A DNA stretch of 64,000 bases from Psammoneis japonica (GCA_008632985.1 QPGO01000140.1:124001-188000); one strand, 5' to 3'. Positions 1-64,000 are shown, counted from the first letter of the stretch. The notes: generated by a model from the sequence alone, not told the origin. Program-made: numbers and translations.

Positions 1-1638
1 CAAGAGGACACCGTTCTGGAGAGGTTCACGCCGCACGAGAAACAAATGCTCTCCACCCCGGCGCAGTTCCTGGCGGCAAATGAAAGTCCGTCCGCGTTGG
101 CCCGTGTGGTCCAATCGACCGAGGATGGGTTGAGGCAAGCCGGGGAAGTGCCAGCCGACTTTGGCGACAAAGCTGGCAGGCGATTCCACGCTGCGGAGTC
201 TATGATTGAGATTCTAAGCCGGAAGCTGGATCAACTCGACGCGTCTCTCGGGGAACTGACCCAGGGGTTTGATGAGGCGCCACTCGCCCCTGCTCTTTGG
301 GGTGCGCTGGCGAGCGTTGCATCCCGGGAAACCGGAACCCAATCTCCGGACCCAGTCGAGCATGTCACACAAGTGGAGACGGGTTGGCGAAACCAATCCA
401 ACAATCTGGTGAGAACTTTCAACGAGAAGTTCCAACACATGCAAGATCGGATGGGATTGACGGCCAGCCGCACTGAGCTGGAAAACATGAAGAACAACAT
501 GCTTCGTGTTTGTACGCAGCTCACCTCAAAGGTCAGGTCGATCGAGTCCCAGTTCGGTTCGGGGTTTGCACCTCCCGGCGCTTCATTCGATCAAGGCTCC
601 GTGGAAGCATGCCTCATGTGCCTGGACCGCGCTGTGAGTGAGTTGCGTGCAAAGTCAGACAAGTCTGCCATTGAGTTCTCGGGGGTTGGCGTGTCATCCT
701 ACGAGGAGTGTCAAGCTTGGATGACACAGCATTTCCCCTCGAGGGCATGCGGGTGCTTGGCTGACATCGTCTTGCTCTTGGACCGGATCAAGGGGATCGA
801 GCCCACCGCTCTGCATCACTTTTTATCTCAGTGGGCCAAGCGAATGAGTGTGAATGTCGCCACCGAGGAAGACGCGCGAACTCTGGCGGGCTTCCAATGT
901 CGCATGCCTCGGATCTTCGACTCAGGATCTGCGAAGTCGTCTCAGACCTTGGGTTTGCACCCCTCTTACTTGGATAAAATCGAGACCCACGAACACTGGT
1001 CTTCGGGCAATGTCGGAACCAAGCACTTCATCGAGGGGAAGATCGCCGCAACAGAGAGCGACATTGTGGAAGACATCAACCAACGCATCAGACCGGGAAC
1101 ATTTGAAAGTCAGGTAGTCCGGGACGCATTGTCAAAATCGGTGGCATTTCTTTGGGCGCTAATTCAGTTTATGGACTCTACTTGTGCATCACTCACCGAC
1201 CTGAGCAAGTTCTCCAAGAAGCAAGCGTGGTCCTTGACTGCCAAATTGACTCACCGCATTTTCGAGGACATCCACAAGGCGCGCTCCGGGGTTTTTACCT
1301 CCATTTCTGGGACGGACCCAGATGCAGTGTGCAGCAAGATTTTGTGGGCGGTGTTTCGGACCCACGACATTGTGGCAGAGTGCACGTCGCTAGGATTTGC
1401 CGACCACCCTTCTGTGGCATCAGAATGCGTCAAGTTTCTGGCTACAAACTCAGGATTCGAGGTGGCAACGGATTTGCAATCTTCGGCACTGACACTAACA
1501 GAGAAAGCCAAGAATGCTAGCTCAGAGGCGAAGTCAGCCCAGGCCCGAGGCGACTCGGCGCACGTCGAGCTGGGCAAATTGCGAACGGAGATTAAGGACC
1601 TGACTCGTCGGCTTAAGGCTCTGGAGAGCAAGAAGTGA
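1..1638 (+). CDS. Gag-like ORF1 of the YR retrotransposon, possibly 5'-truncated by the window edge
   Basis: 530-aa ORF from 46 whose frame is open back to base 1; coiled-coil-like ends; first ORF of the element; Tyr-poor and Cys-rich. Confidence 0.6.
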   Translation, partial: QEDTVLERFTPHEKQMLSTPAQFLAANESPSALARVVQSTEDGLRQAGEVPADFGDKAGRRFHAAESMIEILSRKLDQLDASLGELTQGFDEAPLAPALWGALASVASRETGTQSPDPVEHVTQVETGWRNQSNNLVRTFNEKFQHMQDRMGLTASRTELENMKNNMLRVCTQLTSKVRSIESQFGSGFAPPGASFDQGSVEACLMCLDRAVSELRAKSDKSAIEFSGVGVSSYEECQAWMTQHFPSRACGCLADIVLLLDRIKGIEPTALHHFLSQWAKRMSVNVATEEDARTLAGFQCRMPRIFDSGSAKSSQTLGLHPSYLDKIETHEHWSSGNVGTKHFIEGKIAATESDIVEDINQRIRPGTFESQVVRDALSKSVAFLWALIQFMDSTCASLTDLSKFSKKQAWSLTAKLTHRIFEDIHKARSGVFTSISGTDPDAVCSKILWAVFRTHDIVAECTSLGFADHPSVASECVKFLATNSGFEVATDLQSSALTLTEKAKNASSEAKSAQARGDSAHVELGKLRTEIKDLTRRLKALESKK

Positions 1639-1710
1639 AATTCATGGGGAACGGAGGATGCAGGGGAGCACCAGGTCTCGTTCGACAGGCCAAATGACCT
1701 AAGGCACATC

Positions 1711-2931
1711 ATGCGGGGCAGAAAAGCCTTCTGTTTTCAGGGAGCTTGCTTGATTCTTGCCTCCGGTCCCCCAATCTGGCTCTTGTCATTGCGACCAAGG
1801 GAATGGCCTGCCATTTGTTGCTGCTGCGACGACATCACCAGGTCCCACTGGGGTTCTCTGTTGGCGGAACTGTTCCAGAACCAGCTGAACGCCTCCTTGG
1901 CACGGGTCTCGTGGGCAAGTGTGGAACAACTGGCCAGGCGGGTTGATGTTGCATTCGTGTCGGGCCCACCCTCGTTCCTTGAGTCCGCAGCTCATGCAAT
2001 GCGGACGGGATCTTTGATTGTGATCCCTGTGGGAGCAGTTTCGCGGCGCAGTCTTCTGGGTTTACACCAGTCACAGCGGCGGGACATTGCACATGCGGTG
2101 GTGGGCGGTGTCACTTCCTTTCGGACTGCACTGTTCTGGCGGGGGGTTCCTACGCCGGTCTTTGATGGAGGCCTGCGATGGTCCATTGGGCACATCATCG
2201 ACTGTGAGCCACCCGGGTCGCCATTGCCACAACACCCGAGTGGGGAATTTTACAATGAGGGCGACCATCTCAACCCACAGTTTTTGACCCGACCAGTCGT
2301 GCACCCATCGCATCGGTCGCCGACAGGTTGGGTCACCCGTGCACTGTCTGTGGATGAGATGTTGGCGGCTTGGGATTTTCCCCTGCGTTTCCGAACGCCT
2401 CAGGTGCATCGGGCTTTCGAGCGGGGATTTCCTCTTGTTCCGTTGAATCTTCTTACACTTTTTGTGGAGGCGTTTGTTGATCACACGCCCCGGGATTCGT
2501 TGCAACCTGGGGGCGTGGTGTGTGACAACACGGAGGTCGGGGTCCCGGTCCGCCCAGCTGGAACGTGGCTGCTGACTCTCAGGCACCATTTACCCCACAC
2601 TTGGATCGACGTGTCCCTCATGACGGCGAAAGCTGCAAAGGGGGATGCAGCGGCCCCTCCTTTCCGGTTGTGGGATGGGAGGATCACTTTGCTTTTCCCG
2701 GGATTTGGCAAGGTTTTGCCAGCCCTTCGGGACTTGGCGCACCTGTGGTGGCGGCGAAGGACCCTTCAGTCCTTTCCAGGCTATCTGCGCCGGGAATGTG
2801 GTCCGACTTGGGTCGCCATGCTGGTGATGCAATGCCGGCGTTTTGGGGACGCTGCCGGGCGTCTTCAGGGGGGGGGTTTGCTGCCACCCTCCACTCCCAC
2901 CCTTGCTTCTAGACGCACACCTTGGGGCTGA
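1711..2931 (+). pseudogene. N-terminal pol region (ORF2) of the YR element, possibly a degenerate C5-cytosine methyltransferase-like domain
   Basis: 406-aa ORF; RALSVDEMLAAWDFP resembles DNMT motif IX; frame shifts at the poly-G near 2868-2877 towards RT. Confidence 0.4.
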
Positions 2932-5598
2932 GGTGTTGGCGCAAGTGTTGGACAGCTCCTGGTGGAGTTGGGACCGAGGTTCTTCTCTTTTATTCTGGCG
3001 GTGGCCCACTCCGGAACAGCGGGTGGGGGCTCGAGATGGGATCCAGATGTTTGTCAAAGGCCCACTCCCTCGCAATCGCTGACGGCAGAGAATCCGGGGG
3101 TCTGAGCACGAGATTCTTAGGATGGTGGACAAGATGCAAAAGGTCCGAGACCAAGGTCACATCCATCGTGGGAGGGTGGTTAGTCCAACCGATTATTTTT
3201 GGGTCCCAAAAACCGTCCGTGTGGAACCCCAGAATGGTTGTTTGGTGGAAATCGTTGAAGACGTGCAAATGGTTTATAACGAGACCTCTTCGGGGTTAAA
3301 TGATGCCCTCTGGGCACCCTCTTTTTTCTTGCCCACTCCTGCGTCGGTTTTGGGGTGCATGACTCATGCTGCCTTTTCCGTGGATCTCGACCCAGGCGAC
3401 ATGTTTTTGAACTTCTTCATGGATCCCAACATTCGACCACATGCGGGGATCGACTTGACGCCTCTCAAACCATGTCTCGCATCCCAGGAGTCGACCTCGA
3501 CGGGCACGCTCTGGTTCGAGCGTTGGAACCATCTGTTTGTGGGGATGCGGCCCAGCCCTCACTTGGCGGTGCGGGCATTTTATTGGGCCGATGAGATTGC
3601 CAGAGGCGATCCGAACCGAGTCTCCAATGTCATGGGATGCGACAAGCTGCTCCTAAACTTGCCAGGGGATCCCAACTTCCAGACGGAGAAACCATTTGTG
3701 ATGAAGTGGAGTTCTCGACACAAGGAAATTGCTGGCGACATTAAAACATTTGTTGATGACTTGCGCGGAATGGGGGCTAGTGAGGAATCCACTTGGCAAG
3801 TTGCTCACCAAATGGCCTCACGGTTGCAGCATCTTGGACTGCAGAATGCTGCCCGGAAGGTGCGCCCCCCCCTCGCAGGTTGAGACCGGAGCCTGGGCTG
3901 GCGCCATTTTCCGAGTTATCGATGGGGATGTTACCCAGTCAGTTTCCCAGGCCAAACAGGATAAAGCCAAGGGGATCATCGCAGAACTGCTGGGTTTTTA
4001 CGCCAGGCATCCGGCGGGCTTCCTTCCCACATTTGACTTTAAGGATCTGGAGTGGAAGAGGGGGTTTCTAGTCCACCTTGCGATGACTTGCCCCTTTCTA
4101 ACACCATTCCTTAAAGGAATCCATTTGACCCTCGACTCCTGGCGACCAAATCGAAAGAAGGATGGTTGGGCGATGACTGCGAAAGAGTTCGCAAGCTGGA
4201 TTCACCACCTTGCTGAGAAGCAGGGCCTTGACCCGTCAGAGGTTGCTGAGGGTCTGAGGGATCAACCCCCCCCCTCCGCAGGTCACGGCGGTCCCATGTT
4301 TGTTCATGGATTTGACTGCTGTGTCCCGCGTCACGGAGTCTCCGACCCCTTCCACGGTTGTCATCAGGTCCTCAAAGATCGTCACTGTCCTCTGTGGCTT
4401 TGGTGATGCATCTGGAAAAGGCCTTGGGACCTCCCTGGAAGCAGCGGACGGAACCATTGTCTTTCGGATCGGTGTGTGGGGCGATGATGAACTGGGGAAC
4501 TCCTCCAACTGGAAAGAGCTGTCCAACACGGTGGATGCCATCCAAGAACTTGGGGAGCAGGGGGAATTGACCGGCGCGTGTTTGTTCTTTTTTACGGACA
4601 ACTCAGTTGCTGAAATGGCTTGGCACAAGGGCACCTCGTCCAGCCCTCTGCTGCTTGAGCAGGTCATTCGCTTGAAAACTTTGGAGGCCAAGCATGGGAT
4701 TAGGCCATGTCTCACACATGTCTCGGGGGGACGGATGACAGCTCAGGGTGCGGACTGAGTTTCTAGGGGAGTCTTGACCGAGGGTGTCATGAACGGAGCC
4801 AAGATGCTTTCGTTTGTCCCTCTCCATCTCGGAGCCACATTTCGGTCGGCTGCTCTCTTTGCGTGGGTTCAATCTTGGGCTGGAACTCCAGCTCCGGAAC
4901 TGCTGACCCCCTTGGATTGGCATCAGAAGGGTCATGACATTGCGGGGTGGAGCTGCCCAGCCTACGAAGCTGTCGAAATGCCCCGTTTCAGATCGGGCAC
5001 TTGGGTCTGGGCCCCACCTCCAGCCGCGGCGAGAGCGGCCCTAGAAGAGCTCCGGATCGCAAGGATCAAGCGCCAGACTTCGTTCCATGTGTTCATCTGC
5101 CCACGTTTAATGACTCCGGAGTGGCAGAAACAGTTGCACAAGGCGGCGGACCTGGTGTTTGCCACCCCGGCTGGATCAAGGCCATTCTGGCCAGGTGACA
5201 TGTTCGAGCCCTTGCCAATTGGCCTTCTTTTTCCGTTTGTCTCCTGCAGCCCTTGGCAGCTTCGGGGAACCCCAAAAATGCATGCAATGGAGCGGTCCCT
5301 GCATCGAGTGTGGCCGGATGCTGCGGTGGACGAAAGGAATGTTTTGCGCAAATTTTGTGCACAGTGTGGGAATCTGGCCGGCATGTCGGAAGGCATGGTG
5401 TCCAGGGTGCTGCACTTCGAGAGAAAGCGTGACTTTCCATCTGGGGGGGACTCTGGAGGACGACCCTCAAAACGACAACGCGCAATCTCTCGGGGGGGAC
5501 CGCCCAAGGCTGGACGACAATGCTTGGCACCGGAAGCCTCAAGACAAAAACAAGTTTGTACGGGCTCGCGCAGGGGATCATCTTGTGGTTGCCTTTGA
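2880..5598 (+). pseudogene. Reverse transcriptase, RNase H and MT-like C-terminal domain, frameshifted
   Basis: RT motifs DLDPGDMFLNF, GMRPSP and TFVDDL; RNase H motifs FGDASG, SSNWKEL, FTDNSV and AD*VSRG; WVWAPPP segment; frameshifts at poly-C near 3865 and 4267; TGA at 4756. Confidence 0.85.
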
Positions 5599-6817
5599 GT
5601 GTGACACCTGTGCATTTCACAAGCTTTGCCAGAGGGAGGCATTGCCTTCATCACCTCGAGACGAGGTCACTCTGGCATGTGTTCGAAGAGTGATTTTGGA
5701 CGCGTTTTGGAGCAGGGAATCGACAACAGTCGAAGCAAATGCGTCGAGAGTTGGGAGGGGCCTGGCCTTGTCTGAGCGTCTGGGCCTAACGGGGCCTTGC
5801 CTCGAGCCGGGTCCTCTCCCGCCCTGTGATCACTGTGGCTGTGAAGTCGCCATGCAGATCGTCTTAGCTTCAACGGCGGCGGGAAAACACTCGGAATCGT
5901 ACACTCAGTTTGACACGATCCGAAAATTGCGCACTGCTCACTCCAACCAGGTGCGCGCATTGGCGGAGGCTAATTCGCGAGCTTCAGCATTGGGGGATTT
6001 GGAAGGCAAACAGCATCTGCGCACATGCGAAGACCCGTGTGCTTCTCTGTGGTTCCAGCGATTCATGACCGGATGCAAAAGACGGATGGGCCAAGACTGG
6101 AGGCCTGACAGAGCGACATCGGTCGACGTCATGCAACATCTGTTGCCTCGGGTCGAGGAGAGGGCCCTCCGAGCCCCAGGAGAGGCGGAGAGATTTGTTT
6201 GCCTTGCACGCGGATTGCACTTTGTGGCCAGTTACGTCTTGTCTCTTCGAGGTCCCGAAGGCCCACTTATGGACTTGGGGGCTCTTGTCAGACACCTCCC
6301 AAGACATGCGGATTGTGTTGTCGTCCCTCTTTTGGGCCGAGTCAAGGGAGAGCATGGGGAGCGGCAGCACCTCCTCCCCAGTGTCAACGTCACCAGCTCA
6401 GGTGTCAACCTTCGTTTTTGGGTCGAAACGGCAGTCTCATTACACTGGGATCATCGGCGCACGCGTGGACCAGCGATGTCAAATGTGGCGGGAGAGGTCT
6501 CATCTACGAAAGAGCTCAACGTTTTCTTGCATGAAGTCTTGGGAGACATTTATGAGGACCACCCAAGCCCATTCGCAGCGGACATCACCTCGTTCTCTGA
6601 CACACAGGACAAGTGTGATGTGAGTCGTTCGTTCAGACGGGGTTTGGACTCGCGTGCCATTGCTCAGAAGGTGTCAGAAGATGACATTGACGTTGTCAAC
6701 CGTTGGAAGAAGAAGGAAAGATCAGGTGCGGCACGACCCATGCACAAAATGCGCCAGCACCATGCCAACATTGCCCTTCTTTTGCCATCATTCCTGCGTT
6801 GTGCTGAGGCCATGTGA
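5159..6817 (+). CDS. Tyrosine recombinase of the element, probably inactive because the catalytic Tyr reads His
   Basis: LSLRGPEG (first Arg box), SRSFRRG (H-x-x-R box position), RW, and MRQHHA where the nucleophilic Tyr is expected; overlaps pol in another frame as in DIRS/Ngaro. True start is uncertain. Confidence 0.85.
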   Translation: MPPRLDQGHSGQVTCSSPCQLAFFFRLSPAALGSFGEPQKCMQWSGPCIECGRMLRWTKGMFCANFVHSVGIWPACRKAWCPGCCTSRESVTFHLGGTLEDDPQNDNAQSLGGDRPRLDDNAWHRKPQDKNKFVRARAGDHLVVAFECDTCAFHKLCQREALPSSPRDEVTLACVRRVILDAFWSRESTTVEANASRVGRGLALSERLGLTGPCLEPGPLPPCDHCGCEVAMQIVLASTAAGKHSESYTQFDTIRKLRTAHSNQVRALAEANSRASALGDLEGKQHLRTCEDPCASLWFQRFMTGCKRRMGQDWRPDRATSVDVMQHLLPRVEERALRAPGEAERFVCLARGLHFVASYVLSLRGPEGPLMDLGALVRHLPRHADCVVVPLLGRVKGEHGERQHLLPSVNVTSSGVNLRFWVETAVSLHWDHRRTRGPAMSNVAGEVSSTKELNVFLHEVLGDIYEDHPSPFAADITSFSDTQDKCDVSRSFRRGLDSRAIAQKVSEDDIDVVNRWKKKERSGAARPMHKMRQHHANIALLLPSFLRCAEAM

Positions 6818-6931
6818 CTCGGGACGGTCACGAGCCCTTGGCAACGTCAGGTCCCCGGAGAACAGTCTTCCAGCTTCCTGCTCTCCAGATCGATGTTTTT
6901 GGTGGCCACTGCCCAGGATTCTCATCGGGGG

Positions 6932-8807
6932 GGGATCAGAGCTCGACCCATCTTATTCGGCCTCGGGAGTCGACAAGACGAGGTCTAGGATTACAATGCA
7001 GCACAACACCTTCGACGGCTTCGGTTTTCATGCGGGAAAACTTGGTCTGGCGTGTCTTCGTTCGAGGTGCTCACTTTACTCCCCAGTTGCTGCCCAACGT
7101 CGCGAAATGCCAAAGGGTGTGCTGCTGGGGTTGGCTCTCGAAAACGCCCGAGGTGCCAGTGCTCCGTTGAATTTCCGGAAGAGCCCCTGTGCTGGTGCAG
7201 GACCCTGCGGAGGGTTTGGGTTTCTCCCACCCCCCCTTGCACGGAGTAGAGCTTATGCCGAATGCTCTGCTCCATGAGTCTCCTAAGTGTCGTGAGGTTT
7301 TGTCACTTCTCAGTGGTTCTTGACTAGGATCAATTGAGATCTAGTCCGAAGCGGTCATTTGCTGAGTCAATGCTCGGATCCTCCTCGTGCCCAAGTTTAG
7401 ATGGAGACGGACTGACTCAAACCGACCTCGCTCGATGACTGCGACCTCTCGCTGGATCTGCGACGGAAGCAGGGTGCTTCCGACTCAAGATGACTCGGTC
7501 TAGTCTTCTGACTGTGACCGGTCAAACTTCGGTTTTCTTTTCTCTCACTTTTCCAGCTTTGTTGGAACAGGAACCCTGATCATCGTGACTGGATCACTCA
7601 AGCTCGGAAAAGCATTCTTCTTTTTACCCACCCACCACACCCTGGGATTGGAGCTCGACCCGTCTTGTTCGGCCTCGGGAGTCGATGAGACGAGGTCCAG
7701 GATCACAACGCAGCACAACACCTTCGACGGCTTTGGTTTTCGTACGGGAAAACTTGGTCTGGCGTGTCTTCGTTCGAGGTGCTCACTTTGCTCCCCAGTC
7801 ACTGCCCAACGTCGAGAAATGCCGAAGGGTGTGCTGCTGGGGGTTGGCTCTCGAAAACGCCCGAGGTGCTGGTGCTCCGTTGAATTTCCGGAAGAGCCCC
7901 TGCACTGGTGCAGGACCCTGCGGAGGGTTTGGGTTTCTCCCACCCCCCCTTGTACGGAGTGGAGCTTGTGCCGAATGCTCTGCTCCATGAGTCTCCCAAG
8001 TGTCACAAGGTTTTGTCACTTCTTGGTGGTTCTTGACTAGGATCAATTGAGATCTAGTCCGAAGCGGTCGTTTGCTGTGTCAACACTCGGATCCTCCTCG
8101 CACCCAAGTTTAGATGGAGACGGACTGACTCAAACTGACCTCGCTCGATGACTGTGACCTCTCGCTGGATCCGCGACGGAAGCAGGGCACTTCCGACTCA
8201 AGATGACTCGGTCTAGTCTTCTGACTGTGACCGGTCAAACTTCAGTTTTCTTTTCTCTCACTTTTCCAGCTTTGTTGGAACAGGAACCCTGATCATCGTG
8301 ACTGGATCACTCAAGCTCGGAAAAGCATTCTTCTTTTTACCCACCCACCACACCCTGGGATCAGAGCTCGACCCGTCTTGTTTGGCCTCGGGAGTTGATG
8401 AGACGAGGTCTAGGATTACAATGCAGCACAACACCTTCGACGGCTTCGGTTTTCGCGCGGGAAAACTTGGTCTGGTGTGTCTTAGTTCGAGGTGCTCACT
8501 TTGCTCCCCAGTCACTGCCCAACGTCGCGAAATGCCGAAGGGTGTGCTGCTGGGGGTTGGCTCTCGAAAATGCCCGAGGTGCTGGTGCTCCGTTGAATTT
8601 CCGGAAGAGCCCCTGTGCTGGTGCAGGACCCTGCGGAGGGTTTGGGTTTCTCCCACCCCCCCTTGTACGGAGCAGAGCTTACACCGAATGCTCTGCTCTG
8701 TGAGTCTCCCAAGTGTCACAAGGTTTTGTTGCTTCTCAGCAGTTCTTGACTAGGATCAATTGAGATCTAGTCCAAAGCGGTCATTTGCTGAGTCAATGCT
8801 CGGATCC
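6932..8807 (+). repeat. Tandem 712-713-bp direct repeat, about 2.6 copies: B 6932-7381, A 7382-7643, B 7644-8094, A 8095-8356, B 8357-8807
   Basis: GAGCTCGACC at 6939, 7651 and 8364; the copies are collinear and highly similar; the last copy ends at CGGATCC 8807. Confidence 0.95.
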
Positions 8808-9894
8808 ATGGTCATTTTCAATTTGTCTTTGCACGTCAGCACGTCCATCCATCCAACTCAGTTTGCGCAGCAGAAAGCTGACACCTGATCAGAGTGCACT
8901 CAAGGACCGAGTGCGTCATGGCCATGATGAAGATGCCAATGGACAGCAAAAAATCCTTGCTGACTTGGGGTGGGCTGTCTCTGTCTCTGCAGATGGTTCT
9001 TCACAAACTTCTTTTGTTTTGTTTGCAAGCATGCATTTCACAGCTCTCTTTGCGAGCACTTTTCTTTCAAGGCCAGCTTTGGCTCTGGGTGACACGGAAA
9101 TGTGTGCAAAACCTGTCAAATGGGCCATCCCCCACTTCAGCTTGAGCACCTCTTTTCTTCAATTTTGGGTTTTTTTAATTGTGAGGAGGCAAGTGTGCAC
9201 AAGACGCACCAGCAGAGGCTGGTGTGCACCAAGCGCCAAAAATCTCTGCACACACCACATTTCAGTCTTTTCTGAATGTGTGAGAAGCCATCGCTCTAAC
9301 TTTCCTCATCCACAAGTCACTCAAACAAGTTGTTGGCCAACAACCAATGGTGGGGGGCATGAATGCACACACATGTGCGGAGTGATGTCAGCTGCGCCAG
9401 CACTCCAGCACAGAGACTCTGACTTGGTGACACTGAGGAGCAGCAGCACAACAACAAACAATGGTTTGGGCGAGAAGAGATTCTTGCAGTGCAGTGACAG
9501 CTCACTCTGCTGTTGTTTCTGCGGTGTGTTTGCAATGTTTTCAGTGTCCAGGCAGCCACATGGCCAGCAACCACATGTTGTGTGCCAGGCCATGCCAGAG
9601 AGGTGCACAAATCGTCTGTTGTCACACGCGCAGGATTCCTGTGACATACGCGAATTATGCGCGCGAGCCAACGACACAGAAGCTCCGTTCTCATGGCGGG
9701 AAGATCACAAAAAAGATCGAAAAATCGAATAGCAGGTATAGAGATCACCCTCATTCATCTCCTTCCTCCTGCCCTAGCGTTCGACGTTCGACGTGTATCG
9801 AGGCATCGAATTCTTATGGCAATGATCAGCAGCGGCCTGGTCGGATTCCTCGCTCTGAACATTTCACTTCTTGGAAAGATCGCTTAGCTTCAGG

Positions 9895-10547
9895 ATGTCT
9901 GATCAGCAACGGGTAAGTTTCATTTGATCCCGATCCATGTACGATGACGTATATCTCACGGTATCTGTGTTCTGCATCGCTAACAGTACGAGCTATTGAA
10001 CAAGACACCCGGTTATGGGTCAGTTGAAGTTGGCAGCGACGATGAAAGTGGTGATAGTTCTGACGGCGGTGATGGCTTCAACGAAGGTGCCATTGATGGA
10101 GAAACTAGCTTTCGGTTTGCAAAGAGCGGCATGCTCAAGACCAACATTATGACGTCAAGACGAATTGCCTCGGCGCCGGCATCCGTCAAGTCTCCTCAAG
10201 ACGAGCTCAAGGTTGTTCCGAGTTTGCTTACTGATAATGTGACGCTTGTGACAGACGAAAACATGGGCTCCTGCGCAAAGGGAAATCTGTACTACGCCGA
10301 AAAGGCGTTCTACAACAAGTCGCATCCACCCGAGTATGCTTTGACGGTCAATCCCTGCATTTACCAAGCCATTTTGGAGGAAGTTTACACGGCAGAAGCA
10401 GTCCCGTGTGGATTGTACTTTTGTTGCCATGGTGGAGATGGAGCCCACACTGGTATCTCGCAGAATGATTACGTGGACATCACGTTGGCATGGACGCTAC
10501 TCTTTCTGGTATTTGGAGCAATGGGAATCGTGGCGTTGCTACCTTGA
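9895..10547 (+). CDS. Hypothetical protein with a C-terminal transmembrane helix; two exons
   Basis: ATG at 9895; GTAAGT donor at 9913; CTAACAG acceptor ending 9986 joins in frame (MSDQQR|YELLNK); hydrophobic C-terminus; normal TpA content. Confidence 0.7.
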
Positions 10548-10977
10548 TGATTCAATGTTGATGCACATTTGTCATAGGTTCATGAATGTATGTAGTAATC
10601 TGGTATTATCACGCATCCCTCTATTGCTGCGAAACTTGTTGCGGCTCACCGCTCACAGGATGCACGCACCCATGCAGTGTGATCGATAGCTCACTTATTG
10701 CAATGATGGATTTGACTTTCCAACGTAGTTACTTCCATCCCCACCTTTTCATTTTTTTAGTCTCTGAGGTCAAAAGCAAACGACATTGCGGCATGGAGAA
10801 CCAAATCTCCAATGAGGATCATCGCATAGCCTCACCAATGAATCCTGTTCTTGTCCTAATGATTCCAATATTTTTTAGAGTTTCTATTCCATTTAGTCCA
10901 AGCTTTCAAATAGCGACGAGATCTTTCAACTACCGTACTCACACAATCGAGCAAAAAGCCAGGCTTGGTAGTGTGTT

Positions 10978-12295
10978 TTAGTGAGAATAATGGCCCACAA
11001 TGATTGATTTTCTGGTATGCAATTTGCTCCTCAACGAATTCATGGCGGATGTCTGCATGATTTTCTGTCGCACCGCATCACAGCTTTCGTCCACTTTGGA
11101 GAGAGAATCAGATCCATTGTTGTCATAACCCGTGGACATGTCCATGGTGTTCAAAAGAGTCGAAGCGACATAGGATTCCCAATCAAAAGAATCTGCCCAG
11201 TACCGGTAGGGATTGCCCAAAGCATCCGCAGAAGTCAGCCACCCGACAAACAAAAAATATTCAAAGGCAAAGGAGAAAATGGACCAAAAGGCTGCAACAA
11301 AATTTCTCGGGGTTAGATCACGGCTGGCCTCATTCACACGACTATGCTAGACTGCGCGACTTACCTCCTCTTGTCAATCCACCCAAGTTTTCTTCTCTAC
11401 GAATATCCGTGAGGGCCGATGCAAGGAGGGAAATAGCCATGTACATTCTCACCGTCACGTTTACCAATTGTCGATACGACAGAGGCACAGGCACATGAAT
11501 GGGAGTGGCGAGTCCGCCGAGTGCTCCGCGTAGGTCACAAACTTGACCGACAAACATTTTTATCACCATGTCGTTGCAACCAAAAAGATTTTTCTTGCTG
11601 AGTTCCATCAAGAGATTTTGAAACCATACAAGAGGAATAGCAAATCTCTCGCGTGTGTGTACTTTTAGAAACTTGTACTCGGACTCGGTACAGAGTCCGC
11701 GGTCCATGATGGCCTCCAAAGATGAAAACTCGTTTGGCTTCTTCTCGAACACCTCTCCCACTCGAATAGCATGGGCCAAGTTCAACCATCGAATGAGCTG
11801 CATGCGCACGTCTTGCACTTTGGGCAACGACTCTTTGGATCTTGCGTCGGATGCCTCCTCGTCATGCTCAACGTCTTCTACAATCTGTCCCAAATCCTCT
11901 CCTCCTGCAGTATCGTCGTCTCGAATCAAAGTGGAAACCTTCAAGGAAAGATCGCTGACGCCACCAGTGCATTTTCCTTCTGCACAGCGAACATTCCACC
12001 ATCGTCCATAAATTGTCGACGTGTAAAATCCGAGCATCAAACCAAGAGCAGACTGAAATCGGTTGTTGATGAACTGGACCGTTTCGACAAAAGACAAGAA
12101 TTCCACATCCAGCCTTTCTCGATTCACGTCTTTACGATTGAGGTAAACCACGTAAATGACAGCGGTGCAAACCGCAACGGCAAGAAACCATTCCACCCAG
12201 AAAAACTGAAAAATGCTAGCTTCCCAAGTCCAAATCATGCGGAGCCAGTTCAATCTCCACGGTGGGCCAAAGGGATCTTGATATTCTCTAGTCAT
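10978..12295 (-). CDS. Bestrophin-family anion channel; two exons
   Basis: Motifs LGLMLGFY...GRWW, VPVPLSYRQLV and GWLTSADALGNPY; intron 11364-11292 (GTAAGT...TTGCAG, CTAAC branch point) joins in frame. Confidence 0.85.
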
Positions 12296-14949
12296 TTTTT
12301 AGAAAACGAGGGTTTCAGCCCTAGCGTGCTCTTGAGCAATGGCGGGGAAAGCGATAGGGTATATTATTACTCTTTGTGTAGGCACAGAAACGCTTTCGAT
12401 TTGGGTGTCGCGTTAGCGTTGGCTACTATCATGCATGTTGGCTTTTTTTTTTCAATGTTTCTTGTGTGGGTGTGGCTTGGCGGCTATTATTTTCGATAAT
12501 TCGTATCACTCTATCATACGATAAGAACAAATACATACAGGAAAATATTTTAGTCACGAGAATCATCCTTCCGTTGTCGTTGAATTTGTACTGAAGCCGC
12601 ACATTCAAAATATCTCCATGCATCTCCATTCTAACAACCACACTTTAAGCAGGTCCAGTGCAAGTCAGCTGCCAAAAAGCGCAGAAATGAGCAACAGCAT
12701 GAGCAATGAAACAGGGCTGGTTGTTTGATGTCTCCCCTGCTCAGGACTGGAGCTGAGGTCAGCACCAGTGCATGTGTCATCTGGGCCAGCCAGGCATCAT
12801 TTCTGAGAACCTGGCGCCACTCTGTGCTGGTGCCTCCTCTTTTTGCTGGGTGAGGCGTTGATGAGGCGAGGTGCTCATCTGAAGATTGGCTTCTCCACAG
12901 CATGTGATGAGTGGTCAGGCTTGGAGCACTTGTCCATGCAGTGTTTTGTTGGGGTGCAGATGGTCTTTGGGCAGATGCCTTGGCGGTGTGCACACAAGGA
13001 ACGCAAGAGCAGCACGGCTTGCACGTGAGCAAGGCTTTGGGCAACCCCAGCTGGGTGCTGTCAGACATTTGTCTCCATTTTCACAACTGTGTTTCTTGAG
13101 CCAACAATGACAACCTCATCATCTTGCTTGCAGCGAGTGTGACAACATCTGTGTGAGCCAAGCCCAGCTGGTTTCTGCACACTGAAAAATGCCCTCTTCT
13201 TGTGGCCAGAGCTTGGGTTGGTGCATGGCATGCTTTTGCTCAAAGAAGAGCCTGAGTGGCAATCTCATTCTGACATTGGAGCAGCAGCAACTCATCTGAA
13301 CCCAACCATGCTGGCATCAAGTCCAACCCAAAAGCTCTGGCTGAGCCTCCCAAGATGAGATTGAGCGAGCCACATGGGGCGAGCTTTGGCGTGGCTCATG
13401 CTCAGATCTTCTTGAGGGTGTGCCAATGCTTGTCAACCTGCCAAGCCAGCACTCACCATTGGAAGCACTGTGCTTGCTTGGAGTGGTGCTCAGCCAAGCT
13501 GATGTCTGCTGCCAGAGACTTTTTGAAGGGAGCCCGCTTGTCAAAAGCTTCGCAGGAAACCTCTTTTGTCTGGACGAGCCAACAGCCCTCTGCATTTGTG
13601 TCCAAAGCTTGTGCAAGTGTGCCCCATGCCCCCCATTTTATCAGCATGAGAAGAAAAAGAGCACCTCATCATTTTTTCTGTGGGCATGATTGAAGGCATC
13701 TTGTTGCATGCTGTGCAGTCTTTTGTGCGAGGTTTTGTGTGAGGTGATTTTTTGCTTGGAACACACGGGTTTCTTCCCCTTTTTTTGTGACATTGGGCTC
13801 ATCATGGCAAAGTGCAAAAGCTTTGTGCTGCATCACAAAACTCATTTCAAAATGTCTGGCCACCCAAAACATTGTCTTTTTGTGTTCTCAGCTGAAGGGG
13901 GCACTTTGGAGCAGCCCAAAAACAAGGAAAATTTCTCTCTGCCAGCTGCTGCTGGCTGATTCATTGTCAAACAAATGCCTTTTGATCTGGGCATGACTGA
14001 CAGAGATGCAGGAGAGGTGTGGCCATGACTTCCCCCACATGCTGGCTGTGTGTCATCTTGTGTGTGTCTTTTTCCAGAGTTCAGGGCATGCTCTCGATGG
14101 TGGCAGTGCTGACAGGGGGTGCACAGGAGGCAGAGGAGAGTGCCAGAGTCTAGAGAGGCCTTGCAAAATGAGGTCTTGCACCCACATTGTCAAATTTTTG
14201 CTTCTGCACCCTTGGCCATTGTTCCCAGACATGCACCCCATTTGACAATGCAGGCTGCCTGTGAGAGATCACATGGGAAACTCCTGCCTGCACTGTGGAG
14301 TGCCATGATCTCAGCAGAAACCCACCTGCAAACAAGATGCCAAACATTTTCTTGGGTGTCATGGGGCCACAGCTTTGCTCTTTTGTGCTTGTGAGTCACT
14401 CTCACCTCAGCTGCAATTTGAGCAGATTGTTTCACACATCTTGTTCTTGTTGCCCACTTTTTTGCCCATCATCATGTTGCCTCATTCTGTGGCCCATCTT
14501 GTTGCCTCATTCTTTGCCCACCCAAAACTTGGCATCACTCTTTGGCAATGCTGGAAGAGGCAAGTCACCACTGCTTGTGATGCAGCTGCTGTGCTGCGTG
14601 CTCTGGTGAAAGCAAAAAATTGCAGCTCAAAGTTTCTTTCAAATCAAGCAGTCTCACTTGTTTTTTTTAAGTGCTCTTGTTGCTGTGTGGGCACCACTTT
14701 TGCTTGCAGCCACCCTTGAACCTGTGGCTGCAGCCTTTGGAGGCTTTGGGCCAGCCATGCTGCCCAGAACAGCACAGCTCTTCCCTTGGGGCAATTTGTG
14801 TTGAACATTGCTTGCAAGAGCACAACAGAGTTGCACGCGTGTCATTGCACAGTGATCTTGTCGACATGAGTTGGCTCAAACCAACTGCAGCACATTCCAG
14901 AAGTGCAGACTCAGCAAGTGTGTTGCTCTGTGCACACAGCTCACACTCA

Positions 14950-15600
14950 GCTCGGCACCCGCCACAAAGTCAACCACTGCTTGATGACCTCTCTGCTCTC
15001 CTCCTTGAGCTTCACCTCCACCTCCTGAGACCCTGCATCCAGCAGGCACTCTTCAAGGGATGCCATTTGTGGCAACCCCCGGCAACTCTGCAAGCCAATG
15101 CCTTGGCCATCTTGAGACAATTGGGTGCAATCTTTTTGGGATGAATCTCCATGTCCACCATGGCAATGCAACCACCTGGCTTGAGCAAAATGTGGCACAT
15201 TCTGCAAAACACCCACGGCTTGTTGGGGCTGAGATTGCTGACACAATTGCCCACAGTGCAATCCACCACACCGTTGGCTGCAGGGAAGGTGTTCAATCTC
15301 TCCCAACGGAATTCTGCGCTGGCTGTCTTTTCATCCACCACATTGGTTTGTGCCCTGCAAATTGTGCTGGGCATCATGTTGACTCCAACCACCATTCTGT
15401 GCCTGCCTTGGTGATTTGTTTTGGTGTGCAGCCTGTTGATGCTGGATTGACACTGACACAGCATCTGTTGTCACCACTGTCCTTGTCCTTGTCATGGTTG
15501 GCTGTGGTGGCGCACAATTGTTGCGCCATTTGCAGCACATCCAAGGGGTTGGTGGGAGCAGAGTTTGGATCTGATGACCCTTCAGGACAGCACACGGCTG
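14950..15600 (-). pseudogene. Arsenite S-adenosylmethionine methyltransferase (ArsM/AS3MT-like) pseudogene
   Basis: Across frameshifts it reads CCVSVNPASTGCTPKQI...VVGVNM...AEFR/GEIEHLP/ANGVVDCTVGNCVSNLSPNKPWVF...LKPGGCIA, matching ArsM EFRLGEIEHLP..D...SNCVINLSPDK..VF...LKPGGR; SAM motif I appears deleted. Confidence 0.75.
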
Positions 15601-15622
15601 CTTTGTTGGCAGTGTTGCCATT

Positions 15623-16067
15623 TGCAGTGTGCGCGCAGACAAAAGGTCATTTTGTCACGCCCTTTGTGACATTCAAAGGCTGTGACACGTCGCCGTGACA
15701 CATTGGCTCTCATCAGCAGCTGTGTGTTGCACTCCTCCCCATGTGTCACGCGTCCATGCGGCTCTTTACCAACGTGTGCTGACACTGCACGGTTTTGGCG
15801 GAACAGTGTGGGCACGCACGAAGGAACACGCAGAACTGCACAGAGTTTTGCGCGTTCGACAGTGACCAACGTTGCTGCAGACAACTCCCACTCAGGGTTT
15901 CGAACCCCTGGCCTCCTGCCCAATGGTTGCGATGAACCACTCCGCCATGAATTCACAATGCAGCATGCATGCAGACAAAAGGTCATTTTGTCATGCCCTT
16001 TGTGACATTCAAAGGCTGCAACACGTCGCCGTGATGCATTGGCTCTCATCAGTGGCTGTGTGTTGCA
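15623..16067 (-). mobile_element. 445-bp TRIM (miniature non-autonomous LTR element)
   Basis: 109-bp direct repeats at 15623-15731 and 15959-16067 with TG...CA ends; CATT TSD at 15619-15622 and 16068-16071; minus-strand PPT GGGGAGGAG (15732-15740) abuts the 3' LTR. Confidence 0.85.
15885..15955 (-). ncRNA. tRNA-derived Pol III internal promoter cassette inside the TRIM (not a functional tRNA)
   Basis: A box TGGCGGAGTGG and B box GGTTCGAAACC at tRNA spacing; D-stem GCG/CGC and a T-arm are present; the anticodon arm is poor. Confidence 0.65.
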
Positions 16068-19000
16068 CATTGGCAGGGGGACTGGAACAGCCTCCTCTGT
16101 TGCTGCCACTGACAGTTCCTGCAGAGGCAGGGGCAAAGAACTGCACAGTTTGGGTGGCACATTCCTTTGCCAGCAGGCCCCAAAATTGGCAAGGCATGGG
16201 CTGCAGTGCAAGAGTCAGCAAGCATCTTTTTTGGCACAAAGTGAACAAGGATCCACTTGACTGCACTTGAGATGTCTCACTGCAAAATGAGGGAGCTGTG
16301 GAAGCTGTCACGCGAATGGGTTCAAGATTCAAGCTCAACAACTTTGGGAGTTTCAAGTGTTTTGACCAACTCAGCTGTTGCTGCTCCTGATCCAAAACTC
16401 ATCAACCCTTCAGTGGTTGGGATGAAAGCAACCTTGTCAGATGAAATGCTCAAGAAGGAAAAAAAGTCTTGCTCCAACAAGTGCTGGGGTGCCATCCTCC
16501 CTGGCACATGCCATGGCAGGCAACAATGACCCTGATGACATGTGTTGTTCTTGAAAGATGCTGGCAAGAACAGCCACAAGTGTGCCCGCTGCAGGCACTG
16601 CTCCGATGAAATTGACTGAATGCAGCAAGTCAAGTGGGTTGCTCAGCAAAGGAGACAGGCACTTCAATGGCTTGGACATGCCAGGTGGGCTGCCATCTGA
16701 GGTGTCCCTGGGCCTTCATGTGGTTGAAAGGATTGGGAAAGTCCTTGCAAGAAGACTTCAAGCAATGCTTGGATGCCAGTGCAGGCTCATCTCTGTCATC
16801 GCTGCAGGTGGTTCAGAGCAAAGGGATGCCTTCAATGCCAGGAGCACTGCCTGCTGCTCAAATGAGTCAGGAAGTCTCTCTGTCTGGAGGATTTGGAGTT
16901 GCCTGAGAGCAACCACAGTGCTGTCCAGACTGCCCTGGCTGCCACCTGGCTCTTCTTCCCTGTCAACCAAAAGCAACAACACAAGCTGGTGGCGTTGCAC
17001 CCTTCTCCACCACAGCTCTTCAAGAAGACTTGACCAACACCCTTGTCAAACCTGCGCTGCCAGCTGTGACCCCACCCATGCCACAATTGATTCACTCAAA
17101 TTGCTCAATCATGGTGCCCATGGACAATGTGCCCATGAACAATTTGTTTTGCATGGTTCATCTGCTTGTGACAATGAGGGCGCATCATTGCAGCAATCGG
17201 CAGTGGGGGCTTTGCTTTGTGAAGAAGAGGAGGAGGCAAGTGATGGGTGCAATTTGTGGTCCTTGGTCTGCATGAGTCACATCCACAGGTGCTTCGCCGA
17301 CTTCCATGGGTGGTGGGAGCAGTTCTTGGGACAAATGAGGGTGGGTCTGTGCGCTGCATTGATCCACCCAGCCTTGTGTGCACCATGTGGCAAGACACTG
17401 CACTTCCTCTTCACCCCCTGAAGAGTCCAAGCTCATGTCACTGCAGCAATTTGTGTGGGTCATTGATTTTGGGAATTGTCATGTTGGTCTGCACTGCCTT
17501 GCCACAGAACTCATTGTTTAACTTTGCATTGAGTTCATGCAGTGGACTGTTCCTGAAAAGCTGGATGGGGCTCTTTTCCAACTTGGGTGGGAGCTTCTGC
17601 ACTGTGTTTGTCTTTGACCAGCTGTCCTTGGTGGTGCAAGTCTTGCTCCACATTGTTCTTGGGTTGTCATTTGTCTGTTTGTCTTTGTCCATCTGATCAT
17701 CTGCTCTCTTGCTGGCATCATTTGTGGTTTCTGTTGCACATCTTTGTCATTCTCCCAAAACCTGCTCTGGGGCAAAATGAATGGATCAAGACTCTGTGCT
17801 CTCCAGGGGAGCTCAAGAGTCTGATGGCTTTGTCAATCTCTCTGTTTTGGCAACTGTGGGAGTGGCATCTGGTCTGTCCTTGTGACTCAAGCTTCTCCTT
17901 GTTTTGACTGGTGGCATGATCGGTGCACCTGCTTGAGTGTCTTGGCACAATTGTCAATCTTGTTTGCAAAAGCCATTGACTTGACATCTGCATCTGTGGC
18001 AGTGGTGGCCAGCTTCTTGAGATTTCCCACGATGGCGAGAGCACTCTTTGCACTGGAAGTGCCCCATCAACTGCAGTGTTTTGAAGCACTTTTTGCCACA
18101 TGACTCTGAGAAATGATGTCACCAGCTGCTGCAACTGCTTGTTTCTTGCCATGGCATTTCTCAGCCACATCTTTTACATTGCCATTGTTTGCACCTTGCC
18201 GGTGCAGTTGGTGGAATGGCGCACTGTGGCACTGTCAAGAAACCCAAAGTCATGGTGCATGGCTGGCTTTGCATCACATGATGGCAAGGTCAAGCAGAAA
18301 GATGAGGAGGAGAACAAAAAGATTGATGTTGTTGGAGGCTGAGAACTCAAATTGATCCTTCTTGCCAGTGTTGGTGTTCAAGGTGCCCAGGCACAAGCCC
18401 AGCAGAAGTGTGAAAAGCACAGGCTGCCACTCTTGCAGCAACTCTGCAAGCAGCCAAAAGAGTGGTTCAAAAGAACAATTGGCTCATGTTTCTGGGTTTG
18501 GCAAGTTGAAGAACTTTTTTCATCTTTTTTGTTTTTGATGGAGCGTGCCAAATCTATGAACAGCCAAGCATCTCTTCTGAAAATGAGCCAAAACAGTCGG
18601 AAGAGCTCAGAGTCCTCCACCTCCAGTGATGTTGGGAGAGTGCAGCCAGCTCTCATTTGTTTGCAACACAGACACTCATCCTGCAGTCTGTCTTCTGGCA
18701 AATTGACTCTTCAAGCAAAAAAGTGAGAACGCACCATCACAACCAACCTCAAGGGGGGGTCATCTCTGCATTCATTCTGGAATTGCCGTTGCATTTGAAT
18801 GTGCTCATTTGTTGTGGTGTTTGTGTTTGAACATAAAAATTGTTCACAATCACACCACCTGATTGCACACAAAAATGAAAACTTCATGTGCCACCGTTGA
18901 AGTGCGGCGACATGATGACCGCAATCGTCAACATGTTTCTAAAGTGCAGTGGCTTGTCTGCAAACATTTGGCATGTGCTGTGTGACCTTTGTTGCACAAC

Positions 19001-19960
19001 AAGAAATGCAAAACAAAAAATGAGAGGTGGTGGATGGACCACCCTCCATCACAGACTTTTGGCTTGATGTTGTTTGCCACATTGAAGCACAGTGAAATTG
19101 AGGGAAAATCATGCAAATCATGAGCTGTTTGGCTCAATTTGACCTGAAAAAGACAATTGGACCTCTCCATCTGCCAGCAATGGTTTGCATGTTGCCCTTG
19201 GACCTCGTGCAAAAGACGCCAAAAATTGAATGGAGCACAACTTCAAATCTGGAATGGAGTGAAGATCAGTGGGAATCACTCGGGTCCTGAGAGTCATCAC
19301 GCAGACATTGTGCAGGAGAGCACTAAAAACAATTGTTGTCAGTCTGTCCATCCATTCGTGCACGAATGTCAACTTCTCGGGAAATCAATTGAAATGCCAT
19401 CTGATTGATGGCATTTCAATTCAGTTCCCAAAAAAAGTCATTGGCTCCAATCACTCTCTTGCATGACATTGTGCACATTTCTGCACGATTTTGTGTTTTT
19501 CCTCATGCAAAATGTCAATTGTGACCCGCGTGACATTTTCGAATGATTCCTGTTGCTTTCCTCATGCAGTGTCATGCTGCAGCATTGCTGGGGCATCACA
19601 CCACACTGCTGCTGTCAGCCCACCCACACATGTCGCATGATGGACAGACTGCACACGGATGATGACCGGACCATCTAGATGGACGAACAGATCTCTCTGA
19701 GATCTGCTTCTCACTTTCTCATCTGCTGGTGCTCATGTCATCACAGTCCTGGCACTTTGGGGAGTCTTTCGGTGTTCTGTCAGGTTGTGGCCACACGCTG
19801 TGCCACAGACCTCTGCGCCAAGCTTTCCATTTCGATTCGTTTGTTTTGTGAGCCAATCGAGCGAGCCTCATCGTCTGATCAGACAACTTTTTATCTCGCT
19901 TTCCCGGCATTTATCACGGTCGTTGAAACACACCAGATTTCTGCACGTGCATGACCAAAA

Positions 19961-21865
19961 ATGGCTCCACCAACAAAAACCATGGCGTCTTCCGACACCA
20001 CAAAGCCCGCTCTTCCGTCCATTGCAGAGATCCACTTCAAATTCGAGGCACATGCAACGACACCACATCCACACAATTGCCTGAGTGCGATTTGTGCGTG
20101 CTCCATGACTGATCTTGACCCGTTTTTTGATGACCCAGAGCATGCGCAACCCAAGAAAGATTTTGCGGACATGCTTTGTGATCACTTCATCCACGAAGCG
20201 TTCCCACCCTACACAGCTGATCCCACAGACATGCAATCGATCAAGACAATTGTGGATCAAGCCCCGTTCCGACTTGTTGACTCTCAAAGACCTCGTCCAG
20301 TCCGTTTGACGACTCCGATCTCATCAAAGTTGATCAAGACGAATCTCCTGAACAATGAACAATCCCTGTTCATTCTCATCTCCACCCAACACACATGTGT
20401 TGATCCTGATGTGACATGGAATTACAGAGATTGGAAAGAGTTTTCTCTTTCCCCATGTGCACCCAAACAAGCTCACATGGTTCCACAGTCATCGAGCATG
20501 AATCCTTCATTGATGTGCATGGACCATTTCGTAACGACGTCGCATGACGTCGCATCACGTCACACACAACCACGTTCGACAACTGCAAAGCATTGTGGAG
20601 GTGCTCCCATGTGTGATGCACCCCAGTGTCGACCTCCACAAGAACATCTGCCTCATCCAGCAACGAGCATGAATTCCTCGTTGATTGGCATCTGTGATTC
20701 CGTCATGACCGGGTGTGGTCCTTCATCAGCAACTGCGCCACTCCATGCGAATGCAACCATGCATCCTGGAGGTGCCAACATGTGTCTTCCGTCCAATTGT
20801 GTGCCATGTGCAAAACAAGGAGCTCTTGTGCCTCTTCCAACGACGAGTGCACCTCTTCCCTCTACAAGCATTCATGATCTTGTTGATGTGTCGTGCAACT
20901 CCTCATTGGGGTCTGCATCATCCATTGTGCCCACCAACTTGTCTTCTGGAGAATCTGCTGCGCCTGCCACGTCCATGGATCAGGACACAACTCCTGACAT
21001 CAAGGCCACTGGGGAGATTGAAATTGGTTCTCGTGTTTGGGTTCGAGAACCCGGCTCCCATCACTCCAAGTTGCACCCCGTCCCCAAGAAGGGTGTTTTC
21101 CTTGGTCATTCATCTGACACCAACAAGCGCGTCCCATGGCAGGATCCTGAAAACTCTCAGATCAAGATGGACACGAATGCACGCTTTGACAAGGGCATGG
21201 ACGGACCTCCTCATGCAAAGGATCAACGCCATCCAGACCTTTCACCTTCCGGTGACTGTGACAGATGTGAGAAAGCCTCTTTGCTCTTTTCCTCACCTCC
21301 GGCCTCGTCTTCGACCAATCATGTGTTTGAAGATTCCAAGATGGATGCCGCCACTGAGTCCTCCAGCCAAGATGATGCAGATGTGACTCAAGATGAAGGT
21401 GCGCTCTTCACGGGTGCTCGGATTGATCCCACGAATGCCACTGCGCCAGACATCAAGTCTCCTGTGTCTGTCATGGTTCCTCCGAGTGAGCCATCTGCAA
21501 TTGTTGGCACCGGCTCACTTCCATTGTCTGCCGGATTGGTGGCATTTCCCGCCAACCTCCACGCTTGCCTGCTCAAGACCCCAAAGTTTTTTGTGTCTGG
21601 CAACCCCATTGTTTCGTGCAATGGGGCTCGCTTCAGTCCATTGGATGGATCACACTGCATTGCCAAGGTCACCCATGAGCTGTTTGCTGCCTCTGTGGCA
21701 CCGTCGTGTGATGCGAATGACACCTGTGGACGCAGCCAGAGCTCTGTTGGTTGTCAGGTTACTTCGTCCTCGGATTTTTGGCTCGGCCGTCATCAATTTC
21801 GGATGTGCGATGCCGCCATTCCCTCCATCATCCAAACAAGACCAATGGAAGTGGGGTTGTTGTGA
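19961..21865 (+). pseudogene. Degenerate internal ORF of the outer LTR element with a Copia post-integrase SH3-like segment
   Basis: GSRVWVR...KLHPVPKKGVFLGH...WQDP...ARFD matches the Copia KL.P....G.FLGY...F.E segment; no RT or RNase H seen. Confidence 0.6.
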
Positions 21866-23010
21866 AAGAGGGCCACCGAGTCTCACCACCTTCCGCCATG
21901 CCGTCTCTTTCCTCCGTTGCCAGGACCGTTGTCACGTCCATTTGTGCTTTTCATGGTGCTCCGGACCTGCCCACCATCGCTGATGATGATCCTTCATTTT
22001 CTTGTCAAAGGAGGGAGCAACATTGTGCAGAAGAACTGTGCAAGATTGACAATCACACCAACTCTTCCAGCTTGTTGCCTTCTTCCTTCGCTGTCAAGAC
22101 CACTGTGGTGTCGAGTGGCATTTTTCCTGGTGGTCCCGACCTGTCGACTGTCCCCGATGATGACCCCACATTTTTGGATCAGGGGAGGGAACCCTGTGGC
22201 ACAGAGGAAGCATGTCAGGCTGTTGAGAACATCACATTCAATCAAGAAACCTTGCTTGATGACCATCATTTGAAGGCCTTGCGATGCTCACCTGCGATGC
22301 GTCACTGTTCTTCCGACGTTGAGCGACTGCACGATGCATTTTGTTTGTCCAACATGTTCTTCAGGGGCGACACATCCGGTGGCAGAAGCATTGTTTTGTC
22401 AGGTGGATTGCTGTTGCTTCTTTGTTGCCGCACTGTCCGCCATGGTGGACCTGCATTTTCTGGCCCCATCCCTTCCGATGAGATTTGGCAACAGCATGAC
22501 TCGCCAGAATGTCTTTCTGTGATCGATTGCTCATTGATTGACAAATTCATTTCTTTGGTGCAAGACTTGATTTGTCTTCAAGATTTGTTGGAAACTGCCT
22601 TTGATGTTTTTGTCGAAGACTCCGTTGGATCAGCACATGCGCCCAGCTGCCTTTGGAGACTTTTTGGAGATGTCATTGCCCTGTGCTGTGTGGCTCCTTT
22701 GCGATTGCGAGTTGAGCCTGGACACCTTGTTTTGTTGTCCGGTCTGTTTGCGTCATCCCTGTTCTTTGTTTTGATCTGCACTGCTCTCTGTGTTGAGACA
22801 TTGCAGATCAGGGGAGGGTGTCAGCCCACCCATGCATGTCGCATGATGGACAGACTGTGCACGGGATGATGACCGGACCATCTGGACAGACGAACAGATC
22901 TCTCTGAGATCTGCTTCTCACTTTCTCATCTGCTGGCACTCGCGTTGTCACAGTCCTGGCACTTTGGGGAGTCTTTCATGCCTCTGTCATTGTCGACCTT
23001 CGGCATTCTG

Positions 23011-26000
23011 TGACAGGATTTGAACAGGATTTGGATGCGCGCGAAGTGTCGCGCGCTGTTCAGTTTACCTCGCACAGTTTTGTGTGCTTTAGTTCCGCGC
23101 GTTCACGCGCGATGTAGTTTGCTTTCGAGCCACAAGGCTCACAAGAATGACAACAGTAGCCCGATTACACCGACTTGCACGTCTTTCGGCTCCTGCAACG
23201 GTCTCTGAGCGGAGACTCATCTGCCATTTAGACAGCAGTGAGGAGTTGTTGTTTGAATTCTTGCCATTTGCCTTCAATTTCTGTCAGATTAACAGTCTTG
23301 CTCATTGTCAACCCATTGAGCAACCGCCATTGTCGTCGTTGATTTACCAACGACGCTATTTCAATTCTACGTGGACCTCCGCACATGTTCTACACACATC
23401 GGCAAGTCTACGCGCATTCAATGCCAAGGCATCGGCAGGAAGTTAACATCACCGTCAAGTCTCCTTGCCGCTGGATGTCTGGATTGATTGTGCTGCCTTC
23501 GATCGCTGAAGACTTACACTCAACGGTCATGTCCAAGTCTGTCCTTGATCAACATCCCTTGACACACCTGTTCCTCGGTCAACGGTCAAGAACCCCACAT
23601 GTTCAAGGATCTTAGTTGCTGAAGACACACGCACATGTGTGTGCATGTCTTCACGGCCAAGAACCTTTATCCACTCTTCGGACTGCGGTTTTGCCACCAC
23701 TCTACAAGCACACCGAGTCCATTGCACCTGATCTACCCCGGACTGCTGGTGCTCTGCAGTTCTGCTAGGTCCACGAGGACGACTGTGAGAGCAAGCAGCC
23801 GTGATTGCAGCCTGCGTTGGGGCGAGGGTGCTTTCCCGCGTTTGTTCGTTCGTCCACAGCGCCTGGCGCCTGCGTCAACTGGCCAGCCTGATCGGGAAAT
23901 CCAACCGACATAAAACAAGAACGGTTCGGGGGGTCTTGTCCACCTCTGGTCAGCTCACCTGCAGGGGTTTACAACCCGCTGCTCCGCTCGCAAGCAACCC
24001 AAAGCGCCACCAGCTGCGGGTTCGGATGTGCCGGCACAACTCTACGGACCGGATGGGAAGTTTAGCACTTGACAACGAACGGGATGACAAAGCCCGGCGA
24101 CTTCTGATTTTAAGACAGTTCAAGATTTCAAGTCAAGTCCATTTCAAGTCAAGTCCATTCTCACCCAAGTTTCGAGTCTGCCTTCGCTTCCCAACCAGAA
24201 TTGATTGCCCTGACACCATTTTTTGTCTACCATGGTTCTCACTCGTCAGCAACAAACTGATGGTTTCGAGCACGTTGTTGGAACCGTGCTTGCCCAAGGT
24301 GCTGGGAGTCCTCTTCGTTTGGCTTTGGCCCAAGACGGCACGGACTCGCATCAGGAACCATTCACGTTCATGCCGTCCCAAATCGACTCGCTTGAGTGCG
24401 ACAACGGCACCAATGTAATCCCTTTGCCCCGTGGTTATAAGAACATGTTAGCAGCACCAGTTAGTCTGTACATTGTCAAAGCACACAAAGGTCTTGACGT
24501 TGCCAACGACTCCTCTTTGTTCACGCATGACGAGTTCCTTGCCTGCCGCCTCAGCCCCGACTGCATGTCTTCTGTGTCCATCGGCAGCTCACCCCTTGCA
24601 CCTCCACATGTCACCAACCCAACCAAGGCACGCGACCCAGTGCGGGACTTCAAGCGAGGCATCAAGCGTGATCCCACCGCTTTCACGGCTCTCAAATCCG
24701 ACAAGCAGTGGCACACTTGGCACACCTCACTTGTGGCACAAGCCCGTGCCCAAGACGTCGAGTGCATTCTAGACTCGTCGTACAAACCGACCAGCCCCGA
24801 AGACAAACTGCTCTTTGCTGAACAGCAAAAGCACATGTTCGCCGTCTTCGAACGCATCCTTCTCACCGACAAGGGCAAGGCTCTCATTCGCGAAAATGTG
24901 GGGTCTTCTGATGCACAGACCGTCTGCCACTCCTTGTCTGAGTGCGCGCTTGCCTCCACCCGCGCATCTGTCGAGTCCTCCACCCTGCTCACGCACCTCA
25001 CCACCGCACGTCTTGGTGATGGCACTTGGAAAGGTCCGACCCACGGGTTCATCCTTCATTGGCAAGATCAGTTGCGCAAGTGCGAGGCACTCATCCCGGC
25101 CAGTGACCACTTCTCTGAAGGACAGAAGCGCGTCATGCTCGAGAATGCCGTGCACCCTGTCGAGGAACTCCGTGCTGTCAAGAACCAAGCTGATCAGCAT
25201 CGTACGCAGAGTGGCAAGAGCCTCACATGCGATCAATGCTGTGGCTTGCTCCTCTCCGCGGCAGCTCAGTACGACAGCACGTTTCAACCCAAGACGACAC
25301 CTCGAGCTCCCCGACGCGCCACACACGCACACGACGTCTACTCCGAGGAACCGTCCGACGATGTGTTCTACGACATTGACAGCGACGTTGACGTCCTTCA
25401 AGCCAATGCTGCCCACACCCGCGGCCCCAGCCTCACCGGTGTCCAATGGAGACGTCTCCCTCCCGACCACCAACGGCTCTGGGATTCGTTGCCCGATTCC
25501 TCCAAGGCGATCATCCTTGAGCATTCTCGTCCGCCTCCCCGCAACCCGCGAGCCAGTGACTGCCATGAGTCTGTTACGGCCAACCTTCACGACCAACGCC
25601 TTGGGAGTGACGGTGATGTCAACTTGTCCAACACGACTCCTGCTGACTCTGGTGACTCCGCTCCACATGTGGACGCCACTTCGGATAATCCCATCCTGGC
25701 GCACCTCACCAAGCGCAAGCCACTGCCACCCGGTGATCTGCAACGTCTGTTGTCTCCTAACCAAGCCCCCAATGCCAGTCGACCGGGGCCATCCGCCGCT
25801 TCCTCTACCCCGCCAGCTTCTGCAGATGACATGGAACTTAACGGCCGCACTTGCCGCCGCGTTGACAACCACAATGTCATTTACTCTGCCTCTGCTCATC
25901 GCTCCACACGCACTGGCGCTCCAGTCGATCGTGGGGCCAACGGCGGCATTGCTGGCGACGACGTTCGCGTCATTGCACGCACCTCTCGCCAAGTCGACGT

Positions 26001-29000
26001 TCAGGGCATTGACGATCATCAATTGGTGGACATCCCCATTGTCACCGCTGGTGCCGTCATTGAGACCCAGCGTGGTCCCGTCATCGCCATCCTCCATCAG
26101 CATGCACACACGGGCAAGGGCAAGACCATCCATTCCTGTGGCCAGCTCGAATGGCACAAACAGGATGTCAATGATCGCTCTGTCAAGGTGCCCAACGGCT
26201 TGCAACGTATTGCCACTCCTGATGGCCATGTCATCCCCATTGACATCAAGGCTGGCCTGCCTCATGTTGCCATGCGACCTTACACTGACGCCGAATGGGA
26301 CACCCTGCCCCATGTCATCCTCACCGGTGATGACACATGGGACCCTTCCATCCTCGATCACTCTGTCACTGACGACGACCAGTGGTGCGACGCGATCTCT
26401 GACCTGCAGGACGATCCCACTGCCAACCCATTTGACGAATGCGGCAACTGCCGTCACCGTGTCGTTGTCAACGAGACCATCTTGTCCGCTTCCTTGTCTG
26501 CCGATCACGCGTCCGCCCTCAATGATCACCTCATTCCGAACGACGACGTGTTCTACGAGTGTCATCTGCATGCGATTGACCCCAAGGGCGATGACGTTCC
26601 ACCTCCGGAGCGCACTGTACAGCCCAAGGACCCCCCCTTCGAGTCTCTTCGGCCTTGCTTTGGCTTCCTACCTGCCGACACGGTCCGTCGTACTTTTGAC
26701 TGCACCACGCAGCACGCCCGCATGCCCGCCGGTACACACCTTCGCAAGGCCTACAAATCACCCAACCCCGCCCTTAATGTGCACCGCTGCAACGAGCCTG
26801 TCGCCACTGACACCGTTTGTGCCGACACCCCGGCCGTCGACTCTGGTTGCACCAGCGCCCAACTGTTTGTTGGCACCGAGTCTACCGTCACTGACGTCTG
26901 TGGCACTGAGACGGACAAAGAGTTTGTCAACACACTCGAGGATCAGATCCGTGAACGTGGTGCCCCATCCAAACTCATCAGCGACCGTGCCCAAGTTGAG
27001 ATCAGCAACAAAGTGCTCGGGATCCCACGCGCCCTCTTCATCTCCAGCTGGCAAAGTGAGCCTCACCAGCAACACCAAAACTTTGCCGAGTGTCGATGCC
27101 AGACCGTGAAGCGCATGGCGAACACTGTCATGGACCGTTTTGGTTCGCCCGCCCACACATGGCTGCTGGCGCTCATGCACGTGTGCTTCATGCTCAACCA
27201 TGCAGTGTCCCCATGTCTCCACTGGCGCACGCCCCTCGAGACTCTCACTGGATCCACCCCGGACATCAGCCCATTGCTTCGCTTTCACTGGTGGGAACCA
27301 GTGTGCTTCCACCTCGATGAATCCGATTGGCCGTCCGAATCCCGTGAGTTGCGTGGACGCTTTGTTGGCATTGCTGAGCACGTTGGCCACCAGATGACCT
27401 TCAAGATTCTATCTGACGAGACTCAGAAGATCCTCCACCGGTCCAACGTTCGCTCCGCCACCCCCAATCCTGCCGTTCGAAACCTGCGTCTTGATCCTCC
27501 TGATGGGGAGCCACCTGAACCCATCATCAAATCTCGCCATGACGACAACCCCGTCGATTCTCCTGATGGGGAGATCAGGACACCCAAGATGCCAGTTTTC
27601 GATCCGCAAGACATCATTGGACGCACCTTCCTCATGCAGCCACAAGAGGACGGACAACGCCACAGAGCTCGCATCGTCAAGGCCGTCGAAGACCACGAAT
27701 GGAAAGTGAACGGCAATCCCGAGCTCACTAAGTTCGTCTGCTCTGTCAACAATGACGAATGCGAGGAAGTCCTTGCCTGCAATGACATCATGAATCACAT
27801 TGAGCAAGAAGACGAAGACACCACCATTTGGAAATTTCGACGCATCGTGTCACACGAAGGACCTCTGAAGCCTCACGACCCAACCTGGAAAGGCTCAAGC
27901 TACAACATCATGCTTGAATGGGAAAGTGGGGAGATCACGTCCGAGCCTCTTGCCATCATCGCCAAGGACGACCCCGTCACCTGTGCCATCTATGCACGAG
28001 AGAACGGACTCCTCGACACGGATGGCTGGAAGCGGTTCCGCACCATCGCGAGGCGCCAAAAGAGGCCATTTCGCATGGCCAACCAAGCCAAGCTTCGCTC
28101 CTTCCGCACTGCACCTCGCTGCAAGTGCGGACACGAAGTTCCCCGGAACTACAAACACGCCATGTCACTGGACGAACGCAACGGCAACCGCAAGTGGGGA
28201 GACGCAACTAATCTCGAGATGGACCAACTCGACGAATACGAAGTCTTCCATGACTGCGGGCCCTTCAAGTCTTCCACTCCTCCTGCGGGACACAAGAAGA
28301 TCCGAGTGCACCTGGTGTGCGGCGTGAAACACGACGGTTGCCACAAGGCACGACTCGCAGCCGACGGGCACCTCACGGACGTACCTGTCGACAGTGTCTG
28401 CTCCAGAGTAGTCTCCCTCCGTGGCCTTCGGCTGATGATTTTCCTGGCCGAACTCAACGAGCTGGAGACATGGGCCACCGACATTGGCAATGCCTGCCTT
28501 GAAGCCACCACCAAGGAGAAGCTTTACATTGTGGCTGGACCCGAATTTGGCAAACTCGAAGGACACATCCTTGTCATCCACAAGGCACTGTATGGACTGC
28601 GCAGCTCCGGTCTCCGCTGGCACGAGCGCTTCGCCGACTGCCTGCGAGCTGAAGGCTTCTTCCCCTGCCGCGCCGAACCCGACATTTGGATGCGCAGGAA
28701 CGGCGACCACTGTGAACACATTGCCGTTTATGTGGATGACCTCGCCATTGCCATGAAGGACCCTCAATCTTTCGTCGACACTCTCACGGAAAAGCACAAG
28801 TTCAAGCTCAAGGGTGCGGGACCCATTGAGTTCCATCTGGGTTGCGACTTTTCCCGGGACCCCGACGGAACCTTGTGCCTGTCTCCGCGCAAGTACATCG
28901 AGCGCATGGTCGACAGCTGCGCCCGACTGTTTGGGGAGAAACCTGCCACCAACGCCCTGTCACCTCTAGAGAAGGGTGACCACCCCAAACTGGACACTTC

Positions 29001-30124
29001 CGAACTGCTGGGACCCGATGGCATTCACAAGTTCCAGTCTCTTGTTGGTTCACTCCAATGGGCAGTGTCCCTTGGTCGAATTGACATTGCCACGGCCGTC
29101 ATGTCACTCTCTAGCTTCCGAGCTGCGCCCCGTCAAGGCCACTTGGATCGTGCCAAACGCGTCTGTGGGTGCCTCTCCAAGATGCGACACGGTGCTCTCC
29201 GCGTTCGCACGGAAGAGCCCGACCATTCGGATCTCCCTGCTCCGGCCTGTGAATGGATGCATTCCGTGCATGGTGAAGCAGAAGAGATGATCCCGAAGGA
29301 CGCTCCACTGCCCCTTGGCAAGTTCGTCACTGCCACCCACTGCGTCGATGCAAACTTGCACCATTGCATGCTCACCGGACGCTCTGTCATGGGAATGCTC
29401 CACTTCCTCAACAAATTCCCGGCTGATTGGTTCTCCAAGAAACAAGCCACCGTGGAGACTGCAACCTGCGGATCTGAATTTGTTGCCGCAAGGAATTGTG
29501 TTGAGCAGATTGTCGACCTGCGCATCACCCTGCGCTGCCTTGGCGTCCCGATCCGTAATGTCAGTTGCATGTTTGGTGACAACAAGTCGGTTGTAGACAG
29601 TGCCACCATCCCGCACTCCAAGTTGCACAAGCGACACACCGCACTGTCGTTCCACCGTGTGCGTGAGGCAATTGCCTCTGGTTGCCTTGAGTTCCACTTC
29701 ATCGAAGGCTCCCGCAACCCTGCTGACATTCTCAGCAAGCATTGGGGTTGCTCCCAAATCTGGGACCTTCTCCGCCCCCTCATGTTCTGGAACTTCATTC
29801 CATCCGAACTCGAATCTGTTTCTGTGGCTCCTCAAGCAAACTGGGGAGTGACAGGATTTGAACAGGATTTGGATGCGCGCGAAGCATCGCGCGCTGTTTA
29901 GTTTACCGCGCACAGTTTTGTGTGCTTTGGTTCCGCGCGTTCACGCGCGATGCAGTTTGCTTTCGAGCCACAAGGCTCACAAGAATGACAACAGCAGCCC
30001 GATTGTGCCGACTTGCACGTCTTTCGGCTCCTGCAACGGTCTCTGAGCGGAGACTCATCTGCCATTTAGACAGCAGCAAGGAGTCATTGTTTGAATTCTT
30101 GCCATTTGCCTTCAATTTCTGTCA
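23011..30124 (+). mobile_element. Full-length Ty1/Copia LTR retrotransposon of diatom CoDi type
   Basis: 276-bp LTRs at 23011-23286 and 29849-30124 (TGACAG...CTGTCA); TTCTG TSD at 23006-23010 and 30125-30129; PPT GGGGAG; single gag-pol ORF. Confidence 0.97.
24232..29901 (+). CDS. Copia gag-pol polyprotein (gag, protease, integrase, RT, RNase H) with many Tyr->Cys/His changes
   Basis: Protease DRGA; integrase D..D..E (ATDTV, SDRAQVE, FAE); RT HKARL, DIGNACL and YVDD; RNase H DAN, SEF, DNKS and ADILSK; domains in Copia order. Confidence 0.95.
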   Translation: MVLTRQQQTDGFEHVVGTVLAQGAGSPLRLALAQDGTDSHQEPFTFMPSQIDSLECDNGTNVIPLPRGYKNMLAAPVSLYIVKAHKGLDVANDSSLFTHDEFLACRLSPDCMSSVSIGSSPLAPPHVTNPTKARDPVRDFKRGIKRDPTAFTALKSDKQWHTWHTSLVAQARAQDVECILDSSYKPTSPEDKLLFAEQQKHMFAVFERILLTDKGKALIRENVGSSDAQTVCHSLSECALASTRASVESSTLLTHLTTARLGDGTWKGPTHGFILHWQDQLRKCEALIPASDHFSEGQKRVMLENAVHPVEELRAVKNQADQHRTQSGKSLTCDQCCGLLLSAAAQYDSTFQPKTTPRAPRRATHAHDVYSEEPSDDVFYDIDSDVDVLQANAAHTRGPSLTGVQWRRLPPDHQRLWDSLPDSSKAIILEHSRPPPRNPRASDCHESVTANLHDQRLGSDGDVNLSNTTPADSGDSAPHVDATSDNPILAHLTKRKPLPPGDLQRLLSPNQAPNASRPGPSAASSTPPASADDMELNGRTCRRVDNHNVIYSASAHRSTRTGAPVDRGANGGIAGDDVRVIARTSRQVDVQGIDDHQLVDIPIVTAGAVIETQRGPVIAILHQHAHTGKGKTIHSCGQLEWHKQDVNDRSVKVPNGLQRIATPDGHVIPIDIKAGLPHVAMRPYTDAEWDTLPHVILTGDDTWDPSILDHSVTDDDQWCDAISDLQDDPTANPFDECGNCRHRVVVNETILSASLSADHASALNDHLIPNDDVFYECHLHAIDPKGDDVPPPERTVQPKDPPFESLRPCFGFLPADTVRRTFDCTTQHARMPAGTHLRKAYKSPNPALNVHRCNEPVATDTVCADTPAVDSGCTSAQLFVGTESTVTDVCGTETDKEFVNTLEDQIRERGAPSKLISDRAQVEISNKVLGIPRALFISSWQSEPHQQHQNFAECRCQTVKRMANTVMDRFGSPAHTWLLALMHVCFMLNHAVSPCLHWRTPLETLTGSTPDISPLLRFHWWEPVCFHLDESDWPSESRELRGRFVGIAEHVGHQMTFKILSDETQKILHRSNVRSATPNPAVRNLRLDPPDGEPPEPIIKSRHDDNPVDSPDGEIRTPKMPVFDPQDIIGRTFLMQPQEDGQRHRARIVKAVEDHEWKVNGNPELTKFVCSVNNDECEEVLACNDIMNHIEQEDEDTTIWKFRRIVSHEGPLKPHDPTWKGSSYNIMLEWESGEITSEPLAIIAKDDPVTCAIYARENGLLDTDGWKRFRTIARRQKRPFRMANQAKLRSFRTAPRCKCGHEVPRNYKHAMSLDERNGNRKWGDATNLEMDQLDEYEVFHDCGPFKSSTPPAGHKKIRVHLVCGVKHDGCHKARLAADGHLTDVPVDSVCSRVVSLRGLRLMIFLAELNELETWATDIGNACLEATTKEKLYIVAGPEFGKLEGHILVIHKALYGLRSSGLRWHERFADCLRAEGFFPCRAEPDIWMRRNGDHCEHIAVYVDDLAIAMKDPQSFVDTLTEKHKFKLKGAGPIEFHLGCDFSRDPDGTLCLSPRKYIERMVDSCARLFGEKPATNALSPLEKGDHPKLDTSELLGPDGIHKFQSLVGSLQWAVSLGRIDIATAVMSLSSFRAAPRQGHLDRAKRVCGCLSKMRHGALRVRTEEPDHSDLPAPACEWMHSVHGEAEEMIPKDAPLPLGKFVTATHCVDANLHHCMLTGRSVMGMLHFLNKFPADWFSKKQATVETATCGSEFVAARNCVEQIVDLRITLRCLGVPIRNVSCMFGDNKSVVDSATIPHSKLHKRHTALSFHRVREAIASGCLEFHFIEGSRNPADILSKHWGCSQIWDLLRPLMFWNFIPSELESVSVAPQANWGVTGFEQDLDAREASRAV

Positions 30125-31627
30125 TTCTGTCAGCTGCACATCAGCGCCACTGTCTTCTGCTGTCCTGTTGTTTTTTGTCCATGTGCTTTTGATTGTTGTT
30201 TGCAATTTCTTGCTTGCATCAACACTGAGACATCAATGCAAGGCTGGCAATCCCAGAGATTGAGCCACAAAGTTCAAACGCCAAGAACAATTTGCAACAC
30301 AGAACATCAAATTCAGGAGGGAAATGCTGCAGTTTGCGACAACACTGCAGTGATGGTCTGAAGAACTGCAGCAGTGTTGCTGGCAAACAACATCTGCCGT
30401 GCCATTGAACGGAGTTGTGTGGTGGCCAAGGTTCATTCCAAGCTGAACAATGTGCCACAATTCATTCTGCCCAAATTGTCCCAGGCAATTGTGCCCAACT
30501 TTGAACTTTAAGAAGCAATTCTTTGGTGCTGTGGTCACCCAGAAGGATGAATTCAAACAACTGCAATGGGTCTGCACAAGAACCAGCATGGAGCTCTGCA
30601 AGAGAGAACACAAGAGGCAGCAGCCAATGGCAACATGGCACTCAAGGTTGGGGGCAACAACAGAAATCACATTTCAATTTGTGAAGCCATCCAGATCTGT
30701 TGTGACACCACTCAATCAAACACATGCAATGGGAGTCATTGCACAGCCGCTCTTTTCACTTGACTCATGGTCAATGTTTGAGTGAGACTGTTCTCAGTTG
30801 AAAGATCCCAGTGTTTAAAATGCGACAATTGCGAATGCTTTCTTGAATGTTCCAATGTTGCTCATGCAACCACACACCTGCTTTGAACAAGAGTCATCCC
30901 CGTTGACCTCACCACGGTCAAAGGAATGAGTGAGACGCCTGCAAAACAGGCCAGATTAAATCAAAATTCTCAAAAAAGCAACACTCAGCTCTCTTGTCAA
31001 GGAGGATGAACAACCATTGGCAGCAGCCCACAGCTCACAAATGGAGATTTCTGTCCATCCATTGGGGGAGTGGTTGCACGCAACTGCTGTGGTTGCTCGC
31101 TGCAGAACTCCCCCCAGCCAGATGGATGAAGGAGAAGCAAGTCAAGCTGTCCACAGTGCTGCTTTGCCTGGATGGTTTGGAGTTGCTGTCTCTGTGAACT
31201 TTTTGCATTTGTCAGTGAAAATTCTGCTCTCAACAAAGTTTTTGCACCAACACTGTTGATGCAAACTTTGGCTTCTGATCTTCATGTGCTGGTTCTTCAC
31301 TCTGGCGCCATTGTTTGACAGCACTTGCTGTGTTGTGATGTCAGAGGAGGTTGAGATGGTGCCCTTCATTGAAGCTCTAATCAAGAGCCCTCGTGTCATG
31401 CATGCCATCCTCAGTGCTCCCAATGGCGGGGCATGAGATGCCTTTGGTCTGGGAGAGTGTTAAAACAACCTTTGTCAAAACTCCATTTGGGGCCCCTCCC
31501 TCCCTCCCTCCATCTCTCCCCTGCGCCAATTCCACCATTTGTTTGAGAGAGAGAGAGAGAGAGAGAGCAGTGCCTGCAGACAAATCATGACAAACTCTTG
31601 ATGTTGCCAAGTTGTCAGAGTGCTTGT

Positions 31628-32017
31628 GACGGGTTCCAGTCCTAGGTGGGACTCCGTGTGACATTGGGCCCGTAGAATTCTACGTGCGAGCTCCGTAGTA
31701 CGAGAATTTAATTAATGGATATATTTATCTTCAACATCAAATAAACTGCCAAGTTTGTGGTACAATTATGCCTCTTGCCACTCGACGTTTTTGCAAATGC
31801 GCCTGCCCTACGCGATTCTTAAGACATTATAGAATCGCGCTGTAACAAAAAATGTCAAAAGTTGTTGGACGGATCGCTCAATAAGTGTACCGTAAAATGA
31901 CACAAAATATCGAAAAAATCACGTAGAAATCTACGTGCGCGACATACGACGTGATTCAAAAAACTATCGATGTCACAGTTCAGTAGTGCGAGGTCCCACC
32001 TAGACCTGGAACGCGTC
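31628..32017. mobile_element. 390-bp MITE-like element
   Basis: Imperfect TIRs of about 25 bp: GACGGGTTCCAGTCCTAGGTGGGAC and (reverse complement) GACGCGTTCCAGGTCTAGGTGGGAC; TTGT on both flanks (31624-31627, 32018-32021); AT-rich, non-coding interior. Confidence 0.75.
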
Positions 32018-33479
32018 TTGTGTGGTCATTCTGTCAGAAAGGTGGATTCGCTCCACACTGGACTTGGCTTCTTTTTGCATTGATTGCTTTTGGCATTGCA
32101 AGACACAACAATCATCTGGTCTGTGTGTTGTGTGTTGTTCTGCTTTTGCGCCAGATGGCAATCCTTCCAAATGAAAAAAGTCAAAAGCTTTCCATGTGGC
32201 AGCCATTTCAGCACAAATGACTCCTTTGGCGGTGCACCGGTGGGCTGGATGAAAGGTGTCCAAATCATCCAAGATGCAAACATCAACCCCAAAATGCTGC
32301 AACAATGCCAAAAGCAGGCTGCCATTGAAGCTGGTCAAGGGAGGTCATGTTGTTGCCTCAAGAGCATCACCCAGAAAAATGTTGCAAAAGGGGGGGTGCA
32401 ACACAGAGACAACACAAGAAAACTTGCAAGTCTGCTCTTGCCAAGCCGCTTCACTTCCCACAAGTGAAGGCTTGCCATGTGACCATGTTGTTGTGTCACT
32501 GGCACTGCAAAACCCCAATTTCAGCTGCTTGCAGCTGAGCGCTGGCTGGCTGTTTGTTTCAACAGCCGCGGCCTTGACTGACCACGTGAACAGGCAACAT
32601 CCTGCGCTCAAAGACACGAGAGTGACATTGACCCAAGGCCGCAGAGACACACTTGATTTGCCAAAAGTTCTCCAGACTTGGCTGGCAACATCCACACCAC
32701 CGGTTTCAACCACACAAGAGTGCAGAAGCAACTTTGACAAAAAATCAGAGACAAGCTGTCAGCGCACTCTTGGAGAACAAAGCCCGCGGCTCATTGTGCA
32801 TTGGGGAAAAAGAAGGAGACAATCAGACCATGTGGGCTGAATGCTCAGGTGACATTGCCAGCTGCACTTCTCAAATGATGAAGCAAAGAGAAGTGCTTGG
32901 TCCTTCTCCGACTTGGAGCACACCCTCCTTCTTCAACAGACGTGTTTCGACACTCCACATGTGGGGTCTGTTGCACTTTTCTTCTTCGCCTGTGACGCCA
33001 TCATCGTTCCCACACCAACCACTGATGATTTCGAAGCGGTGATTTGTGCGCGGATGTGATTTGTGCATGGATGTGAACAGATTTTCGTGAAAACGGCAAG
33101 TTTGAAAACAGGAAATGTGGTGGCAAACATCAACGGCATTTCACTGTCACATTTTGTGATGGCTGGTTGTGCGAACCCCTGACGTCAGCCGAACTCCGAA
33201 CAGAGCGAGCTCCGAACTGCCCACCACGATTTCTTTTCCCTCCATCCAAACACCAAACACACCAGCAGCGAAAATCTCGAAGGTCAACTGTCACATTGAA
33301 CTCTAGAAGTATTAATGCTGTAACCTGTAACATTCAACCTCTTCGGCTCTCTTCAAAAGATTGCCTGCCAGCAACAAAAGAGCAGCTTCAACACTACTTG
33401 CGTCTTCTTCTGCTTTTGTGGCGTCATCAGCTCCAGCACGATCCACTGAAAAGATGCATCTCCGTGTGAGCCAGGATCC

Positions 33480-35360
33480 GTGAATCGACACAATTCTGCT
33501 TGTACATCATCCAGCATCATCCATCGACCAGGGGAGTGGCACAACCTTTTCTCAATACAACAACGAGAGACGGTTCCTATTTGTCTTTTTGTTGTTTGTA
33601 GTTACTCTAGCATTGAGAATTGTCGTACAGTAAATGTTCCAGGCGGTAGCAGCAGCGGAAAAGATGGAGAAAATAAGCGCGTCTCTCCTACCGAAGCGAA
33701 AACAAAAGTACTGTTGATTCGTCGGCTTGAAAGTACAACGGTGACGATGATCCGACCTTACCCAAGCCGTGGGTAGCGTCTGCTACCAAGTGGTGGAATG
33801 TGCACAATACTCTTGTTCAAGAAGTATCATTGAATCATCCAGAGCTGATTTTCTATGGCGACAGCATTACCGAGTCTTGGAGAGGACAGACCTTTAGCAG
33901 TCTTCCCGGTCCGGGGAGAAAGTGGAAGCCAGGTGAAGCACAGCAGATTCGCAACATTTTCTAAAAGTACTTTGGAAATGCATTAGCTCTTGGTATTAGT
34001 GGAGATCAGACGCAGCATTTGTGGTGGAGAATGCAAAATGGGGAGTTTCCAGACTTCAATTCTACTCATAAAATTGTCCTTGTTGTCATGATTGGGACAA
34101 ACAACATCGGTGGCGGGACTTTGCCAGATGATGCGGTTCGTGGTATTGATGCAGTTGGTCGGTATATTTTAGAAAAGGGTGGCCATGCTTTGCTGTTGAA
34201 CCAAGTCTTGCCTCGCTATGATTCTCAACGAGTCCAACGGCTGTGCCCGCCACTATGCAACAAGGATGGAGATCCCTTTCAGTCATTTTTGCCTGCAATT
34301 CATAAAGTCAATAGTGCTCTGCTAACTTTGGTGGAGAAGTGGAGAGAGGATTACAACAACAAGGATCAGCGGATTGCAGTATCGTCGTGTGGATTAAACA
34401 TTTTCACACCAGACGCCGTGGAACAAGTCATGCCGGATCACTTGCATCAGAAAGACGATGAGGTGGTGATTTCGGGCAACGACGACAAAAAGAAACGAGA
34501 TTCACCACCGACAATTACAACGAAGATAAGGCATGATCGGTGGTACGGGCTACACGACTCATTGGTAAAACAAGTGAAGGCATCAGGTAAGGCAATAGAA
34601 AAGCAGGCACGAGACGGACCACCACAGCTTGTGTTTTACGGCGACAGCATTACAGAGTCTTGGAGGGGAACAGGATTTGGCAGTCTTCCGGGTCCATCGC
34701 GCAAATGGCACCCGGGCGAGGATGACGAGATTCGACAGGTATTTTCAAACTACTTTACCAACATTACGTTTGGCGAAAAGGAAGAATCCAACCCGGCGCC
34801 ACTTGTACTTGCAATTGGTGGAGATCGAGTTCATCAGTGGCTCTACAGAATGAAACACGGAGGGTTCCCTACTTCTAACCGGACTCGTATTTTCATCGTT
34901 TTGATTGGAACCAACGGCTTGAATAGAGGTATGCTGCCTTCAAGACGGTTGAAGGCATTCGTGACGTGGGTCGGTACATTTTAGAGCGAGACGGACAATC
35001 TCATTAGTTACTTTGCGAGTTGCTTCCTCGATTTGACTCGTACAATGTCAAGGGCGTCTGTCCAACACTTTGTGACAAGGACGGTAAGCCCTTTCGATCC
35101 TATCAACCTGTCATTAAACAGGCCAATGATCGACTTGCAGGTCTCGTGAAGCAATGGAGACAGAGCTTGGACAAATAGAATCAGAGAATTGCGGTTTCAT
35201 CTCGTGGATCTTCTATTTTCACCCAGGACAACGCGGAACAAGTTATGCCGGACAAATTACACCCGAATGCTCGTGGACTCGAACTATGGGCTCAGTATCT
35301 TTCCAAACATTTAATTCGTCTCGTGACGCAAGATCCTTTACCATTGGTTCTGTTCAATGA
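33480..35360 (+). CDS. SGNH/GDSL hydrolase (PAF-acetylhydrolase-like) with two tandem domains; frameshifted, ends approximate
   Basis: FYGDSITESWRG occurs twice (near 33850 and 34632); GTNN and GTNG blocks; MPDHLH and MPDKLHP; frame breaks near 33730, 33960, 34945 and 35190. Confidence 0.75.
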
Positions 35361-35918
35361 CAACAAGACGCGAGCGAGATAATGCAACATTCGCGAAAGT
35401 GGTCCCCAGAACTCAATATACTGATCATACTTCGCTATCAACAAAGCTTAGATGTCTAATATGCCAAATGACTGTTGGAATCTTTAAACTTAAACTATGG
35501 CATAACCACGATAGGAGAAGGAAGAAAACACCAGTTTCTCGAAATCAAACGTTGTTCTCTATTCTAGTTCTCCTCCATAAGTGCGTTGTTCCTAACGGTG
35601 GTATGGTAGTCTTCGATGACTCGCTATTGGGTAAATTCGAAAGGGGAAGGGGCAGCATTTGAAGCTTAGAGAGTGCAAGTCGCCACTCCGATGAGACACA
35701 GGAAATCGCCATGGCTCGATTCTCAAGCAGTTTTCTCGTCTTCTGGCATCAACATGAGCCGTCCCGTTTCCCCAAGGCTATTATGGAATAGGGACATGGC
35801 CCGAGCTCATTGTCGATGATTTCAATTTATTCCGATTGCTTTTTCCAATGAATCTTCATTCACAGGACTTGACGAGCGTGACGACGTCAGCGACATATCG
35901 AGCGATACTGCAGACATC

Positions 35919-38426
35919 TCAGGGTCTTGAGGCGTCGACAGCTTTCGCGTCATTCACAGCTGTTGGCAAGTTGCTTGTGGCTTCATCAGAATTAGCTCTC
36001 GCGCCACTTGAATGCATGTTATATCGGAATCGGAATCCCTGTGACTCCGATGAGGCCGACCTTTCGGCTGGCGTCGCCTGTAGCCCAGTTACAATGATGG
36101 ATCCCATGCGTCGCGACTCGTTTCTAAAGGATTGCTTAACGGCTCGATAAACCTTCGGTCCCACAATCACAAGCAGACTAGTAATTGAGAAGATCCAGAT
36201 CAACAGTACGCGCCCAAAATACGTGGCATCAACCGACGAGTCATCAAGAACTATCAACACAGGAACACCGATTGCCCATGCTTGAATTTGAGTGCAAATC
36301 GCAAACAAAACATTGTGAGTATCACTCAAGTCGCGCCTGACATCAATCGTTTTGAAAGAATACCATGCCGCTAATGCTTCTGCGGTTACAAGAAGGCCAA
36401 TCAGAGGACCGAAGAAAGCCCATGTGTGATCACTGGTACATTCTCCATATGTTTCAGGAGGTACTTCTGAGATCTGTGTACGCTCCCACGTCCACGGATC
36501 AATAGTTGTCCATAAAATTAAAATGATCACCGTGAGTAGCACAAAAACAATGAGTGGGTTCATCACCTGCTTGACAGTTAGCTTCATCCGCCGAAATTGA
36601 AGCAACTGGTCAAGCCGCCAGGCCTTGGTCGCAAGTGCCATGAATGTAACAATATGGCCAACGAAGAAGAACCAAGGTGTCGCCATGCATGCTGCGTCAA
36701 GCTGACTGTCTGACGCTCCGGCGTTTTCGTCCCAAGAAAGAGTGAAAATGGCTAGGTTTGTGATGAGCGAACCCACGCACAAAAGGAAGAGGAAGAATGG
36801 CTGGGCTTTCAGGATGACTTCGGTCTTTCTAAAACAGAAAATCAATGCAATGGCACAAACCACCAGGAAACCAGTGATTGCAAATATTGAAAATCCAAAC
36901 ACTCGAACACCCTGAGACAAAAAGTTGTTCTCGACACCGAGGAGCGTCACAGGCCAGACCTGACCGCCATTCCTGTCGATAAAAGAAGTCCCTTTGACTC
37001 TTTCCCAATTATCATCACCCGCAGTGATGGAAATAAGCTCGGCAGCAAAAGTTCGTGTTCCGCCTTCGGCCGTCTGGCCCCGTATGTTGTACAGGCCGAC
37101 TAAAATGTCGTCTGGAGCACGATAGTGCTCTTCCTCATTAAATCTTATGCGACCTGAAGCACCTTGGAAGCTCGATTCTATCATGCCAGCAAGCATTTCA
37201 TCAAGGCCAATTTCAGTAGAATCAATCTCTGAGTCTTTCAAAGCTTTGCATCCTCCAATACCAAGCACCATTACAGCATCGTACACGAACGATGTAAGGG
37301 CGGTTGGTTCGTTCTTCTGAAAGTAATCATCACTTGCTTGAAAGTACGCTTCATCGCCTGCCGGTAGAGGGTAGAGAGCATTGAGAAAATGTACAAAGTG
37401 ACTGTCCTGATCTCTCCAAGCATTGAGGAAAGGGTCGCTGTCTTTTGCTGACCGAAACTGATCCATCTGGTCAAACACTAACGCACCCGTCAATAGCTTG
37501 TCTAAGGAAGATCCAACCTCCACCTCGTCAAATAAGTCGTCGATTCGATGGTCCGTAGGAAGAGCTTCCGGTGAGATAATGTAGAGGTAATCTTCGCTGA
37601 GTAGACCCTGCTCATCGAGCGCTTTAGCCATACTGTTCAGCACTTTCGGATGATAGAAGTTCAGCACCATAGTCGTAATACCTGTCCGCCGAAGGCCTGT
37701 TGCCACAGCTACATTTGTATCTCTTCCCTCCTTTTCAAAGGCTCGTACGACAAATTTTGAGTCCTCATCCGCAATTTTAACAAGCTCCTCTGCCAAATCA
37801 CTCGAGCCGTCACGGCCGTAATGCACAATCGCCACAAAGTGCCGCCCCTGTTGTTTGAGAAACTTCACCATCACCTTTGCTCTGGCCTGTGGCGACAATA
37901 CCGTGGCAATGACCTTGTCTCTGTCATTGGCAAATTTATCAAGTTCTGCAGCATAGAACAAGTGGTTGATTTCAAGCGCCCTCGTGATACCCGCAACGGC
38001 TTCGGTGGCATCCGTATCAAAAGGCCCGAGAACCGCACAAATGGGGTGCAAGCTGTTGTGTGTTGCATCCCATAGTGATTTCACCGCTGTGTCTACCACC
38101 AATGCACTGTCCACTACAGTATCATCCCCGTTTGTGGCATTTGTAGGAAACTGCAAGGGGCAGTCGTGAAGCTGTTCCAACTGGGGAATGACCGTTGAAT
38201 TTCGCGCATTGAAGTGGTTGATAGCCATCTGTGAAGCAGCCATATAATCAAAGCCAACTCTTTGAAATACAGCAGCAGGAAATCGTCCATGTCCAACCGA
38301 AAAGGGAAACATGCGGACCATGGAGCAGTATAATGTGCCATTGTCACCGTTTTCGTTGTGCAACAAGGGAGCGGACTGCACGGTCGACGTGAAAGCCAAG
38401 AGATTCAAGAAATGGCACCTCTTCAT
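35919..38426 (-). CDS. Class C (GABA-B-like) G-protein-coupled receptor
   Basis: 835 aa; signal peptide; periplasmic-binding-type ectodomain (VYDAV, FQGASGRIRF); seven TM segments with AQPFFL and KAWRL. Confidence 0.9.
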   Translation of the reverse strand: MKRCHFLNLLAFTSTVQSAPLLHNENGDNGTLYCSMVRMFPFSVGHGRFPAAVFQRVGFDYMAASQMAINHFNARNSTVIPQLEQLHDCPLQFPTNATNGDDTVVDSALVVDTAVKSLWDATHNSLHPICAVLGPFDTDATEAVAGITRALEINHLFYAAELDKFANDRDKVIATVLSPQARAKVMVKFLKQQGRHFVAIVHYGRDGSSDLAEELVKIADEDSKFVVRAFEKEGRDTNVAVATGLRRTGITTMVLNFYHPKVLNSMAKALDEQGLLSEDYLYIISPEALPTDHRIDDLFDEVEVGSSLDKLLTGALVFDQMDQFRSAKDSDPFLNAWRDQDSHFVHFLNALYPLPAGDEAYFQASDDYFQKNEPTALTSFVYDAVMVLGIGGCKALKDSEIDSTEIGLDEMLAGMIESSFQGASGRIRFNEEEHYRAPDDILVGLYNIRGQTAEGGTRTFAAELISITAGDDNWERVKGTSFIDRNGGQVWPVTLLGVENNFLSQGVRVFGFSIFAITGFLVVCAIALIFCFRKTEVILKAQPFFLFLLCVGSLITNLAIFTLSWDENAGASDSQLDAACMATPWFFFVGHIVTFMALATKAWRLDQLLQFRRMKLTVKQVMNPLIVFVLLTVIILILWTTIDPWTWERTQISEVPPETYGECTSDHTWAFFGPLIGLLVTAEALAAWYSFKTIDVRRDLSDTHNVLFAICTQIQAWAIGVPVLIVLDDSSVDATYFGRVLLIWIFSITSLLVIVGPKVYRAVKQSFRNESRRMGSIIVTGLQATPAERSASSESQGFRFRYNMHSSGARANSDEATSNLPTAVNDAKAVDASRP

Positions 38427-39224
38427 TGCCGATCCTTCCGATGGGGATGAAAAATAGTAAAGGCAGCTAAGATGAACCGGTCGCAGTCACACACTTGAAA
38501 CACTTCCTTTCCAACAGTCACAATCAGTTCTTTTTGTACTCGTGCGTTTGCATTCTATGCTTCTTCGTCAGGAAAACATGGGAAGAGGTGAAGTTGCTTA
38601 CTCGTTAGACTAAATGTAGAGTCGTGTGAATGAAGAGCCTATTGTACGGACCTGGCACGAAAAATAAAAATGACTTTTCGTATGACCTTTGATAGAAAAG
38701 TCCATGTCACCGGCGGCGCAGCATATGTCTGCTGCAGCATTCGCTTGAACTGAAATGTCTCATCATGACCTCGACGTGGTCCTTGATAACGCATGGACAG
38801 TCACACGTCGCAAGGGCACATGCGGTACACAGCAGGGCTGTGACTGGCGAGGTCGGAATGCAACACCCCAACGTGGCATGTTCTGCACAGTTTGTTTCTT
38901 TATCTTTGTTTCCTTCACATCTTTCAAGCCACAAGGAACTCACACCCACCCGAGATTGTGCTCCCATTTCCCATTTCCTGTTTTTGCCCAGTCCCTCGTT
39001 CTCAAGAAAACCGCGTGAGAGGTGAAAAAATGAGAGTGGTTTGGGCTGAATTTGGCGCTTGCTGGGAATTGACTCAATTTGCCATGAACTTGTGGTGCAC
39101 TGTGCACTGCAGTCTTGTGGAGTGTTGAAGACCAGGAACAGCCCTGACACATCACAGTCATCAAACCAGAGTGGTCTGATTTTTGCTGACGATGTTCCTC
39201 CAGTGACGCACAAAACGACAACCG

Positions 39225-39690
39225 GATTTTGAATATAATTTATGTATCTTTTAGTGTATGAAGCATTTTAATAAAAAATACTTAGACGGATTGACTTTGA
39301 TAGGCTTCTAGAGTATGAACATTTAAATAGTTTTTTGTGGGGTATTCAAATCCTCATGGGATATGTATCATAAACTTCCTCAGTAGACTCAATACTGATT
39401 GTACGTCAGTAGATTCATACTGAGATTTTTTTGTAGGTAGAAAACCTACCAAGTAGTATCGTAGAAAGATATATTTAGGTAACATCCAAATAACGGCAAC
39501 ATTTTCGCCGAAAATCATCCGTTGTGTTACGAATCTTTTAACGCAATGAAAAACATAGATAGCACAATAACAATGATATTGCAACACTCACACGAGTCTT
39601 GTTAGTGTTGCAAAACATTTATTTTTGTATAAATCTATACTTTTGGTGGTGAAAGTGCCGATCGTAAGTTAGGGACCGCGCAAAAATCGC
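39225..39690. other. AT-rich, TpA-rich non-coding island between two TpA-depleted tracts
   Basis: Abrupt compositional switch; loosely bracketed by inverted GCACAAAA(A)CGACA at 39208-39220 and 39696-39709. Confidence 0.6.
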
Positions 39691-41699
39691 GCAAATGTCG
39701 TTTTTGTGCACGATTTGGTTCACGTGCGGCTGGAACACGTCTGACTGCCAAAAGCAGTGCAGCACAGTCCGGGGTCCAGCAGCCTTGGAAAATCAGACCA
39801 CAGGCTCATTTGGTCTTCCAAAGCAACTGCTCGCTGTGCAAATTTCCACTTGCAGCAGGGGGAGCACCAGCTGGAACTGCTTGACTGAAACATCTTTTTT
39901 GCTTGTTCGTCTGCCACCCAAATTTGTCGTTCTGCCATCTCTTTTGTCCCTGCTGTCAGAAGGCATCTGCAGTGTGACACAGTTTTGGCTTGAGAGTGGG
40001 TCATCTTGGCACCTCTCACTCTTGCTCTTGATGAGAGTGTCACTTTGCTGTTTGCTGCTGCTGGTGCCACAAGGGTGCCCAAGACCTCACACTGGCAGAG
40101 GCTCATGACAAGGTTCGTTGATTCATTGAATGACTTGAGATCAACAAAGGTGACTTTGATGGTGCAGTCTCCAAAAAATGTCTTGGGCAGCAGGTCACAA
40201 TGGAGGGATTGAGCAGCTCCTCTCCTCTGCATTTCTGGCATGCTTTGCTTCAGCAAATTCCCACAGTTTGACCACACATCATTTTTTGTTGCATGTGGGC
40301 AGCGCTGCTGAGAGAAAACAGAAGAAGCTCACAGCACCAGCTGAAGACAAGTGACATCTGCCATGCAGCACTGGCGACAGCTGCTCCAAAGGGCTGCAAA
40401 CATGAGCAGTGCACATGCCTCAGTGAAGGCCAGGTTCTTTGTTGTGATGACAGAGAGCTCAGATGCCACAAATGAAACAAAGCCGTCGAAGCACTAAATT
40501 CAACATCTGTGTTTCCTGCACCTGAGGAGAGAGCTGGCTCTTCCACTTCCAAAGCATGAGCTGCACTGCAGTCTCTCCCCACATGTGCCAGAGTCAAGTC
40601 CTGCTGCAAATGAGCTGCCACCAACCCAGCCCATGCTGCTTTGTGCAACAAGCAGACAAAGTTTTGTCCATCACAAAAGGCTCTTGACAAAATGGCAGAG
40701 GTGGTGCAGAGGCTGTGCATCAGCTGCCCATTCTTTTTGAGCCTTGCTGGCATGGAAGTCTGCTTCATCACTGTGGGAAACTGTGTTTGAAAGCACTCTG
40801 CCATCAGAGCTGGAGAAGAGCCTGTGTTGCAGTTGACCTGCCAACAGTGCTTGCCCACTCCTGGGTGCAGTGCGCGCAAGTGCAAAAAGCCAGCCATTGA
40901 TGCACAACAAAGAGCAAATTGCTGCACATCCTGCACTGCACAACAAAGTGCACCAGAGGTGCAGACAGTGCTGCAAAACATTGAAGACAGCCTGCAGTGC
41001 AGATGGTGGGCTGCTGTTGCCACAAAAGCAGCGCACCATTGTGACAACAAGATGCAGAAAGGATGGATGAGCTTCAGCAGCAGACTGGCTCTTTTTGAGA
41101 ATGCACAGTCCTTTCTGATGAGACAGTCATCAGAAAGTTGTGAGTGCTGCTGTGCTTTTCCTTGCAATGGAGAGCAGCAAGCAGCGGCAAGGCCCCTCTG
41201 AGTCCTGGCAATGTGCGCTCCTGGAAGACAAGCAACTCGGGGGTGAAACAAGGGTGGACACCAGCTTTTTGTCTTGTTTGGCACCTGGTCATGATGGCGG
41301 TCCAACACGTTGTTGCAAGTGCAATCGTGGAGGAGCAGCTCGCCTGTTCTGCACTGCAGGCAAGCAGCCGATCGAGTCAAGCCCAAGGTGAAACCTCCAA
41401 GAGGACAAGAAAAGAAAGTTCGAGTCAATTTTCGCAGCCAGCGATGGACTTGCACAATGTGCATGGAAGAACGCCGTGGTTTGTGCCTTTGCCCCCCACG
41501 GCAAGATTCATCAAGGCGTTTGCAGTCCGCAGCATCGATTGGTCGTGGATCCAATTGGATGTGCTGGCTCTGGTTTGCTCTGCTGCTGTTCGGAGTGTGG
41601 TTATTTTCCCTGGCCTCCCTGACACACCATAATCCAACAGTTTACTGCCATGAAAAGCTCGCACAGTATCTTCAATCATTCGTCTCCAAAACTGTGGTG

Positions 41700-42083
41700 A
41701 ACTAGCCCTAGCTACTACTAGTAAGAGCTTCCAGAGTAGGTAGACTTCGACGCAGGTGGCTCAACGATATGGTCAGCACGGCTTACTCATTTGGATGTCC
41801 TATGCGGGGCTGGTACTGGATGTAAGTGACTTTATTGCACTTCATCCCGGTTTTGCCGAGCGCATATCCCGACGAGCGGCTGGGGCCGCTATCGAACCGT
41901 TTTGGTTCTTGCATCAGCAACTCTTTGATACCGACGAGCTCTACAAATTCCGGGATCTTTAGTATAGGGCGACTAGCTTCCAAGGATCAACAAGTGATTG
42001 ACCAAAAACTGGATGCGTTGCAGGATCGTTTGAACAGGCTTCGACTCGAAATTGACCAAACGGCTGTTGGTCATGGATCATAG
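41700..42083 (+). pseudogene. Cytochrome b5-like heme-binding domain fragment (sulfite-oxidase type), frameshifted
   Basis: IWMSYAGLVLDVSDFIALHPG...AAGAAIEPFW..H matches the cyt b5 HPG motif region; no intact gene visible. Confidence 0.6.
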
Positions 42084-42664
42084 AGGCTATCTCTAGTTGA
42101 TTTGAATACTCTTACTCTTCCCCGAATGGATGGAAACAGTCCCGTTGGCTTCCCACAGAATGAGAATCGTCGGCCATTTTCGAATTTTCTTCTTGTTAGA
42201 ATTTTGTTGAAAGAATTGATCGATAAATCCGCTAAAAATGTCCCTGTCAATTCTCAACGAAGCAATCGAGGGGAAGTACACGTTTTGGATACTTGATGGG
42301 TGCAGCGAATTCAAGTTCATTGATAAATAGAATGTGGTCTCACCAAATGAGAATAATTGCTTTTGCTAGATAGAAAGAAGTATCCCACGGCGCATTGATC
42401 CAAACTAGAGCGAAGCCATCGACAGAGAAAAGCACACATTTTGATGCTGGTTTGTATATCTTGGTTCTAAGCTTATTAGTACTTTATATCGAAACGGCAT
42501 GGATACACTGAACTATTGAATACGTGTTTCTTAGCACATAACAGTACTTGTACTGTATAATAATCTCTCTTTCATTTCTTGAACACGTCCATAAACAATC
42601 CCATGCCCTTCATAGGCTTGTGATTTTCGTTGAGTCGCTTGGAAGGAGAGACTGGAGTCGCACT

Positions 42665-43123
42665 CTATTCCGCAGCCTCTTCCAGTTTGGGACAGTCGTT
42701 TGGAAACGGGGTGGCTCCCTGTTCCGCTCCAACTTGGTTTTTGATACTATCCAAGTCACCGAGTACCCAAAGTTCGACGATTTTATTCTCTTTAAGCGTA
42801 AAGAAGGCAGCGTTGCACCAAGTGACTTCGTGACCGGTACCTGGCTGCCCAAAAAACTCAGACTTGTGAATGCCACTGCACTTGACGCGGACAGCCGCCT
42901 TATTCTCCGTCATGACGATTTCTTGGATCTTCTTGTTGTGCTTTCCCAGAGCGGAATGCATTTTCTTCATGTGTTCAACTACGTGCTTAGCTCCGCCGTT
43001 TCGTTTTCCCATGGCGGATCGAAAGCGAACGGTGTCGCTCACACACGCCAAAATTTCCTTTTCATTGTTTTTGTTCCATCCAGAATAGTAAAAGCGCTCG
43101 ATGAGCTCCTGCTGCGATGACAT
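42665..43123 (-). CDS. SnoaL-like / ester cyclase family protein (NTF2 fold)
   Basis: About 152 aa; IERFYYSGWN, AAVRVKCSGIH..EFFGQPGTG.EV.W, KIVELWVLGD. The start could be an upstream Met. Confidence 0.85.
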   Translation of the reverse strand: MSSQQELIERFYYSGWNKNNEKEILACVSDTVRFRSAMGKRNGGAKHVVEHMKKMHSALGKHNKKIQEIVMTENKAAVRVKCSGIHKSEFFGQPGTGHEVTWCNAAFFTLKENKIVELWVLGDLDSIKNQVGAEQGATPFPNDCPKLEEAAE

Positions 43124-46100
43124 GGCCTCTGAATACAACGCTTTACCGGTACGTGGATCACCTGATGTTTGGCTTCGGTTTGGTGTCATTGGTGTCGCGG
43201 CGTCGCGTGTCGCTCGCCAACAAACAAAAAAACTCCCCATCTTTCACGAACAAACACATAAACACAATGTGTATTAGGGCCCTACTGTACCGTAGTTGTA
43301 GTCGATGAGGAATGATTGGATTTTGGAACAGAGGAAGAACAAGCTTGCAATGTGTGACTCAATGACATAACCAGGGGGAGAATGTTTTCACTGTCAACAC
43401 GGAATGCTCTTACAGAAAGAACAAGGTCAAGAAAGTTTTAAACTCATTCAGTTGTGCATCCAATGAAACCGCAGTGTCATCTGTTGAAAACACGAAAACG
43501 TTCTTGGCAGACAAAGCCACACAGGCAGCCCAACAAAAACCACTTGAACCCACGTCAACTGGGCCATGGTGGCACCTGTTGAGTGGTGGTCCAGCTGATG
43601 CAGGGTTTGTCACAAGCTTCACACTGGTTGCTGGGCACCCACACTTCAAAGATGACAGTGGTGTGGGTTCATTTCATTTGTGCAGAGCACAGAGTGTGCT
43701 TGTTGTTGGAACTCTCAGAGGATCAGCACCCGCTTTTTGCACAATGTGGAGCCACGTGTTGCCTTGCATCACGGGTTTCTTTGCTGTGTGGCCTGACAAG
43801 CTGCCAGCAGGCTGGGCAAGCTCTAGCTCTGAAGGTGGGGGGGCTTGTTGCAGCAGCAAGGGGGGGCTGCTGTTTGTCACATTTTGCCTTTTTCACACCG
43901 TGCCTTGGCTCTGTGCTGGTTTGCTGCACATTTGCCAGGCAATCTACCCAGAGCCTTTCAATTTTTTTGTGCAGCTGCATTTTGTAGTGTCCATGGAGAG
44001 AGTGCAACGAGATGCAAAGGTGCTCTAAAAATGGTTGCCCACTTTAATGTCAGAGACAAATGCACGCTCGCTGGTGCCTGCCGTGCAACGTGCAAGTCAA
44101 GAGCTGCAGCAGAGCTCATGCCATGCAGAGTTTTGTGGTGTGTGAAAAGGCCCACACACAGAGCTCCACCTCTGGAGCTGGGGCATGTCAGTGAGAAGGG
44201 TGGCTCATGGACAAATTTCTCACAGCATTTGCACACACTGCACTGGGCACTTGTGTGTTGACTTCAAAAGCATTTCCAAAAAGAGCAACCTGTTTGTTCT
44301 TGTGCTTTGGCCATGCTTTGGCCACACTTTGGCCATGTCTCAAAGCACCCCAGCAGATGGTTTGTGGTTGTTCTGTTCAAGAGACAGCAGGTGCACTGGC
44401 TTCCATGCTTTGCAGGAACGTGGGGCATGCAACACTGCACATGAGACACTCACTCTGTGTGTGTGCTTTCTCTTGCACAGAGTGGGCTTTGTCATGGCAG
44501 CTCTGCATGCACCTTTGACACTTGCAACGGTCACCTCAGCACACTTGCAAATCCACTCAGCTCTTCTTCAAATGTCTCCATGTGATTTCAATGCATGCGC
44601 TGCATGCATCAAAGGTGGCAATGGTGCAGCAAAGTGAAGCTGGCAGCAGAGTCATTGCAATGCATTGAGGTTTTGCTTCTTGGCACAAGGCACACAAGGT
44701 CTTGCTGCTGTGGGCAGCTTGCCTCTCAACTTTGGCTCATTTTTAGTTTTTTTTTTTGCACAGTCACTGGCAACATTTTCAGTGATCCAAATTTGCTCTC
44801 GCTGGCATCTGGGGCTCCTCCCCTTCCAAGGCTCTGGCAGCTTTGGTCATGCTTCTGATGAGGCCACATTGAATGTTGAACCTGGCAGGATCCTTGGGCA
44901 CGTCAGGAGGTGGAGTCTGGTGCTGCAGATGCCCATCTTGGGGCAGTTGTTGTGTGGCCACCCACATGGGGGCAATGCAGCTCAAGTCATTGAATGGAGT
45001 GGCAACTCTTTTGCTGCTGCAGTGTTGTCATCAGTGCGCGTGCTTCACATCATGCCCAAGAACAGCTCAGGAGAGGTGGCACATCCATTGATGGCATTTA
45101 GACTGTGTCCCTTGTGAACACCTGTGCAAGTGCAAGTGGCAACTGCTGCTGTGCCAAAAGTCTCTGCTGCACAAGTGGGCCAGACTCTTTGCTGTGCTGT
45201 CATGCAAACAAACTTGCAACAAATTTTTCATGATTGTCAGAGACATGTGTCCCAAGCAAGCTGCGCTCCTCTCAGGTGGCAAGGCTCTTCTTTGACATGC
45301 ACCACAAAGTCAGGCTGATCTGCACACTTGTGATGCACACGATCTTTGGCTTGAGCACTTCAAGCATCAGCTCTCAGAAGCTTGTCACACTTTTCAAAAC
45401 AGAGAGTGTAACAACTCATGTCTCGCTCTTGCTCACAGCAGGCTGTGAGCTGATTCCCAAGCACTCTGTGGAATCTCAACCCACAACTGAAATGCCAAGC
45501 AAACAGCAAGCAGAACAGGCAGACGCCAAATGGAAAAAGTCCTTGTGAGGTGTGAGGTGGCAGCTGGACATTGTTTGCCTCTTTTGTGACTCATTCAAAA
45601 CCTGCAGTTGGTGCAGCCAGTGAACCATCACAGCACACCTCATGACAATTGAGCACAGCTCCCACAGCAAAGGCAAGCATTGTTGGCAGAGCTGCTCTGA
45701 GTTGTTGCTCCCAACCCCCAACCTCCTTGAAGAAACAAGTGCTTGGAAAAGAAGATGATGCCATTTTGGGAACTTTGCAAAAGCCAAGGCTGCATCTCAG
45801 CTTTGCATGCAATGAGCAGTGTCAACCCACACCAGAGCATGCATTGTGCCAAAAAATGTCTGGGACAGAGCTGTCAAATTGTCTGGCAGATGGACATGTT
45901 TTGATGATCACACCTTCCTTTCAAAGCCAGCATTCCAACCAAACCCACTTTGCTTGCCCCCATTTTTTTGTTTCAAGAAACTCCCAAAAATCATTTTGTG
46001 GTGCAAAGATTGTGCACACAAATCCTCTCAGAGAACATGAATTCAAAAAGCAAAGCAATCAAAAGAAATTTCTCAGATGTGGAAACAGGGCAAGCAAAGA

Positions 46101-47135
46101 GGCTTTGGTTGGAAGACTGGGTTTGTGAAGCACATCTGTCTGTGTCAGGCCATTTGATGGTGTTGCCCCCAAATTTTTGTCATGGTGCAGGTGCTTGCAT
46201 GGGTTTCTGCAGGGCTTGATGAGCTTGAAAGAGAACCAATCGCACTGTTTTGCAAGGGCCTTGAAACACTGCTAATCAGGGTCGTCTGGTGTGCTGACAG
46301 CCTTCAGCATGATGTGGTGACAGCTCATTGAGGAGAGTTGCGCCTCTGTTGGCTTGTGCAGGCTCATCTTGCCTCCATGTCATGTTGGCTGCACACTGTG
46401 CATTTTCTTTTCCTGCTGCCAACTTTGTGCAAGCACTGTGTGGGAACCACCCAGCCAACAGCCCAGCATCATCTCTGAGAGCTTTGCCCGCTTGCTCAGC
46501 AGCTGCCAGACAGCAGTCTGTCACACTGCCCCGTCTGGCTGCTGCTGCCTGCTGCTGCTGCTGTCATTTGAAAGATTCTGTGCAGCACACCACTCCATCA
46601 TCTTGTGGCTGCCATTGCCACTTTTGATTGACCCTGCACACTCATTTGTTGTGTTTGTGATGCTGCAGCAGATTTCGCACTTGACAAACACAAAAGTGTT
46701 GTCGAGAATCTTGTGAAAAAGAGGCAGGCACACTGTCAGAAACCCAACTGCGCACCCACACAAAAGGGTGTTGTCAGCACACTTCAGAAAACTGGAAGTG
46801 TGAGCACTGCTCATGCTGTCAACAAGGTTTGTAGAAAACAACTGAAACAACCGCATGTGCTTTGTTTTGGGATGATTGTTGTGCGAGCGTGCGTGGGATT
46901 TTCATGGCATCGTCGGTACGCCGCCCCGCCAGCTTCCAAGCTCGAGACGCGAGGTACCGGTAGGTTGCTACTTCTACACTGTATTCTCAATGTTTTGTTT
47001 TTGATGTGAAAGCACGATTTCCGACATCAGATTTGAACATCGGTCGCTATGTCAGCGGCAACACACTGTGTCGACGAATGAACACCCCATGAGCGTGGAA
47101 TCTGACTTTATCAGATTTATCAGCACTCCGACAGC

Positions 47136-48500
47136 ATGACCCCATCTCGAAGAACGTATAAACTAGAGCGAACGAACCGTCGCGGCAGAAAATCTCGAAT
47201 CATGTCTTTGACACAACGAGCACCGCAAAATGCCCTCATCTTTTTGTACCTTGGCTGTCTGACAATATTGGCTTTGATCGTATTGGCGATTTTTCGAAGA
47301 GCAGCATCTTTAGATGTACATGCAAACAATCTCTCTTCTTCTGCCTTGTTACGAACTTCTGCATCCTTTGATTGGCCCGTGGTACATATCGTCAACACGC
47401 GATTCATGCAAGATCAGGGACACCTCGAGACACTGGCCACGGCTCGATTGGAATTGTTTCGCGCCTTTTGTTTACCGACAATGATTCATCAAACGTCTCA
47501 ACACTTTCTATGGATCATCAAGGTGGATCCGCAGCTAAATGAAAAAGTGAAAAAGGAAATGATGAACCATCTCAAAGACCATCCGAATTTCTTTCTTGTG
47601 GGCTCAAACATTAATTATCAAGTCGGAAGCGGCACCGAGGGTGGTACATGGCGGAATGGTGTGGAGGGAAGTGACGTGTTGAAGGCACCCATTTACTCGG
47701 GCGATATTGGTTTGTTGGAACGAGCTCATGCGGCACGCAACTCGCATGTTGTTTTGGAAACGAGATTAGACGCGGACGATGGGCTCAACACGGCGTTTAT
47801 CAATTATGTACAAGAAACGGCACTAGATGCGTTTTCGTCGAATAAGGACCTCAAGTGGTTGTATTGGTGTTCAAGAAGACATTTAGAATGGTACCCAGAC
47901 CCATCGATTGCCAATGGGAGGTTGAACCCCGTGGAGCATTCGAAGCTCTGCGTTACTCCGGGTATCACGGTTGGTTTCGGAGTGGGTGTGCGATCCGAGT
48001 GGGTGCCTGACTATGCTCATGATAAGTTGTACAAGGCTGTTGAAGCCAATGGTGGATGTGGATTGTCTCACAACATTGATTGCATTGATTTGGTTGAGAA
48101 ACTACCAGTTGTGGCTGTGCGCTCTCGAACTCTCACAAGTGCAGGTATGAAGGACACCATCTTGAATTCTAGTCTCAAGAGAGGGTCACAGTTAAATCAG
48201 AGAATGTGGGCAGTTCTGAAAAGGTCCTTTTCTTTGTCTCCCGACAAGGCGGAGATCGCTCAGATTTACATGCAGGAGAACCTTTTGCAGATTGCAAAGG
48301 AGAATCTAGAGGGGCAATGCACGTCGGGACACAGTTGCAAGGTACGTGATGAATGCATAAACATTTTGTTATCAAATATACATGGAGCTTACAGCCTTTG
48401 CCTTCTTGCGACAATGTACTGGCAGCTAAAAAGCGTGGAACAGCTGCAGAGACTGATTGACGTGGACACGCAAGCAGAGCATCTTGTGACAATCTCATGA
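47136..48500 (+). CDS. Type II membrane glycosyltransferase (putative rhamnosyltransferase-like)
   Basis: N-terminal TM anchor; RLELFRAFCLPTMIHQT...F.WII; TRLDADD (DxD); probable 84-nt in-frame intron at 48342-48425. Confidence 0.75.
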   Translation: MTPSRRTYKLERTNRRGRKSRIMSLTQRAPQNALIFLYLGCLTILALIVLAIFRRAASLDVHANNLSSSALLRTSASFDWPVVHIVNTRFMQDQGHLETLATARLELFRAFCLPTMIHQTSQHFLWIIKVDPQLNEKVKKEMMNHLKDHPNFFLVGSNINYQVGSGTEGGTWRNGVEGSDVLKAPIYSGDIGLLERAHAARNSHVVLETRLDADDGLNTAFINYVQETALDAFSSNKDLKWLYWCSRRHLEWYPDPSIANGRLNPVEHSKLCVTPGITVGFGVGVRSEWVPDYAHDKLYKAVEANGGCGLSHNIDCIDLVEKLPVVAVRSRTLTSAGMKDTILNSSLKRGSQLNQRMWAVLKRSFSLSPDKAEIAQIYMQENLLQIAKENLEGQCTSGHSCKVRDECINILLSNIHGAYSLCLLATMYWQLKSVEQLQRLIDVDTQAEHLVTIS

Positions 48501-48902
48501 CGATCTTCTGATCCACAAGCCAATGCCTTTGGTATCTCCAAACTACCATACTAGAGTAGTATTTTGCTTGTGTTTTTCTAATAGATAGCTCGCATTATGA
48601 TAGAGGTATTCGAAATCAAGGAAGGTTTTGATACTATACTGTACGATACACCGCTGGCTGGAAAAAGTGAGAGCAAGAAGACGGACAGGTGACAGACGGG
48701 ATCTTTGCTGCAATATTCAAATACTTCGAGTATGTAGATAGATAAAACTCCATCCGACACTATGAATAACACGGAAAGGCGGGAAGATCCTCCTCACAGC
48801 TCACAGCGGTGAGAAGGTGGAAGGTCGTTTCAATCACAAACGTTTGATGTTCTGCCGTTCACAGCCCTTAGTTCTCTCTTGGTTAGTAAATTCAGTGAGA
48901 AA

Positions 48903-50750
48903 ATGAATGGGTCCAATTCCTGGGCGAATAACGACGACAGAAGCGACATTCGAGAAGCCTTGCTGTACACGAACAATCATAGCGAAGCGGTCGGTTTCAC
49001 CAAGTCGACTCTCGTCAAATCAAAATGGAATCGCAGACGAACGTGCCGGATCAATCAACCCTGACGCTGAACCAGATTGTATCGAACAAGAATTATCAGA
49101 AACTGTGCTGAAAGTTTTGGGTGAACCGTATGCTGCTTCCTGCAGGTTTTGGCTTCAACAATTACCTCTTGCCGTGCTGACGGGAGTTCTCGCCGGCTTG
49201 GCTAGTATTTTGTTTTTGGGATCTATGCATTTTGTAACGGAATTGTGGTATTTCAATAACTCAAAAGATGATAACTCGGGAATACCGTTGCATGGCGGTG
49301 GTTGGAAATGGATTTTGATTTCCGTGGGAGGGACAACAACATCTGCGTGTATACTACTACTTCCCGGTGCTCCTCGACTTGGTACTACTCGAACCATGTT
49401 TCACGATGCCTTTGATTTGAGAGGTCATCCAAAGGATACTATTTATTTGGTGACATCGTGCTTCGTGTGTATTGCTTGTGGTGCACCAATAGGTCCAGAG
49501 ATGGCAATCGGAGCCATGGGAAGTGCGATTGCGACAATACTCTTCCAGAAGCTTGTTCATACTAAAGAAAATTCGCTAGAAACAGAAAAGACGCGTGCCA
49601 TATTGGTGGCGAGTGGCTTGGCAGCCTCCTTGGGTGGATTATTTCCGTCGCCCATTCTGGGTGTCACCCTTCTTCACGAACTTTCCGTGGCGGCTCGTAC
49701 TCGGCACGGCACAAGCATCCGCGCTCTAGTTGCATCTCAGCAAGCCTACGAAGGCAGTGATGACGAGTCGTCCTTGTATTCCTCAATCGAACCAACATTG
49801 CCTCCTGAAGAGGAGGAAAAGGATCATGATTTTATGGAACAGATTACAACAACTGGCGTGGCTGCCACCATGGCGTTTGTCACGGTTCGACTCTTGCTGG
49901 CGGTGCTTCCGTTGCACACTCCCTACGGAAGTCACCACGGCGTCGTATGGCCTACTGATAGTGTTCAGTTGTGGCATTTGGCATTAGCTATTCCGTTGGG
50001 AGTTGCTTGCGGCGTTCTTGGTACCGTCGTTTTGCTTGTCAACGGCGTCTGTCGATCCATTCGACAAGGATCATGTCGCATGTTGACAAGCTTTGGCGCA
50101 GTGTGGGTGGGAAGACTCTTGTTCCCGGTACTTGCGGGTGTACTGTATGGAGTCACGTCTACCTCCAATCCCCTTTTAGTGGGATCAGGCATGCAGTTGC
50201 TGTGGCCAATCTTGGAGCAACACTATAGCGAAGAACCCGACCCGCTCTCGACTCGACTTTTGCTTCAAACTGCTCTAGTCAAGTCAATGACAATGGCGGT
50301 GTGTCTTGGATTTGGCCTAGCGGGAGGACCTGTGTTTCCACTCATCTTTGTGGGCATGTGTATAGGACTGGCTTCTTCTGCTCTCTGTGGTGCTCCTTTG
50401 GTGGTCACGCTACCATGCTGCATGTGCGCCCTAGCCGGCTCGTTTGTGGCTATACCGATAACACTTGTTGCCTTTGTATCCATGGTGTTTTCACTGTCGC
50501 CCGAACAAATGGGACCTCCCTTTGTGGCGACGTTGTGTGCGTACAGCGTAGTGGGCGGCTTAGGAATTGTGAAACGATTGGGACTGAAGCGGTTGGGCAA
50601 TGGCACGATACAACGAAACGAATCGTGGGTAGATGAACGAGAGGGAAGGTCGTCCTCCATTAATGAGATGATGATGACGGTGACGTGCTTCGAAATGTAC
50701 AGAAAAGCATATTTGGGACAACCTGAACTTCCCAGAAGCCTTTCCTACTG
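48903..50750 (+). CDS. ClC-family chloride channel/transporter; ends approximate, probable frameshifts near both termini
   Basis: Many TM helices; GAPIGPE, GLAASLGGLFPSP..G and GGPVFPLIFVG motifs. Confidence 0.85.
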
Positions 50751-51033
50751 CCTACCCGATGGTATCAAAGCTTGTTTCGGAATTCAATCCGGATACATTT
50801 GTTGGGCTTGTGCGTTGAATTCAGAGAGAGAGAGAGAGAGCCCTCGTTCTCTCTGGCTTCCTTATTAGCGTCCTGTGAGAACTCTGTCTCGTTCTTTCTC
50901 TCTCAACGCTGCACGCCTATTTAAAAAAAAGAAACTAGCATGTAAGAAAAGTCTAAGAATTCTTCCGGATGGCTTATGCTCCTCAATTTAGCTCTCTAGC
51001 TAAGTAGCTCTCTGCTCTTAGCTAGCTAGGGGT

Positions 51034-51064
<31 letters not shown>

Positions 51065-51446
51065 GCAATTGATGTGTAGCGAGTTAGTTTTAAAACTCGA
51101 AAACCCGGATGAGGAGACATACCGGTACGAGGTACGAGCTCTTCATACACCACGCCAGAAAGGGAAAAAAAGCCAGCGGCTGTATTGTTGTTCTGGTGAT
51201 GTTCTGACGATGAGACGAGCCAGTAAGAGTGTCGTCGCTAACTACACTAATGTGCTGATGGGTATATATGGAGTTTGGAGCGAGTGTGACAGCTGGAAAT
51301 GATGAAGATGTTGCAGGACTCACAACGAGAACCTCGGGTGTCACGAGTGTCAAGACTCAATTCTATGCGAACCAAAGCCGCGACGACGTCGCTAAGCAGG
51401 TTTGGGCTTCGCATAATTTTTCACAATATCAATTCAATCATCAATC

Positions 51447-54400
51447 ATGCCTCCTAATAAATTGGACGAAGACGAAACAAGCGCACCTGTAAGTCTTCCT
51501 GGAAAGCCCTTAAGCAGCTCCAAGGTGCGATCTACCAGTATGAGTATGCAGCAACTTATGGTTAAGGTAGAGTTCCACGATGACAACGATGGCTCAGTTA
51601 TCGCTGTGGAAGTTCCAACTGGAACAAAAGTGACAGAAGCAGCCACGAAGGCTGGAGTGAACATTCCCACCCTCTGTCATCACCCTCGTTTGTCTCCGGT
51701 AGGAAAGTGTGGCCTCTGCGTCGTGTCTGTTGAGAACGGGCCGACTCCGACGCAATTGGCATGTTCGACTGTATGCCGAGCAAACGAGGATGGGAGCCCA
51801 ATGAAAGTGCACGTTCACGGGACGTTTCTAAATGGGCTTGCTAACGCGGCCTTGCAGAGGAACTTACAAGCCTCCCTCTCTCATCAAACCAAGAAGTTTC
51901 AAGACAATCATGACTTTGCGCCTTGCGGCTCTTTGGAGATTGAAGATCTTGCCAACTTTGTCACCAACCAAAATATTGATACGTCGTCGAGATGTATCAT
52001 CTATGACCCATCCCTTTGTGTTGGCTGTTCACGATGCGTTCGGGCTTGTGATCAGCTTCAAGGTATGAAGATTCTCGAGGCACCTTACCCAAGAGCAACC
52101 CTCCTCTCGTCGGTATCGCCCAAGCCCCTCCGTGTATGACGACACGTGCCGGTCGCCCCCTGTCAGAGACAGAGTGCATTTCTTGTGGACAGTGCACCGT
52201 ATTCTGTCCGACGGGTGCAATTAAAGAAGTGGACCATAACCCACGAGTGATGCGAGCCCTGCTGGACCCCGAAATGGTTGTTGTCCTGCAGACAGCTCCC
52301 AGCATTCGCGTCACTATTTCCGAGATGTTTGGTGGCAAGCCCGGAGATTGTTCTGAAGGCAGACTTGTTGGGGCCGCTAAAGCAGCAGGCTTTCGCTTCG
52401 TATTCGATACTAACCTAACTGCCGATCTTACCATTATGGAAGAAGCGAACGAGCTTTTGCAGCGCATCGATATTGCCGAGAATGGCACCGATGAAGAAAA
52501 GAAGTCTAAGCCTCTTCCCATGTTCACCTCGTGTTGTCCAGGTTGGATAAACCTGGTGGAGCAGTCTTATCCAGAGCTTATTCCTCACCTTTCCACCTGC
52601 CGTTCGCCCATGGGAATGTTATCGAGCATCGTTCGTCACCACTGGTGGCCTAGACAGACCAACATTCTCAACCAGCACGGCACGGCATCCGTGGAAGCCG
52701 AACACGAAGCAGTCGACCAGTCTAAGCTCTTTGTGGTTGCCGCCATGCCCTGCACTGCAAAGAAAGACGAGATGGCACGACCGCAATTCAAGATGTCCAA
52801 CGGCAAACCGGAGACGGACGCTGTCTTGACGGTTCGAGAGTTGGCACGCTTGTTTGAGTTACGCCAGGTTGCCCAACTCAACAACTACAAGTCCTTTGCA
52901 AGCATCCCTGAGCTTGTGTACGATAACCCTTTTGGAGAGTCGACCGGGGCGGCTATTATCTTTGGAGTCACAGGAGGCGTAGCCGAAGCTGCTTTGCGCA
53001 CCGCCGCGGACGTCTTGAGTGGCAAGAACCTGGAGAATGTCAAGTACGAATCTGTCAGAGGCATGTATGGTATCAAAGAGTCGACGATTCAGCTTGGTCC
53101 TAATGGTGAGGTTGCGTTGAACGTAGCGGTCGCCCACCAAATGCGAAATGTTCGCGACTTTCTGGCCCAACTTGAAGAAGGTAACAAGAACTACCATTTC
53201 ATAGAAGTTATGACGTGCCCTGGAGGCTGTATCGGCGGCGGAGGGTTGCCTCAGAGCAGAGATGAAGATATTCTGCCCAAACGCATTGATAGCATCTATT
53301 CTTGGACGAGAGAATGGTGGTACGAAAGTCACACGAGAATCAAGCCGTCAAACGACTATACGACGACTTATTGAAGAAGCCTCTCTCCCCACTTTCCCAC
53401 AAGTTGTTGCACACCCACTACTTCCCTCGACCAAGGAAGCCACCTATTGCGCTCAAGGCTCCAGCTCTTGTTGCGAAAGTTGAAACCGAGGACAGTCGTA
53501 ATACTGTCTATGTGGTGTATGGAACGCAGAGCGGCACCGCAGCTCAAGCAGCCAAGGAGATCAAGCTTGAGTTACAAGGATTCATCGGACAAGCCAAGTT
53601 ATCACCTGAGCCACAAGTTTGCCTCGTAGCTGGCAATGCTATGCATCCTGACAAGCTCATGAAGAGCGTTTCTGATTCTCTCGGAACAATATTTGTCACC
53701 TGTACGTTTGGCGAAGGTGAGTTCCCGGAGACCATGGAGCAACTCTGGGACTATTTGGAAGACTGCAAGGACGACAAGTACGAGGAGTTTCGCTTTGGCG
53801 TGTTTGGACTCGGCTCGTCAATGTATGCTGTTGGCGACCAGTTTAATCGAGCCGCGAAACGGCTTGACAAGAGACTGGAAGAAGTGGGAGGAAGTAGAAT
53901 GATCGAGGTGGGATTGGGCGATGACCAGCATTCTGAGTTATATAGGAGTGAGCTAGAGAAGTGGCTCGAGAAACTGTTGCCGAAGCTCTTTGGAAAAGAA
54001 GGTGGTGGGGCATCATTGCTTGATCCACCTGAACCGTTGTTCAAGCTTGCTCTTGCACCAGGAACGCATGATAGTCAGTTTCGTCCTTTGCCTCCAAGTT
54101 ATCACTATGTTAAATTGGAATCCGCGGAAAGTCAAGTGGCTGTTGGGTATGATCGTCCAGCGTCTATCTTCACGTTCGATCTTGACGAAACAGGAGTCCA
54201 GTATGAAGTTGGTGATCACCTTGCTGTCCTTCCCAGAAATCCTTCGCGGGTTGTGGAGAGAATTCTTTCCCTTTATTCAGGCAGCATCAACGGATCAAGT
54301 CTGCTGACCGTCGAACCCGTCGATTGTCACAGTGATTGTCCTTTCCCTCCGGTGTTGACTGCTAGAGAGCTACTGACTCAGTATCTCGACCTTTGTGGGA

Positions 54401-55392
54401 GGCCATCCCGTTCATTCTTTAAGCAGCTGTTCCTCTTTGCCACTTCGCTCGAAGCTCGCAATATTCTCAGAGCTCTTTTTGAGCGCACTGAGACAAAGTC
54501 GCAAGAGGAGCCAGCTCCGTACACCGCACGGCTACGATCACAAACCTGCGATCGTGAGAAAGTTAATCAGGAGGAGTTTGAGCGCTACACTGCGACTCAT
54601 ACGTATGCGGACGTCTTGTGTGATTTTGGTTACAAGGCGTTGCCTCCCTTCGAGTACCTGCTCTCGATGGTGCCAACGATTTGTCCCCGATTGTACTCGA
54701 TTGCCTCTTCTCCACTTTATCGAAAGAATAAACTGGATCTGTTGGTTGTCTTGAATGAGTGGACGGATCCAAACATGAAGACGAGAGTTGGTTTGGCCAC
54801 GCAGTTTTTGTTTGGTGCGGACATCGGAGATAAGGTCGCTATTCAGGTACGCACAGGCATTCTTCAGCCTCCGGCTGACACAACTACCCCCATCGTTTGC
54901 TTTGGTTTGGGATCGGGAATTGCACCGTTCCGCGGCTTCTTGCAGCATCGGCAACGACAGCACGAGCAAGGCGCGAAGCTTGGACCTGCGACTCTATACG
55001 TTGGGTATCGTCACGAGTCAATGGATTATTACTTGAAAGACGATTTCGAAGAATGGATGAAATTAGGAGTGTTGACCTGTGTGCATCCCGCCTTCTCTCA
55101 TGATGATCGAGAGAAGCGAGGCGGAAAGCTCTACTTCATTTCAGATCTTATTGGCGATAAACCAAAGGACATGGCCAAGGCATTGCTTCTGGAGGAGGAA
55201 AAAGAAGAGGAAGACAACCAAGTTCATGTGTATTATTGTGGACCTGCACTTGGTATCCCTGAGACCATCCAGCATGCGATGGAGGATGCAGTCAAGCACG
55301 AGGAAGGCGGTGGAATGGACGAAGAAGAGGCAGAAGCCTTGATGGAGCGCATGGTCCACTTGGAGGATAGATTCCATGCAGAATGCTTTTAG
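51447..55392 (+). CDS. hydA: [FeFe]-hydrogenase fused to a diflavin (flavodoxin + FAD + NAD(P)H) reductase; about 1315 aa after repairing two 1-bp deletions
   Basis: [2Fe-2S] IPTLC...GKCGLC...LAC; two [4Fe-4S] CVGCSRCVRAC and CISCGQCTVFCP; H-cluster TSCCPGW, MPCTAKKDE and EVMTCPGGCIGGGG; then YGTQSGTA, RLYSIASS, GSGIAPFRGF and YYCGP. Frame breaks near 52085 and 53301. Confidence 0.93.
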
Positions 55393-55623
55393 TTTCGCCT
55401 GTCCGCTTTGCAGGATGGCTCGGATCGGAGTTGCGACGCCATTGCATGCTACACTTCTGCATATTTTTTATTATAATAAGTTAGCAAATAGTTTTATCAG
55501 GATACTTCGCTTGGTCGGCTTGTTCTACTAGCTACTACAGTACAAGGCGAATGCATTTACCGGTATTGTTGATCGGAGCAACATAATCACAAGCACCATG
55601 AGCGCTGCACACCTTTGCTTGCG

Positions 55624-57090
55624 TCATTGCGTGGTGCGTCCGCCGAGACTGTTCATCGACGACTGACAGAGATAGCGATACTCGTCAAGTGTCATTCCAA
55701 CATCCTTGGCACAGGCGGGCAGCGTGACGAGCTGGCCGTCTTGTTCTTGAACCATTGTGACAAGCACGGTCGCCATGGTCCTCCAGAGCTTGGTACCTAG
55801 ATTAGGATTGGCTTCAGCGTATGAAAAGCACCTCAATAAACTCGAAAGCTGCTGCTCAATCATTCTTCTGGCTTCTTGTGGAGTGTCTAGATCCTTGTAG
55901 GCTCTGGGCAGCTGCCTCTTGAGAATCGAGTGTAAACCCGCACAGCGAGAAGCACCAATGTCAGAAGAATCCACAACCGGCGGCAGCTCTGGATGAGATT
56001 CGCCATTCTGTTGCATACGTATCCACTCGATTGCTTGAGGGGTGATCCAGTTGGAGAGAGTAGTCCATATTCTCATAAAGGCCCGTGGTTCGGGTGGTGG
56101 GAGCGCGTCACCTTCACTAGAGTCAAAGTCACAATCACCGGCTCCTTCCTGTCTCATGATCTCCGCCAACATGTACAACGTTTCCTCGTCATTGTTGCTC
56201 GATACTTCCTCCTCCTCATCATCATCTATTCCCATTGTAACAAGATTTTCTTCCTCTTCCTCGTCTGTTTGCTCTTGTACTTGGTGCCGTCCGTAGAAAT
56301 CGTCGTACAATCCAATTGACTCTTGCCGTTGCTCCTCCATAGCTTCTTGATACTCCGCCGGGGCCATCACCGAGAAGCTCAGGTCAGTTTCAATTCCAGA
56401 CTCCTGATTAGACAAGTAATTTGCTGTTTTAGTACCAGGTTTTGCGCCACTAGCATGAGCTAGCAACTCCGACATTGAAGACAAAATCAGTGGGTCATCG
56501 CTGGAGGAATTCTCTTGCTCGCTACTACTTTGCTTCTTTGAAGTGTCCTTGTTTTCATCAGCCATACTGCTCGGCTTGTATCCTTCAATAGAGTCGTGGC
56601 TGTCTTTTACGTTGGGGGCACACCGGCTTGTAGGTAAACTGCTGACGGGTCGTTCCACCACAAAATCCTTAACAGCGGCAGGTGGCAACAGTTGCGAGTT
56701 TTCTTGTTGCAGTGCAGAGCTGCTCTGCTCATGACTGACAGACGATAATTCTGCTACTTTTGAGTACTTTGGTTTGCGAAGAATACCCTTTACGGGTGGT
56801 TTCGTATCAGCTACAGTCTCGGAAGTCAAAGGATCTCCATTGGAAGCAGCAGCTTGGTGTGTTTCATCAGTCGTTGCACTTGAGAGGCACCACGAATTCA
56901 CTTTTTGTCGCGTTTCTTCCACCATGGTGTTACTCTCAAATACCTTGTTGTCTCTATCCTTGCTTACGCTTGGAGAGCCTCCGCTCTTCCGAATTGTTGG
57001 ACGCACATGTTGCTGCTTCATCATGGCCGTGTTTTGTGTGGGAGGGATAGGCGAGAGCGTTTTGGAGTTTGCAGCGGGACTCAAAACACG
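55624..57090 (-). CDS. Hypothetical acidic protein with a C-terminal domain weakly like the plant RPAP2/RTR1 C-terminus
   Basis: Long ORF with normal composition; disordered acidic N-terminal half; AFMRIWTTLSNWITP and LSSLLRCFSY...LWRTMATVL. Start codon uncertain. Confidence 0.6.
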   Translation of the reverse strand, partial: RVLSPAANSKTLSPIPPTQNTAMMKQQHVRPTIRKSGGSPSVSKDRDNKVFESNTMVEETRQKVNSWCLSSATTDETHQAAASNGDPLTSETVADTKPPVKGILRKPKYSKVAELSSVSHEQSSSALQQENSQLLPPAAVKDFVVERPVSSLPTSRCAPNVKDSHDSIEGYKPSSMADENKDTSKKQSSSEQENSSSDDPLILSSMSELLAHASGAKPGTKTANYLSNQESGIETDLSFSVMAPAEYQEAMEEQRQESIGLYDDFYGRHQVQEQTDEEEEENLVTMGIDDDEEEEVSSNNDEETLYMLAEIMRQEGAGDCDFDSSEGDALPPPEPRAFMRIWTTLSNWITPQAIEWIRMQQNGESHPELPPVVDSSDIGASRCAGLHSILKRQLPRAYKDLDTPQEARRMIEQQLSSLLRCFSYAEANPNLGTKLWRTMATVLVTMVQEQDGQLVTLPACAKDVGMTLDEYRYLCQSSMNSLGGRTTQ

Positions 57091-57299
57091 CATACCGGCC
57101 AGACGCAATCGCACCCAACGGAAATTTTACACGGACAAACGCACTAATGATAAAATTTTGAAATTTTGAATGGCCATTTCCAACTGCTCCTTGGATGCGA
57201 ATTCCGCTTGTTTTCATGCCGGTGGCATGTTTACCATCATGCATCATTGTGAGACTTTGGTGACGCTGCACAGCAGCAAAAGCAAAGAGCATCATTGTT

Positions 57300-58790
57300 T
57301 TGGTGAAGAGTGAAGAGACAGCAACCAGAGTGCAAGGATTCAGTTTGACCGGCGCCACGGCGATGAAAAGCAGGAGATCGTCCATTCTGCAAAAGCTGCA
57401 CATGCAACAAAGGAGCAATCGGAGTGCACGAGAAACCAAGCCTGTCAACAACAATGAGAGTCATCCAAGTCACAGTGCTGCCAAGAAGAAACAGCAAGAA
57501 CAAAAGCCATTGAGTGTCGTTTTGCAGAATGAGAATGAAGTCGAAACCACTCCTCCTGAAGGTTCCAAGAACAAACAATTGCAACCGAGAGGCAGCCACA
57601 GCAAAGCTTCTCCTTCAACAAAAGAGAAACAACCTGCTTCTTCACTGATGGCACTTTTGCCATCTGCAGATTCTTGTTCAAGCAACAAGCGTGCAAAAAA
57701 GAAGCCTCCGGTTGCAGCTTTCAATCATGACGATTAAATTGCATCATGACACCACGTCAAAAATGGAAGCAGAGAAGTTGGGAGCCACTCACCCCCTTGT
57801 AACTTCTCTCCATGCACAAGTTGAGGGGAGTGCAGTTGAGCAGTCCAAACACTTTGTTGTGTGAAATGTCTGAGTTTCCATCATCCGGGAGAGGGTTCAA
57901 GTTGGCGAGCCGACTTTGGTGATTTGTGCGGAAAACATGCTGAGCTCTGTGCACATGGAATCTGGCCCACTTTTGCACCCATGCCACCTTGGATGTCTCA
58001 AGAATGGCACAGGGCAGGCAGATTGTCCAAAACTTTGAGTGGGAACAGGGATGTGTGTGCCACAAACTTGGTCGCTTGTTTCGCGTCGAAGACAAATGCA
58101 TCCACCAACCAGAGCACAAACTGCAGAGCTTGCATGCAGAATTCTGTGGGGCAAATGTCACACAGAGTCCCACCTGGCTAGCAGGACTGGAACCTTTTGC
58201 CATGTCTTGAGCCTGAAGATGGTCGAATGTGTCCAATGGTTGCCAACAAGCCTCCGGAAATGTTGGACAAGGAGTGGGCATGGCTCAATGAGCTCAGCTT
58301 TGGTGCCATTGTTTTTGCAAATCCATGAGACAGCATCAAGCCCCTGCCAGAAATCATTGTGGATGGAGATTTAGATGGAGACCTGTTTTTTGCATGTTGG
58401 AACAAAGAGATCTCAACTCCATTTGGCTCTCCCACCTGAAGACATCCCATTGCCAGCAGAGGACAAGGATGCATCAACTGCACCAACCACCAATGACAAT
58501 TGGTTGAGAGGAACACAAAAGATCATGTTGAGCACTTGTGCTGCAGGTGAGATTCACTCATTGATTGGAAAGCTGTGTGCACTTTCTGCCAAGACATCCG
58601 ATTCATCTGCTCAATGCAACAAGGATCTGGATGCAATTGCATTTGCAAAAGCATTCAAACAAGCACTTGAGTTTGGAGAGCACAGAGGAAAGATTGAGCT
58701 TCCTGTCCATCTTCATGACAAACTTCCTGCAAACCTCCAGAAGCATCCAGCTCCTCTCAAATACCATGTGCCACCTGCCACTGTCTGCAG
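57300..58790 (+). pseudogene. Decayed eukaryotic (RNAi-type) RNA-dependent RNA polymerase-like gene
   Basis: The frame from 58200 reads PCLEPEDGRM...LNELSFGAIVFANP*DSIKPLPEIIVDGDLDGDLFFACW (DxDGD motif within 58362-58382), followed by AFKQALEFGEH; internal TGA and frameshifts. Confidence 0.75.
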
Positions 58791-61542
58791 TGCAGGACTT
58801 GAGTGACACTGCAAGAACCAACATCCAGCCCACTCTCATTGCAGAAGTTGCTGGAGTGAGGGCAAAAGAGCATCTTCTTTTTGTTGTGCAATTTCAACTC
58901 ATTCTTTGACATGTGTTGGATGTTGCAAGTGCCAGTGCACAGAGTTGCACCATTGACCAATGTGCTTTGTTAGAGCAGAAGAAAGAGTGCAGGGTTGTCT
59001 TGCAGCATTCTTCTGTGCCATCTGATGGGGGGAGAAGCAGCCACACTGGCGTTCCGTCTGCTCCAGATGCTGGCAGGAAGTGGCGCTCTCTCTCTCTCTC
59101 TCTCTGGAGACAGCTGGAATGGAGACTGCTTGCCCCCACCCCTGCGCACTGCACTGTTTTTTTTTAGAGGGAGCTTTCCATGGGCCAATCATTGATTGAG
59201 GCCCTTGATCAATGCAAAGCCAACGATTTGGTGAGAATCCGAGCTCAAGCAAGGTGTCCATTTCCACCAAAACCATCAATCAACGGGAGTGTAATGGCCG
59301 GTCAATCAAGAAAACTGATGGACAGACTGCTCCATCTTGCCAGAGCAGAGATCAAGCCATCCACTTGTGAGGTCTGCAGGTCATGTGGAAAGAAGAAAGG
59401 AAGAAACGGCCCTCTGTGTGGATGATGGTGCAAAGGTTTCCACTCTGGGACAACTGCCAGAACAGCTCCTGATTGAAGCAAACCATTCTTGCATGCAGCA
59501 AAGGGCAAGAAGCCTCATGTGGGCATTGCATTTGTTGCTCCAAGGCTTTGAAAAGTCCTCTTGTTGCTTTTTTGAGAAGATGCCTGGAGGATGCAGTTGT
59601 TTGCCACAGAGTTGGTTGAACCAGCACAACCACCAGAGCCTTGTCATGTGCCTCTGAGGGTCTTCATCCACCCACGCTTTTCATGTGTGGTGACTCCATG
59701 GACTCCTGCTGCCTGGCTGCTGCTGGCTGGCCGAACTGACAACCATGGTCTGGAACCCACCCAGGAGGGGGAGGCATCAGAAATGAGCTGAGACCCAGTG
59801 CGGGCACCAGCACACCAAAAAGCTTGTGACTCTTGCAATCAGTTGACAAGAGAAGTGCTGCTGTCATTGCCAAACAGCTGTCTGGGGTTAAAAGCTCTTG
59901 CACCAGAGTCAACCTTGCAGGTGCAGAGAGAGATTGAGTTGCATGACTTGTTGTTGACCCAGATGTGCTCTCTTTTTGGGTCCAAAACTCATTGAGCTCC
60001 TTGAAGCCAACAACAGCACCTGATCATGGTGAGAATCTGCACCCCTTGTGCAATTGAAAAAAACCCCTTTCTGTGGAGAGGGGGGTTGGCCCAAGCAGGC
60101 TCAGGATGAGAGTTGTCAGAAGGCAAAAGGGAGCTTCATCGAGCATTCTGAAATGACAGTGTTGTGGCGGGTTGCCCAAATGCACAGATTGTGTTTGCAA
60201 AAGGAGTGATGAGAAAAACAAAAAGAGCGAGTGTGCATGAGAAGCAGAGGTGAGCCTCTTGATGTTGAAGCTTGGCATGGGAAAGGTTTTCATGGCAAGT
60301 GACCACATCACATTTTGTTGTTCAAAGCTCAAAATCCACCTCGCTGCCCTCGTCATCCTGTGCAGAAACATCTGCACAGTTGAAAAAAATGAAAACAAGT
60401 GCAGAGTGGCACACTGCCACCTGTGGGGAACAGTGCAGCATTTTCAAGCAAGGGTGCATCATGTCAGTGTGACCACTTCCCAAGCAAAGTTTCACACTCC
60501 ATTTTCTGCAAGCCCAACAAAACATGCTCCCCACCTGCCCATCATGTGCCACACTTGCATTTTTTTGTCATGCCACTTTGAGGTTCACCGCTGCACACCA
60601 TCACCAAATTTGGAAAAATGCAAAAGCAAAGGGCTTGAAGAATTCCATCCAATGACGGCATCATGTGCAAGGTCTCAGACTTTTTTTCATCTTTGCCTCA
60701 AATGAACAAGTGTCACATTTTCAACTGTGCAACAACTGTGGGCTTGTGCAGGGTGCCCACTGCTGACAGGACCCAAGCGATGTTTTGTTTGTTGAGAGAA
60801 AGGTGGCACAATTGTCAAGAAAGTCTGCTCTTGTTGCTCAAATCTTGCAATGTGCAGGTGTGAGTTGCAGGCTCAAGGTGGCAACTTTCCATGCAAATGG
60901 CAGCTTTTTGTTGTTTCTTGTGCATCAGATCTTTTCTTTTTGTTGAAATGAAAAGAGCCCCCCTGTTTGTGTTCCTGTGCCTGTGATTGTGCCAGAGGAT
61001 GTTGCGCCAGCATGATTGCACAGTGGCAGTGTGATGTGGGAAAGCTTGTTCTTGTCACAAGTTTTTTTCTGATTTCACAGTTTTTTGATTTGTTGGCAAG
61101 GCAATCTGGCTCTGCAGTGGCCCAAGCGCTGTGCACATGAATTGTGCCAAGACATCAAGAACCCCCAAGCTGGGAGAGCCTAGACTTCCAAAGAGACACA
61201 CCTTGCTCTGCACAACCTTTTGCGTCCTTGCTCCTGCCCCTTCTCTCCCTGTGCCTCTGGCAACCACCACCCGCCAATCTGTCCATCTGCCCACTCTTGC
61301 TGGTGTGGCATGCACACAGCCCACTTGTTTTGGACAAGCAACATGTGTTGTGGCTCTCACAACTTCATTTGATCTCTTTGGCTGCACCCTGATGCATTTC
61401 CTCCCTGGTTTCTGTGCTGTGTTGCTGGCTTGCCCTTTGTTGCAGGCACAACGAGACCTTTCCTGGATTTTTGTGTGGTGTGTGTCCAACGTTCCAGCCA
61501 GCCTCATCCTTTTTACAAAGTCCAGCTTGTGAACTTGCGCTG

Positions 61543-61544
<2 letters not shown>

Positions 61545-61586
<42 letters not shown>
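61545..61586. repeat. (CA)n microsatellite; (GA)n/(CT)n tracts also near 31545, 50822, 51034 and 59086
   Basis: Directly visible dinucleotide runs. Confidence 0.95.
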
Positions 61587-61589
<3 letters not shown>

Positions 61590-62815
61590 GACACAAGTGC
61601 TGCACATGCACAGCTCCTGGCAAGGTCAGGACAGGATTGCCATTTTTCAAATGGACACAACTGCATTCATGTGGCTTCATTTCTCTGACCTCTGACAGCA
61701 CTTGGCATCGCTGAAAAGCTCACCTCAATGTCTTGCCATCTGGTCAGTGAGTGGGGACAATGTTGCCCCCACATTCTGCACAGCTCTCATCAGCAGTGTG
61801 CAACTGTGGACAACATTGCTCAGTGCAGTCAAAAAAGTTGTTCTTCCCCTTGCAACAAACAGCTTCTTTGCTGCTGCTCATGACGGACGATGCTCTTTTC
61901 TGTCGGGGGCATCTGGCACAGAGGAGGTGTGCTGCGTCCAGAAGTCACGTGAACCACCCCCCTGCAGGAAGCTGAAAGATGGCTCTGTTCAATTTTAAAA
62001 AGGTGCAGTGAGCTTGGCTTTTTGGCCAGCAAAAATTGTCAGACTTTAGAAAAATGAACGTGGCATCGCTTGTTGCACCTTGTTGGCACAAAAAGCAACA
62101 AAGAGATTGCTGTGACATGCTGGTGTGTGTGTGCATGTGGGTGAGGGGTGGGGTTGGGGCATTTGAGGGAATGTGACCCTGGTGTTTTGTGCACAGTTGG
62201 TTGAGTGTGTGGTGGTTGTGGCTGTGGCAGCAACTTTCCTTGGTGCAAAGATTTGTCAGCTTCAAAAGTCGGGAAATTGCTGGGGGACTTTGAAAAACGC
62301 TGGTGCCAAGCAAAACAGCTCTCTCCCCTGAGTTGCCATTGCATCAAGTGTGTTGTGTTGTCCTCACACTGTGTTGACTTGCTCTGGGGCTCCCAACAGG
62401 CCAGCGATTGTCTCAGCAGCAGGGTGCTCGCTGGCTGGTGCTGCGCGCTCATGCTGCTGGCAGTCTGTGTCATTGCAGTCGACTGGTGCCCTGCCTCCTC
62501 CTGGCCAAAGCTGTGGGCACTCCTGCAGACATGCCAGAGCTGAGAAAAGCTGCTTTGCAAACAAATGTGCTCCTGCTGCAGAAGCTGCTGATCTCCAAAG
62601 CAACAAGAAGTGTGTGTGTCACCACGAGGATGAAGCGCTGTCGCAGCTCTCAAAAACATGTCAGCAAGATAAGAGCCATACCGTAGTAGAATGAAGCAGC
62701 CACACTGACATTCCAGAGAGTTGTCTTCGTGGAAGTCAGTACAAAATCTACGCGACCTCCCCGTCGCCAATCAACTGTGTCAAGAGCATCAAGAGGGAGC
62801 ATAGTGAGTTTGACC

Positions 62816-64000
62816 ATGGCGCCTCGATCGCAAGACGACTCCGCTGCTCTCTTGCGTGAGTTGTATCAGCACAATGATTATTTCGATTCAGTCGTTGACA
62901 TGATCCCTGCGAAGCTCTACGTTGCAGGGAACTCGGGTAAGACACAAGCACAGAAAGCTAGCTGCAGAACACAACATACCGCTAGGATCTAGAATCACTC
63001 GGGATTGCTAACTCATTATTTGAACTCACTTGTTCTTTTCTCAAGGCGATGGTGACGCTCTGAATAGCAAATACTTCAAGGGACAGCACAAGGAGTCAAA
63101 AGAGCTGAAGCGAGCTCGTACAAAGGCTGCGAAACGAGCAAAGTACGACCCGGATCAAAGCGAATCAACGACTGAAACAAAAGTGAAGAAGGAACAGCAG
63201 CAGCACGAAGAAGCGAGTAAGGAACTAAGCCAGTTGGTAAGCTCTGAAGCTGTTGAGGATATGCGAGTTGATGGGAGCGAAGAGGCAGCGAAAGAGACGA
63301 AAACGCAAGGCAGCGCTGATAACAAGTCGCGAATCGAGGCTCTGAGAGCTAAACTGCACGCCAAGATTGCGGAGAAACGAGCTCAGCGTCCCATGAGCGA
63401 CGCTTCTACCATCAGCAAGCGTGCTGCGCGACGTGCCGAGAAACAGAGACGCCAAAAAGAGGCTCAAGGGAAAAAGAAGAACCGAGTGAATAACCAATCT
63501 TCTCCCTCTGTAGCACACGCAATTACAGCTTCCAACGCTGCGACTCCTGATATCATCCCATCTCCCATGGATGATTTGAAGCATTTGGATTTTGGAACCT
63601 TGGCTGGACTGAACAACATTTCCACCAAAAAGAACAACAAGAGTCTTCTCAATCTCAACAAGACCAAGAACTTGGAGAAGATGCTTCACGACGCCGAACA
63701 AAAGAAGCAAAAGCTACAGGAGCTGAAAGAGTCGGCTGCTCAAGAGGACAACGAGCAGGCAAAGGGTATCATGTGGAAGGATGCTCTCAAGGAAGCCAGT
63801 GGAGAGCGCGTCAAGGATGATCCAGCACATATCAAGAAGCTGTTGAAACGCAAGGTTGCGAAAAAGAAGAAGTCGCAAGTCGCCTGGAAGTCGCGTTTGA
63901 CCCAAGTTCAGCAACAGGCCCAAGACCGGCAGTCGAAGCGTCAAGCCAATTTGCAACAGCGACGACAAACCGGAGTCAATAAGAAACAAGTGGATCAACC
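62816..64000 (+). CDS. SURF6: SURF6/RRP14 nucleolar ribosome-biogenesis protein; 3' end lies beyond the window
   Basis: N-terminal HNDYFDSVVDMIPAKLY (RRP14 domain); intron 62937-63045; C-terminal WKDALKEASGERVKDD...KRK..KKKKS..AW.SR (SURF6 domain). Confidence 0.88.

Follow-up and report, generated by a model that had tools for sequence, protein, structure and literature searches.

What removed the dinucleotide TA from the transposons and relic DNA of this locus in a protist-like genome, while the genes beside them kept it? Over the window (the whole stretch of 64,000 bases that was analyzed), the observed/expected ratio (o/e) was 0.29 for TA, 1.44 for TG and CA, and 0.67 for CG. In 250-bp windows, genes held 7–16 TA and TA-free blocks 0–1; the block edges are sharp, with o/e values inside of 0.00–0.05 for TA and 1.6–2.0 for TG/CA. 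Depleted blocks, defined by no more than 2 TA per 300 bp across at least 500 bp, total 28,126 of the 64,000 bases (~44% of the window), and the longest TA-free runs were 1,752, 1,306, 1,303, and 1,292 bp.

Distribution of TA depletion in the window

The 250-bp scan detected 0–1 TA throughout positions 12751–23000, 30001–31500, 32001–33250, 39751–41500, 43501–46750, and 57251–62500. The block at 12751–19612, mostly single-copy, has 10 TA in 6,862 bp (o/e 0.02; CpG 0.22, TG 1.79, CA 1.88) and includes a methyltransferase-like relic (15015–15470, minus strand) and a high-copy 110-bp repeat pair (15623–15732 and 15959–16068). It adjoins LTR element B (19613–22977, plus strand; TA o/e 0.04, CpG 0.64), which has an integrase SH3-like relic. 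Further TA-free blocks lie at 30130–31500 (single-copy; TA o/e 0.05, CpG 0.21), 32014–33250 (0 TA in 1,237 bp), 39751–41500 (1 TA in 1,750 bp), 43501–46750 (9 TA; CpG o/e 0.14), and 57251–62500 (13 TA in 5,250 bp; CpG o/e 0.21). A search for relatives of a 463-codon open frame in or near the third of these (40250–41641, minus strand) found none.

Depletion is less complete at 8751–9700 (6 TA, o/e 0.10; CpG 0.46), with 1–2 TA per 250 bp at 8751–9500. It is only partial in a GC-rich (56%) retroelement-like region on the plus strand at 1–8750 (TA o/e 0.20, CpG 0.77) and in a Copia element at 23011–30124, the two together spanning TA o/e 0.20–0.21 and CpG o/e 0.77–0.91. The first-pass annotation had described every large transposon or relic as stripped of TA, which is true of the blocks but overstated for these two partly depleted regions and for a MITE of normal composition at 31633–32013.

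Two gene regions served as controls. The region at 33300–39700 (TA o/e 0.57, CpG 0.91) encodes a GDSL lipase (33965–34984, plus strand) and a class C GPCR (35919–38486, minus strand), and that at 46800–57200 (TA o/e 0.59, CpG 0.91) a rhamnosyltransferase-like protein, a CLC channel, an [FeFe]-hydrogenase fused to flavodoxin/FAD/NAD domains, and one unknown gene. The genes in the window are uninterrupted ORFs of 1.3–2.6 kb; the reading frame of the hydrogenase gene breaks by one base near 53300–53315, possibly through an indel error in long reads. Gene regions had TA o/e of 0.54–0.63 and CG o/e of 0.91–0.96, so the normal TA content previously ascribed to adjacent genes was borne out.

The share of pyrimidine-purine (Y-R) dinucleotides was 0.222–0.266 across 16 regions, and 0.236–0.255 when the GC-rich region at 1–8750 (0.222), positions 62600–64000 (0.227), and the 381-bp MITE (0.266) were set aside. 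Within this share, TA+CG fell from ~0.09 in genes to ~0.015 in blocks as TG+CA rose from 0.15 to 0.22–0.24. Because the Y-R total is steady (~0.24) and the TG+CA gain equals the TA+CG loss, TA and CG were converted to TG/CA by transitions. CpG o/e is 0.14–0.23 in the old blocks, where CpG depletion accompanies TpA depletion, and some of the TG/CA surplus there is thus due to CpG to TpG/CpA decay. The region at 1–8750 is low in TA, yet TG/CA is not in excess, which counts against a conversion of TpA as the explanation for that region.

LTRs and tyrosine codons of a Copia element

The element at 23006–30129 (hereafter, Copia A) is a Ty1/Copia LTR retrotransposon with all the structural hallmarks, that is, TG..CA LTR ends, a 5-bp target duplication, a polypurine tract, and an RVT_2 reverse transcriptase downstream of the integrase. 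All parts are on the plus strand. The 5' LTR (TGACAG...CTGTCA) occupies 23011–23286 and the 3' LTR 29849–30124, with the polypurine tract GGGGAG just before the latter, and the intact target-site duplication TTCTG flanks them at 23006–23010 and 30125–30129. The open polyprotein frame of 1,895 codons (24214–29901; RVT_2, 2.5e-24) has 1,115 relatives at E ≤ 0.001, the best being 71% identical.

Comparison of the two LTRs revealed two sites with TA in both, five with TA in one and TG or CA in the other, and four with TG opposite CA. Only one other difference was found in 276 bp, and all 20 CpG were unchanged. About 70% of the LTR TpA have therefore been altered since insertion and none of the 20 CpG, indicating a process that is DNA-level, post-integration, and TpA-specific. 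This pair implies a rate elevation of 100-fold or more, calculated against a single background event in one LTR pair.

The polyprotein provides an independent view. Tyr makes up 0.95% of it (18 of 1,895 residues, the count confirming the one first reported together with the Copia pol motifs, which are present in this frame), compared with 3.03–4.52% in 120 relatives; Cys reaches 2.96% (no more than 1.61% in the same relatives) and His 5.01% (no more than 4.62%). Tyr is shared by at least 80% of 60 relatives at 37 columns, and at these Copia A has 9 Tyr, 18 Cys, 8 His, and 2 Phe, and the Cys and His codons are TGY or CAY in 26 of 26 cases, whereas the remaining residue classes are each 80–100% kept. 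The relatives could themselves have encoded Cys or His at the replaced positions; they encode Tyr.

At synonymous positions of Copia A, replacements are ~10:1 synonymous. Much of the synonymous TA loss is thus a selection-filtered history or plain codon usage and not the unconstrained decay of this copy. The active Copia lineage may have been stripped of synonymous TpA by the same pressure before this copy died. The GC content of Copia A is 56%, and that of its relatives is 40–55%.

Differences between repeat copies

Five repeat pairs with 1,707 aligned sites were compared. Y-R steps contained 108 of the 114 differing sites, against 44.8% of all sites (p = 1.6e-30), so the context bias proposed at the outset is extreme, and 32 of the 38 adjacent double differences were TG opposite CA. 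The 82 events comprised 32 such doubles, 18 changes between TA and TG/CA, 24 between CG and TG/CA, 6 transversions, and 2 other transitions, the last being the only transitions outside TA- or CG-derived steps. Base identity within pairs was 90–95%, but 99.4–100% in purine/pyrimidine code. The ancestor of a TG/CA double may be TA or CG, and Copia A, with its CpG unchanged, is the one case in which a TA origin is secure.

The element B LTRs (19613–19770 and 22819–22977, plus strand) are 91% alike, and 99.4% in purine/pyrimidine code, with 5 TG/CA doubles, 1 TA/TG difference, and 2 differences between CG and TG/CA. A tandem repeat at 6932–8807 (plus strand; period ~712 bp, 2.6 copies) has 93% base identity and 99.5% in purine/pyrimidine code; its first and second copies differ by 10 TG/CA doubles, 9 changes between TA and TG/CA, 11 between CG and TG/CA, and 2 transversions. 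The GC-rich region at 1–8750 also has long plus-strand ORFs with 0.4–1.1% Tyr. One of them (3083–3883) has an 'FVDD' motif and 1,721 relatives at E ≤ 0.001, with Pfam matches in none of the six relatives scanned; compared with 142 relatives, its Tyr content of 1.1% is below the median of 3.6%, and its His content of 3.8% is above 1.6%.

The MITE at 31633–32013 (plus strand) is an intact high-copy element with terminal inverted repeats, a summed depth of ~71,000–73,000 in run X1 (described below), and normal TA (o/e 0.90) and CpG (o/e 1.49), surrounded by TA-free DNA. A decayed copy lies at 57992–58194 (minus strand) inside the block at 57251–62500. Between the two, TA was changed at 15 of 15 sites (7 to CA, 7 to TG, and 1 to TT) and CG at 12 of 12. 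As this high-copy element is itself unmutated, the trigger is not simply repetition. Its survival within a mutated block is compatible with episodic action and equally with recent insertion.

Unmutated relatives, metagenome contigs, and reads

Nucleotide comparison with three unmutated relatives (L001, L008, and L066) showed TA retained at 7–10% of sites, while the remaining 15 dinucleotides were 32–68% retained; TA had become CA or TG at 69 of 133, 83 of 131, and 52 of 84 sites, respectively. Among the metagenome loci related to Copia A, 76 of 80 had TA o/e of at least 0.43, and judged by these sequences the family is ancestrally TA-normal. Two independent environmental contigs showed the same signature: of the columns covered, L052 (TA o/e 0.02) kept Tyr at 1 of 26 and L056 (TA o/e 0.31) at 11 of 22, compared with 23 of 25, 25 of 26, and 23 of 24 in three control loci. 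Several metagenome relatives combine CpG o/e of 0.16–0.25 with TA o/e of 0.43–0.71, and CpG decay without TpA loss therefore exists elsewhere.

Exact-31-mer contigs were drawn from a public sequencing run (X1), whose platform is not on record and which may be the assembly's own source data. They reach 315 kb at a mean word depth of ~60 and span TA-free single-copy DNA with 1–3 other letters per 3 kb, and so they did not restore TA at the depleted sites. Depth was ~60 at 12501–15168 and 16503–18503, 24,000–33,000 at 15169–16502, and 75.6 at 30510–31176, where one contig record spans 30098–31488 with 1 other letter. Of one 6,887-base contig, 3,164 bases start at 12501 and enter the TA-free block, while the other 3,723 are outside and, given the contig's length, would extend leftward from 12501 into flanking gene DNA. 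With a depth of ~60, several of the TA-free blocks are single-copy at 90% likeness or more, a cut-off at whose edge fully mutated family copies, ~90% alike, would fall. The first-pass annotation had called the process repeat-restricted; a restriction to transposon and relic DNA stands, but one to repeats fails on these single-copy blocks and on the unmutated high-copy MITE.

A probable mutational process acting on TpA

We consider it very probable that a real mutational process, TpA to TpG/CpA, has acted on integrated transposon and relic DNA and spared the adjacent genes. The direction of change is given by four kinds of sequence comparison (LTR pairs and tandem copies, the Copia polyprotein against 60 relatives, the MITE pair, and unmutated relatives), and these agree with the earlier proposal that TpA undergoes A to G and T to C transitions, whichever the strand. 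In the proposed process, 5'-TpA-3', a self-complementary dinucleotide, would become TpG or CpA when one or other of its base pairs undergoes an A:T to G:C transition. This would occur in chromosomal DNA after integration, at a rate roughly 100-fold or more above background substitution. Only transposons and their relics would be targeted while neighboring genes escape; the sharp block edges are consistent with this confinement, and several blocks are without demonstrable transposon origin. Run to its end, the process would erase essentially all TpA. Stop codons are never created because TAA and TAG become TGA, CAA, CAG, or TGG, and frames remain open, as had been foreseen. Inactivation would instead be by missense change (Tyr to Cys/His, Ile to Met/Thr, and Val to Ala), leaving open frames that are long but without meaning. 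Ordinary CpG to TpG/CpA decay, a second process and a slower one, would deplete CpG later in the same blocks.

As the leading candidate for the chemistry, an enzyme may deaminate the adenine of TpA to hypoxanthine, which would be copied as G when the DNA next replicates; the main alternative is mutagenic oxidation or modification of thymine. Since TpA is its own complement, deamination of A and modification of T look the same in sequence. Targeting would likely follow a mark of silenced or foreign DNA, not copy number alone.

The strongest competing view, unlikely but of some weight, is that there is no dedicated defence and that the mutations are a side effect of a chromatin mark. T at TpA (5hmU/5fU, made by a TET/JBP-type oxygenase) or A (6mA) would be modified in silenced DNA and would mispair or be mis-repaired to give A:T to G:C, and 5mC in the same domains would give the CpG decay. 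5-Formyluracil mispairs with G, and dinoflagellate 5hmU is enriched at TpA. Loss of CpG and of TpA does share domains, and the mutated single-copy relic DNA suggests domain-wise rather than repeat-wise targeting, but the Copia A LTRs indicate that the two processes are uncoupled in time. In Bigelowiella natans (see below), moreover, hypermutation occurred in some lines only, from which the authors of that report infer a regulated process.

It is highly improbable that the chromosome is truly TA and that a modified base at TpA (6mA, 5hmU, or J-like) was misread as G/C in base-calling or polishing, the strand majority in a long-read base-caller deciding between TG and CA. Such an artefact would be expected to give TG or CA at random per site and in silenced DNA only, as here, and the platform of run X1 and the hydrogenase frame break leave room for it. 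TA-free exact-31-mer contigs are, however, hardly obtainable from raw noisy long reads, L052 and L056 share the Tyr to Cys/His signature in independent metagenome contigs, and the intact MITE reads normally within a TA-free block. The CpG decay and the graded age series, from Copia A to element B to the relic blocks, also suit real mutation.

Slighter still is the chance of RNA A-to-I hyperediting (ADAR-like or of the fungal sexual-stage type with 5' U preference), fixed by reverse transcription and integration. A to G with a 5' T/U neighbor is the ADAR preference according to work cited in the discussion of a preprint (bioRxiv 10.64898/2026.01.13.699255), and Tyr to Cys, a sense-strand A to G change, outnumbers Tyr to His by 18 to 8, but that split is not significant (estimated p roughly 0.08, two-sided). 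The two Copia A LTRs, identical when the element integrated, now show 9 TpA-derived differences. Mutation also reaches tandem repeats, a DNA-type MITE, and relic DNA present in one copy, and the strands are about equal outside coding constraint (7 and 7 in the MITE). RNA editing as sole cause is contradicted by the LTR differences and the mutated non-retroelement DNA. A native composition without targeted mutation (foreign origin, codon usage, or selection against TA through TA-rich motifs or RNA instability) is similarly far-fetched: it draws on the synonymous excess and GC content of Copia A and on region 1–8750, and may contribute partly at synonymous sites, but is contradicted for the TA-free blocks, LTRs, and Tyr codons, leaving unexplained the 26 conserved Tyr now Cys or His, the confinement of LTR and tandem-copy differences to Y-R steps, the alteration of all 15 TA between the two MITE copies, and the exact balance of TA+CG loss and TG+CA gain in non-coding relic DNA.

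Comparison with known systems

ADAR and APOBEC3 (G to A) likewise inactivate parasitic nucleic acids by deaminase-driven, context-dependent, transition-only change, but they work on RNA or reverse-transcription intermediates before integration. ADAR-like editing fixed by retrotransposition would leave both LTRs alike and affect retroelements only. Here the LTRs differ, and integrated DNA, including DNA transposons and unique DNA, is affected. Decay of 5mC at CpG is present as the CG to TG/CA component of the older blocks (CpG o/e 0.14–0.23; 24 events) and explains only part of the finding, as it is incapable of removing TpA, ~70% of which is gone from the Copia A LTRs with CpG intact. Fungal RIP changes C to T at CpA, makes TpA and stop codons, lowers GC, and needs duplicated DNA and a sexual cycle. 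The process described here shares with RIP its DNA-level, post-integration, transition-only action in a dinucleotide context on transposons with genes left intact, but has the opposite outcome: TpA is destroyed, TG/CA is created, GC goes up, and stops are not made. In contrast to the duplicated-only scope of RIP, single-copy blocks are TA-free and the high-copy MITE is intact.

The closest parallel, and one that overtakes the earlier statement that no such system had been described, is the hypermutation that Mettrop et al. (bioRxiv 10.64898/2026.01.13.699255) report in B. natans, which turns TpA into TpG/CpA in the integrated DNA of giant viruses and virophages. It was measured in mutation-accumulation lines at a rate raised ~1000-fold, and one predicted CDS class there has TpA near zero and is enriched in reverse transcriptase and DDE domains. 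The two cases share the TpA target, the TpG and CpA outcomes, change that is almost only A to G and T to C (here 9 TpA-derived against 1 other in the Copia A LTRs, and 14 of 15 in the MITE), restriction to foreign DNA while the host's own sequence mutates at its usual rate, and long-term TpA depletion with CpA+TpG enrichment. They differ in that the targets here are LTR retrotransposons, a MITE, a tandem repeat, and unannotatable relics rather than recognizable viral inserts, that TpA o/e falls to 0.00–0.05 compared with 0.45 in the B. natans NCLDV region, and that depleted blocks make up 44% of this window compared with 124 clusters in 94.7 Mb. CpG decay is present here and goes unmentioned in the preprint (0 occurrences of CpG), and B. 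natans offers real-time mutation data, while the present case is read from sequence alone. B. natans genes average 8 introns each (PMC13746701 Table 1), whereas those of the window are intron-poor, and the organism is therefore probably a different one. TpA hypermutation is so far known from one report, on what is probably a different alga, and this locus would represent a new, far more extreme, and transposon-wide case.

TA-depleted blocks and the genes between them

The TA deficit of the window (observed/expected ratio, o/e, 0.29; TG and CA both 1.44) was patchy, with 7-16 TA per 250-bp bin in genic DNA versus 0-1 in seven blocks. The bin counts placed TA-depleted blocks at 12751-23000, 30001-31500, 32001-33250, 39751-41500, 43501-46750 and 57251-62500, and a TA-poor block at 8751-9500, where clearing was less complete (1-2 TA per 250 bp). 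Depleted blocks defined by a simple rule total 28,126 of the 64,000 bases, and the longest TA-free interval in the window is 1,752 bp. TA o/e was 0.00-0.05 in the blocks, with TG and CA at 1.6-2.0 and CpG at 0.14-0.64; five genic regions had TA o/e of 0.44-0.63 and CpG of 0.91-0.96. The share of pyrimidine-purine (Y-R) steps (TA, CG, TG and CA) was 0.222-0.266 over 16 regions (0.236-0.255 in 13 of them), while the TA+CG share fell from ~0.09 to ~0.015 in depleted DNA and the gain in TG+CA equaled this loss. Because transitions keep the purine/pyrimidine pattern, such constancy and balance are predicted for a conversion of TA and CG to TG or CA. An AT-rich intergenic patch (39251-39500; GC 0.32, 31 TA per 250 bp) adjoins the TA-free block beginning at ~39700 and shows the sharpness of this boundary. 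A perfect (CA)21 microsatellite (61545-61586) lies within a TA-free block.

Between the blocks, Pfam searches identified genes for a bestrophin (11342-12298, minus strand), a GDSL lipase, a class C GPCR (an uninterrupted 855-codon ORF), a rhamnosyltransferase-like protein, a CLC channel (relatives at most 43% identical), SURF6, and an [FeFe]-hydrogenase fused to flavodoxin/FAD/NAD domains (52052-55392, plus strand), the Atlas matches of which were bacterial clusters only. The hydrogenase fusion gene has a one-base frame change (53293-53374) between '...KRIDSIYS' and 'LDERMVVRKSHEN...', near 53300-53315, representing a real frameshift or else an indel of the assembly. An ORF upstream of this break (51417-52139) uses the third frame.

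Direction and context of the changes

Five once-identical pairs were compared: two of LTRs, two of tandem copies and one of 110-bp direct repeats (15623-15732 and 15959-16068). They differed by 82 events in total: 32 adjacent TG<>CA doubles, 18 TA<>TG or TA<>CA changes, 24 CG<>TG or CG<>CA changes, 6 transversions and 2 other transitions. Differing sites fell within Y-R steps in 108 of 114 cases, compared with 44.8% of all sites (p = 1.6e-30), and TG<>CA accounted for 32 of the 38 adjacent double differences. TG opposite CA marks a single self-complementary ancestral dinucleotide that was hit on different strands in the two copies. The pairs had 90-95% base identity versus 99.4-100% in purine/pyrimidine code (90% and 100%, respectively, for the 110-bp pair). 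The 110-bp repeats lie in a stretch that is locally richer in CpG and of very high copy number (summed depth 24,000-33,000).

An intact MITE (31633-32013, ~381 bp), bounded by terminal inverted repeats of 20 bp, is surrounded by TA-free DNA, and has a TA o/e of 0.90, normal CpG and very high copy number (summed depth ~71,000-73,000). Next to it are a (GA)n microsatellite (31490-31570) and tracts rich in CT. Two decayed relatives, both on the minus strand, lie at 57992-58194 and 43908-43992. Relative to the intact MITE, all 15 TA (7 to CA, 7 to TG, 1 to TT) and all 12 CG were altered in the decayed copy at 57992-58194.

Copia A (23006-30129) is a complete Ty1/Copia LTR retrotransposon. Besides a polypurine tract, it has an open frame of 1,895 codons (24214-29901) that encodes RVT_2. 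We compared its protein with 60 relatives longer than 1,700 aa, the first such among 120 listed of 1,115. At the 37 columns with Tyr in at least 80% of these relatives, Copia A retains 9 Tyr and otherwise has 18 Cys, 8 His and 2 Phe, which refutes the possibility, raised by the first-pass annotation alongside its claim of TpA to TpG/CpA hypermutation, that relatives already encode Cys or His there. Every non-Tyr residue class was kept at 80-100%, and all 26 Cys/His codons at the conserved-Tyr columns were TGY or CAY. Where three unmutated metagenome relatives have TA, the window kept TA at 7-10% of sites and had CA or TG at 52-63%; retention of their other dinucleotides ranged over 32-68%.

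Timing relative to integration and to CpG decay

The Copia A LTRs (23011-23286 and 29849-30124) lie inside an intact target duplication, TTCTG (23006-23010 and 30125-30129). The two LTRs have TA/TA at 2 sites, TA versus TG/CA at 5, and TG versus CA at 4, with all 20 CpG unchanged in both and 1 other difference. Assuming equal numbers of visible and invisible same-direction doubles, this would correspond to ~15 ancestral TpA with a hit probability of ~0.7 per LTR, an estimate near the 76% (28/37) loss of conserved-Tyr codons. As the LTRs were identical at insertion and now differ at TpA, and as the MITE, a tandem repeat and single-copy DNA are also affected, RNA editing before integration is excluded as the cause. 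LTR pairs and tandem copies are in this respect clean internal clocks that prove post-integration action.

TpA was lost much faster than CpG. Along an age series from young to old, TA and CpG o/e were 0.21 and 0.91 in Copia A, 0.04 and 0.64 in the shorter and older LTR element B (19613-22977), and 0.02 and 0.2 in the relic blocks, which are TA-free DNA without recognisable genes. One enzyme behind both changes was rejected, since TpA loss and CpG loss are not coupled in Copia A, and several environmental relatives with low CpG and normal TA indicate that the processes are independent.

Synonymous sites and surviving TpA in Copia A

Codon alignment of Copia A with seven relatives showed TG where TA had occupied codon positions 2 and 3, and CA where it had spanned the 3|1 boundary; both outcomes are synonymous and were favored ~10:1. 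Tyr codons, at which both outcomes are missense, were still 70% lost. Given the ~10:1 bias, we rejected post-insertion decay as the source of all TA loss in Copia A; the active lineage was probably already without synonymous TpA before the last round. This earlier loss could reflect sub-lethal hits filtered by selection, or GC-rich codon usage, and the last round would then have struck TpA that selection had retained. The 73 surviving Copia A TpA seldom have A on the 5' side or T on the 3' side: 4 were in ATAN and 8 in NTAT, versus 224 and 252 of 867 genic TpA, which hints at a possible preference of the process for ATA/TAT.

Targets and coding content of the depleted DNA

The first-pass annotation described the hypermutation as repeat-restricted. 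This agrees with the summed depth of Copia A (~1,000 single-copy equivalents) and element B (~10-90), but not with the TA-free single-copy blocks or the spared high-copy MITE. By depth in X1, a public sequencing run, three stretches (12501-15168, 16503-18503 and 30510-31176) occur in one copy when likeness of ≥90% is required; completely mutated copies of one family would be only ~90% alike, so old families could escape this threshold. The recoded self-BLAST of the window revealed no new hidden repeat families besides the MITE relics (57992-58177 and 43908-43992), its 25-35-base matches being chance. The best fit would be targeting, perhaps in episodes, by a silencing mark that transposon islands carry.

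The GC-rich region at 1-8750 is retroelement-like, with an FVDD motif in an ORF at 3083-3883 and a 712-bp tandem repeat (6932-8807) at its 3' end. This ORF has 1,721 relatives at E ≤ 0.001, typically 1,200-1,350 aa long; six of them were scanned against Pfam and none matched. The family is probably an unclassified retroelement polymerase. Among 120 stop-to-stop ORFs of the depleted blocks (Pfam, E ≤ 0.01), the only match above the cut-off was Methyltransf_31 at 15015-15470 (minus strand; E 2.6e-06, 27.6 bits versus 27). This class I methyltransferase-like relic is within a single-copy TA-free block and may derive from a gene, now decayed, of the host or of an element. An SH3_retrovirus match in element B (19955-21862; E 2.1e-05, 24.8 bits) was under the cut-off of 27, and three further matches were faint and at chance level.

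TGA is the only stop left in the TA-free blocks. The disappearance of TAA and TAG leaves long open frames without relatives on both strands, many of them overlapping (100-780 codons), and gene callers will annotate these as orphan genes. A 463-codon frame at 40250-41641 was rejected as a false ORF, as it had no relatives and an Atlas recognition (651) at noise level.

Candidate mechanism and alternatives

The process is specific to the dinucleotide, acts on both strands of DNA after integration, is confined to transposon or relic DNA, and creates no stop codons. Deamination of adenine to hypoxanthine at TpA is our tentative proposal for the chemistry. A mutagenic modification of thymine is a less probable alternative, though as TpA is its own complement the adenine and thymine routes are inseparable from sequence alone; a chemistry other than these two is a further alternative. 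In the proposed mechanism, an enzyme editing chromosomal 5'-TpA-3', perhaps a deaminase of DNA adenine or one that modifies thymine, would be guided to silenced or invading DNA. Every TpA would be erased, and transposons and integrated viruses would be killed by missense changes, with stop codons never made. The elements would respond by purging synonymous TpA from their own genes.

An apparent pattern of this kind could also come from a modified base at TpA that a long-read base-caller reads wrongly. The frame break in the hydrogenase gene is of a kind typical of long-read assemblies, the platform of X1 is not on record, and the window sequence was found in only one sample (three runs) that is possibly the source of the assembly, so X1 may be the assembly's own data. 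None of the data sets listed for the window sequence was RNA. Against this, X1 contigs built from exact 31-mers (up to 315 kb, word depth ~60) matched the TA-free blocks of single copy, differing from them by 1-3 letters per 3 kb. A 6,887-base X1 contig spans 12501-15664, within and beside a TA-free block, and from its length the other 3,723 bases, outside the compared stretch, should extend back over the flanking gene DNA. Variants among the copies of Copia A in the genome were 336 transitions versus 31 transversions, with CA<>TG doubles among them. Two independent metagenome contigs of the same Copia family also have the signature: of the conserved columns that L052 (2,766 bp; TA o/e 0.02) covers, 1 of 26 still has Tyr and the others have His (11), Cys (7) or Phe (7), and in L056 (TA o/e 0.31) Tyr remains at 11 of 22 (7 Cys, 4 His), with Tyr kept at 23/25, 25/26 and 23/24 columns in three control loci. 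We thus regard a base-calling artefact as highly improbable, the little weight left to it being due to the unrecorded platform and possible origin of X1.

A third environmental locus of this family, L064, has a TA o/e of 0.34 and Tyr to Cys/His changes at conserved columns, as in L052 and L056. Four others (L067, L057, L005 and L016) have CpG o/e of 0.16-0.22 with normal TA. The hosts of the family therefore differ in which dinucleotide erodes.

Comparison with known systems

To our knowledge, targeted hypermutation of chromosomal DNA as genome defence is well known only from fungal RIP (C to T). The system proposed here would be a RIP-like defence with the opposite chemistry (A:T to G:C). If general, it would provide a natural enzyme editing A:T pairs in double-stranded chromosomal DNA in TpA context, of interest for base editing, a new force on GC content and dinucleotide bias, and, as TAA and TAG vanish, a cause of spurious long ORFs in annotations. 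TA o/e together with a constant Y-R share would be a simple detection statistic for other genomes and metagenomes.

The first report of A:T to G:C hypermutation dates from 2026 and concerns two viral inserts of one alga (bioRxiv 10.64898/2026.01.13.699255), and our full-text literature search found TpA-specific transposon hypermutation in no other paper. According to this preprint, two integrated viral regions mutate ~1000-fold faster in mutation-accumulation lines of the chlorarachniophyte Bigelowiella natans; 230 of 231 changes are A to G or T to C, every one of these at TpA. The genome has 124 TpA-poor clusters and 324 predicted CDS nearly without TpA, an ADAT2-like deaminase was proposed, and CpG is not mentioned. 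A paper on diatom retrotransposons (PMC2806351) has no mention of hypermutation, deamination, RIP or TpA.

New here is that the LTR clocks show the TpA process to be post-integrational. A dedicated RIP-like, chemically opposite defence in at least two distant eukaryote lineages (the chlorarachniophyte and this intron-poor organism), comprising a TpA-editing enzyme and elements that purge TpA, has in our estimate an even chance of being correct. The window shares the TpA to TpG/CpA signature with B. natans. Its genes are uninterrupted ORFs of 1.3-2.6 kb, unlike those of B. natans with a mean of 8 introns per gene (PMC13746701, Table 1), and its TpA-poor blocks are much denser than those reported for B. 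natans in the preprint. From this combination we take the window to show a process of this kind at work in another organism, probably of another lineage, where it is complete on ordinary transposons rather than on viral inserts.
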